Source: Eledone cirrhosa
Lineage: Eukaryota
Reading direction: 5' to 3'
NCBI GenBank assembly: GCA_964016885.1
Contig: OZ024743.1
Location: 315,766,001 to 315,830,000 of the forward strand
Length of the DNA stretch: 64,000 bases
Shown here in pieces: positions 1 through 64,000 of the stretch. Positions within the stretch are counted from its first letter, which is position 1; each line of letters begins with the position of its first letter. A program made the translations under genes and the position numbers. The notes under the pieces are model-generated. The model made no database searches and was not told where the DNA came from. It was given only the letters and a program-made list of their open reading frames with translations.

Positions 1-973
1 TTCCTTGTGTTATAAAAAAGTTCACAGTATATATACGTAAATATATACGATTAACATTCATGTCTTCATATATACGATTACCATTCATGCATTTAACATT
101 CTGTTAAAATTATGCATATCTGCAATCAAAACTGCGTGGTTAGGCAACATATCTCTTACTCACACACATAGATATACATATATATATATATACACACATG
201 TATGTATAAAAAAATATTTGCGTGCGTCTTCCCGCATCGCTCATGTATACATACAGACATACATACAATCATAAAAAAACCTATAACACTTTTATATGCA
301 TGTTAATACACACATACACATTTGTATAGAGATAATCAAATATTACTAAGGATTATACTTTGGAAATATAATTATAACAATATAAATTTAAAATACCAAA
401 GGATTATATTTTGGAAATACAATTATATCAGTATAGTCAAAAGGACAAACGAATTCTAGAAATATCAAAGCATTAAATATGTTTAAAACACTATAGAGTA
501 TCTTAAGTTAAAATAATATGTTTCATATATTTAGTATAGAAATTTATCCTACGTATATTTCAATCAAGATATTGAAAGGGTAGACTTATGAAAAGCTATC
601 AGAATCAAAACAAAAGTAATAAAAATAAATAAAAATAAAAATAAAAATAAAAGTTAAATAAATATTATATCAATATAATTTAAAAATTTAAAAATTTAAA
701 AATTTAAAAAATTTAAAATAGTTTAAAAAATTAAAAAATTTAAAAATTTTAAAGATTTTAAAAAACCCAAGGATTCTACAGATATCCTTATATTTAGTAT
801 AGAAATTTATCTTACGTATATTTTATTTAAGACATTGGAAGTATAGACATTTTAGAGTAGTTTATTATATCTATGTTTATATTTAGGAAGAAAGTTTAAA
901 AAGAAAAAGGTGAAGGAATCTCATGATTTATCGACAGGTTTCATATATTAACTAAATTACTTAATTAATTATA

Positions 974-3201
974 CTACATTTTAAATTTATATTTATATTT
1001 AAACGTTGAGTTCAATCTATGTCTGCAGCAACTGAATAAATTGTTCCTTAAATTAAGGGAATTTTTGGACTTTAATATAAAGAATATTTCTTCAATACAA
1101 AGATCACAATTTTCTGAAGAGGAATTAAAAGGAGTAGCTTTTGAAATAATATTCCAAGTCATCGAATATTTAACATTATCTCGTTTTAGGTCCCATAGTA
1201 GGCTAGATAGCGAAGTTGAAGATTTTTTGTTTGGATCTGTGAAAGAATTTTTATGATTATTGAAGCGAAATTTAAATTCTGTAGAGGTAGAACCAACATA
1301 GTTAAATGAATTTAAATTAGTTTTAACATTACAATTGTACACTACATTTTTAGCTAAGCAGTTGTTATTTAACGGACAGTTAGATTTATTTCTACAGTTA
1401 CAGTTATTCAATTGAATATTGCTTGGGTTATTATTGGTATTTTGGTTAGGTTTTAAATTTCTATTATTAATTCTATTAATATTTTGTGCTAAATTTTTGG
1501 TGGACGAGTAAGTTAATTTTATAGTGTGTCTATTAAAAATTGAGTAATATTTATGTGTTCTAGGGAAGCGTTTGTCAAGAGCTTTAAAGAATAGTTTAGC
1601 AATATGGGTTTTAATATTTAGTGAGAAAGGGGGAACAAACCATAATATATTTCTAGTTCTATTTCTTTTTCGGCTTTTGGAATTATTGTAATGTTTTCTA
1701 TTATAGTTGTTAAAGTTGTTACCATAATTAAAATTGTTATTATTTTGGTTAGTTTGCTTATTATTATTATTATCAATGTATTTAATTTTATTTCTATATC
1801 CAGCTCTACCTAACGCTTCGTTGTAGTACTGCGCTTTTTCATCAAATATAATTTTATTAGATGAAATTCTTGAAATTCTTTCTTGAACAGAGTTTACTAT
1901 AGTATTTTTAACAGATCTGGGGTGATTAGAGTTAAAATTAACATAATTCAAGTTCTCATTAAGTTTGTGAAATGGATAATGAAGACATGTGTTGAGATTT
2001 AGTGTTACGCCAAGAAAATTGACTATTTTATGGTTATTCTCTATTTCTACTTTTAGATTAAGGTAATTAAAAAATTGTATTATTTGTTTTCTTTTTCTAT
2101 TTAGTTCACAGCTATTATTTTGTATAAGTAAAAGCATTTCATCACGATATAAGCCTCCGGTTACACCTGGTATTTTTCTATGTAGCGAATTAATTATAAA
2201 TAGGCCCACAAGGTCTGTTACCTGAGCTGAGTCTGATGATCCCATAGTTATGTCGAAATTATTATTTCTATCTGCCCTAGTCCAGAGTTGGTTATTAAAT
2301 TCTATCAATGTTTTCCTTGCCGATAATATAATGTGCATTTCATTGCTAGTTAGGTCAGTATGTTTAAATGCGTAATTTAGTGCCTTATTCAGTAGAGTAG
2401 GAGTGATAGATGAATAGTAGTTAGCAATATTCAGCTGAATAAACTTATTATCATAGTTATATTTAATTTCTTTAAACCAATCGATAACCTCACTAGTCCC
2501 TTTCCATAATTTTAAGTAAGATAAATTAGGTAAGTTTTTAATTTGTTGTATTACCCTGTCTAGAATATTTTTGCTAAGTTTGCCCAGGTCAGATTTAGAT
2601 GGTTCAATTAATCTGACTGGTAAATCATTTTCAAAGTTTCTTTTGTGATCCTTCATATTGATCTTAGGTTTCCTAGGCATGAAGGGTTGTGTTTTATTCT
2701 CAATGTCTAATTCATGCATTATACAAGATGCATCTGTATTCAGTTTTTCAAGTTCGTCCTTATTTGCTACCTTGTACTTTTTCCTTAGTTCTTTCAATAT
2801 AAGATTGTTATAAATATCCTTTTGTATTCCATAAAGATTATTAGTTTTGTCCGACTTCACCAGAATTTTCTCTGTTTTCTCCAAGTTTTCAATATTATCC
2901 TTAATACTTCTTAAGTAATCCTGGCCTTTGAAGTTTTTTCTGAATTTGATGCCTTGGATGATAGATACGATATCATTTTCAAAATCCATTAGTAGTTTGT
3001 TGGGGGTGGATTTTTTTTAGATTTGAAAATTTTATCCAGATTTGAAACATTTTCATTTAGATTAGATTTATCAAAGTGGAAAGCACGCCACCTGATTCTT
3101 CTTATAAAAGAGTCTGATTTTTCTATTAATTGTTTAATAAAATCTTTGTTCCTAGGTAGAGGTATGTCTTTTAGAGAAGAAGAGATCTTAAAGAATTCCA
3201 T
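974..3201 (-). pseudogene. PLE reverse transcriptase-GIY-YIG endonuclease (frameshift near 2989, degenerate catalytic motifs)
   Basis: FDITMGSSDSAQVTDLVG, YRDE in place of YxDD, CNCRNKSNCPLNNNC linker, VVYNC...YVGST, CDLC...CCRH. The N-terminus lies in ORF 2989-3201. Confidence 0.85.
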
Positions 3202-3381
3202 TTTTTCAGTTATAATGTAAAGCGCTCAACAATACAGGAGCAGAATATATGCAAAAGTTCTATTTAAAATTGTTGGGATACAACAAGTAAATATTTTTAT
3301 AACTGATATAAAGCACTCGACAAGTATTTGGAGTAGATATACGATATTAATAAATGGAAACTATATTTATAAAACCATATT

Positions 3382-3446
3382 TATTTCCTTATACATATTT
3401 CAGGGATACCAAATTAAATTATGGTATGCCTTCATCAGACAAAATA
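3382..3446 (-). ncRNA. Type I hammerhead ribozyme in PLE pseudo-LTR
   Basis: CUGAUGA-AGGCAUACCA..UGGUAUCCCU-GAAA-UAUGUAUA on the minus strand. Confidence 0.75.
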
Positions 3447-3586
3447 CAATATATAACAGTTTTACAAATAAGCTTTGACGTACCACTATGACTTATTAAA
3501 ATAATATAATCCGGATGGCTTCCAAAAATAATGGTTGCATTTTAATAGGGTACGTCAAAGCTTATTTGTAAAACTGTTATATATTG

Positions 3587-3651
3587 TATTTTGTCTGATG
3601 AAGGCATACCATAATTTAATTTGGTATCCCTGAAATATGTATAATGAAATA
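3587..3651 (+). ncRNA. Type I hammerhead ribozyme (inverted copy)
   Basis: Stem I UAUUUUGU/AUGAAAUA, CUGAUGA 3595-3601, GAAA 3632-3635. Confidence 0.8.
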
Positions 3652-3776
3652 AATATGGTTTTATAAATATAGTTTCCATTTGTTAATATCGTATATCTAC
3701 TCCAAATAATTGTCGAGTGCTTTATATCAGTTATAAAAATATTTACTTGTATCCCAACAATTTTAAATAGAACTTT

Positions 3777-3883
<107 letters not shown>

Positions 3884-3913
3884 ACACGGGTGTGTATGAT
3901 TGTGTATAGAAGA

Positions 3914-4777
<864 letters not shown>

Positions 4778-4789
4778 TATAATAATAAT

Positions 4790-4837
<48 letters not shown>

Positions 4838-4883
4838 GAAAAGTATAGATATTATTGTTACAAGAAGCCAACAGTATTCCATA

Positions 4884-4958
<75 letters not shown>

Positions 4959-4960
<2 letters not shown>

Positions 4961-5159
4961 TACGTTATTCCGGGTTGAATCGGAGGTAACCACAGTAAAT
5001 AAGGTGCTCAATACATAGCAGAGAATAAAAGTTTTAATATAGATGAGATTCTACAGGACTAGAAGTGTTTCATTCTTTAGAAATCATCAGGAGATTCCTG
5101 ATGATTTCTAAAGAATGAAACAGTTCTAGTCCTGTAGAATCTCATCTATATTAAAACTT
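4959..5159. mobile_element. Short fold-back element with truncated HHR cores
   Basis: Arms 5030-5092 and 5096-5159, each with CUGAUGA-UUUC-UAAA-GAAU-GAAAC. The 5' strand of stem I is lost at the inversion point. Confidence 0.7.
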
Positions 5160-5992
5160 ATATATATATATATATATATAATTACTGGCGTGCTAATCAA
5201 CATACGTTGAGTTCTTCACAGATCGTACAGTACTGTATTATTAACCCCCTCTGCCTTCCACTCTTCATCAATATAACAACTTACCAGTCTGCATCAAGCC
5301 GCCAGTCATACAACACCTGATGGAGCCTTGTCTCACACGTGTTCGTGGACGGTGAGAAGTCTTGTATATTTGGTTGATTAATTAATTAATTTAATTATTA
5401 ACTGATAGGTTGATTAATTAACCGAGATTGGCTACTGGTGAAAGTTTCCTATCTTGGGTGCGCTAATTGTCCATTTAATGGTGGTAATTGCCACGTTTTA
5501 TTCGGAGCTAGAATCGAATGTCTGGGTGTACTGGTGAACAATGTATTGCTAAGCAATATTTCCTTGTTCTAACTGATTGTATACTCTATATGTTTGTTTC
5601 TTTTTATCAGATGTCTAATTTGCTGTACCATTAACGACATCTTGTGTGTTCCTTCTTCTTCGGAAATGTTAGTGTCTTTACATTAAGGGGTTATGATGTC
5701 ACCAAGTCAGTGTACAATTTATTTTGTATACTGATACCTAGATTATATATATAACAAAGATGGGTTGAATTTCTAAAAGGCTTTGGTATTTCTGTATATA
5801 TGTATATATATATATATAATAGTAGAATATAAGAGAAAACGAACACAGATATATACATATATGTGTTCAACTCGTAAGGGACCAGATTCGCTAAGGTGCA
5901 AAGAATACTAACTATAGACAATTGGGTTCGCTTGTCTCAATTTAAGAAAGAATCAAAAAAATAAATACAAACCGGAACTGTGGTGACTACCG

Positions 5993-6070
5993 ATCACCCA
6001 GACAACTTGTTGTTGTTTCGCAATGTTAATTGTGAATAGAATTACCAATTCAAGCTCATCAGTGGGTGAT
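5993..6070 (-). ncRNA. Canonical type I hammerhead ribozyme
   Basis: Stem I AUCACCCA/UGGGUGAU, CUGAUGA, G-C closed stem II, GAAA-CAAC-aacaa-GUUG-UC (GUC site). Confidence 0.9.
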
Positions 6071-6257
6071 GAATTAGAATCCTAGACACTTCTAAGTATA
6101 TTAAGAAACTGAATAGTGTACTATATATAATAGCGCACATGGCATCCTAGTGCGTCTCACAAACTTACACCACTAAAAATAGCAGCCATGTTTATTCGAC
6201 ATTTGAAATAGCTCAACATATTAATATATATATATATATATTGATATATATATATAA

Positions 6258-6296
<39 letters not shown>

Positions 6297-6591
6297 TATA
6301 AATTATGTCCTTAGAATCATTTGATAAGATATATACTCAATTTCTTCTCCCAATTAGCGTAATCAACCACACAAAAAAAAACAATTAAACCAGGCTAGAA
6401 GATTAAAAAGCACCTGTGAAGAAATAATAGATAAATAAACGATAGCCATTTATTCGCGATCAACAGCCATAGAATATTTACCCATCATTTCAATAGCACG
6501 TGGAAATCGATTAAATATATCGTCAACCATACACAATTAGGTATAAAATTAAAGTTAGAAGAAAAAATGCATATACACATACCTGATTTAC

Positions 6592-6672
6592 GTTTCTACC
6601 CTTAGAGTTTCGTTCGCTTTCGGAAATATCCTATCAAGGATAAATTCTCGAGCTTCGAACTCATCAGGAAAC
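6592..6672 (-). ncRNA. Type I hammerhead ribozyme with extended stem II
   Basis: Stem I GUUUC/GAAAC, CUGAUGA, stem II GUUCG/CGAAC, GAAA-CUC-UAA-GG-GUA. Confidence 0.85.
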
Positions 6673-7028
6673 AAACTCACTTGGACAAAGATTTTTCTTA
6701 AAGGATCCCCGCCAGAAAAGAATTCAAACTGGCTAAGAAATGTGACGTGGCAGTGGTCAAGTCAGAAAGAATGTGATTTGTGCGTTGCGGGTAGTAGGCT
6801 GGGTGCCAGACAGCGCAGCCTAATATTGCCCAAATTGCATCTCAACCTTATGGGAGACTATCTAATTGGGAGAGGAAATTGAGTATATATCTTATCAAAT
6901 GATTCTAAGGACATAATTTATAGTATATTGCTCTGATTATTTAATTTATTAATTCATCATTGAGCCACATCGTGAATGGTTGCCTAAAACATATCTATAA
7001 CTCTGTCTAGTTTGTGTATATGTAAATC

Positions 7029-7094
<66 letters not shown>

Positions 7095-7580
7095 TATAAA
7101 CGTTTGTATATGTATAATAAAGCCAAAACAATGCAGGTATCGACATAGAATAAAGAATGCAAATGCAAAAGATATTGTTGACAATTAGTCTTTTACCTTA
7201 GATTTATTTAAATGTCCTAAATTTCGAGATAATATCTCTTCAGAGGGAAGTAAAGCTGTCAAACCAGTGTTCTAAATAGCTTGCCAAGTCATGCTGACAG
7301 GAAATGGTATAGAGTATCTGTTCTATCTCTAATGTCAAAGAGTTAAGATTAGGTGGATAAAGAGTAGTCTCCCTTTAAGAGGGGTTTGTTTTTGTTTTTT
7401 GGTTTTTTTTTATACATGCCTGTTTAAGTGTGTGGGAGAATGCATGAAGGTGTAAGTATGTGAGTGTGTGTGTGTGAGTGTGAGAAGATATGTCTATACG
7501 TAAATCTGGGGGATAGATGTTATCTCGTGTTAGAACTGGTTTTGTGTGTGTATGTGTGAGAGAGAATAAGTGGAGGTGTA

Positions 7581-7620
<40 letters not shown>

Positions 7621-7652
7621 CGTGTGTGAGTGTGTGTGTGGGGGGTGTAAAT

Positions 7653-10238
7653 ATGGGGCTAGAAGCTCTATCTAACCTCCTCCTTTCCTTACGCCTGAGC
7701 CAGGCCCAGTTCACAACTGTAAAGAAACTCTTCCAGCTATCTGAAAAGCGCGCCAAAGCCAGCAGCCAAATAAACTTCCTAAAACGATGTCTGAATAACA
7801 ACATCATCCCCAAAACTATCAAAAATGTGCACCTACCAACATGCTTCAAATCACCAGGCCTCAAACGATCACTTAGTTACATACAAAAATTCTGCCTAAG
7901 AAAACTCATACAACACCTACACCGCACGCTACAACAACACATACGGACTATTTCCAGCCTTGTACAACAACTCACTGGAACCCCAGAACCTCTGTCCAGA
8001 GTCATCTCCGCCGCTATAGACAGGTCATACCACCATCGCCGAGACTACGAGAAAATACGCCTAACGCAAAAATTTCTCAAACTCAGGACGGCCAACTGTC
8101 TTAACAACATCCCAACTCTAAACACCAACAGAGGCGAACAAGACGGTACCAACACCGAACCTAGCGGCGCCCCGACCAACAACACACCTGACGCAAAACA
8201 CCTCGTCACAGACTTGACAGGATCCCTCTCCCGAGAGGAATTAGACCTCATCAGCCTGGGTCCAAAGTTCATATTGAAACAGAGACTGGACGACAAATTA
8301 TGGCTCGACATAGAAACGAATTTCTGTCGGGCTGCCTACCAACTAAAATGGATATTGACTCTTGGCAACAACACCACGGAATCTATCAAACCCAGATTCC
8401 CGATATACCAACTGGATCGCCCACTCTGTCCACCGCCTGCCAACCGCGAGCTTGAAGAAAAACTCTCGAGGTTAAAACATTCCGTATTTAACATCTTACG
8501 GAAACAGAAGAAGATAGCCCCGAACCTCTCCAGGACACAACAACTCGCCCTGAAGAACCTACGGAATAGGGAACTTATATACTTACCATCCGACAAAGGT
8601 AAAGAGTTTTGCGTCATCTCTCAAGCCACATACAATCACCTAGCCTTTGAACACCTAAGCGACAATGAATTATACACAGAGATCCCGGACATGACTGCAG
8701 CCCAGATCGAAAAACAGACCAACTCCATCTGGTTCGATATCTGTAGGAGAAGACAACTCCCAAATAAAGTTAAGCTCAACTACACCACTAGAAATAGCAG
8801 ACTGCCCACGTTCTACCACCTCATCAAGACCCACAAGAATAGTACTAAGACGCAAATAAAACCCATCGTCTCTAGCATAGAAGGACCCCTATACAAAATT
8901 TCCTGGCTCCTCTCCCAGGTCCTCAAGCCTCTACTCTCCACCTTTCCCGGGCATGTCAGTAGCTCCGACGAAGTTATACGTAGACTACATCAACTCCAGC
9001 CAGAACAACTTAAACTAAATAGATACGCCTTTAGCCTCGACGTTGTCTCCCTCTACACTACAGTCCCCGCTCATCCAGCTGTCGATTTATTGACGGACTG
9101 CGTGGTCGCAGAGGACATCCACTGCTACAGCCTCCACCAGACGGACATACACCAGCTTTTGTCGTTCACAGTAGACAACACGTACTTCACCTTCCACTAC
9201 CACACATACAGACAGACAACAGGATTACCCATGGGATCCAGCCTATCTGGCCTGCTGGCCATCACCTACATGAACCAGCTAGAATGCCGAGCCCTCAACA
9301 CCTGCCATTCCCATACCTTCTTCACCCGATATGTAGATGACATACTCATCCTTACATCATCCCATGAGGAGGCAGATAAAATGTACACAACATTCTCCAG
9401 CATGGACGCCAGTATAAAGTTCAGCATGGAACACCCCGATGACCGCGGATCCCTATCCCTACTGGACTTCCAACTCAGGGTAACGGAGGAAGGCAACATC
9501 CACACCTGCTTCTATAAAAAAGCCGCCAGCAGGGACCTGTTCGTACATTTTAGATCGGCCCTCCCACTCGGTGCCAAGTTCGGATACATAAGGAACGAAT
9601 TGGCACGTATCCGGAACAAATGCACCGACGCTAGAGACCGAGACACACACACCACACATTTCCTGGAAGTACTCAAACTGAACGGATACACGACATCCAC
9701 CACAAACCGTGCCAGAAATAACAGAGGACACCACACCCGAGACACTAACACTTGCTTCCTGAAGCTCCCACACTTCAGTGAAGAAACAACAACAGCCATC
9801 CGAAGAGCTATCAGACGAGAGGGACTAGATATCCAACTGGCCCACTCAGGTCCTTCTCTACGCGGTCAGCTAACCAAAAGACACTCCACCAGACATGACA
9901 ACTGCTGCAGACTAGCCAACTGCCCCATCAACGACACAGACCTATGCCACCAGGCTTACGTCGTTTACAGACTAGAGTGTGACAAATGCAACAACTTCTA
10001 CGTAGGTAGCACCACCAGACCACTCCACATAAGAATAAAAGAACACCTCAATACTAACGCTTCCTCATTTAAGAATCACCTAGTTAAATTCAAAAACACC
10101 GACAAAACCATAACTGTTAGGATAGAAACTAAGGAAAGAAACCTCGGCAATCTTAGAATTAAGGAAGCACTAATTATAGACAAAACACAACCACCAATGA
10201 ATAATGGACTAGAACTCAACACCCAATTTATAATTTGA
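7653..10238 (+). CDS. PLE reverse transcriptase with GIY-YIG endonuclease (open frame)
   Basis: PSDKG, LDVVSLYT, GLPMGSSLS, YVDD, VVYRLECDKCNNFYVGST..RIKEH..EAL. First ATG is at 7653. The upstream part of the track ORF is (GT)n. Confidence 0.9.
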   Translation: MGLEALSNLLLSLRLSQAQFTTVKKLFQLSEKRAKASSQINFLKRCLNNNIIPKTIKNVHLPTCFKSPGLKRSLSYIQKFCLRKLIQHLHRTLQQHIRTISSLVQQLTGTPEPLSRVISAAIDRSYHHRRDYEKIRLTQKFLKLRTANCLNNIPTLNTNRGEQDGTNTEPSGAPTNNTPDAKHLVTDLTGSLSREELDLISLGPKFILKQRLDDKLWLDIETNFCRAAYQLKWILTLGNNTTESIKPRFPIYQLDRPLCPPPANRELEEKLSRLKHSVFNILRKQKKIAPNLSRTQQLALKNLRNRELIYLPSDKGKEFCVISQATYNHLAFEHLSDNELYTEIPDMTAAQIEKQTNSIWFDICRRRQLPNKVKLNYTTRNSRLPTFYHLIKTHKNSTKTQIKPIVSSIEGPLYKISWLLSQVLKPLLSTFPGHVSSSDEVIRRLHQLQPEQLKLNRYAFSLDVVSLYTTVPAHPAVDLLTDCVVAEDIHCYSLHQTDIHQLLSFTVDNTYFTFHYHTYRQTTGLPMGSSLSGLLAITYMNQLECRALNTCHSHTFFTRYVDDILILTSSHEEADKMYTTFSSMDASIKFSMEHPDDRGSLSLLDFQLRVTEEGNIHTCFYKKAASRDLFVHFRSALPLGAKFGYIRNELARIRNKCTDARDRDTHTTHFLEVLKLNGYTTSTTNRARNNRGHHTRDTNTCFLKLPHFSEETTTAIRRAIRREGLDIQLAHSGPSLRGQLTKRHSTRHDNCCRLANCPINDTDLCHQAYVVYRLECDKCNNFYVGSTTRPLHIRIKEHLNTNASSFKNHLVKFKNTDKTITVRIETKERNLGNLRIKEALIIDKTQPPMNNGLELNTQFII

Positions 10239-10295
10239 TAGAGCTTCTAGCCCCATATTTATCCCCCACACACACACACACCCACACACGCACGC

Positions 10296-10332
<37 letters not shown>

Positions 10333-10663
10333 TACACCTCCACTTATTCTCTCTCACACACACACACACAACCAGTTCTAACACGAGATAACATCTATCC
10401 CCCAAATTTACGTATAGACATATCTTCTCACACTCACACACACACACTCACATACTTAGACCTTCATGCATTCTCCCACACACTTAAACAGGCATGTATA
10501 AAAAAAACCCAAAAAACAAAAACAAACCCCTCTTAAAGGGAGACTACTCTTTATCCACCTAATCTTAACTCTTTGACATTAGAGATAGAACAGATACTCT
10601 ATACCATTTCCTGTCAGCATGACTTGGCACGATATTTAGAACACTGGTTTGACAGATTTATTT

Positions 10664-10700
10664 CCCTCTGAAGAAGAGATATTATCTCGAAAATTTAGGA
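10664..10700 (+). ncRNA. Minimal HHR-like motif in 3' pseudo-LTR
   Basis: CUGAAGA-A-GAGAU-AUU-AUCUC-GAAA-AUUUA with weak stem I. An altered inverted copy lies near 7215-7248. Confidence 0.6.
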
Positions 10701-10858
10701 CATTTAAATAAATCTAAGGTAAAAGACTAATTGTCAACAATATCTTTTGCATTTGCATTCTTTATTCTATGTCCATACCTGCATTGTTTTGGCTTTATTA
10801 TACATATACAAACGTTTATACCTCATTACACAATGCTTCAAGTGAACTATAACCTCCT

Positions 10859-10901
<43 letters not shown>

Positions 10902-10904
<3 letters not shown>

Positions 10905-11900
10905 ACAAACATAGAATATTCGAAAATATTCTGTATGTTTATAATAAACATTTTGAAGACCTAATCGCTATAGAATAGAATACGTCACGTATTACAATTT
11001 GAGATTCTCGATAAAAGCAAGGGAAGTAACCTACGCGTTTCATTCTTATTTGAAATCATCAGGATTACATATCCAATGCTTTTATCGAGAATGACACAGC
11101 TAGAGACTTATAGAATACTTAGCTGTGTACAGGAACTGGTTTGAAAGAGCGGTTGCCGGTCCGGCAGAAATTAGAATTTGGATTTAATGCTCTGAAATAG
11201 CGATATATATGTGAAGACAAACATAGAATATTCGAAAATATTCTGTATGTTTATAATAAACATTTTGAAGACCTAATCGCTATAGAATAGAATACGTCAC
11301 GTATTACAATTTGAGATTCTCGATAAAAGCAAGGGAAGTAACCTACGCGTTTCATTCTTATTTGAAATCATCAGGATTACATATCCAATGCTTTTATCGA
11401 GAATGACACAGCTAGAGACTTATAGAATACTTAGCTGTGTACAGGAACTGGTTTGAAAGAGCGGTTGCCGGTCCGGCAGAAATTAGAATTTGGATTTAAT
11501 GCTCTGAAATAGCGATATATATAATATTTTCGAATATTCTATGTTTGTCTTCACATATATATCGCTATTTCAGAGCATTAAATCCAAATTCTAATTTCTG
11601 CCGGACCGGCAACCGCTCTTTCAAACCAGTTCCTGTACACAGCTAAGTATTCTATAAGTCTCTAGCTGTGTCATTCTCGATAAAAGCATTGGATATGTAA
11701 TCCTGATGATTTCAAATAAGAATGAAACGCGTAGGTTACTTCCCTTGCTTTTATCGAGAATCTCAAATTGTAATACGTGACGTATTCTATTCTATAGCGA
11801 TTAGGTCTTCAAAATGTTTATTATAAACATACAGAATATTTTCGAATATTCTATGTTTGTCTTCACATATATATCGCTATTTCAGAGCATTAAATCCAAA
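10902..11900. mobile_element. Retrozyme-like element: 312-bp unit, two tandem minus copies plus about 1.2 inverted plus copies
   Basis: Identical HHRs at 11026-11068 (-), 11338-11380 (-) and 11697-11739 (+), flanked by (TA)n. Confidence 0.88.
11697..11739 (+). ncRNA. Minimal type I hammerhead ribozyme
   Basis: GUAAUC-CUGAUGA-UUUC-AAAUAA-GAAU-GAAA-CGCGUA-GGUUAC with palindromic stem III ACGCGU. Confidence 0.88.
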
Positions 11901-12179
11901 TATATATATATATATATCCAGGGAGTGTAAGGTGTAGTTACTGTAGGTTCAGCCAGATGAGCACTTGATGTTTATATTCACGTCAGTGGCGAGGTGTAGA
12001 GCTAAGCAGAGTGTAATATAATAATACAAGGACGATTTATTAAGCCTTCATTACGCTTATTGATTAGTGACGCCCGTTTCGCTATTGATCAGCTCAATGT
12101 TCGATCTGTATCGATCTGGCCAGACTCTGGAATCAAAAGCCCGTCGTTCCACTGCTGTTGTAATGACAGAATGACCATA

Positions 12180-12252
<73 letters not shown>

Positions 12253-12377
12253 ATGTAGAAAGGTCACACGCGAGTTGATATATATAAAAACAAATAGTAG
12301 AAAGGAAAAAGATTTTTTCAGTAGAAAATGCTGAAGGGATTTTTTCAGTGAAATATCAAAACATTTACAATTTATTT

Positions 12378-12415
12378 ACAATACAGGTTTCAGCATTAAA
12401 TGCATTGTCAATTGC
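12378..12415 (-). ncRNA. HHR with U3-A8 core variant
   Basis: GCAA-UUGACAA-UGCAUUUAAUGCU-GAAA-CCUGUA-UUGU. Confidence 0.65.
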
Positions 12416-12509
12416 GGATATGCAAAATATATTGTTAAGTTGTATATTTGTACAAATATGTATGTGAAACGTGTATGTGAAAACTAATTTTTCTTCCGCT
12501 CTCTATTCC

Positions 12510-12540
<31 letters not shown>

Positions 12541-12548
12541 GTTATTAC

Positions 12549-15500
12549 TTTTTGAGTCTCAGTCATTGATGTTAGTTAACTGGAAAGTTTGTTGAAATGA
12601 ATATCAAGCCACTACCTGCAGCCTCAGATATTAAGGACGTATCGGAGGGTTCTTGCTGTTCCCAGCAAGCATCCCCTTTGAAGCGTTCCAAAAGCGTGAA
12701 GGGGCCAATTTTCTTTAACCATCTCTGGAAACTTTTTGAGATAGTCCCTAGTGCGCCTATGACAATCGTGATCAATTTGACTTCATGGCAGTTCCAAATC
12801 CTTTTTACCTCCCACTTTAAGTCCTGCTATCGGTTAATTTTCTCCCTCTTCTTCTCTTGCACTCTCGTGTCGAATGGGCAGGCCACATCCACAATCAGGC
12901 ACGATCTTTTTTCCTTGTCCAAAACCACCAGGTCAGGTCTATTGTGTTCCAGTTTCTTGTCCGTCTGTATCCTAAAATCCCACAACACCTTCACCTGATC
13001 GTTTTCTATCACCACCTCTGGCTTATGCTCATACCACTTCTCAGAATGTGGTAAATTGTTTACTTTGCATAGGTGCCAGTGGATCACCCTGCCCATCACA
13101 TCATGTCTCCAGCCTTTATACACTCGGATACAATGTGAGCCACAGTCGCCTCTCTCTCTCTCTCTCCACAGATCCTGCACAGTGGGCTAGCCTCCTCCTT
13201 GTAAATGTGGTGTTTCAACCACTTCGTTTTGAGGGCCTGCTCCTGTCAACCATTAACATTCCTTCTGTAGCCTTTTTAAGGCCTCCTCTTTTCAACCAGT
13301 TCCATGTCTGTGGATCTCTAAATTCAATTTTCTCAAAGAAGGTACTATGAAGGGATTTTTCCTGAAGGCTTCTCTTTCTCCTTGATGTTATTTCCTCCTT
13401 GGACATCCCCTGGCCTATTGTCCCCTCCTTCAGTACAGTTCTGAGCATTGGCTCCTTACTATCAGTCACGTATTTGTGTAGGTTGTTTTTCTCCATCTGA
13501 ACACAGTCCTCTATGCTGATAAGACCTCTTCCACCTTCAGATCTCCTTAAGTAGAGTCTATCGACATCACTCCTCTTGTGGAACATATTGTAGATAGTCA
13601 ATAGCTTCCTAGACTTCCTATCCATTTATTTTTGTTCAGCAACATTCCATCTCAGAATTCCCGCACTGTACCTAATAATAGACACAGCTCGGGAATTTAC
13701 TGCACTTATGGCATTCCTACTGTTCAGATGTGACTTTAATACGCTCCTTACTCTCTGAAGGTATTCAGTTCTTATCAATTCCTTCATTTTTTTGTTCTTG
13801 ATGTCATCAGCCTCCAGAACGCCCAAATACTTGTATCCTTCCTCAGAGTCAATTTCCTTTATCATCTCACCTGTTGGTACCTGGATTCCGTTACTTCTGC
13901 TCAACATACCCATCCTCATCACAATGACTCCACACTTACTAATACCAAATTGCATACATATATCATTGCTGAAAATACGGACAGTGTCAACAAGCACATC
14001 CAACTCCTTCTCACTCTTCCCGAAGAGCTTAAGATGGTCCATGAAGAGGAGGTGATTGATGGTAAGCCCTCCCTTTCCCAACCCGTATCCTGCTCTCACT
14101 TCTCGCAGTACACTGGTCAGGGGCATCAGGGCAAGGACAAACAACAGAGGGGACAGACTATCTCCCTGGAAGATACCTCTCTTGATCTTCACGCTTCCCA
14201 AGGATTCTCCAGTTGATGTTAACTCTGTTTCCCAGGACTTCATACTTTTGCCCAACAACTGTTTGATGTTATCTGCCACCTTGAAGATCTCCAGGCTTTT
14301 GGTGATCCAAGAATGAGGCACCATTTCAAATGCCTTTTTGTAGTCTATCCATCCCATGGCAAGACCAGTGTGTCTCCTCCTGCAATTCCTCATTACCATC
14401 TTATCAATAAGTAACTGGTCCTTTGTACCACGTGACTTCTTTCGGCATCCTTTCTGTTCGTCCGGTAACAAGTTGTTTGTGTGGAGGTGATGGTAGATTT
14501 CCTCAGACATAATGCCTGTCAACAGTTTCCACATTACGGACAGACATGTGATAGGTCTATAGTTGGTAACATCATTAACCTTGATTCGGTCTTTCATTAT
14601 CAGAACTGTTGTACCTTTTGTCAACCACTCTGGTACCTCACCTGACATCAAGCAGTCATTGAACATGGTTGTCAGTTTCGGGTAGAGGGATGTTATGTTT
14701 TTAATCCAATACCCCTGCACACCATCTGGGCCAGGTGATTTCCAGTTGGTTAGTTTTTTGGCCTGCCCCTTAAGAGTTTCAACTGTGATACTCAAATCAG
14801 TTTTTTGGTGTGCCTGTTCACTGATCTCCTTCTGTACTGTCTCAATCCACACTGCCTGGTCATTATGTTTAACATCCTGCTCCCATATTCCTCTCCAGAA
14901 TGTTTTAGTTTGTTCCGCCTCAGGGATCAAGTCGTTGCCTCTTTCTTTCCCTTCAAGCCGTCCAAACAGCATCTTCTGGTTATTGTCGAACATGCGGTAC
15001 TGTCTATACTGACTGACTCTGTTCTCGTATCGCCTGATTTTTGCACTCTTTGCTACAATGCGTGCTTCAGTTCCTCTATGATAATATTTAGCTTTTTCCT
15101 CCTAGTTTTGTTCTTTATTTCCAGTCTATTTTTAGTGTCTGTTTTTTAGTGTCCCATTCAGTAGGGACTCAAGCTTTCCAATGTCATTTCTCATTTCCCT
15201 GATTTGATCACTCAGTCGTTTCTTCCACCAAGGCTCTGCCCTTTCTTGTCTGTTGTTTCCTCTCGGTTTTATACCAAGTAGTTTCCTCACCGTATTTGCT
15301 GTTGCTTTGAGGATATTGTTGCACTGGTGAAGGCTCCTCGCCTCAAGGTATGGGATGACTTTGTTTACCTTAGCTATTGTTTCTTTTAACTTTTTCCTGT
15401 CTACAAATCTTAGGTTCATAGGTCTCCCACTATCATTGTTCAATTCATCCACCACTAAGTTTAGGATATCTACCAAATCTTGTCCTAGCCCGTCAGCATT

Positions 15501-16200
15501 CATCTCCTTAGTGGCCGTATCTCTGTTCCAGGTATTATTTTTCTCAGCATTCAGATCATTGTCTGTTTCGGGTGGTTCCTCCGTTCTCTCGACCTCTTCA
15601 CCTTCCTTTCCCACTGGCTCGTTTCCCTGGCATACTCCACCCTCCATCTCCAAGGTAATCTCTCTGCTCAGTTCCTCCAGTTCCAGCTTGCTTATCCACC
15701 CATTAGTTCTTATTACCCGAGCCTGCCCGGCCAATTTTTGTTCATCTAATTTAAATGGACCAATCTCGTTCCAGATGTTATGCATCCTTTTCCTATAGCC
15801 TTTCTCCTTGGTGTTACTCTTCAGGTAACATTGCATAACAGTTCTACTCAATTCTTTCGTCCAGTTGGTTCTGGTCCCTTTCCTTCTTCTTCTTCCTCCG
15901 ACACCAGCAGTATTTGGTTGACAGCCAGGTCCCTGCTGCTGAGCCAGGGAGCACCTGTTGGGTGAGAGTCTGTCACATGACATTCTAGTCTCCATTTAAC
16001 CGTTATTCGAACTGTTTAGGTTCGACATTTAAACACTCTTATCGAGGATTGGCGAATGTATGGTTTCATAACCACCGGTGAATTACTTGTCTCCGGTGGT
16101 TTCGTCACTCCACGTGACCTTTGTGTGGCATTATCACGCTGTAGACGAACCCAAATAAACAAACAAACAAACAGGCAGAAAAAACCCCAAAAATGAATAA
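12549..16200 (-). mobile_element. R4/Dong-like non-LTR retrotransposon (RT plus restriction-like endonuclease), family A, near full length, disrupted
   Basis: ORF pieces 15132-15995, 13626-14993, 13215-13625, 12827-13180, 12572-12775. NYRPITCL, GIFQGDSLSP, HLLFMDHLK, NRPDLVV. The 3' end abuts (TAT)n. The 5' limit is approximate. Confidence 0.88.
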
Positions 16201-16344
16201 GTATAAGTTTCATTGTAATGTAGTGTTTGAATGTCTGACTTAGTTTTTCCCTTCCCTTCTCTGTCCGTCCGTTTGTTTTTCTCTTCATTTTTATTTCCTT
16301 TACGTTTTTCGTTGTTGCTCTGCTGCTTTGATTTTTATTTTTGT

Positions 16345-18543
16345 TTTTTTTTATTTTGACCGGCTCATCAATTCAGTCTATTTATATATGTTGATGCCTT
16401 CCTCTTTTAGTGAGAATTCTACAATGTAGCAGGGGCTAGCGGGAGAGTATAGCGGCGGTAGTGACAATGAGGCAGCGGCGATGGCGGTGCTGTGCCAGCA
16501 GCAACTAGCAGGAGGTAGTGGGAGAGAATAGCGGCGGTAGCGATAATGAGGCAGCGGCGGTGGCGATGTGGTCGTATTACTGTAGCGATGGTGTTGAAGA
16601 TGGAGTAGAAATTTGAGTCGACTTGACCAGAGTTTTCATCGTGGCAGTGGTGGTGGCACTGGTGGTGAAATTATCTTTAGTGAAATTCTCATTAGTCGCG
16701 TATATGTGTTGACATATTTCTTAGTATTGGAATTAAACATTTTGTTAAAACTAAAACTTGATTTTTATTTTTGTTTTTTTTTTATTTTGACCGGGTCATC
16801 AATTCAGTCTATTTATATATTTTGATGTTTTCCTCTTTTAGTGAGAATTCTACAATGTGGCAGGGGGTAGCGGGAGAGAATAGCGGCGGTAGTGATATTG
16901 AGGCAGCGGCGGCGGTGGTGGTGGCGGTGCTGTGCCAGCAGCAACTAGCAGGAGGTAGTGGGAGAGAGTAGCTGCTGTAACGATAATGAGGCGCTGGTGG
17001 TGGTGATGATGTGGTCGTATTACTGTAGTGATGGTGTTGAAGTTGGAGTAGAAATTTCAGTCGACTTGATCAGAATTTTCATCGTGGTAGTGGTGGTGGT
17101 ATTGGTGGTGAAATTATCTTTAGTGAAATTATCATTAGTCGTGTATATGTGTTGACATATTACCTTAATATTGGAATTAAACATTTTGTTAAAACTAAAA
17201 CTTGATTTTTATTTTTTATTTTTTTTTAATTTTTATTTTGACCAGGTCATCAATTCAGTCTATTTATATATTTTGATGTTTTCCTCTTTTAGTAGGAATT
17301 CTACAATGTAGCAGGGAGTAGCGGGAGAGAATAGCGGCGGTAGTGATATTGAGGCAGCGGCGGTGGTGGTGGTGGCGGTGCTGTGCTAGCAGCAACTAGC
17401 AGGAGGTAGTGGGAGAGAATAGCGGCGGTAACGATAGTGAGCCAGCGGTGGTGGTGATGTGGTCGTATTACTGTAGCGATGGTGTTGAAGATGGAGTAGA
17501 AATTTGAGTCGACTTGACCAGAGTTTTCATCGTGGCAGTGGTGGTGGCACTGGTGGTGAAATTATCTTTAGTGAAATTCTCATTAGTCGCGTATATGTGT
17601 TGACATATTTCTTAGTATTGGAATTAAACATTTTGTTAAAACTAAAACTTGATTTTTATTTATTTTTTTTTTTTATTTTGACCGGGTCATCAATTCAGTC
17701 TATTTATATATTTTGATGTTTTCCTCTTTTAGTGAGAATTCTACAATGTAGCAGGGGGTAGCGGGAGAGAATAGCGGCGGTAGTGATATTGAGGCAGCGG
17801 CGGCGGTGGTGGTGGCGGTGCTGTGCCAGCAGCAACTAGCAGGAGGTAGTGGGAGAGAGTAGCTGCTGTAACGATAATGAGGCGGTGGTGGTGGTGATGA
17901 TGTGGTCGTATTACTGTAGTGATGGTGTTGAAGTTGGAGTAGAAATTTCAGTCGACTTGATCAGAGTTTTCATCGTGGTAGTGGTGGTGGTATTGGTGGT
18001 GAAATTATCTTTAGTGAAATTATCATTAGTCGTGTATATGTGTTGACATATTACCTTAATATTGGAATTAAACATTTTGTTAAAACTAAAACTTGATTTT
18101 TTTTTTTTCTTTTTTTCTTTTTTTATTTTGACCAGGTCATCAATTCAGTCTATTTATATATTTTGATGTTTTCCTCTTTTAGTAGGAATTCTACAATGTA
18201 GCAGGGAGTAGCGGGAGAGAATAGCGGCGGTAGTGATATTGAGGCAGCGGCGGTGGTGGTGGTGGCGGTGCTGTGCTAGCAGCAACTAGCAGAAGGTAGT
18301 GGGAGAGAATAGCGGCGGTAACGATAGTGAGGCAGCGGTGGTGGTGATGTGGTCGTATTACTGTAGTGATGGTGTTGAAGTTGGAGTAGAAATTTCAGTC
18401 GACTTGATCAGAGTTTTCATCGTGGTAGTGGTGGTGGTATTGGTGGTGAAATTATCTTTAGTGAAATTATCATTAGTCGTGTATATGTGTTGACATATTA
18501 CCTTAATATTGGAATTAAACATTTTGTTAAAACTAAAACTTGA
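16345..18543. repeat. Tandem repeat of about 445 bp, five units, with an 891-bp higher-order period
   Basis: Units start at ttttattttgacc near 16353, 16784, 17235, 17675, 18125. Matching track ORFs are 891 bp apart. Confidence 0.9.
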
Positions 18544-18961
18544 GGCAATAGTAATAGTAATTATTATTATTATGCTGAGATTGGTGGTGGTGGTGGTGAA
18601 ATTGCCGTTATCTGGCTGTTGTGTTTAGTGTACACAGAGGGGTGATGGGGTACGTGGTGTATCTAGTTTCTGATGTTGGTGAAATTGCTGTTATTTGGCT
18701 GTTCTATATAGTGTAGACAGGGGGGGTTTTCTTCCATTTATAACGATTTTCAATTTTGAATATAAAATGCATAATACAAAATTGAATATTTGAGCGATAT
18801 AACAATATATTGTGGATCCGAATTTTTTGGGACTCAAGCCGGATGTTTTATGCAACATTTGTACTAAGAATTGTTATTTCACAATTGATTTAAATATGTT
18901 AAAAAATCAAAACTTACGGGAGCGATTTCTCGACCTTCTATCCACCATGTGTGTCTTCTTC

Positions 18962-19007
<46 letters not shown>

Positions 19008-19224
19008 GGCGACCTACGTAGTAAATCGTATCATCGTGAGCTCCGCAAAGGTTTGTTATTTTCAGTTATTTAAAATTGCCATGTATGGAAAAAATGTTAT
19101 TGTTAACCATATATAAGTACACATACATTGATTTCTGAAAAGGACACTCAAAAATATTGGGGCCTTGAGCCCAAAATTTAAACTTTTTATAATTATCAGA
19201 CAAAAATGTTTTCTTTGAAAAATA

Positions 19225-21147
19225 ATGGATGACTCAGATTCACTCCTTCCTCACAATCCAACACCTCACACCGACACCACCATTGTAAACATTGCTACGT
19301 TTGCCAACACTGGAATATTAAGCAGTAGCAATATTATTAATTTGTCTCAGGCAGAAGTTCATTTCCCGCCATTACCAATGACTGCAGGTGTTAAAGCCGC
19401 CACCACCACCACCACCACAGTGACAACAGAAACAAAAGAAAAAAATAAATTAACTCATGATATCGAAATGAATTCAACCAAAATGAACTCTTCCACACCG
19501 AACACCACTGACGCCACCACAACTGAAACTAAAATTAACAATAGCAAAAAAAACGATAATAACAACAGCAACAATGAAATTAAGAAAACTACCCTGAGTT
19601 TTGCCAGAGTAGCAAAAACGTGCGAAGCGATCCAGGTAACTCAGGAAGAATTAGACGAAGCCAAAGGAATGATGAAGAAAGAAGGGTACAGGGTCAGCCC
19701 CCACCCCCACACCTAATAAAATGGAGCAACGTCGCCTATGCACAGTGTCTTATCGGACAATAAACATAAAATCGCGCCGAGTGGAACGGGCATCTGAGTC
19801 CCAAATCCAAAAAGCTTTGGGACATGTGTGGGCAAGAAAAACTCACATCAGACATGGGCAGAAGTATGGAACCGTGGACGTGTTCTTTGAAACACCACAG
19901 GAGGCCAGAGAACACTCCATGGCCCCATTAAAAAGTGACGACTTCACACTCATCCCAAGCTATTGTGGCCAGAGTCTTGTGAAGATCAGGGTAACCCACG
20001 TTCCACCGGCCATCGAAATTCCCTGGCTAATGGCTGCCGTCCTCTCCGGCATCGAGGCAAACACCAAAATAATAGAAATAGCAAAAGAAAAGCGGGAGAA
20101 CTGGTCCGGATCTGGGATGGAGCTCCTGATCCAAGCGGACCATAAAAGCATTGAGGAGATCCCAGAGGTAATAGACCTCACTGACGGCAGCCACCTCACC
20201 GTAATCGTCGAGGGCAGAAGACCTAGGTGTGTCGTTTGTGGTGAAGGAACCCACCTAAGGGCTTTCTGCCCTCAGGCTAAAAGGTTGAGGCCACCTCTCT
20301 TACCCACCCCAGTGACTCAACCATCAACACCACCAGCAGCAGAAATAGCAGCAACAACTGTAGCAGCAACAACAGAAGCAACTGTAACAGCAACAACCCC
20401 AGCAACAGTAGCAAAACCAACACCACCACCACCCAACGCCCCAGAACTAGCACCAGCGCCTACACCATCCACCACGCCACAACCAAAACCAACGCCTGTG
20501 GAGGATTTTCCACTCCCCAGCTTATCGCAACTGGAGACAGATTGTGACGACGAGGAGTGGGAAACGGTATGAGGAAAAAAAAAAAAAAAAGAAACCAAAA
20601 AAGAAAAAATTCTCTTCCTTCCCCCTCAAAAAACAAAATACAGAGGGGAACAAATAAATTATCGAACAAGAAAGTTAAGACAGATATGCCACCATCCACA
20701 CCAGCATCACCAACCCCATCACCACAAACACCAACACCATCACCATCATTAACCCCAACACCACCATCACCAACACCACAAAAGTCACCAAAAAGCGTAA
20801 CAGAAACAAACCCACAACAAACGCAAACAAAACAAAACAACCAAAACGATACACACTACACAGCATTAAATTTGAACAACAACCAATTATTACACTACAT
20901 GCAACACAACACCAGCATCACAGAAAAAGACTACAAAACAACCCAAAAGTTCACACCACCTCCACACATACAAATCACTCGCATCACACAGAAAACGTAC
21001 ACGACACTAACACAAAAATTCCCCAAAGACATCGGATACTTCCGACAAACACTCTCCAGGAGGATTTATAAGGACATTCTTCCGGAGGAGGCCACAAGCA
21101 GTGAAAAGGATGGACAAACCATCCTTCCTCTACGAGAAGTAAGGTAA
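19225..21147 (+). pseudogene. Tx1 ORF1 (gag-like zinc knuckle), frameshifted
   Basis: RRPRCVVCGEGTHLRAFC (CX2CX4HX4C), Pro/Thr-rich segments. Confidence 0.8.
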
Positions 21148-21181
21148 GTGGTCTTTCCCATCTTTTCCACTCCATTTCAAC

Positions 21182-24100
21182 ATGACCTCACTCAGAATAG
21201 GCAGTATAAATGCGCGTGGCTTGGGGTCGTCATGGAAGCAGGGCCACCTGCTCAACGACCTCAGGTCACTAAACATAGATGTAGTGGCCATCAGCGAGAC
21301 CAGAATCTCCGAAGCACAGGCCTTCGCACCGATCTTCGGCGGCTACGATGTGTACGCATCTCCCAGCTGTCCGGGATCGGGGGGAGGAGTTGCTGTGCTT
21401 TTTCGGAGAGGTTTGGATCTCGCCATACGAGCCATCTTCCTGGACCCAGAAGGTAAGTTGGTGTTGCTAGACATGACCAGCGGAGACGGGCAAGCTTTCA
21501 GGCTAGTGGCCGTCTATGCCCCGACAGGAGCAGGGCGGCCTGATTTCTTCCGGCGTCTGGAGACCTTTCTTGGAACGTCCCGCTCTTTAGTGTTCGTGGG
21601 CGACTGGAACGGGATCTTAGATGAACGCTGGGACTGTGTGGGATTAGCGGATAGGGGAGGAGGGTGCAAGAGCCTCACCAACCTTCTCAGGCGTTTTGAA
21701 CTGTCTGACAGGTACCGATTGTATTTCCCGAATGTGCCAATGTGGACTTGGACAAATCGCATAGGGTCATCCAGATCATATCTAGATAGAGTATTTTGTA
21801 GAGAAATAGATAGGTCTAGCATAGGCTGTCCACAATTCAAGATAGTCAGCTACACGGACCACAAATTCGTAATCTGTGTACTTGACTTAGATAGGCTTCA
21901 TAGACGAGGACCCGGCTACTGGAAGCTAAACGCGTCCTTACCAGCGCGCAAGGCCCACAGAGACCGGATTAGCGAACTAGTTAAGCGGGCGTTGACGGGG
22001 GCCATCTTCAACAACAAGTGGTGTTTTGCTCTGAAAAGAGCAATTAGAATAGAGTCCATTAGGTTTAGTAAGGCTTTAGCAATAGAGAAAAATAGAGCAG
22101 AGGGAGAATTAGTTAGAAAATTAGATGAGGCGCTTAGCAAAGGCATCGCGACCGACGTACTTGCGGCGAAATTGGCCCTTGACCAATTCTTCAATGCAAA
22201 GCACGAAGGCTGCGTTGTCAGAGCTAGGGTGCGTGCTCTCAGACACGAGGGGACGAAAGCCGTTCAATGGGCCCGAGTGGCGGAGGGGCATCGTGGCAAT
22301 AAAGCCACGATCCGGTCTTTGGTGGACCACGACGGGCGCATGCTACTCGATCCCGGGCAAATGTGTAAAGCTTTTCAGCGACACTTCGCTCAGTTGTTCG
22401 GGGGCAGCGGCGGGCCGGATCGAGGGATGGACTTTAGTGTCTACCTCGACGGACTGCCGCGGCTTTCAGCCACTGAGGCGGAGTGTTGCGAAAAGCCGAT
22501 AACAGCCGCTGAAGTACGGGAGGCAATGACTAGCTGCACAAGGGGTAAATCGCCTGGTTTGGATGGTCTGCCATATGAACTTTACGTACAGATGCCAGAC
22601 TTGTTCGGAGGCCTCTTGGCGGACGTCTACTGCAACTGGCAACAGAACGGGAGAATTTCCAGCTCTGTGAGCCGAGGAGATGTGGCGCTGCTGAGAAAGG
22701 ATCCGAACAAGGGGGATAACATAGATAATTTTAGGCTCATAACTCTGCTAAACACAGAGTTCAAGATATTGGCCAAGGTGCTAGCAAAGAGGTTGGCGCT
22801 TGTCGTTGGTGGTCTGGTGGGAGAGGCGCAGACATGCGCCATTCCCGACAACCTCCACCTCATGTGATACATCGTAGAGAGGGTAGCTAGGGAACCTGGC
22901 ACGGATGGGTCCTTGATCAATTTAGATCAGTCGAAAGCTTTCGATAGGGTCGACCATCGTTACCTAGCGGCAGTCCTGAGGGCGGCTGAATTTGGGCCCG
23001 TCTTCAGAGGTTGGATCGCTGCCATGCACAGCGACATCTGCTCTGTGGTGAGAGTGAACGGTCACCTTTCGGAACCGTTCAACATCATGCGCTCGGTCCG
23101 CCAAGGATGTCCCCTCTCGTCCCTCTTGTACGTATTGACTCTCGAGCCATTACTGCACAAACTGGAGACGTTGAGGGGGGGGGGTCCCGCGCGAACTACG
23201 ATGCGGAAGGTCCGTGTCAGCATATGCGGACGATGTCACCGTAGTGGTGTCGAACGCCAAACACATCGAGGTGATCGCCACTACACTAAGAGAATACGAA
23301 GCGGTGACAGGAGCAATGATCAACCAGGAAAAGTCAGTGGGCCTGCAGCTCGGCACCTGGAGAGGCAGGTCCATGCCGTCCAACAGCGTCGTCGGGTGCT
23401 TGACGGACGGACCAGTTAAATTGCTCGGGGTCTGGTTCGGTCCGGATCTCCAGACGGACAAAAACTGGGACGAGGTGACGAGCAGGGTGGCTTCTCTCAC
23501 CCAGAAATGGGCCGAGAGGAAGCTATCCCTGAAAGGTCGAGCGGAGGTGGCTAACGCGTATATCGCGTCCGTTATCTACTACTGTCTGACCGTCGTACCT
23601 TGTCCTAAGCCCCGCCTGACTGCGCTGGAGCGTTTGCTCTTTCGCTTTTTGTGGAAGAGACGCGCTCCGATGGTCAAGCGGTCCATCTGCTGTCAACACC
23701 CGCTACGTGAAGGGCTGGGAATGTCGTGGCTGATGATGCGCAGACACGCGCTCAGGCTACGACATCTCCACCTCTTCCTCGACGGTGATCAGGTGTGGTC
23801 TCCGTTTGCTAGACACGTCTTTTCCCAGCTCGTGTCCTTGACGGAGCTGCAGTCCTGGGTCAAGCGAAGACCGAGAGGGAGCGCTTGGAGACTAGAATGT
23901 CTTCAGGCGCTCACAGCCGTCGACCAATCGGGCAATGTGATCGGTGGAAACTCCACGTTCTATAGAGGATTAGTGGAAGGGAAGAGCGACGACGTACTGG
24001 GGAAACTCTAGGCGTCGACGAAAATCAACTAGCCAATCTCTTCGGAAGAACTTTCGGGCCGGGGCCTATGGACAACTTCCAGAAATCCCTGGCCTGGCAG

Positions 24101-24582
24101 TGCTACCGAGGAGCTTTGCCAGTTCGAGATAACTCTACAAGCATGGAGGTGCCGTCAGCCGGGCATGTCCGTGATGCGTGCAGGGCGACGAAACCGTCCT
24201 GCACGCACTTGTCCAGTGTCCGAGCATTGCTGACTTGTGGGTTTATGTCGAACACCTGCTGTCGAGTGTGGGACGGATCCAGCTATCAGCTGAGTCCATC
24301 GTGAGGATTGCCCCGCCCTCTTCCTTTAGCCGGGAAGGGCAGGCAGTTTTTATCTGTCTGGTGGCCATGGCGAAAGAGATAGTATGGTGGACACGTTTGA
24401 AAGGGCTGAAGACGAGCACTTACCTCTTCGGTGATGCCCTGATTGACTTTTTCAAATTTCATTTGAAAAGGAAAATCAGAGTAGAGAGGGAAGTGCTCTC
24501 TTCCCAGCATTTTGTTGAAAGATGGGTGAGAGAAGCAAGAATGGCCCGAGTGAATGGGCCTACTCTGAGTACGTATATGTAA
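21182..24582 (+). pseudogene. Tx1 ORF2 (AP endonuclease-RT-zinc finger), disrupted
   Basis: INARGL, ISET, GDWN, LDRVF, YTDH, QGCPLS, AYADD. Confidence 0.9.
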
Positions 24583-24849
24583 ATTAAATTTGGAAAACTG
24601 GGAGAGGGCACTTACCTTGGTGGTCGGGGTTATTGTGGCCTTTTACTGGGCTTTCTCCACAAATATCCCTCCAAAGTCTCCCCCCTATTGGCGAATTTTT
24701 CATTGTTATTTTTTTGTTACATCCTCTGTTTTTGTTTTTTACACGCAGAAATGCCCATTAGTACCGTCCTGTATTGTCCTGCACTGTCATTAATGTCTAC
24801 TGTATGTAAACCCTTGTGGTTAATAAAGAAATCATTATTATTATTATTA

Positions 24850-27800
24850 CAGTTGCATTTATCTTGCTTTATGTTCATACGAGTTATCACCAAGTCACAA
24901 CCAGTGACCTCAGGAGACAACAAGGTCTGCCATGTTCAAGAAAGAACATACATACTCACACATGCATCTTTAGTGTTTAGACTTGTGATGTACTTATATT
25001 GACAGAATCTTCCTTAGTATATGGGCAGTTCCCATTAGTACTATCTTTTGTATTTCTCCTATACGCGGGTTTCCGGGGATTTGCGATAAGTAATCATTAG
25101 ACCCCTTAGGTATCATTCCCAAAGCGCCCACAACCACTGGTATTGTTTTAGTTCTCAATTTCCACATTTTTCCAATTTTGCTCAATTTTTCAAATGTTTT
25201 TATAGATACATTCTTGTCTATTGGAACGGACATATCAATTAGCAGGCATACCCTCTTTTTAAAGTCCTTCAATATTATATCAGGGCTATTTGCATCTATT
25301 TTTCGGTCTGTTTGGATGCTAAAGTTCCAGAAGATTGAGATGTGATCTTTTTCAAGTATGGGAGGTGGTTGATGTTCCCACCAATTTTTTTGATGGGGCA
25401 GGTCAAAATGCTTACACATTATCCAATGTATGTATTGTGCAGCTCTGTCATGCCTGTTTAGGTATTCGGTTGGAGCTATAGGACTGCACATTGAAATTAT
25501 ATGGTCAATGGTCTCTGGTTGTTTTTTGCACACACGGTATAATGGGCTGCATCCATTTTTTATTATGTTGGCTTGGTAATTTTTTGTTGGCAGACACTGA
25601 TCTTGTGCTGATATAATCAGTCCTTCAGTCTCCGATTTCAGTCCAGAGGATGCCAACCACTGATGGGTTAAAGTTTTGTCAACATCAGGATTGTTAGCTC
25701 GCTCTGGGTATTTTCCATACAGAGGCTTTTCTTGCCATTTCTTAGCCAGTTTCTGTAGCAGTTCTTTCTTTGCAGTTACTTTTACCTGCTTTGCTTTTTC
25801 TGTTTTCCATTTCAGCAGTAAATGGGACTTCTGAAATTTGTAGTCCATTACTGTATCTTTGTGCATCTATTGTAATGGAATATGATCTTTTGATGCTTTC
25901 GTGTTTCAAAACGAGTTTGATCATTCAATCATGTGATTCCGTTAGATATGTAGATAATCCAATTGTTGCAGTTTTCAACGCAATTTCTAACTGGACTAAC
26001 CCACGTCCTCCTTCTTTCCTACGGATCTCTGTGCTTGACCAGTTGATGACATTGTAACTGTAGGTTACTACTGGTATGGCAAGCGTGTTTATGGCATCGA
26101 TCCTATTCCTTGCATTCAATTCCGTTTTTAAGATTGCTCTCACTCTGCGGTAACATTCCTTCCTTATCGTTTCCCTCATTGTCGAGTGCTTGATTCCGTC
26201 TCCTTCACAAACACCTAGATATTTGTAAGTTTTTTCTTGATCAAGTTCTCTTATCACGTTCCCCCGATCAAGATTAAAGCCTGAACTCTTCAGCAGCTTT
26301 CCTCTGGTGAACGTTGCTTTGGCGCATTTATCTAGTCCAAACTCCATTTTAATGTCATCACTGAACTGCTTCACAGTGGATAATAGCCCTTACAATTGTT
26401 CATCATTTTTTGCAAATAGTTTCAGGTCATCCATGTAGAACAGGTGATTAATGGTTTTGTCATAGACTTTATATCCATGTTTTGTTTCATTGAGCATTTT
26501 ACTTAATGGTATAAGTGCGATGCAGAATAAAAGCGGTGATAAAGAGTCACCCTGAAAAATTCCACAATTAATATTAACTTCTCCAGCTTCCAGTGATTTT
26601 GTTTCACTATTCAAAAGGAGTGTCGTTTTCCATGTCTTCATACTGAATGACAAAAACCTCCTGACAACGGGGGATACTTTTAAAATCTCTAAACATTTTT
26701 CAATCCAACTGTGTGGCAAACTATCAAATGCTTTTTTATAATCTATCCAAGCAATCGATAGATTTTTGTGTCTATTATGACAATCTTCCAGTATCATTTT
26801 GTTAACCAGAAGCTAATCCTTACAGCCATATGAGCCTCGTTTACACCCTTTCTGCTCAATGGGAAATAGGTCATTTGTTATCAGGTGGTCATATGTGTAT
26901 TCAGTTAGGACTGATGTTAAAATGTTATACATTGTGGTCAAGCAAGTTATCGGTCTGTAATTTTTAGAATTGTTTGTCTCATCATTCTTCGGAAACAGGA
27001 ATGTAATGCCGTTAACTAGCCATGAAGGTATCTTTTCTGGCTCCTTAACTATTTCATTGTAAAGTTGGGCTAACAGGTCATGAGACTCTGTGAAGGCATT
27101 TATCCAAAAATTTTGTATTTTGTCTTTTCCTGGGGATTTCCATTTGCTGGTTTTTCTTAGAGCCAAGCGCAACTGTTCAACTGTAATGTTTCCCCATATT
27201 TGTTCCTCAAGGTGAGCTGTATCTTTCATTTGTATGTCTATCCATGGGGCATGTATGTTATGAACTTTTTCTTCGGCCCAGATCTTTTCCCAGAATTCTT
27301 GCACTTCCTCCTTGGGTGGTATTGATATAGCAGTTATTGTTGACTTACCAATTTTTCTGTAGAAGTTTCTTTGGTTGTTTTTGAACATATTATTGTCCTT
27401 ATAGAATCTAGATCGTTTTTCAAAGCGCCTTATACGAGCAGCTTTGGCCGACACTTTTTGCTTGATTATTTCTATCAGCATGTCTATGTCACATGTTGAT
27501 TTTATACTGTACTTTTTTCAATTTTCTAAGTTTAGTTTGTTTAACATGTTCACCTACTTTATAGTTTGTTAAAATTTCTATGTCAGATCGGAGAAGGTTT
27601 ATTTGGCGATTGATGTTCTCTTGCCAAGTAGATTTCTTGTGGGAATTCCTTTGTTTTTTCATCTTCATTCCACATAAGTGAGTGGTGACTTTAGCCGATG
27701 CATAATAGAGATGATTTAAATCAGTAATGTTTAGTTTGTTTGTGATGATAATGTTTTTGAGAATTATGTTAGTCTTGTGTATTATCTTTTGGTTCTGTTT

Positions 27801-28700
27801 GGTGTTCTGGATCTTAGGGAGGGTGTCTCGTTGCCCCATGTCAGATTCTTTCATTTTCATCCATTCGATCATAATTTCATCCTTCAAGTTGGCAAGTTCA
27901 TTCTCATTCATTTCTTTATCATTTACGATCTCATTATTTTCATTTGGAGTTTCATCCTGAGCATGCACTCCCTCCACTTTTTCGATCCTTTCTTTAATTT
28001 GTTCTGTTGCCAGTGATTCCGTCCCAACCCTGGGATTCGAAGTGTTACAGTTTACCTCGTTTTCACTGACACATGTTTCATTTTCCCCTCGCTGACTTTG
28101 TGCTACTAGCTTGATCTGATCAATTTCTATATCAGTTAGTAACTTTTTTCTTACAATATTTCTTCGTATATTGGCTAGTTTGTTGCTGTCAATATAGCCT
28201 CTTTTTTCGGGATGTTTCTTTTTCCAGTTGATATATGTCTGTTCTGTATTCGATGTATTTGATGGGTAGTACATGGCAGTGTAGAAAGCCTCAAGGACTT
28301 CTTTATTATCTTCCCTTGACCATGTTTCTCTCTTTTTCTTTGGATTTCTTGGTGGTGAGCATGGAGGGCCAACAGTAGGAGTATTCCGGTTATTGGAGAT
28401 CTCCAGCTCCGAAGTGATGGGAAGGTTTGAGCCATTAGCTGATTTTTCGACCCCAGTCTGGTTCCTCTCTGAGGGACGCGGCCCTTTTTTACCCGGTATG
28501 AGATTTTATCATTAGACATTTACTTTATTTTGTCGCGTTTTATCCTTATCCGCCAAGGGGTAATCATTTCGTGTTACCACTTCTAGAACGAGTGTCAACC
28601 AAGACTAGAGGGGTCGTTCTCCCCTAGAGACACGGCTATTCCCCGCCGGCCGCCATCCCGGTATTTCTTGGTCGCAGGGTTTTCATTTTGTTGTTTTTTT
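24850..28700 (-). mobile_element. R4/Dong-like RLE LINE family B, near full length, disrupted
   Basis: GIFQGDSLSP, HLFYMDDLK, ETIDHIISMC, PDIIL. The 3' end abuts (TAT)n. Confidence 0.88.
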
Positions 28701-29601
28701 TAAAATTGTTATTATCATGAGTGGTTCCTAAATGTGAGCATTGCGTGGCTTAAGAATGAAATTATTAATAATTGTCTCCACTCCAGGCACAAGGCCAGCA
28801 ATCACCCAGTGCATTACAATAATATAATATACTTTTTGTTGTGGTTGGCTGTTATCGTTGTTGGCTATGTCGGTGGTGGAGCCGGTGCTTTTTATATTGT
28901 TGGTGAGGAAGGGGTGAGCCAGCAGTCCCATAATTGTTGATGTGGCCAGGTCACTAAGTCAATCTATTTATATCTTTTGCTAGCCTCTCCCTTGTCTAGT
29001 GATACCGCCACCTTCCCCTTTCTCTCTCAAGTTAACAGGGGAATAGTGGTGGTAGCATTGAAGGAGTGGTGGCGGCGGGGAGATGTGGGAGACAGTAGCG
29101 ACGGTATCGATACTGAGACAGTGGTGGTGGTGATGTCGATACCGAGGCAGTGGTGGCGGCGATGTGATTGTATTACTGTAGCGATGGTGTTGTAGCGGTG
29201 GCAGCAATGAGGGAGTGGTGGCGGCGGTGATGGGATAGTGGTGGTAATGATGGCAGTAGTGAGTGGTGGTGGTGAAATTGCCGTTATCTGGCTGTTGTGT
29301 TTAGTGTACACAGAGAGGTGATGGGGTAGGTGTTGTATCTAGTTTCTGGTGTTGTTTGGCTGTTCTATATAGCGTAGACAGAGGGGGGGGGGGTTCTTCT
29401 TCCATTTATAGACATTTTCTTTTTTGAATATACAATGTACAATACAAAGTTGAATATTTGAATATTTGAGCCTTATAACAATATATTTTGGGTCCGAATT
29501 TGTTTAGGGCTCAAGCCGGATGCTTTACGTAGCATTTGTACTAAGAGTTGTTATTTCACAAACGATTTAAATATGTTAAAAATTCAAAACTTACGGGAGC
29601 G

Positions 29602-29658
<57 letters not shown>

Positions 29659-29659
<1 letters not shown>

Positions 29660-30303
29660 TCATTTTTCTTGCTTTATGGAAGTGCCGTCAGCCGGACCTG
29701 TCCGAGATGCGCACAGAGCGACGAAACCGTTGTGCACGCACTCGTTCAGTGTCCGATCATTGCTGAGTGCATTGTGCAGATAGCCCCACCGTCCTCCTTT
29801 AAGGAGGAGGAAGGGCAGAGAGTTTTCATCTGCTTGGTGGCCATGGCGAAAGAGATTGTATGGTGGACAAGGTTGAAAGGATTGAAGACGGACACTTTCC
29901 TCTTCGGCGAATCCCTGATTAACTTTTTCAAATTTCAGGGTGGAGAGACAAGGCTGTCTTCAAATAAATTTGTTGAAAGGTGGGTGAAAGTGGTGAGTCT
30001 GGTCCGAGTGAACGGGCCCGCTCTGAGTATGCGCCTGTAGACTGAGGAGTGGAAAACTGAGAGAGGGCGCTTGCCCTGGTGGTCAGGGTGGCCGTGGTCG
30101 TTTGTGTGGTTTTCGCCACGAGTGACCCTCGGAAGCTTCCCCACCATTGGGGAATTTTCTGTTGTTTGAATTTTTTGGATATTTCTATCTTCCTGTTATA
30201 ACCTTTTTTTCACGGCCAAAACCCATTTTGTAACGACCTGTACCGTTCTGTGCTATCTGTAATGTTTTTCTTCATGTTAGCACTTGTGGCCAATAAAGAA
30301 ACC
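29659..30303 (+). mobile_element. 3' fragment of a Tx1 element related to family C
   Basis: CPRC..DETVVHALVQC..MAKEIVWWTRLKG, flanked by (TAT)n. Confidence 0.85.
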
Positions 30304-30340
30304 ATTATTATCATTATTATTATTATTATTATTATTATAA

Positions 30341-30530
30341 GGGCGGTGGATTGGCAGTATCGGTAGAGAGTCGGACGCCATGCTTTGACGCATAGAGTTA
30401 CGGCCCTTGTCATTCTGAGTTCAAATCCCACCGAGGTTAACTTTGCCTTTCATCCTTATGGGTTCGATTAAATAAAGTACCAGTAATGTACTGGGATAAT
30501 TGCTGGCTTTGTGCCTAAAGTAGAAACAAT
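30341..30530 (+). mobile_element. tRNA-derived SINE with (TAT)n tail
   Basis: A box TGGCAGTATCGG, B box GAGTTCAAATCC, body gcctttcatcc..gataaaataaagtaccagt. Many copies in the window. Confidence 0.85.
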
Positions 30531-30540
30531 TATTATTGTT

Positions 30541-33500
30541 CTTTGAGTCTCAGTCATTGATGTTAGTTAACTGGAAAGTTTGTTGAAATGAATATCAAGC
30601 CACTACCTACAGCCTCTGATATTTAGGACGTAACGGAGGGTTCTTGCTGTTCCCTGCAAGCATCTCCTTTGAAGTGTTCCAAAAAGCGGGGTGGGGCCAA
30701 TTTTCTTTAACCATCCCTGGAAACTTTTTGAGATAGTACCTAGTGCGCCTATGACAATCGGGACCACTTTGACTTCATGGCAGTTCCAAATCCTTTTTAC
30801 CTCCCACTTTAAGTCCTGCTATCGGTTAATTTTCTCCCTCTCCTTCTCTTGCACTCACTCTCGTGTCGAATGAGCAGGCCACATCCACAATCAGGCACGA
30901 TCTTTTTTCCTTGTCCAAAACCACCAGGTCAGGTCTATTGTGTTCCAGTTTCTTGTCCGTCTGTATCCTAAAATCCCATAGCACCTTCACTTGATCGTTT
31001 TCTATCACCGACTCTGGCTTATGCTAATACCACTTATCAGAATGTGGTAAATTGTTTACTTTGCATAGGTGCCAGTGGATCACCCTGCCGATCACATCAT
31101 GTCTCCAGCCTTTATAGTGAGTCTGGGCTAGGTGTTTACACTCGGATACAATGTGAGCCACAGTCGCCTCTCTCTCTCTCCACAGATCCTGCACAGTGGG
31201 CTAGCCTCCTCCTTGTAAATATGGTGTTTCAGCCACTTCGTTTTGAGGGCCTGCTCTTGCGCAGCCATTAGCATTCCTTCTGTAGCCTTTTTAAGGTCTC
31301 CTCTTCTCAACCAGTTCCATGTCTGTGGATCTCTGAATTCCGTTTTCTCAAAGAAGGTACTATGAAGGGATTTTTCATGAAGGCTGCTCTTTCTCCTTGT
31401 TGTTATTTCCTCCTTGGACATCCCCTGGTCTATTGTCCTTTCCTTCAGTACAATTCTGAGTATTGGCTCCTTACTATCGGTCACGTATTTGTGTAGGTTG
31501 TTTTTCTCCATCTGAACACAGTCCTCTATGCTGATAAGACATCTTCCACCTTCAAATCTCCTTAAGTAGAGTCTATCGACATCACTCCTCTTGTGGAACA
31601 TATTGTAGATAGTCAATAGCTTCCTAGTCTTACTATCCATTTCTTTTTGTTCAGCAACAAAAATTCAGAATTCCCGCACTGTACCTAATAATAGATATAG
31701 CTCGGGAATTTACTGCACTTATGGCATTCCTACTGTTCAGATGTGACTTTAATACGCTCCTTACTCTCCGAATGTATTCAGATCTTATCAATTCCTTCAT
31801 GTTTTTGTTCTTGATGTCATCAGCCTCCAGAATACCCAAATACTTGTATCCTTCTTAAGTGTCAATCTCCTTTATCATCTCAGCTGTTGGTACCTGGATT
31901 CCGTTGCTTCTGCTCAATTTACCCCTCTTCATCACAAGGACTCCACACTTACTAATACCAAATTGCATACATATATCATCGCTGAAAATACGGACAGTGT
32001 CAAAAAGCACACCCAACTCCTTCTCACTCTTCCTGAAGAGCTTCAGATCATCCATGAAGAGGAGGTGATTGATGGTAAGCTCTCCCTTTCCCAACTCGTA
32101 TTCTGCTCTCACTTTTCGCAGTATAATGGTCAGGGGCATCAGGGCAAGGACAAACAACAGAGGGGACAGACTATCTCCCTGGAAGATACCTCTCTTGATC
32201 TTCACGCCTCCCAAGGATTCTCCAGCTGATGTTAATTCTGTTTTCTAGGACTTCATACTTTTGCCCAACAACTGTCTGGTGTTATCTGCCACCTTGAAGA
32301 TCTCTAGGCTTTTGGTGATCCAAGAATGTGGCACCATGTCAAATACCTTTTTGTAGTCTATCCATCCCATGGCAAGACCAGTGTGTCTCCTCTTGCAATT
32401 CCTCATTACCATTTTATCAATAAGTAACCAGTCCTTTGTACCACGGGACTTCTTTCGGCATCTTTTCTGTTCGTCCTGTAACAAGTTGTTTATGTGCAGG
32501 TGATGGTAGATTTCCTCAGACACAATGCTTGTCAACAGTTTCCACATTACGGACAGACATATGATAGGTCTATAGTTGGTAACATCATTACCCTTGATTC
32601 GGTCTTTCAGATCTCTGGTACCTTTTTGTCAACCACTCTGGTACCTCACCTGACATCAATCAGTCATTGAACATGGTTGTCAGTTTCGGGTGGAGGGATG
32701 TTACATTTTTAATCCAATACCCCTGCACACCATCTGGGCCAGGTGATTTCCAGTTGGTTAGTTTTTTGGCCTGCCCAATAAGAGTTTCAACTGTGATACT
32801 CAAATCAGTTTGTTGGTGTGCCTGTTCACTAATCTCCTTTTGTACTGTCTCAATCCACACTGCATGGTCATTATGTTTAACATCCTGCTCCCATATTCCT
32901 CTCCAGAATGTCTTAGTTTGTTCCGCCTCAGGGGTCAAGTCGTTACCTCTTTCTTTCCCTTCAAGCCGCCCAAACAACATCTTCTGGTTGTTGTCAAACA
33001 TACGGTTCTGTCTATACTGACTGACTCTGCTCTCGTATCGCCTAATTTTTGCACTTTTTGCTACAATGCGTTGCTTCAGTTCCTCTATGATAATATTTAG
33101 CCTTTTCCTCCTAGTTTTGTACTTTATTTCCAGTCTATTTTTAGTGTCTATGTTTTTTAGTGTCCCATTCAGTAGGGACTCAAGCTTTCCAATGTCATTT
33201 CTCATTTCCCTGATTTAACCATTCAGTCGTTTCTTCCACCAAAGTTCTGATCTTTCTTGTTTGTTGTTTCCTCTCGCTTTTATGCCAAGTAATTTCCTCA
33301 CCGCATTTGCTGTTGCTTTGAGGATATTGTTGCACTGGTGAAGGCTCCTCGCCTCAAGGAATGGGATGACTTTGTTTACCTTAGCTGTTGTTTCTTTTAA
33401 CTTTTTCCTGTCTACAAATCATAGGTTCATAGGTTTCCAACTATCATTGTTCATTTCATCTACCACTAAGTTTAGGATATCAACCAAATCTTGTCCTAGC

Positions 33501-33646
33501 CCGTCAGCATTCATCTCCTCAATGGCCGTATCTTTGTTCCAGGTATTATTTATTTCAGCATTCAGATCATTGTCTGCTTCGAATGGTTCCTCCGTTCTCT
33601 CAACCTCTTCACCTTTATTTCCCACTGGGCTGTTTGCCTGGCATAC

Positions 33647-33647
<1 letters not shown>
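30541..33647 (-). mobile_element. R4/Dong-like family A copy 2, 5'-truncated
   Basis: Highly similar to 12550-15635, FMDDLK, (TAT)n at both ends. Confidence 0.9.
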
Positions 33648-33682
<35 letters not shown>

Positions 33683-33689
33683 TTATTAA

Positions 33690-33865
33690 ATGGCAGTATC
33701 GGTAGAGGGTCGGACGCCATGCTTTCCAGCATAGTTACGTCCCTTTACGATCTGAATTCAAATCCCGCCGAGGTTGACTTTGCCTTTCATCCTTACGGTG
33801 TCGATAAAATAAAGTACCAGTAATGCACTGGGTAATTGCTGGCCTTGTGCATAAAGTAGAAACAA
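33690..33865 (+). mobile_element. tRNA-derived SINE
   Basis: Same family as 30341. Confidence 0.85.
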
Positions 33866-33886
33866 TTATTATTATTATTATTATTA

Positions 33887-35575
33887 CAGTTGCATTTATC
33901 TTGCTTTATGTTCATACGAGTTATCACCAAGTCACAACCAGTGACCTCAAGAGACAACAAGGTCCGCCATGTTCAAGAAAGAACATATATATTCACACAT
34001 GCATCTTTAGTGTTTAGACTTGTGATGTACTTATATTGACAGAATCTTCCTCAGTATATGGGCAGTTCCCATTAGTACTATCTTTTGTATTTCTCCTATA
34101 CGCGGGTTTCCTGGGATTTGCGATAAGTAATCATTAGACCCCTTAGGTATCATTCCCAGAGCGCCTACAACCACTGGTATTGTTTTAGTTCTCAATTTCC
34201 ATTTTTTTCCAATTTCCATCTCCAGGTCCTTATACTTGCTCAATTTTTCAAATGTTTTTATAGATACATTCTTGTCTATTGGAATAGACATATCAATTAG
34301 CAGGCATACCCTCTTTTTAAAGTCCTTCAATATTATATCAGGTCTATTTGCATCTATTTTTCGGTCTGTTTGGATGCTAAAGTTCCAGAAGATTGAGATG
34401 TGATCTTTTTCAAGTATGGGAGGTGGTTGATGCTCCCACCAATTTTGTTGATGGGGCAGGTCAAAATGCTTACACATTATCCAATGTATGTATTGTGCAG
34501 CTCTGTCATGACTGTTTAGGTATTCGGTTGGAGCTATAGGACTGCACATTGAAATTATATGGTCAATGGTCTCTGGTTGTTTTTTGCATACACGGCATAA
34601 TGGGCTGCACCCATTTTTTATTATGTTGGCTTGGTAATATTTTGTTGGCAGACACTGATCTTGTGCCGATATAATCAGTCCTTCAGTCTCCGATTTCAGT
34701 CCAGAGGATGCCAACCACTGATGGGTTAAAGTTTTGTCAACATCAGGATTGTTAGCTCGCTCTGGGTATTTTCCATACAGAGGCTTTTCTTGCCATTTCT
34801 TAGCCAGTTTCTGTAGCAGTTCTTTCTTTGCAGTTACTTTTACCTGCTTTGCTTTTTCTATGTTTTCCATTTCAGCAGTAAATGGGACTTCTGAAATTTG
34901 TAGTCCATTACTGTATCTTTGTGCATCTTTTGTAATGGAATATGATCTTTTGATACTTTCGTGTTTCAAAACGAGTTTGATCATCCAATCATGTGATTCC
35001 CTTAGATATGTAGATAATCCAATTGTTGCAGTTTTCAACGCAATGTCAAACTGGATTAACCCACGTCCTCCTTCTTTCCTAGGGAGATATATTCTATCTA
35101 TATCTGCCTTAGGGTGATGCATTCTGTGCACGGTTAAGAATTTCCGAATGTTTGTATCGAGCCTACGGATCTCTGTGCTTGACCAGTTGATGACATTGTA
35201 ACTGTAGGTTACTACTGGTATGGCAAGCGTGTTTATGGCATCGATCCTATTCCTTGCATTCAATTCCGTTCTTAAGATTGCTCTTACTCTGCGGTAACAT
35301 TCCTTCCTTATCCTTTCCCTCATTGTCGAGTGCTTGATTCCGTCTCCTTCACAAACACCTAGATATTTGTAAGTTTTTTCTTGATCAAGTTCTCTTATCA
35401 CATTCCCCCGATCATGATTAATGTCTGAACTCTTCAGCAGCTTTCCTCTGGTGAACGTTGCTTTAGCGCATTTATCTAGTCCAAACTCCATTTTAATGTC
35501 ATCACTGAACTGCTTCACAGTGGATAATAGCCCTTGCAATTGTTCATCATTTTTTGCAAATAGTTTCAGGTCATC

Positions 35576-35578
<3 letters not shown>
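33887..35578 (-). mobile_element. R4/Dong-like family B copy 2, 5'-truncated at the YMDD motif
   Basis: Open frame 34031-35578 with CRVC..H..C and RPDIIL..IDMS..K..KY, (TAT)n on both sides. Confidence 0.9.
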
Positions 35579-35624
<46 letters not shown>

Positions 35625-38600
35625 GGCGACCTACGTAGTAAATCGTATGATCGTGAGCTCCGCAAAGGTTTGTTATTTCCGTTTGTTAAAAATTGCCATT
35701 TATGGAAAATTTTATTGTTAACTGTTTATAAGCACACATACATTGTTTTCCGAAAAGGACACCCAAAAAGATTGGGGCCTTGTGCCCAAAATTTAAACTT
35801 TTATTATTATCAAAAAATTTCTTTGAAGAAAATGGCTAATTCACCTCAGCAACAAGCAGCTGAAAGCCTTCCTCACAAATTAACACCTCACACCGACACC
35901 ACCATTGTAAATGTTACTACGTTTGCCAACACAAAAAAAAATATAAGCAGTAGCAATATTTTAAATTTGTCTCAGGCAGACATTCATTTCCCGCCATTAC
36001 CAATGACTGCCGGTGTTAAAGCCTCCACCACCACCACCACCACCACCACCGCGACAACCACCACCCCCACCACCACCGCGACAACAGAAACAAAAGAAGA
36101 AAAAAATAAATTAACTCGTGATGTCGAAATGAAATCAAGCAAAATGGACTCTTCCCCACCAAAGACGACTGACGTCACCACCACCACAACTGAAACTAAA
36201 ATTAATATTAACGATAGCAACAACAACAACAATGAAATTATAACCCCCCCCCCCTCAGTTTCGCCAGAGTAGCAAAACAATTCGAAGCATTTACGGTAAC
36301 TCAGGAAGATTTAGAAAATGCCAAACAAATGGTAAAGAAAGATGGGTACATGGTCAGCCTCCCCCCCCCCACACCTAATAAAATGGAGCATCGGAGCCTA
36401 TGCACCGTGTCGTATAGAACAATAAATGTAAAATCGCGCCGAGTGGACGGGCATCCGAGTCCCAAATCCAAAAAGCTTTGGGACATGTGTGGGCAAGAAA
36501 AACCCACATCAGACGTGGGCAAAAGTATGGAACCGTGGATGTGTTCTTTGAAACACCAGAGGAGGCTAGAGAACACTCCATGGCCCCATTAAAAAGTGAC
36601 GACTTCACACTCGTCCCAAGCTATTGTGGCCAGAGACTCGTAAAGATCAGGGTGACCCACGTTCCACCGGCCATCGAAATTCCCTGGCTAATAGCGGCTG
36701 TCATCGCCGGCATCGAAGCCAACACGAAAATAATAGCAATAGCAAAAGAAAAGCAGGAAAACTGGTCCGGATCTGGGATGGAGCTCCTGATCCAAGCGGA
36801 CCAAAAAAGCATTGAGGAGATCCCAGAGGTAATAGACCTCACTGACGGCAGCCACCTCACGGTAATTGTCGAGGGCAGAAGACCTAGGTGTGTCGTTTGT
36901 GGTGAAGGAACCCACCTAAGGGCTTTCTGCCCTCAGGCAAATAGGTTGAGGCCACCTCTCCTACCCACCCCAGTGACACAACCATCAACACCACCAGTAG
37001 CAGAGATGGCAGCAACAACTGTAGCAGCAACAACAGAAGCAACTATAACAGCAACAACCCCAGCAACAGTAGCAAAACCAACACCACTACCACCACCAGC
37101 AAAACCAACACCACCACCACCCAACGCTTCAGAACTAGCACCAGCGCCTACACCATCCACCACACCACAACCAAAACTAACGGCTGTGGAGGATTTTCCA
37201 CTCCCCGGCCTATCACAACTGGAGACAGATTGTGACGACGAGGAGTGGGAAACGATATCCGGAAAAAAAAAAGAAACCAAAAAAGAAAAAATTCTCTTCC
37301 TTCCCCCTCCAAAAACAAAATACAGAGGGAAACAAATAAATTAAGAAACAAAAAAGTTAGGACAGATATGCCACCATCCACACCAGCATCACCAACCCCA
37401 TCAACCCAAACACCAACACCATCACCATCATTAACCCAGCACCACCATCACCTACACCACAAAAGTCACCAAAATGCGAAACAGAAACAAACCCACAACA
37501 AACGCAAACAAAACAAAACAACCAAAACGATACACACTACACAGCATTAAATTTGAACAACAAGCAATTATTACACTACATCCAGCACAACACCAGCATC
37601 ACAGAAAAAGACTACACAACAAATTCACACCACCTCCACACATACAAATCACTCGCATCACACAGAAAACGTACATGACACTAAAACAAAAATTCCCCAA
37701 AGACATCGGAGACTTCCGACAAGCACTCTCCAGGAGGATTTATAAGGACATCCTTCCTGAGGAGGCCACAAGCAGTGAAAAGGATGGAAAAACCGTCCTT
37801 CCCCTACGAGAAGTAAGGTAAGTGATCTTTCCCATCTTTTCCACTCCTTTTCAACATGACCTCACTCAGAATAGGCAGCATAAATGCGCGTGGCTTGGGG
37901 TCGTCATGGAAGCAGGGCCACCTGCTCAACGACCTCAGGTCACTAAACATAGATGTAGTGGCCATCAGCGAGACCAGAATCTCCGAAGCACAGGCTTTCG
38001 CACCGATCTTCGGCGGCTACGATGTGTACGCATCTCCCAGCCGTCCGGGATCGGGGGGAGGAGTTGCTGTGCTTTTCCGGAGAGGTTTGGATCTTGCAAT
38101 ACGGGCCATCTTCCTGGACCCAGAAGGTAAGTTGGTGGTGCTGGACGTGACCAGCGGAGACGGGCAAGCTTTCAGGTTAGTGGCCGTCTATGCCCCGACA
38201 GGATCAGGGCGGCCTGATTTCTTCCGGCGTCTGGAGACCTTTCTTGGAACGTCCCGCTCTTTAGGGTTAGTGGGCGACTGGAACGGGATCTTAGATGCAC
38301 GCTGGGATTGTGTGGGATTAGTGGATAGGGAAGGAGGGTGCAAGAGTCTCACCAACCTGCTCAGACGTTTTGAACTGTCTGACAGGTACCGAATGGATTT
38401 CCCGAATGTACCAATGTGGACTTGGACAAATCGCATAGGGTCATCCAGATCATATCTAGATAGAGTATTTTGTAGGGAAATAGATAGGTCTAGCATAGGC
38501 TGTCCACAATTCAAGATAGTCAGCTACACGGACCACAAATTCGTGATCTGTGTGCTTGCTTCATAGACGAGGACCCGGCTACTGGAAGCTAAACGCGTCC

Positions 38601-41506
38601 TTACCAGCGCGCATGGCCTACAGAGACCGGATTAGCGAACTAGTTATGCGGGCGTTGACGGGGGCCATCGTCAACAACAAGTGGTGGTTTGCTCTGAAAA
38701 GAGCAATTAGAATAGAGTCCATTAGGTTTAGTAAGACTTTAGCAATAGAGAAAAATAGAGCAGAGGGAGAATTAGTTAGAAAATTAGACGAGGCGCTTAG
38801 CAAAGGCATCGCGACCGACGTACTTGCGGCGAAATTGGCCCTTGACCAATTCTTCAATGCAAAGCACGAAGGCTGCGTTGTCAGAGCTAGGGTGCGTGCT
38901 CTCAGACACGAGGGGACGAAAGCCGTTCAATGGGCCCGAGTGGCGGAGGCGCGTCGTGGCAACAAAGCCACGATCCGGTCTTTGGTGGACCACGACGGGC
39001 GCATGCTACTCGATCCCGGGCAAATGTGTGAAGCTTTTCAGCGAACTTCGCTCAACTGTTCGGGGGCAGTGGCGGGCCGGATCGAGGGATGGACTTTAGT
39101 GTCTACCTCGACGGACTGCCGCGGCTTTCAGCCACTGAGGCGGAGTGTTGCGAAAAGCCGATAACAACCGCTGAAGTACGGGATGCAATGACTAGTTGCA
39201 CAAGGGGTAAATCGCTTGGTTTGGATGGTCTGCCCTATGAACGTTACGTACAGATGCCAAACTTGTTCGGAGGCCTCTTGGCGGATGTCTACTGCAACTG
39301 GCAAATGAACGGGAGAATTCCCAGCTCTGTGAGCCGAGGAGCGGTGGCGCTGCTGAGAAAGGATCCGAACAAGGGGGATAACATAGATAATTTTAGGCCC
39401 ATAACTCTGCTAAACACAGAGTTCAAGATATTGGCCAAGGTGCTAGCAAAGAGGTTGGCGCTTGTCGTTGGTGGTCTGGTGGGAGAGGCACAGACATGCG
39501 CCATTCCCGACAGATCCATCCACGGCAACCTCCACCTCATGCGATACATCGTAGAGAGGGTAGCTAGGGAACCTGGCACGGGTGGGTCTTTGATCAATTT
39601 AGATCAGTCGTAAGCCTTCGATAGGGTCGACCATCGTTACCTAGCGGCAGTCCTGAGGGCGGCTGGCTTTGGGCCCGTCTTCAGAGGCTGGATCGCTGCC
39701 ATGCACAGCGACATCTGCTCTGTAGTGAGAGTGAACGGTCACCTTTCGGAACCGTTCAACTTCATGCGCTCGGTCCGCCAAGGATGTCCCCTCTCGTCCC
39801 TATTGTACGTATTGACTCTCGAGCCATTACTGCACAAACTGGAGACGTTGAGGGGGGTCCCGCGCGAACTAGGATGCAGAAGATCCGTGTCAGCATATGC
39901 CGACGATGTCACCGTAGTGGTGTCGAACGCCAAACACATCGAGGCGATCGGCACTACACTAAGAGAATACGAAGCGGTGACAGGAGCAATGATCAACCAG
40001 GAAAAGTCAGTGGGCCTGCAGCTCGGCACCTGGAGAGGCAGGTCCATGCCGTCCAACAGCGTCGTCGGGCGCTGGACGGACGGACCGGTTAAATTGCTAG
40101 GGGTCTGGTTCGGTCCAGACCTCCAGACGGACAAAAACTGGGACGAGGTGACGAGCAGGGTGGCTTCTCTCACCCAGAAATGGGCCGAGAGGAAGCTATC
40201 CCTGAAAGGTCGAGCGGAGGTGGCGAATGCGTACATCGCATCCGTCATCTACTACCGCCTGACCGTCGTACCTTGTCCTAAGCCCCGCCTGACTGCGCTG
40301 GAGCGTTTGCTCTTTCGCTTCTTGTGGAAGGGACGCGCTCCGATGGTCAGGCGGTCCATCTGCTGTCAACACCCGCTACGTGGAGGGCTGGGCATGCCGT
40401 GGCTGATGATGCGCAGACACGCGCTCAGGCTACGAAATCTCCACCTCTTCCTCGACGGTGATCAGGTGTGGTCGCCGTTTGCTAGACACGTTTTTCCCCA
40501 GCTCGTCTCCTTGACGGAGCTGCAGTCCTGGGTCAAGCGAAGACCGAGAGGGAGCGCTTGGAGACTGGAATGTCTTCAGGCGCTCACAGCCCTCGACCAA
40601 TCGGGCAATGTGATCGGTGGAAACTCCATCTTGGCGTTCTATAGGGGATTAGTGGAGGGGAAGAGCGACGACGTACTTGGAGAAACTCTAGGCGTCGACG
40701 AAAATCAACTAGCCAATCTCTTCGGAAGGACTTTCGGGCCGAGGCCAATGGACAACTTCCAGAAATCCCTGGCCTGGCAGTGCTACCGAGGAGCTTTGCC
40801 AGTTCGGGATAAACTCTACAGGCATGGAGGTGCCGTCAGCCGGGCATGTCCGAGATGCGCGCAGGGCGACGAAACCGTCCTGCACGCACTCGTCCAGTGT
40901 CCGAGCATTGCTGACTTGTGGGTTTATGTCGAACACCTGCTGTCACGTGTAGGACGGATCCAGCTATCAGCTGAGTCCATCGTGAGGATTGCCCCGCCCC
41001 CTTCCTTTAGCCGGGAAGGGCAGGCAGTTTTTATCTGTCTGGTGGCCATGGCGAAAGAGATAGTATGGTGGACACGTTTGAAAGGGCTGAAGACGAGCAC
41101 TTACCTCTTCGGTGATGCCCTGATTAACTTTTTCAAATATCATTTGAAAAGGAAAATCAGGGTAGAGAGGGAAGTGCTCTCTTCCCAGCATTTTGTTGAA
41201 AGATGGGTGAGAGAAGCAAGTATGACCCGAATGAATGGGCCTTCTCTGAGTATGTGTCTGTAAATTAAAGGTGGAAAACTGGGAGAGGGCACTTGCCCTG
41301 GTGGTCAGGGCCACTGTGGTCTTTTAATGGGCTTTCTCCACAAATGTCCCTCGGAAGTCTCCCCCCAATTGGGGAATTTTTCTTTGTTACTTTATTTCAA
41401 CCTCTGTTTTTTTTACACGCAGAAATGCCCATTTGTACCGTCCTGTATTGTCCTGTACTGTCCTTAATGTCTACTTTATGTAAACCCTTGTGGTTAATAA
41501 AGAAAA

Positions 41507-41507
<1 letters not shown>
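35625..41507 (+). mobile_element. Tx1/L1-clade LINE family C copy 2, full length, disrupted
   Basis: Same termini as 19008-24833. ORF1 about 35832-37821, ORF2 37856-41263 in pieces. Confidence 0.92.
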
Positions 41508-41538
<31 letters not shown>

Positions 41539-41629
41539 CGGGGTCGATAGAATAAAGTACCAGTAATGCATTGGGTAATTGCTGGCCTTGTGCAAAAAGT
41601 AGAAACAATTATTATTATTATTATTATTT

Positions 41630-42405
41630 CATTTTATCTTGCTTTATGTTCATACGAGTTATCACCAAATCACAACCAGTGACCTCAAGAGACAACAAGG
41701 TCCGCCATGTTCAAGAAAGAATACATACACACATACATGTATTTTAGGTGTTTAGACCTGTGATGTATTTATATTGACAGAATCTTCCTTAGTATATGGG
41801 CAGTTCCCATTAGTACTATATTTTGTATTTCTTCTATACGCGGGTTTCCTGGAATTTGGGATAAGTAATCATTAGACCCCTTAGGTATCATTCCTTGATC
41901 GCCCACAACCATTGGTATTGTTTTAGTTCTCAACTGCCACATTTTTCCAATCTCTATCTCCAGGTCTTAATACTTGCTCAATTTTTAAAATGTTTTTATA
42001 GATACATTCTTGTCTATTGGAACGGACATATCACTTAGCATACATACTTTTTTTTAAAGTCCTTCTGTATTATATCAGGTATTTGCATCTATTTTTCGGT
42101 CTGTTTGGATGCTAAAGATTGAGATGTGATCTTTTTCAAGTACGGGAGGTGGTTGATGCTCCCACCAATTCTTTTGATGGGGAAGGTCAAAATGCTTACA
42201 CATTACCCAGTGTATGTGTTGTGCAGCTCTGTCGTGCCTGTTTAGGTATTCGATTGGAGCTATAGGACTGCACATTGAAATTATATGATCAATGGTCTCG
42301 GTTGTTTTTTACATACACGGCATAATAGCCATTTTTTTATTATTTTGGCTTGATAATTTTTTGTTGGCAGACACAGTCTGCCAACATCCAGAGGGTGCCA
42401 ACCAC
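41630..42405 (-). mobile_element. Diverged 3' fragment of Dong-like family B
   Basis: Similar to 33890-34720, preceded by a SINE 3' half at 41538-41608. Confidence 0.85.
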
Positions 42406-42432
42406 TTATTACTATTATTATTATTATTATTT

Positions 42433-42620
42433 AGGGCCGTGGATTGGCCGTATCGGTAGAGGGTCGGACGCCATGCTTTCCAGCATAGTTACGTCCCTTT
42501 ACGATCTGAGTTCAAATCCCGCCGAGGTTGACTTTGCCTTTCATCCTTACGGTGTCGATAACATAAAGTACCAGTAATGCACTGGGTAATTGCTGGCCTT
42601 GTGCCTAAAGTAGAAACAAT
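42433..42620 (+). mobile_element. tRNA-derived SINE
   Basis: Same family as 30341. Confidence 0.85.
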
Positions 42621-42685
42621 TATTATTATTATCATTATTTTCACTATTTGTACAAATATGCAACTTAACAATATTCTGCATATCC

Positions 42686-42723
42686 GCAATTGACAATGCA
42701 TTTAATGCTGAAACCGGTATTGT
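42686..42723 (+). ncRNA. HHR with U3-A8 core variant
   Basis: GCAA-UUGACAA-UGCAUUUAAUGCU-GAAA-CCGGUA-UUGU with palindromic stem III ACCGGU. Confidence 0.7.
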
Positions 42724-42767
42724 AAATAAATTAATGTTTTGATATTTCACTGAAAAAATCTTTTTTC

Positions 42768-42809
<42 letters not shown>

Positions 42810-42848
42810 ACACCAAAGCCTTTTACAAATTTAACACATCTTTGTTTT

Positions 42849-42935
42849 TTCCTACACACGTTTCAGTAATGAGAATCAATCTATAGTCGATAATTTCGAT
42901 TACTTAATTACGTACACTCATCGCCTCATCATGAA
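42849..42935 (-). ncRNA. Degenerate HHR (C3 to A) with long stem II
   Basis: UUC-AUGAUGA-GGCGAUGAG...CUCAUUACU-GAAAC-GUGU-GUA-GGA. Confidence 0.5.
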
Positions 42936-43032
42936 TAATTATAAAGTTAATGTAAAAGAGTCCCGCCGCCCTTAGAATGGAGAATATGAATAAAAATAAC
43001 AACAAAAATCATTTTAAACCACAATCTAATAG

Positions 43033-43445
43033 ATAATTGTTTCTACTTTTGGCACAAGGCCAGCAATTATTCCAATGTATACTGGTACTTTATTTTATCG
43101 ACCCCGTAAAGATAAAAGGCAAAGTTAACCACGGCAGGATTTGAACTAAGACCATAAAGGGCCGTAACTCTTTGCTGAAAATCATGGCGTCAGACCCTCT
43201 ACCGATACTGCCAATCCACCGCCCTTCTATCTAATAGATAATGGCATAAGGCGGACAATTTTCGGGAGCGGAAAGTCGATTAAATCTACCTCATTGCATT
43301 ACTGATACTTTAGTTTATCGACCATAGAAGGATGTAAGGCAAAGCTAACCTCGACGTAATTTGAATACAGAGCGTAAAGAGCCGTAACTCTATGCCGCAA
43401 AGCATGTTGTTAGATGCTCTGCTGCGACAACCAATCCACCGCCCT
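43033..43445 (-). mobile_element. Two tandem tRNA-derived SINEs
   Basis: Reverse complement of the 30341 family. Confidence 0.8.
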
Positions 43446-43704
43446 TACACAAACTATTAGATAATAATATCCACTCATATTTAAACAAACCATGTAAGGC
43501 CTAATGTAATGACAACTGTTATTTCAGAAACGAATGAGAGATAACCTATAAATAGTTATAGGGTATCTCCTAAATGATGTGTATAAAAATACAATCCTAG
43601 CAGATTTTACGATTGAAAACGAAAAACAAAAATATACAAATAAGCATCAAAAACGCAGGCAGCCATATGTATATATACATATAGGCAAATAATCACACAA
43701 CACT

Positions 43705-43780
<76 letters not shown>

Positions 43781-44907
43781 ACATATACATACACATACAT
43801 GTAGATACTTATGAAGACATATTGAGAAAAATATATAAGATGTTCATAGTTTACAGTACTTGAATAAATAAGAATTGCTAAGCGTAAGTGTAGATAACTA
43901 ATAGCTAGTGTTAAATCACAAGAGGTTATCAAAAATATGTATATCTAAGGAAGAACATTCAGAAAGCTGTAAATATATATTATGGTTATATTTTTATCAA
44001 AAATAATACAATGAAAATATAAATCAGGATATACTAAGTATATCCTTTGGAAATATAGGTAAAATTATCACAAGCATTAAAAAGCAAGTCTTATATATAC
44101 CTCGGCTTACGTCGTTTCGAGTTTCGTCGTTTTACAGCGGTTTTTCGTCATACTATATGACAAAAATAAACCTTGTGTTATGTCGATTGACACTATTTTA
44201 TGTGAGTCTGCCAAAAATACTAAACCATATATAACACTAAAAAAAACAATAAAGCATAAAATTACATTTAAATAAAACTTACCTGGCGCCGTGTGCTTGT
44301 AAATCGAACTTCAACAATGCTAGACCCACAACCACTAGACTCTAAACCACATGTAAATGGGTTGTGGAGAATGACTCAATCAACAAGATCCTAAACCTTT
44401 TGTTTATAGAGTGGGGGAAATTCCTCAAATCAGACCAAGGAAACAATGTTTCCATGGGTCTTTCCACTGCTGATCCTATCTACCGGTCGCAACTCCTGGC
44501 AAAAGGGTAATGTGAAATAAAGTGTCTTGCTCAAGGACATAACGCATTGCCCGGTGAGAAAATGGGCCTCGCAACCTCACGATTGCGAATCCAATTCTCT
44601 AACCATTAAGCCACCTGCCTTCACCTCATGTAAAACTGCATATTAAGTCTTCTATGAAATGTAAATCGACAGACAAGAAATTTAATCTAGCTAGTTATAG
44701 CAGAATTAATCGAATTTCAAATTTCATATCGTCGTTCACCTATTAATATCGTATCTTATAATATCGTATCATTATAAGACTATAATTCCGGCACGTTTAT
44801 ACAATGTGCGCTCCGCCGTGCAAACGACGAAGCCTCTACGTGATTGTGCTCCCTGTTAGAAATAACAGCTTCATTTCCAACATACAGCTGCCTTACTATT
44901 AAATCGT

Positions 44908-45230
44908 GACGGCGCGTGGCTTAGTGGTTAGAGCATTAGGCTTGCAATCAGAAGGCTGTGAGTTCGATTCTCGAACCGGGTGGTGCGTTGAGTCCTTGGG
45001 TAAGACCCTTTATTTCACGTTGCTCCAGTTCACTCAGCTGTAGAAATGAGTTGCGACGTCACTGGTGTCAAGCTCTATCGGCCATTACCTTTCTCTTAGA
45101 CATCATTTATGGCGTGGAGGGAGGAGGCTGGTATGCATGGGTGACTGCTGGTCTTCCTCAAACAACTTTGCCTTGAAGGGAAACTTTCTAGGTGTAAATC
45201 TCATGGTCATTCGTGACCGAAGGGGGTTTA
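44908..45230 (+). mobile_element. Second tRNA-derived SINE family
   Basis: TGGCTTAGTGG..GAGTTCGATTC, then gtccttgggtaagac..tttcacgttgctccagt. Relatives at about 44500-44620 (-) and 49140-49430 (-). Confidence 0.75.
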
Positions 45231-46239
45231 CTCTTTTACTATTAAATCATACTGAGGCTGACAACTTATGCGTTATTTTTAAGCCATATCTTTCAGCCAG
45301 GATATATAAACAATGGAATAACACGTGATTCAGCTGAAAAGTTCGACAATGAAAGAGTAATGCTAGAGCTGTGAAATCTTGCATGCATTAATTTCAACTT
45401 TTCTTATTAATAACTGAATTGTTTCTTTCCAGGGACAATGTTGGAACATAAACCTCATTTGGTCATTCGATAACAAAAAAACAAAACAAACACAAACATA
45501 TAAAAATATATACCAAGTATCTTGGTTAGCCTATGAACTTTTCAGCTTTTAGCTGTGTACCTGTAATTTAAAGGACCTGCCTTGTCACACACTGTGCCAT
45601 ACTGAATCTCCCACAGAACTACATTAACGGTACTTGTATCTGTGGAATGATAAGCTACTTACACTCTAATATGACTTGCAGGCTGTTCTTTTGATCAATC
45701 ATGAATCACATGGGAGAATGGGGCTCTGTGGTTAAGCGGATAAAATACTAATTCCTATTAAAAAAAATACATTTATCAATCGACGATACGGAGCATAAAT
45801 TTCACCATATCCTTATTAAAAGAAATATTGTTTCTGCCTTTCGTAGCAGCAAAAATATCAATTGCTATGTCGACATTTTTACCAACAGACATGCTGGCAA
45901 ATTTTAGATCAATATCTCGTAATATCGATCCACACTTTGGATATGTATTATATTGCTTCCTTACTAAACATAAAACTAATGAAGCAGGAATTGCACACAC
46001 ACACACACACACACACACTATTTGCATAATAATCCCAGACCTGTCGACTCTCCTCGTCAGACGGAAAGATTTACGATACCTATAGGGTGGGTGAGAGATG
46101 ACTTCTCTTGTGAAAATGGGTATAGCTTTCATTGCCGAGGTTAACTTTGCCTTTCATCCTTACGGGTCGATAAAATAAAGTACCAGTAATCTACTGGATA
46201 ATTGCTGGCCTTGTGCCTAACGTAGAAACAATTATGTAA

Positions 46240-46600
46240 AATCTCCCCATTTTGCCTCATTTTTCTCCGTTTTGGGGCACTTTATTTTCATGGTACTTCC
46301 CCTTTGGATTTTTAGAGGTTGGCAGGTCTGTAATCCTAGGCTGATTCCACCCTGAAGGACGCGGCCCTTGTTTATCCGGTTGATGACCAATCCAGTATGT
46401 GTTTTTATTTGAAAATATTGTGGATTTTTTTCCTTTGTTTCTTTTAGCCTTTTATTCTTCAGCGCAACGGGGTAATTTTGTTCAAGGTAAAACCTCTAGG
46501 ATAATTATCAACCAAGATTAGTAAGCTCGTCCTGCATATGAGACACGGCTCCTCAGAGCTGAGTGCCAGCCAGGTATTTCGTGGCCATGGCTTTTATCAT
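46240..46600 (-). mobile_element. Diverged 5' end of a Dong-like family B relative
   Basis: Shares ggacgcggccc, aaccaaga, gagacacggct, ggtatttc with 28440-28680. Confidence 0.6.
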
Positions 46601-46621
46601 AATATTATTAGTGCCGTGGAT

Positions 46622-46801
46622 TAGGGTGGTGGATTGGCAGAATCGGTAGAGGTATTTGCAGCATAGAGTTACGGCCCTTTACGGTCTGAGTTCAAATCCC
46701 GCCGACGCTAACTTTATCTTTCATCCTTACGGGGTCGACAAATTAAAGCACCTATAATACACTGGGATAATTGCTGGCCTTGTGCCAAAAGTAGATACAA
46801 T
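46622..46801 (+). mobile_element. tRNA-derived SINE
   Basis: 30341 family. Another 3' half lies at 46133-46232. Confidence 0.8.
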
Positions 46802-46869
46802 TATTAGTGTTGCCTTTAAAGTTTTCTTCATGTAAACCTTTTTGTGGTTAATAAAGAAAGCAGAAAGGA

Positions 46870-47600
46870 ATGCTACCTGAGATTACCGGCTGTCTTGAAA
46901 AGTTCATTTCATAGAATAAGATATCTATTATAAATGCTCATCCAATCCCAGTCGTCGCCTATGGTTGCAACATCATAAATTAGAACCTTAATGAAATAAA
47001 GGAATGGATACCAAAATTAAGAAACCTCTTACTTGAAATAAACTAAACAACCCTAAATGAAATGTGGAGGTACAAGAATGATCTAGTTTGAGCTGTCGTG
47101 CAAAATATCGACCATTGGATTCGAACAATATCTTAAAAATACAGATAACTGGACAGTAAAAATGGTTGCCGAATATAAAAGGAAGAAACATTTACATTGA
47201 ATCACAAAAGAAAGTAAATATTTGGTGGGAGAATTAGGAATACATAAAGAAAATTTTAAAAATGATGTTGATTCAAAAAATCTTGGCGAACAATTAAGGT
47301 CAACGGAAACTGCCTTAAATCGGAGCAAAACCCACTGCATGGGCTGAATGTTCTTAGTAGCAAAGAACTATATGTAGATCAAACTGTTAGCCATTAGTGT
47401 CTGCGGAGTTCTGGGCTGAAAGCAGAGACTAAGAGATTCATATTAGCTACACAAGACCAATGTCTTCCAATGCTAACGTGACCAGAAATGGGACTGATCC
47501 AAAGGCTGGGATCATTGACCACCTAGTTTCAGTCTGCAAAGTATAAGCATGATAGAGTAAGCCAATATTTGTGTTGGGTTTTGCGGCATAAATACAAAGG
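46870..47600 (+). pseudogene. Old degenerate Dong-like RT fragment
   Basis: Remnants of IPVVAY..NIIN and GLKAET..QDQCLP. Confidence 0.55.
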
Positions 47601-47609
47601 GGAGATGTT

Positions 47610-48120
47610 TCTGGTACTTATTTTATCGACTCATCGAGATTTGAACTCAGAACGTAAAGAGACGTAATTACATGACGCAAGGCATGTTGTCCGACACTCT
47701 ATTGATACTATCAATAAGATAATTGTTTCTACTTTTGGCAAAGTCCAGCAATTATCCCAGTGCATTACTGGTGCTTTATTTTATCGACCCCCGTAAGGTG
47801 AAAGGCAAAGTTAACCTCGGTGGGATTTGAATTCAGATCATAAAGGGCCGTAACTCTATGCTGCAAAGCATGGCATCCGACCCTCTACCGATACTGCCAA
47901 CTTTGATAATTGTTCCTACTTTAGGCATAAGGCCTGCAATTTGAAGGGGAGAGGAAAGTCGATTAAATTGACCCCATTGCGTTACTGGTACTTTATTTCA
48001 TCGACCCCGTAAGGATGAAAAGCAAAGCTAACCTCGGCAGGATTTAAAATCAGAATATAAAGGGCCGTAACTCTATGCCACGAAGCATGTTGTCCGATTA
48101 TCTATCGATATTGCCACTCT
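47610..48120 (-). mobile_element. Cluster of three tRNA-derived SINE copies
   Basis: Reverse complement of the 30341 family. Confidence 0.8.
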
Positions 48121-48396
48121 CCAATCTAATTTTCCATAAGATAAGAACGATAAATGAATAAATGTTTCTTCACGTCTTTACATCCCTACCCTTTAACAAG
48201 GAGCCACATAAACGATAATGCTCAGCAGTTTTGATGATCTGAAGAGGATAACGGAAAAATCTCCCCATGACAGGATATTAGTCTCACATAACATTTCCAG
48301 ATAATCTAGTGCCTGATAATCTAGTGTGTCTATGTGTGTGTGTACACGTCCATGTGTGTGTACGTCCATGTGTGTTCATATGTGAGAGTCCGTGTC

Positions 48397-48431
<35 letters not shown>

Positions 48432-50639
48432 CCGTGTTTATATTTACGTTTGTGTTCGTGTCTGTGTTTATGAACCTTATTCGGTGATTGATGCGTTGAA
48501 ATGTTGACAGATCTAGCTGAGAAAATGGAGGATTGTAATTTCATAGCTTATCCTAGATAAGATTTTCCTACCCTCAACTAATTATGTTTTTACTGAATCT
48601 GTTTGGAGTATAATCTATATCTATTATTTTTCTTTGTTCTCCTTCTTTTGCTAATTCATCTGCTTTCATGTTTCCCCAAATATCTGTAGCGTTGGGTATT
48701 CAAAGCATTGTTAATTATATATAATATACAGTGATAGATAGTTATCTATTTTTAGAAGGACCTTTCCAATATCGTAAACTGACCTCATTTTCTTGATTGA
48801 ATTTGTTCTATGTTCAATAAACTATCACAAAAATAGAAACATTGCAAAACCTTTTCCAACAGCATTTTCTTAGCCGGGTCTTTGCATGATGTTATTTGCT
48901 ACTGCTCTGCATCAAATATTGCAAAGCCGTGTTGTAATCAGAGGCACATATATTTATTATTGTTTTGAAAAGACCAACTAGCGCCACATCCTTCTTTATA
49001 GTCTTAATGTGACCCATCTGTACAACTGACTCACTTGCTAAAGTAATTCTATTTTACAATGTTATTATGGTGTCTTTTTGCTTCCTCTTTTGAATTTTGT
49101 ATTGTTATTTTAAAGGATTTTAATTGTGTCCATCTAAAAAGCCTAAAGTCTGTCTCGAGTTCTGAGGCTCATAAGGCCGACGCTTATCCCAGTTTCCGTG
49201 ATGTCAAGCGAGTGAGAGAACAAGGACCCTCTCCCTTTCCTTGAACAGGACTCTGGTCCATCGCAGTGTTAAACTCCCAGTTATTGCTGCTACTCATTTT
49301 TAGGTGAGTGTACTGAAGTAACGTGAAATGATGAGTTTTGCTCAAGAACACAACACACTACCCATTACAGGAATCGAACTTACGACATTATGATCGTAAG
49401 TACAACACTAATACCACTAGGCCACGCACCCTGGGGGATGGGGTATCCAAATATCATGTGTATCCAAATATCAGTGTTTTCTTTTCTATGTAAACTCAGT
49501 AATTAGCAATTTACATTTTTTAGATTATTCTATCAATAAGTGTTAATCGCGCTTACAGAAAAATATCTATTTTGGAAGTAAACAACTAAGTAGAGTCGTC
49601 ATTATTTGAGTGCGAAGTGTTTCAATAACTTGAAGATAGTGTTCCTATCTTTCCAAACAAAATTTAAGTGTTGATAACTCCCTTATTATATAATCTCAAG
49701 TGCTTATATATATTAGGTGGTAGTATTTCTTTGATATAACTTTAATGGCATGTCTTGTAGAGGTCATTTTTTTTTCCACTAAATACTTGAGACAAGTTTC
49801 TTATTTCAAATCAGATTGTAAGTAAATACTGATGGCTTAACGATTTTAGAAAAGAATTGAATGTAAAATAAATAAAAATATTTAATAAATAAAGATAAAT
49901 GCAATATCCATGTGAGTTATCTGATATAGAATATATAAAAAAAAATATATTTACATATAGATAACTGAAATATAAATTGCATTCGTGCAAGAAATAAGAT
50001 TCGCGAATACCACGTGAAGATTTTAAAATTGATTCTTTTTACATGTGGGACCCACAGACATAGCTACAGTGGCACACATATAAACCTTACATAGTACATA
50101 CATAAAAACTCGCACACGTGCCAGCGCGGCATAACTATTGTCTTTTGTGTTATTGATACTTCTGGTTATTGATACTTATGTCAGTGATGACAAAGTATGA
50201 CAGATCAGTGAGATAGTATGTCGTCCAACATGGATTTGGATGAAATTGAATCCTCCCGATTCCCTAATTTATATTGTGCTCATATAACATTTATTACGAG
50301 TATCAAAATATATTTAACCCACCATTTTAAGTTATGAAGTTGTTACAAAGTTATAGACCTTGAAAGTAGTAAAATATAAACATTTAAGTTTAAACATTTT
50401 TTTTCTTACTATTTCTCACATTTTTAGGAGGTTAGACGAAAGTGTTGTTATTGATTTTCATTGGCTCATGCATAAAATGAGTCCAAGCAAGCATCGAAGC
50501 CTTTATTACGAACAGCAACATTTATTTAGATTAATCTTTAAAGTTATAAAGATGGAAAAAGTTATATTCTTTGAAGAATAGTCAATGAAAACTATTCGGA
50601 AAAATCATATTCTTAATAATTGGGGATGAAGTGTGTCAG

Positions 50640-51457
50640 CTTTAGCTCCACCTTCGGGTTTGAGCTAGAACTGCTAGAACTGCATCTAACAGATGGCGTT
50701 TCTCTTCAGAACCAGGAAAGATTTCATCTCCCAACAAACTCTGGTCATCTACAATGTTCAGGTAAAACCCACAATGGAGTTGTCGTCTTACATTTGTGCC
50801 GGTACTGCTGCCAAATATACATACATTGTAGACAACAGAAAAAGACAACACGTCTGAATGGCATAAAATCACTTACTGACACGCTTCAATCCCTGCTCAA
50901 CATTCCTATCGCTATTAGAATGGCATTTGCTCCTTGGAATGGCTGACCTTATGCCATCTTCATTCAGGTATTCTGTCTCACTCTTCTGTCCCTCTCTCAT
51001 CCTTTAAGTTGAGAAAAAGCGAGTGGAGCATGCTGTTTTGAAGTATTCACTCCGTAAGCGGGACCCAAGTGCAGTGCCTGCAAACATCCAGCAGGAATTG
51101 AGGTGCAATATATGTATCCGATTTCTTCTAACAAGAGCAGTATTTTTGGACCATCTGAAATCACACGAACCAGGGAGGAATCGAGCCAGCTGTGGGATGG
51201 TTCAACCGCCACACACTCCACGGTACATTTGCAGTAAGAGTGGTTTAATTAGCAAGTCAGCTGGTATACTAACCAGACATGGTAGAATGCATGAAACCAC
51301 AACAGAGCCGGTACTGTCAGAGACAGACAGTTCAAGTGTCACATCTGTGAACGTACCTGCACAACGAAGCGGGCCTGAAAACTCCCCTGCGTGTACATGA
51401 TCGTGCAATGTTTAATGAAGGCACGGCACTCTTCTATCAAGAAGTAGCAATCACCAT
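50640..51457 (+). mobile_element. Probable RTE-like LINE 3' fragment with degenerate C2H2 fingers and (TGTA)n tail
   Basis: CNIC..HLKSH, YICS..HGRMH, followed by a (TGTA)n-type repeat. Confidence 0.5.
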
Positions 51458-51555
51458 GAATGTATGTATGAATGTAAGTATGCATGTATGTATGCATCTA
51501 TGCATCCATGTGCGTATATATGTGGGTATATATACATATATACATACACACGCAT

Positions 51556-51637
<82 letters not shown>

Positions 51638-51663
51638 TTACATATATATATATATATCGCCGT

Positions 51664-51689
<26 letters not shown>

Positions 51690-51696
<7 letters not shown>

Positions 51697-52030
51697 ATAC
51701 TTTGGGAGGGTCATGTTGCCAATAAGAAACACACGCACCAGTTGCTTTCACTTCAATTTATTATAATATATTTATAAATTTATAAATTTCTGGTTGGTTG
51801 GTTGGTTCCACAACCAGATAGTTGTTTATATATAGTCATAGTTCTTTCGTCACACACTCTATGACCTCTTCAGTGACTGGGGATTCGTTTCTTTGTTTCT
51901 GTGCCTCTCCTTTGTTCTGTCCTACGCCATTTTGTTTCTGCGTGTGTGTTGTGTGCTCAGTCTGCGCATGCGATACATCCGGTGCGTGTGTTTCTTATTG
52001 GCAACATGGCCCTCCCAAAGTATAACAATA
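51690..52030. mobile_element. Short element with about 50-bp terminal inverted repeats and an internal HHR (51835-51877, minus)
   Basis: tattgttatactttgggagg..cgcacc / ggtgcg..cctcccaaagtataacaata. GUCA-CUGAAGA-GGUCAUA..UGUGAC-GAAA-GAACUA-UGAC. Confidence 0.75.
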
Positions 52031-52085
52031 TCGGTTTCAACACACGATTTCAGATAAAGAATCTTGCTAAACAAATTCAGAAACG

Positions 52086-52163
<78 letters not shown>

Positions 52164-53149
52164 TTACATACGTATGTATGCATGTAAGTTTGTTTATTAG
52201 TGCAAAAGAAAGCAGTAAAGTCGTGACGAATTAAGAATTTGTCGTGATAAATTAACAAAGTCTTCTCTAAGAGTATATCTCGTTTACTCAGTTTTAATGA
52301 CAATCAAGACGCCTGCAGCTAAAAAAGTTATTAATTTAATTCACAGACATTCTAAGGTATCATAGTCCTGCTTCCGTTAATACTAAATTCATTAGAAATT
52401 AGCAATGGAATTGGACGAAACGTGATTGTATCTTCCTTTGTGTAGTAATCCATTAATGGCCGTGTCCATTATCGTTTCGATATTTCCATATTCTTGTGTT
52501 AAAAAGTCGAGTCCTGTTGATGTCGTAGTAAGTAACATGACAATTTTCTATTGATTTTTCTCTGAACTTAACTCTCTGAGTATATTTCTTCTCTCAACAG
52601 TTTGCATAACTGTTTATATGATATCCGGCCTGTCAGCGTATATTTGCTAAGGGAAATATCTGATTACTGGAAATTCTAATTTGCTTAATGTCTGGTTCAT
52701 CCCTAAATATAAAATAACTATGTGTTTCAATGTAACCTAACACTATACGACAATTTTAACACAAACAATGTAAAGATCAGTTACAAAAAAATAACGTCAT
52801 CTCTTCAGCCTAAAATCGCGCAAATGGGAAATGGCTAAACCATACACTAGAAGCAATATAATGCTTTCTGTTTTTATGATATCCAGGCAAATAATTCGCA
52901 GGTAAGACACGAACGAAAGGGGGGGGGATGCAATAAAAAAAAACAAATACTTCATTTGTAACAGAGCCACCATCTTGTATTTTCGGCTCAAACGACTAGA
53001 AAGGGTGGGGTCTGTTCGAATTCCGAGATGCCAGGGTAAAAACTTGGTACAAAATTACCAATAATAAAGATAGATAGATACATAAATACATACATACATA
53101 CATACATACATACATACATACATACATACATACATACATACATACATAC

Positions 53150-54110
53150 ATGGTGGCTGCCAACTCGTTTTCGAGTACGGCCACTACTTTATATCCATAT
53201 AGGAGAACCCCTACCGATGCGCTGAACAAGTGTGACCTTTTAGTCCAGCCAGCGACTTGAAAACTCTGGTACAAACACTACACTTGTGACAATTATTGAC
53301 ACATAGTGCTGGGCCCATGGTACCATGTGATGACAAGTGCAGAGAGATCTCCAGATATAAAGCAATGCCTGTGCCGTGAAGCTTTTATAGTGAGCAAAGG
53401 CACTGCACAAAGCCAGTCCCACTCTCTTAACCAAGATGATATTTACCAAAGAGAAGAACAAGTCAACATCATTGGATACCATCAGGGTTGCAGGTGTTAT
53501 ATCAGAGTTTTCCTTCTCCTAGAATTCTGCCTTGACAAAGGCTAAGGGGTCATCTCTCCCGGTGATTTTGGATGGCCATTGAATCTTAAGAGCTCCTTTG
53601 CCCTTTGACAGGTTTTGTTTTTGGTCCTGCAGGATGTCCAAAGTCACCCTCCTCACCAAGAAACCTTGGTGGGGTTGCCAGTTTAGTTGCCAACGACCCG
53701 ACCAGGAGCCAGGTTGTACTGGGATACATGTTACCAGTAGCACCAAATGGTGACCTGACATACATACATACATACATACATACATACATGATGGTGGCTG
53801 TAACCCGATTTCGAGTAATGCCATCGCTTGATACTTAATCATGAGCATCACAGACGTGGGTTTTTAGTCCGGCTATGGGCTTTCCTATGGCCAGCAATAC
53901 CATGTATCGCAAACAATGTCACATATCAACCGATACCTGTGCTTGAAGCATTTTTTAAGTGAGGAGAGGCTTTGCATGGGTCCAACCCCACTCTGAATAT
54001 CAAATGCATTTACCCAAAAAGAAGAACTAGTCTACATTATTGGATGCAAACGAAGTCGCAGATTTTATATCGAATTGATCTTCTCCTAGAGAGATGACTG
54101 AATGAAGACT
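53150..54110 (-). mobile_element. Two related RTE-type non-autonomous elements with (TGTA)n tails
   Basis: 53150-53560 resembles 53790-54110. Both carry a ctaggagaag(gaaaactctga) motif typical of RTE 5' regions and abut (TACA)n. Confidence 0.5.
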
Positions 54111-54175
54111 AGGAGTCTCCCCCCCCCCCCCAAAGAAAAAGACAATTTTGGATGGCTATTGACTTTGGATGGCTA

Positions 54176-54506
54176 TTGACTGGGGATTCTTTTCTTTGTT
54201 TTTGTGCCTCTCCGTTGTTCTGTCCTACGCCATCTTGTTTCGGTGTGACACACACAGAAACAAGATGGCGTAGGACAGAACAAAGGAGAGGCACAAAAAC
54301 AAAGAAAAGAATCCCCAGTCACTGAAGAGGTCACAGAATGTGTGACGAAAGAACTTTGACAATATATAAACAACCATCTGTTTGTGGAACTAACCAACCA
54401 ACCGGAAATTTATAAATTCCTAAATTTATAAATTTATTATAATAAATTGAAGTAAAAGCAACTGGTGCGTGTGTTTCTTATTGGCAACATGACCCTCCCA
54501 AAGTAT

Positions 54507-54512
<6 letters not shown>
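54176..54512 (+). mobile_element. Second copy of the 51690 family with internal fold-back and HHR at 54318-54360
   Basis: GUCA-CUGAAGA-GGUCACA..UGUGAC-GAAA-GAACUU-UGAC. Confidence 0.75.
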
Positions 54513-54546
<34 letters not shown>

Positions 54547-54616
54547 TTATATATATATATGCGTGATGTATCTCTGTCTTTCCCTCTCTCTTTCTCTATA
54601 TATATATTTATATATA

Positions 54617-54651
<35 letters not shown>

Positions 54652-54762
54652 TATAAGGATAAAGAACAAGGATTCACAGTGTTGCATCATAACATATTTA
54701 ATAACATATTACATATGTTTCACTATCGATCAGCTCAGAATCGTAGACGAAATCATATGCTA

Positions 54763-54856
54763 AGCATATCTGACGATCTTTCGATTACAGAGACAGGTTC
54801 GATCTATATTTGGTCTTGCCTCGAGCTGATCGATAGTGAAACATATGTAATATGTT
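54763..54856 (+). ncRNA. Type I HHR with about 60-nt stem II inside fold-back 54650-54908
   Basis: AGCAUAU-CUGACGA...GAAA-CAUAUG-UA-AUAUGUU. Confidence 0.75.
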
Positions 54857-54996
54857 ATTAAATATGTTATGATGCAACACTGAATCCTTGTTCTTTATTC
54901 TTATAGTATTATACCCTGCTCTGCGCGAGCATTGAGTGCTTAACCGGCATACCGCCTACGGACGCATTTTTCAAGCTACTATACAACTATATACAT

Positions 54997-55044
<48 letters not shown>

Positions 55045-55122
55045 GGTGTTGGATGTTTAAAGCACCGATTGAGCACTCGATGCTATTACAGCGTATTTTG
55101 GAATGTCTGGTTCGTAGAATCG

Positions 55123-55219
55123 AGACGTGTCTGACGACCTTGCGATTTCAGAGTCAGGGTCGATCATTACATCGATCGTGTCTCGAGCTGGTCGCCAGAG
55201 AAACGATTGTAATATGTCT
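55123..55219 (+). ncRNA. Type I HHR with about 60-nt stem II (relative of 54763)
   Basis: AGACGUGU-CUGACGA...GAAAC-GAUU-GUA-AUAUGUCU. Confidence 0.75.
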
Positions 55220-55261
55220 AATAAATTTTATTCGTCGCAACACTGATTCTCCGTTTCTTAT

Positions 55262-55302
<41 letters not shown>

Positions 55303-55304
<2 letters not shown>

Positions 55305-55500
55305 GAAAAAGTATGACCCCGACGGCAGAGCTCAAGCCGTTTCGACGGCTATTTCTGGACCAATAGAAATAGCCGTCGAAACGGCTTGAACTCTGCCGTC
55401 GGGGTCATACTTTTTCCTATTTCCCACTCTACTACCTTAAATATTGAGTACTCTGGTGCGTTATGGTCCATCTGGTTCCTTACCACATTTCCTTTGTTAT
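55303..55500. mobile_element. Short fold-back element in (TA)n, with a rearranged relative at 57293-57402
   Basis: Hairpin 55303-55418 with arms of about 53 bp. Confidence 0.6.
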
Positions 55501-55561
55501 ATATATATAAACAAGAACTTATCGTTTTAAGTTCTGTTTGAATAGTATATATATTTATAAA

Positions 55562-55621
<60 letters not shown>

Positions 55622-55691
55622 TATTCAAACAGAATTTAAAACGATAAGTTCTTGTTTTGGGGATATGTCACTATTTATAAAACAACTTTTG

Positions 55692-55752
55692 TATTTTATC
55701 TGATGAGGGCGTACCAATATTTTGGTAACCTTGAAATATATATAATAAAATA
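55692..55752 (+). ncRNA. Type I HHR in a diverged solo Naiad-like pseudo-LTR
   Basis: UAUUUUAU-CUGAUGA-GGGCGUACCA..UGGUAACCUU-GAAA-UAUAUAUA-AUAAAAUA. Homologous to 3587-3740. Confidence 0.8.
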
Positions 55753-55881
55753 AATATGGTTTTATAAAGATAGTTTCCAATTAATAATATCATTTATATT
55801 AATAAGAAGAAAACTGTTGAGTGCTTCGAATCTGTTATAATTAAATTTGTTGAATAACCCAAAATTAAATAACTCTTCGTT

Positions 55882-55929
<48 letters not shown>

Positions 55930-56450
55930 TATATATATTTATATACATATATATATATATGTGTGGTGGTGGGGGGGGGTTGTATGTATGTATATCTAAA
56001 GTACATATGTTGGAATCTATTACATGATAGTCACTTATATTTGTCATCGTCGATGTTAGTGTTTGTTATTTTCATGGAAGGGTGTAATATTTTATATCAT
56101 CACACTTATTTGAAATATTGTATACATTGAAGAAAAAAATAATTTTTTTTCTTCTCTAAATGTGTGATAAACAGTTTTCGAGAGTTGATAACACGTGGTT
56201 GGCTTCTGTTGATATTTTCTTCAAAGAAACAAAATAAGAGGTTTTTTTTCTACAGACAAGCAAAAGTTGGTTTCACAGCGAATAATCAACTTATTACACT
56301 TGGAAATATTTCTAGAATTCTCTGTGGTTACATATTTGTATACATTTGTGTGTGTGCGTGTGCGTGTGTTTATGCATCTATGTATATATATATATATACA
56401 TACATACACACACGCACATACACATACACGTACATACAGGCGCATATCTA

Positions 56451-56486
<36 letters not shown>

Positions 56487-56545
56487 TACTTACAACCAAT
56501 AGGTTTTGTTGCATTAAATTCATCGTAGGTATTTTAATATAAACT

Positions 56546-56549
56546 GTGA

Positions 56550-56582
<33 letters not shown>

Positions 56583-56608
56583 ATATATATATATATATAT
56601 TTTATATA

Positions 56609-56675
<67 letters not shown>

Positions 56676-56719
56676 GTATATATATATATATACACATATA
56701 TGTATATATACATATATAT

Positions 56720-56790
<71 letters not shown>

Positions 56791-56799
56791 ATATATATT

Positions 56800-56835
<36 letters not shown>

Positions 56836-56844
56836 CATATATAT

Positions 56845-56893
<49 letters not shown>
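56546..56893. repeat. Imperfect (TA)n microsatellite
   Basis: Direct reading. Confidence 0.95.
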
Positions 56894-56896
<3 letters not shown>

Positions 56897-56935
56897 AATT
56901 CACAAGAATCAAAGTTATGTTTAAAATATTTATTC

Positions 56936-56980
56936 GCTGACAATTGTTTCTTCCAAACCTAGGCTTGGTATCTTCGGAGC
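56936..56980 (-). ncRNA. HHR with U4C core variant
   Basis: GCU-CCGAAGA-UA-CCAAGC-CUAG-GUUUGG-AA-GAAA-CAAUUG-UC-AGC. Confidence 0.65.
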
Positions 56981-57179
56981 ATTTTTAATGTTTGTACACA
57001 TAATTGACCTCCTACTCTGATTCTTGTGGGTTCAATATTACTGCTCTGTAAAACAACTGTTGTTCTTACATTGAACTATTTATCTTACTGGTAATAAGGT
57101 AGTAATAAATTACTCACCTTCCCTGTTTATAGTTGTTTATAGGATAATATATACATAACTATAAATAGTATCTTGATAT

Positions 57180-57293
<114 letters not shown>

Positions 57294-57399
57294 ACGAAGG
57301 AAATGTGGTAAGGAACCAGGTGGACTATAACGCACCAAAGTACTCAATACTTAGGGTAGTAGAAACGGCTTGAGCTCAGCCGTCGGGGTCTTACTTGTT

Positions 57400-57792
<393 letters not shown>

Positions 57793-58287
57793 TAACAGAT
57801 TAATAAATATTTGCTCTACGGTTCTTATATATTTGATATATATTTATCCTTATCGAGCTCTCTTTGGATTTTAGTCTTCAAATTTATTATTATTACTATA
57901 TATATATATATACAAGTGTGTGAACGACAAATGCGACCATGATATTACCCATATCATCGCAAACGTTTTTCTTTTTTATATTATAGAAGCACGTTCGTTG
58001 TTATAGCGTCGTATCGTTTTACAGCGATGTTTTTTTTCTATCAGTCAGTTTCTCTGACAATTCATGTGAAAATATTTTATTTTCTCCCATGAATCTTCAT
58101 ACCTTGTAGGTTTCGTAGTTGTTGCAGTTGTATGCTGCTAAAGGCAATGTTAGGTAAGCATGTAAAGGAAATAATATGAAATACTTTGAAATAAAGTGTC
58201 TACTACAATATAATAAACATTGTTTAAAACGTTATACGTATGTGTAGAATTGTGGATAGGTAGATAGATTGATAGATAGATAGATAA

Positions 58288-61200
58288 ATGTTTTTATTAG
58301 CCACAAGGGTACAAAAGAAGGGTACAAATACAAATGGGGAGTTTACATACAGGTATATGAAAATAAAACTATTAATAAAATAACAAATAACAATTGAAAT
58401 CCCCAATAGGGGGAGGCGTTACACAGGGGTTGTACACACACCGAAAAAATGTACAACCCTCATCTCCAGGAGCACCAATAGTGAGTACTCCCTTCCTCTC
58501 TTCCTCTTTTTCCTAAACCTACAGGCATATATAGAGAGAAGGCCCAACCACTCAGGCCATCTTTGCCACATTCACCCACCCTTTATAAAATTTGCTGGGG
58601 TACAGCACCTCTCTCTCCATTCTGATTCTTCTTCCAGTTGCTCGCCGGAGAGAAAGGTGTCTGACGTCAGCTCTTTTAACCTCGTCCACCATATAACCTC
58701 TTTCACCATAGCCATAACACATAGGAAAACCGCCTCTCTCTCGTTTTTGAAGGAGGGTGGCGGTTTGATCGTGACAATGGACTCGGTGGTCAACTGGATT
58801 GGTCCCACCCACGACAATAAGCGTTCTACATAGCCCCACAGGTCGGTAACGCCCTGGCAGTGTACAAATGCGTGCGCGACGGTTTCCCCGTCGCGCACGC
58901 ATCTCGGACAGATCTTTTTCGAAGGGTCCCTACTCGGGCGCTGGTGTCTGTCTCGAACTGGTAGAGCTCCTCAGTAGCACTGCCAGGCAAGGGACTTTTG
59001 GAAGTTGTCCATTGGTCCCGGGCGGAAGGTCCTACCGAACAGACTGGCCAGTACGTCCTCCTCTACGTGTTGTCGCACTTGATGCGGACCAACCCTCTAT
59101 AGAATGTCGAAGTAGAGTCTCCACTGATCGCCGGGTCCGTTTGCCAGAGGACTGTTAGCGCCTGAGCACATTCGATGTGCCAGTCACCCATTTTCCTCGG
59201 TCTTTGCTTGACCCAGGACTGCAGCTCGTTCAGCGAGACGAGTCGTGGGAAGGCTCACCTCACGAACGAGGCCCACACCGGTTGTCTGGTGAGGAATACG
59301 TGGAGGTGCAGCAGCCTGAGCGCGTGTTTGCGCATCGTCAGCCACGGCATCCACAGCCCTCCTTTGGAAGGGTGTTGGCAGCAGATGGATCTTCTCACCA
59401 AAGGAGCTCGTTTCTTCCAAAGGAATTGGAAGAGCGCGCGCTCCATTTTGGTGAGCGTTTTGGCTGGACAAGGCACGACGGTCAAGCGGTAGTAGATGGC
59501 GGACGCTATAAAAGTGTTCGCCACGTCCGCTCGACCTTTCAAGGATAGCTTGCACTCGGCCCACTTCTGGGTGAACGCAAACACCTTGGCCGTCACCTCG
59601 TTCCAGTTCTTCTCCACCTGGAGGTCCGGACAAAACCAGACCCCGAGAAGCTTTACCGGTCCTTCCGTCCAGCGTCCGACGACGCCATCGGAAGGCATCT
59701 GTTTGCCTCTCCACGTTCCGAGTTGCAAACCGACGGATTTTTCCCGGTTCAGCTTCGTTCCTGTGAACCTTTCGTATTCCTCCAGTAAGGTGCCGACCTC
59801 CCGGATTTGCGAAGTGCTCGGCACCATCACTGTCACGTCATCGGCGTAGGCCGACGCCGCTTTTCGCGGTCCCGATTCCAAAGGGATAATTTGAAATAGC
59901 TCCAACTTCCGCAGTAGTGGCTCGAGAGTCAGTACGTACAGAAGGAGAGAGGGCATCGCTGTCGGATGGATCGCGTGATATGGAACGGCTCCGAGAGGTA
60001 GGCGTTCACCTTGGCCCTTGAGCAGATGTTGCTGCTGTGCATTGCAGCAATCCAGCCCCTGAACACGGGTCCGAAGCCTGCCGGCTCGAATACCGCATCC
60101 AGGTAACGATGGTCAACCCTATCGAAAGCCTTAGACTGATCCGTTCTGCTGCCAGTTGCAGTAGACCGCTTCCAGGAGACCGGGGAACAAGTCCGGCATT
60201 GTTACGTAAAATTCGTAGGGTAGACCGTCGAGACCTGGAGATTTGCGTTTGCCGAATTGGCTCAGCGCGTTCCCTACCTCAGCGGCCGAAATCGGCCTTT
60301 CGCAGGATTTCGCCCTCGCTGTCTGAGAGACGCGGTAGGCCGTCGAGGTATGGACCGAAATCCATAGCCCCTCCCGGCGCGCCGCCCTTCCCGAACAGTT
60401 GAGCAAAGTGCCGCTGAAAGGCCGCGCACATCTGCTTCAAAGACTGAATCGTGGACGTGTTCCCACTTTTCGCCTCCGTCACTCGGGCACAGCTAACAGC
60501 TTTGGCTCCCTCGTTTCTCAGAGCACGTATTTTTCTTCTGACAACGCAACCTTCATGTTTTGCGTCGAAGAACTGGTCCAAGGCCGTTCTCGTCGCTCGC
60601 ACGCTGGCTACGTTGCCACTCCTAAGTGCCTCTTCTACTGTATCTACCAGTTCCGTTTCGGTCTTATTTCTATCTAACACTAATTCTTTACTAAAACCTA
60701 TCGAGTCTAATCTAACTGCCCTCTTGAGAGAGTACCACCATCTGTTGTTGACAATAGCCCCCGTCAAATGCTGCTTAACTAAAGTGCTAATCCGTCTACT
60801 GTAGGCTTTGCATGTCGGTAACGACAAGTTCAGCTTCCAGTAGCCGGGTCCCTGTCTATGTGTTTTGTCCAGGTTGACTAAGCAGTCACTAATTTGCGAT
60901 CTGAATAGGCAACCATGAACATTTGTGGACAGCTCAACATGTCCCTATCCTTCATTCTAACTAGAACCCTATCTAGGCACGATCTAGATGTTCCGCTACG
61001 ATTAGTCTACGTCCTCAGTGGCACAGTCGGAAAATCTTGTCGATATCTATCGGCCAGGTCAAATCGGCCGATTAACTGTTTGAGGCTGTTACACCCCCCC
61101 CCCCCTCTATTGGGACATGCTCCCACATAGTCCCAACGTGCATCTAGGATTCCATTCCAGTCCCCCACTAACAGCAGGGAGCGGGACATTCCCAGAAAAG

Positions 61201-63445
61201 TCTCTAGACGTTTGAAGAAGTCTGGCCGCGGTGTCCCGGGTGGGGCATATGCGGCCACCAGCCTGAGGGCTCGACCTTCACTACCGTCAACGTCAACCAC
61301 CAGTCGACCCTTCGGGTCCAGATGTACCGTCTGTGTTACGAGGTCCAGGCGTTTCCGCAGCAAAACGGCAACCGCACCCCACCTCCCGGCTGACAGAGAG
61401 ATGCGTAGATCTCAAAGTCGTCGAAGATGGGGCCCAGATGTCGCTCGCTGTGGATCATGGACTCGCAAATGGCTACTACATCCATACTGTGCGACCTGAG
61501 GTCGTTTAAAGTTTGCCCTGTTTCCAGGGCATCCCCTGGCCGCGTACATTTACACATCCAACTCTTATATTGGCCATGTTGGTGCTGAAAAGTTAAAAGA
61601 GGAAAAGACATCATTCACCTCTCGTCTCCTGGGGACCAGGCTGCACAATTTCCATGGGGGTGTTGGAGGGGTTGTTTGGTGGGGTGGTGATCTCTGGCGA
61701 GTGGGGACTGAGATGTTTGGTGGGGTGGGGGTGGGGAAACATTTCAAAAGGACGCGTTTATAGGGTTTGACGCAGGGGTTACCTACGTCGTTAGGAAATT
61801 TTTCTTTTAACTGTTTATGTGTGTCCATGGAGAACCTAATCATTTTAAGATTAGGATACTCCGAAGAGTGTGTAAAGGTTTTCCCTTCGGTCTCCACCGA
61901 AGGGTTTTTATATATGGTGTCTGTTAAAATTTTATTGTTAGTATTTATGTAGGTGTAACATTTTTGTTGTGTTGTGTTGCTTTTTTTCTGTGGTTCTTGT
62001 GTCTGTTTACGTTTTGTAGTAGGTGTTTTGTTTTCAGGAGGGGGTGTTTTTGTTTGTGCTGTTGCGTCGCTTGTGTTGGTGTTTGTGTGTTTGTTGCATT
62101 TTTGTTTGTGTCATGTCTTTTCTTTTTTCTTTTTACTGGTCGGAAAGGCTCTCCCTCATCGTCACTGGGTGACGATGATGAGGCCTCATCCGTGTTGTTG
62201 GGGAGCTGTTATGTGTGGGTGTTTCTGGAGTTGTTTTAGGTGGGGAAGGGTTGGGTGGGACTGTGTTTGTCGTTTGTTTTGTTGTTGTTGTTGTTGTTGT
62301 TGCTGTGGTGGTGGTGGTGGTGGTGGTTGTGATTGTTGTGCTGGTGTTATAGGTGTTGGCAGTAATGCCTTTTTGGGGCTAGTTAGCCGAGGACAGGAAG
62401 CTCTCAGGTGACCACTGCTTAGGCAGTGGTAACATGAGGGCCGCTTACCTTCGACCGGAATGTTTATGTATATAAGTCCATCCAGCAGCACACGTTCCGG
62501 GATCCTAGCTATTCGTTCTGGTGTCATTTGGACCAGAATTTCCAGGCTAGTTCCGCTGAACAGGTCGCCGGAGGACTTACCTACCAAATACTATTGTCTT
62601 TTTCTAGGTTTAAAAATCCACATAGTACCCACCAAATATCAATATTTGGTGTGATACTTTAGATTTTTATTTTGTGTGTTCTTTTCCCCGTGTAAGTGGG
62701 GAAAAAGGTGAACAACGGTGAAACAATTGGCGACACAGAGTATTTCTGTGCCGTTAGTTGGTCTTTCATCAGAATGGATAAACTCCCGTAGAATCTACCC
62801 TTCTGAATGAAAGCAATGTCTTTTGAGGTATCTTCTAAAACCAACTCAATTTCGCCTTGTGAAAGTTAAGTCGGTTTTCGGGTTTTGTTTGAGACTGTCC
62901 TGAAAACCAGTTTTCAAGGCAGCTTCTCTTCGCAAATCTGGGGGAAAGTTTATGGAGAATGATCCGTTCACCCCCAAAGTTATGTACTGTCTGGCGTTAT
63001 TCAAAAGCTCATTTGCATTTGAAATATCTACCGGAGTGTAGCTTACCGTTTTCTTTACGGTTTGCGCAAACGATATTTTGTCGTTTACTTCCTTGTTGCA
63101 GTTATTGGTCTTGTTGTTGTTGTTATTGTTATAGTTGTTGGTGTTGTTTTCGTTCGTAGCATTGTTGTTGCTGTTGTTGCTGGTGCCGCTGGTTGTGTTG
63201 TTTTTGTTCATTGTTTCACACTTTTGGTTTCTTGCCATTTTTTTTAAAATGTTAGATTTTCCCCAAAAAAACATTTGTGAACTATTTCGCCTAAAGGCGT
63301 AGAATATTTTGAGAGACTGACCAGATCAAAATTTGACCTGGCAGTCCCTCTACAAATTGGTATAAAACTGAAGGTATACAGTTAGTAATTTCTATAGAAA
63401 TTTAGGCAGAATTTACCCAGCAAGTTTCACGCGTGTGTCCATCCC
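58288..63445 (-). mobile_element. Tx1/L1-clade LINE family D, full length, disrupted, inserted in (GATA)n
   Basis: ORF1 CYHCLSSGHLRASC, ORF2 GDWN and AYADD homologous to family C, (GATA)n at 58254-58286 and 63446-63522. Confidence 0.9.
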
Positions 63446-63522
<77 letters not shown>

Positions 63523-63523
63523 T

Positions 63524-64000
63524 ATTTCTTTATTAGCCACAGGGGCACAAAAGAAGGGGACAAATACAAAGGGGGAAGTTTACATACAATAAAAACGTGT
63601 AAAATGTTATCACAAATGGAATTTAAAAAGTTAGTCGATTTTCCCCAATAGAGGGAGACAGTTTATATGGGTAACACATACCCCCGAAAAAAAATGTGCA
63701 ACCCTCATCTCCAGGAGTACGAAGAGCTTGTACTCCTTTCCTCTCCTCCTCCTTTTCCTCAACCTTTTCCTCAACCTACATCCTGATTCTTCTTCCAAAG
63801 TGGTATTTGAAAAAAAGAATCAGTTGTTGGCCGGAGAGAAAGGTGTCTGACCTCAGCCCTTTCAACCTTGTCCACCATACAACCTCTTTCGCCATAGCTA
63901 TCACACAAAGGAAAACCGCCTCTCCTTCGTTTTTGAAGGAGGGTGGCGGTTTGATCATGACAATGGACTCGGTGGTCAACTGGATTGGTCCCACCCGCGA
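63524..64000 (-). mobile_element. 3' end of a second family D Tx1 copy (runs off the window)
   Basis: Similar to 58290-58812, abuts (GATA)n. Confidence 0.88.

Follow-up and report, generated by a model that had tools for sequence, protein, structure and literature searches.

The two inverted repeats that bound a 30-kb block of mobile DNA in Eledone cirrhosa are best read, with a probability of roughly 0.7, as the halves of one Penelope-type inverted unit that was split and pushed 30 kb apart by insertions into a single TAA microsatellite. We prefer this reading because none of 68 (TA)≥5 arrays lies in the 30.1 kb between the arms, neither arm has an inverted partner of its own, and the distance between the arms is like that of local fold-backs. 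Against it stand an arm age that, by substitutions alone, is younger than the content, alignment gaps confined to one arm, and independent pairs of the same geometry in the window (the whole 64-kb stretch analyzed). The original prediction of a small fold-back grown to 30 kb is therefore retained as to the single unit, on the same three grounds, but not as to nesting.

The window contains just two copies of the arm family, at 12295–12485 (minus strand) and 42639–42772 (plus strand), which are inverted, 5′-truncated, with their 3′ ends outward, and occupy the exact two ends of the array. A search of the window for a third copy (BLASTN with word size 7 and nhmmer --max) found none, the next best nhmmer match having an E-value of 2.6, and no exact 32-nt match to the arms was found in bacterial or archaeal genomes, as expected. 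BLASTN aligned 12338–12458 with 42760–42645 at 93.4% over 121 columns (E = 1e-44) and a local alignment of 12320–12469 with 42639–42771 comprised 133 columns with 3 substitutions and 5 gaps, which confirms the claim that an inverted pair bounds about 30 kb. All five gaps are bases absent in the right arm, and when long gaps were allowed the homology on the left side reached about 12295 and 12483. By these alignments, the left arm (12295–12509, minus) comprises a pLTR-like fragment, homologous to about 12483, and some 26 nt of unpaired inner sequence. The arms had been described as moderately diverged; divergence is present, but it consists mainly of indels, the substitution distance being just 2.3%. 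No ORF of the arm family with RT and GIY-YIG lies beside either arm, and truncated units carry none. An open 891-aa RT and GIY-YIG frame does occur, along with two inverted arms, in a different family of the window.

Each arm carries a putative self-cleaving motif of the minimal type I hammerhead (HHR) with a U3-A8 core, at 12382–12411 (minus) and 42690–42719 (plus). Both exhibit the core TTGACAA..GAAA, a 5-bp stem II, a 4-bp stem I, and a GTA cleavage triplet; stem III is palindromic in the right arm, and in the left arm the palindrome is disrupted by a substitution at 12385. Since Rfam gave no hammerhead match at the arms (a weak HH9 match, E = 1.5, was obtained at a neighboring fold-back alone) and none of five motifs, including those of the arms, adopted a monomeric hammerhead as its MFE fold, the assignment rests on motif and stem anatomy. 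The minus-left, plus-right polarity noted for the arms was recovered, and it recurs, also as noted, in five fold-backs nearby (3245–3785, 3915–4305, 5025–5163, 7093–10822, and 11176–11901). The U3-A8 core common to both arms was considered as a mark of joint decay and rejected, as it is a published natural covariation (PMC3088659), described for Penelope-like elements (PLEs) in PMC4209133.

On the right, the arm is flush outside with a (TA)17 tract (42771–42804; TRF) and flush inside with (ATT)n. On the left, a (TA)32 tract (12185–12249; TRF), presumably the left half of the Penelope target, lies about 45 nt outside the arm, and the spacer between them (12250–12294, minus) includes a short (AT)4 at 9 nt; this spacer may be the 'tail' by which such insertion units are extended on one side (cf. 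PMC8557442). Inside the left arm, about 26 nt of unique sequence are followed by (TAT)12. The arrangement originally noted, (TA)n outward and (TAT)n inward on each arm, thus holds, with flush contacts on the right and short spacers on the left. The candidate unit, with end gaps to TA of −1 and 9 nt, lies in (TA)n and is extended at just one of its ends; one TA-flush end with one extended end was seen in 11/11 other inverted units of the window. Two points count against a single unit: with the short (AT)4 as target the left extension shrinks to 9 nt, and no target-site duplication was readable at the array ends. Three inspected solo fragments (4615, 4835, and 57294) have TA on both sides, while neither arm has TA inward; ATT-type arrays are concentrated in the interior (16 of 22). 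The inner 300 bp of either arm yielded no inverted partner, the scores being 14 and 17 against shuffle maxima of 28 and 29.

The geometry of the arms is shared by 51690–51947 and 54248–54513, yet these are two independent units, each of which pairs with its own inverted partner (scores 95 and 132). Arm geometry alone is therefore not diagnostic, and its use as evidence of one unit is insufficient by itself. This pair (51690–54513), identical in geometry and 5.5% apart, is among the same-family independent pairs that favor an alternative we consider unlikely, namely that one young Penelope-type family inserted twice, independently, on either side of a pre-existing TAA array, with loss of any inner partners or remnants of TA. 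The five one-sided gaps, which could be subfamily differences, also agree with it. It would nevertheless demand that, of about a dozen families that a count by eye gives for the window, one and the same landed in inverted orientation exactly at either boundary, and it is at odds with the lack of inner TA on either side and of a partner for either arm. The arm distance (3/133) further opposes it: 10 fold-backs pooled differ by 28/1745 = 1.6% (0–2.9%), as against 90/872 = 10.3% (5.5–19%) for the seven independent pairs, all of which are at least 5.5% apart. The arms fit the fold-backs over the independent pairs with a likelihood ratio of about 15, which is approximate, as the pairs were sorted by inspection.

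Mobile or repeated DNA makes up 98.7% of the interior, where 16 mapped parts span 29,724 of 30,127 bp and include six R4/Dong-like pieces, three Tx1-like LINEs, four tRNA-SINEs, and two unclassified fragments. From the left, the (TAT)12 tract (12510–12547; TRF) is the 3′ tail/target of A1 (12548–16190, minus), a near full-length R4/Dong-like LINE with stops and frameshifts and an approximate 5′ boundary. It is followed by S1 (16191–18962, minus), an unclassified repeat fragment that weakly resembles the B1 5′ end and within which a 443-bp tandem unit occurs in five copies (16328–18543), and by B1 itself (19008–24833, plus), a full-length Tx1-like LINE with ORF1 and an APE- and RT-bearing ORF2, lying between (ATT)15 and (ATT)5. 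C1 (24849–28706, minus), a full-length but broken R4/Dong-like LINE of a second family, adjoins a rearranged junction with a 66-bp inverted SINE 3′ scrap (28707–28820) and then S2 (28821–29603, minus), the second S-family fragment. At 29660–30303, a 19-nt C-family 3′ end (minus) and the 3′ end of b′, a diverged Tx1-like copy (plus), are fused through an ATG microhomology. Further right are the tRNA-type SINE 1 (30339–30528, plus); A2 (30538–33646, minus), a decayed, 5′-truncated A copy; SINE 2 (33688–33864, plus); C2 (33886–35576, minus), 5′-truncated and least decayed, with an open 515-aa frame; B2 (35625–41507, plus), a full-length Tx1-like LINE between (ATT)16 and (ATT)10; the 5′-truncated SINE 3 (41538–41607, plus); C3 (41629–42405, minus), a short, much decayed C copy that stems from another source element; and SINE 4, whose (ATT)n tail/target tract adjoins the right arm (42432–42638, plus). 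A1 and A2 have an in-frame TAG in common (12829 and 30821). In a test of the S fragments as possible 5′ termini of family B, the score of S1 was 48.7 (shuffle maximum 38.2) and S2 did not exceed shuffles; both were left unclassified.

Families A and C, with 43% amino acid identity over the RT region, each have a single ORF with RVT_1 matches and weak zf-RVT similarity (E = 0.0066), colinear with relatives of 1134 and 1204 aa. The RLE PD..D motif was read by eye in their translations, and the layout of A1 runs from a Myb-like N-terminus through RT and a zinc knuckle to the RLE motif. The predicted structure of the A1 N-terminus had pLDDT above 90 at residues 41–120 and mostly matched Myb/SANT-type domains, the best with a middling Z of 6.5 (rmsd 2.4, 63 aligned); a Foldseek search with this model returned nothing at E ≤ 0.001. 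The modeled fold points to an N-terminal SANT/Myb-like domain. A (TAA)n tract was found at the 3′ end in 6/6 pieces, and this tail/target together with the domain content suggests that A and C are R4/Dong-like. In family B, ORF2 matches Exo_endo_phos (APE), RVT_1, and a C-terminal zf-RVT, ORF1 has a CCHC zinc knuckle read by eye, and the best named match is a hypothetical protein of Argonauta hians (66%); we take the family to be Tx1-like from its domain layout and targeting. A related family at 58255–63522 sits in (AGAT)n.

At 13 of the 17 boundaries we observed (ATT)n tracts, the four tract-free boundaries resembling deletion or rearrangement junctions, and no element of the array was found split in two halves by another; the insertions sit side by side in microsatellite and are not nested in one another. 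Such low-complexity boundaries, with several LINE pairs 92–98% alike, are also what an assembly artefact joining repeats via microsatellites might leave, an explanation that is extremely improbable given that substitutions, stops, indels, and truncation points are particular to each copy and that the sequence has no N gaps. Polarity was held in 13/13 classified pieces (six R4-like minus, three Tx1-like plus, and four SINEs plus; crude P = 0.001), a count that leaves out the inverted SINE scrap and S1/S2. The 3′ end reads (TAA)n in all R4-like copies and (ATT)n in all Tx1-like copies and SINEs, and the two endonuclease types would prime on opposite strands of one tract. LINE copies within a family differ in 5′ truncation point, and dN/dS values of 0.32 for B1/B2 and 0.33 for C2/C3 fall under the neutral null, so that the interior derives from repeated independent insertions. 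Segmental duplication was rejected for B1/B2 (0/300 neutral simulations as low) and C2/C3 (0.3%) and was marginal for C1/C2 (4.3%); dN/dS fails to reject it for A1/A2 (18.7%), although A2 terminates in a (TTA)n tract of its own, as a 5′-truncated insertion would. The proposed growth by serial nested insertion into (TAT)n is hence upheld for the serial insertion but not for the nesting. The inward (TAT)n, which had been taken as evidence of the seed, also belongs, as tail/target tract, to the outermost elements and is therefore not independent evidence.

It had been anticipated that arm divergence would date the start of the nest, for which the arms are too short: three substitutions give a 95% interval of 0.5–6.6%. 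The A1/A2 divergence is neutral (dN/dS 0.63, null 0.50–1.12) at about 2.85% each and predicts 7.2 arm substitutions against the 3 seen (P = 0.07; 0.13 on the 116-column core). By substitutions alone, the arm age of 1.1% each is below A1, A2, and C3, the last estimated from few sites at 2.4–4%. This deficit relative to inner LINE decay favors independent insertions, and also a scenario that we regard as quite unlikely, in which the arms of one unit were later homogenized by gene conversion or the unit formed round an existing array through Penelope-mediated long-cargo capture. All ten local fold-backs being within 3% could reflect homogenization, and PMC8557442 mentions in-trans mobilization of host sequence by PLEs. 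The age gap, however, is not significant (P = 0.07–0.13) and is gone once indels are counted, as 8 arm events compare with 7.6 expected if the arms were as old as A1/A2. The gap:substitution ratio of the arms exceeds that of the fold-backs with P = 0.085 (P = 0.59 for the core). Five unrepaired gaps speak against recent conversion, and for capture a 30-kb RNA would need to read through three AATAAA signals as well as elements in either orientation. Very improbable is a history in which the array is older than the arms, Penelope-type integration or inverted-repeat rearrangement having enclosed, and possibly moved, a multi-kilobase array as cargo; it predicts equally well a unit with one flush and one extended end and with TA confined to the outside, and the substitution clock leans that way (P = 0.07–0.13). 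A DNA transposon with 130-bp terminal inverted repeats was rejected by reasoning from the HHR in the arms, the asymmetric ends, and the mixed-age contents.

Under the split-unit reading, a Penelope-like element would have entered (TA)n as the usual head-to-head pair of 5′-truncated pLTRs, with one end TA-flush, the other bearing a short extension, and an AT-rich junction left in the middle. A short ATT/TAA motif in this junction would then have received a TAA-targeting retroelement. In the pattern seen here, an insertion leaves microsatellite on both sides (tail and target duplication), probably by known target-primed reverse transcription; as each insertion makes more target, R4/Dong-like LINEs, Tx1-like LINEs, and SINEs would have kept landing side by side in the same tract. 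Deletions and the 443-bp tandem amplification, evident at the level of junctions, appear to have remodeled the array. The arms are passive relics, with no function indicated.

Each component behavior is already published, and no new mechanism is needed. PMC8557442 and PMC4209133 describe PLE insertion units as inverted 5′-truncated pLTR copies with an extension at one end, the one-sided 'tail' being from PMC8557442, and a (TA)n target bias is stated there for Naiads and hypothesized for Neptune. Such units have in common with the arms the minimal type I HHR, an unpaired base at stem II, a palindromic stem III, the U3-A8 variant, and opposite-strand HHR pairs; the published pairs are 100–700 bp apart, whereas here 30.3 kb and unrelated elements intervene and the arms' own family lacks an ORF. 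R4/Dong non-LTR retrotransposons are reported in molluscs (PMC7998251 and PMC3812793), sharing with A and C the single ORF, Myb-like N-terminus, RT, zinc knuckle, RLE motif, and (TAA)n as 3′ end and target, but here one tract hosts two such families alongside APE-type LINEs and SINEs. According to PMC4494074, the Tx1 LINEs Kibi and Koshi target microsatellites and, like family B, are two-ORF APE LINEs flanked by microsatellite, and Tx1-mobilized SINEs insert in tandem, sequentially and side by side with target sequence between them, as in the array; family B differs in targeting (ATT)n rather than (TC)n or (TTC)n. A literature search with little coverage of subscription papers listed none on such a composite locus.

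If the split-unit reading holds, the empty state would be a fold-back of about 350 bp, from which microsatellite targets that renew themselves would have driven the locus to grow about 85-fold. This would offer a concrete route to the repeat-rich octopod genome, and the order of insertions could be read by comparing individuals or species. Because RLE-type and APE-type elements have strictly opposite polarity on one tract, the strand that each enzyme nicks is also a testable prediction.

The left arm (12295-12485, minus) and the right arm (42639-42772, plus) are inverted copies, each bearing a hammerhead ribozyme (HHR) motif, and they are exactly the two copies of their family found in the window. 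Their alignment spans 133 columns with three substitutions and five gaps, every gap being a loss in the right arm, and a core of 116 columns holds all three substitutions and two of the gaps. Minimal type I hammerhead motifs with a U3-A8 core lie at 12382-12411 (minus) in the left arm and at 42690-42719 (plus) in the right; neither Rfam nor MFE folding gave them independent support. The available text of PMC4209133 reports the U3-A8 variant in repeats of Penelope-like elements (PLEs) and, in addition, motifs paired on opposite strands at distances of 100-700 bp, and that of PMC3088659 reports U3-A8 covariation in nature; the core common to both arms is thus a family trait, and its interpretation as shared decay was rejected. 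As first claimed, the arms are flanked by TA outward and TAT inward. At the left arm, the outer end is offset by 9-45 nt from the TA, and about 26 nt remain unpaired at the inner end before the TAT tract.

We consider it probable (roughly 0.7) that both arms belong to one unit. None of 68 (TA)n arrays with at least five repeats falls inside the interior, the three solo fragments inspected elsewhere have TA on both sides, and no inverted partner of its own was found for either arm. The end asymmetry of the pair agrees with all 11 of the 11 other inverted units and matches the one-sided tail described in the accessible portions of PMC8557442 and PMC11167929. The arm distance of 2.3% lies within the range of fold-backs (0-2.9%, 10 units), and not within that of independent pairs (5.5-19%, seven pairs), giving a likelihood ratio of about 15 for a fold-back-like over an independent-like distance, with both classes sorted by inspection. 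That the arms arose by two independent insertions is unlikely. Against one unit stands a control at 51690-54513, where two independent units that share an HHR family, with 2.3 kb between them, show the same geometry and mimic a split fold-back. Also against one unit are the one-sided gaps, relatively numerous against the substitutions (P=0.085; core P=0.59), and the substitutions themselves, from which the arms appear younger than the inner LINE copies A1, A2, and C3. Misassembly is highly improbable.

Of the 30,127 bp between the arms, 29,724 fall within 16 mapped parts. These parts derive from two R4/Dong-like LINE families (A and C), a third family (B) that we take to be Tx1-like, tRNA-type SINEs, and two unclassified repeat fragments (S1, 16191-18962; S2, 28821-29603). 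The order, from left to right, is A1, S1, B1, and C1; a rearranged junction followed by S2; the 3' end of a C copy, joined to the diverged Tx1-like copy b'; and then a SINE, A2, a SINE, C2, B2, a SINE, C3, and a SINE. The array also contains a fivefold 443-bp amplification. ATT-type tracts form 13 of the 17 boundaries; the four without them (A1/S1, the left and right edges of 28707-28820, and 29678) resemble junctions left by deletion or rearrangement. Polarity is uniform, with R4-like pieces minus (6/6) and Tx1-like pieces (3/3) and SINEs (4/4) plus, in a count that left out an inverted SINE scrap and S1/S2. S1 and S2 each sit directly upstream of a full-length R4-like element, without a clean (ATT)n tract intervening, and the two elements are of different families. 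Outside the array, at least six further copies of its SINE (43028-48119, both strands) end in short ATTAT, so long ATT tracts are preferred but not required by this SINE. A tRNA-like match at 44910-44979 scored 30.8 bits, and copies related to it lie at 44509-44624 and 49289-49430; it probably represents the head region of a further SINE family.

Families A and C are single-ORF LINEs with reverse transcriptase (RT), zinc knuckle, and RLE motif, terminating in (TAA)n; their Myb-like N-terminal domain reached a middling structural Z, and Foldseek gave no match for it. This anatomy fits R4/Dong as set out in the available text of PMC7998251, where (TAA)n is the R4/Dong target in insects, molluscs, and cnidarians. 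Dong is also placed on TAA in PMC3812793, as far as accessible, but grouped there under APE-type elements. Family B is a two-ORF APE LINE with (ATT)n on its flanks, and the accessible part of PMC4494074 describes both Tx1 families that target microsatellites and SINEs inserted one after another in tandem. Among named relatives, the best for an inner LINE protein comes from Argonauta hians (66% identity), so that an octopod host is probable. Truncation points differ between LINE copies, and dN/dS lies under the neutral null for B1/B2 (0.32) and C2/C3 (0.33); these copies therefore had separate active sources. A1 and A2, in contrast, diverge neutrally and share an in-frame TAG (12827-12829 and 30819-30821) replacing a nearly invariant Tyr of their relatives in a K..KY..L motif, so that both descend from one defective template, which suggests copying in trans. 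Beyond the array, two tandem Tx1-like copies (58255-63522 and 63446-64000, minus, 67-70% to B) abut (AGAT)n at their 3' ends and represent a related family whose microsatellite target differs. A conserved GC-rich 5' UTR block, present in C1 (28500-28690) and also outside the array in a diverged relative (46430-46600), could be a structured RNA; it had no Rfam match.

The window as a whole is animal DNA rich in AT microsatellites, with PLEs scattered outside 12295-42772 and about 10 short fold-backs adjoining (TA)n tracts. The PLE at 7093-10822 carries an open 891-aa RT and GIY-YIG frame (7563-10235, plus; closest relative at 54%) between inverted arms of 580 bp that are 12 substitutions apart. 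A second PLE-like ORF (974-3785, 680 aa, minus), very unlike the former, has RT-like and GIY-YIG-like motifs as read by eye, and a fold-back adjoins its 5' end; Pfam gave no match at 1e-3, and it had no hit among the 68 relatives of the 891-aa ORF. Retrozyme-like tandem HHR units of 312 bp at 10891-11901, whose 347-bp terminal inverted copy is perfect (0 substitutions), form an array that is probably very recent. A further inverted pair spanning the region (5754-5794 and 42805-42846) has TA on its inward sides and differs at 4 of 41 columns; it represents independent insertions.

The analysis shows the anatomy and polarity of the array, its separate source elements, its deletion-type junctions, and the 443-bp amplification. 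By analogy with known target-primed reverse transcription, each insertion would renew the tract on either side, which in turn would supply further insertion, and the two enzyme types would prime on opposite strands. The flanks of SINE 4 suggest that it entered a pre-existing tract beside the right arm. The original prediction took arm divergence to date the start of the nest, for which three substitutions (95% interval 0.5-6.6%) are too imprecise. If the arms shared the age of A1/A2 (about 2.85% each), they would be expected to carry 7.2 substitutions, and three or fewer has P=0.07; counting indels as events gives 8 in the arms against 7.6 expected. The substitution and indel-inclusive clocks disagree, and neither is sharp. 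At best, arm divergence would give the age of the PLE insertion or of the last homogenisation, and hence only an upper bound on the array start; such later homogenisation, or capture, is itself improbable. For dating, the inner LINEs serve better than the arms.

Every component of the locus is already published, and no report of such a composite was found in the mostly non-subscription literature searched. The locus is genuine, and it exemplifies known behaviour in a well-formed way.
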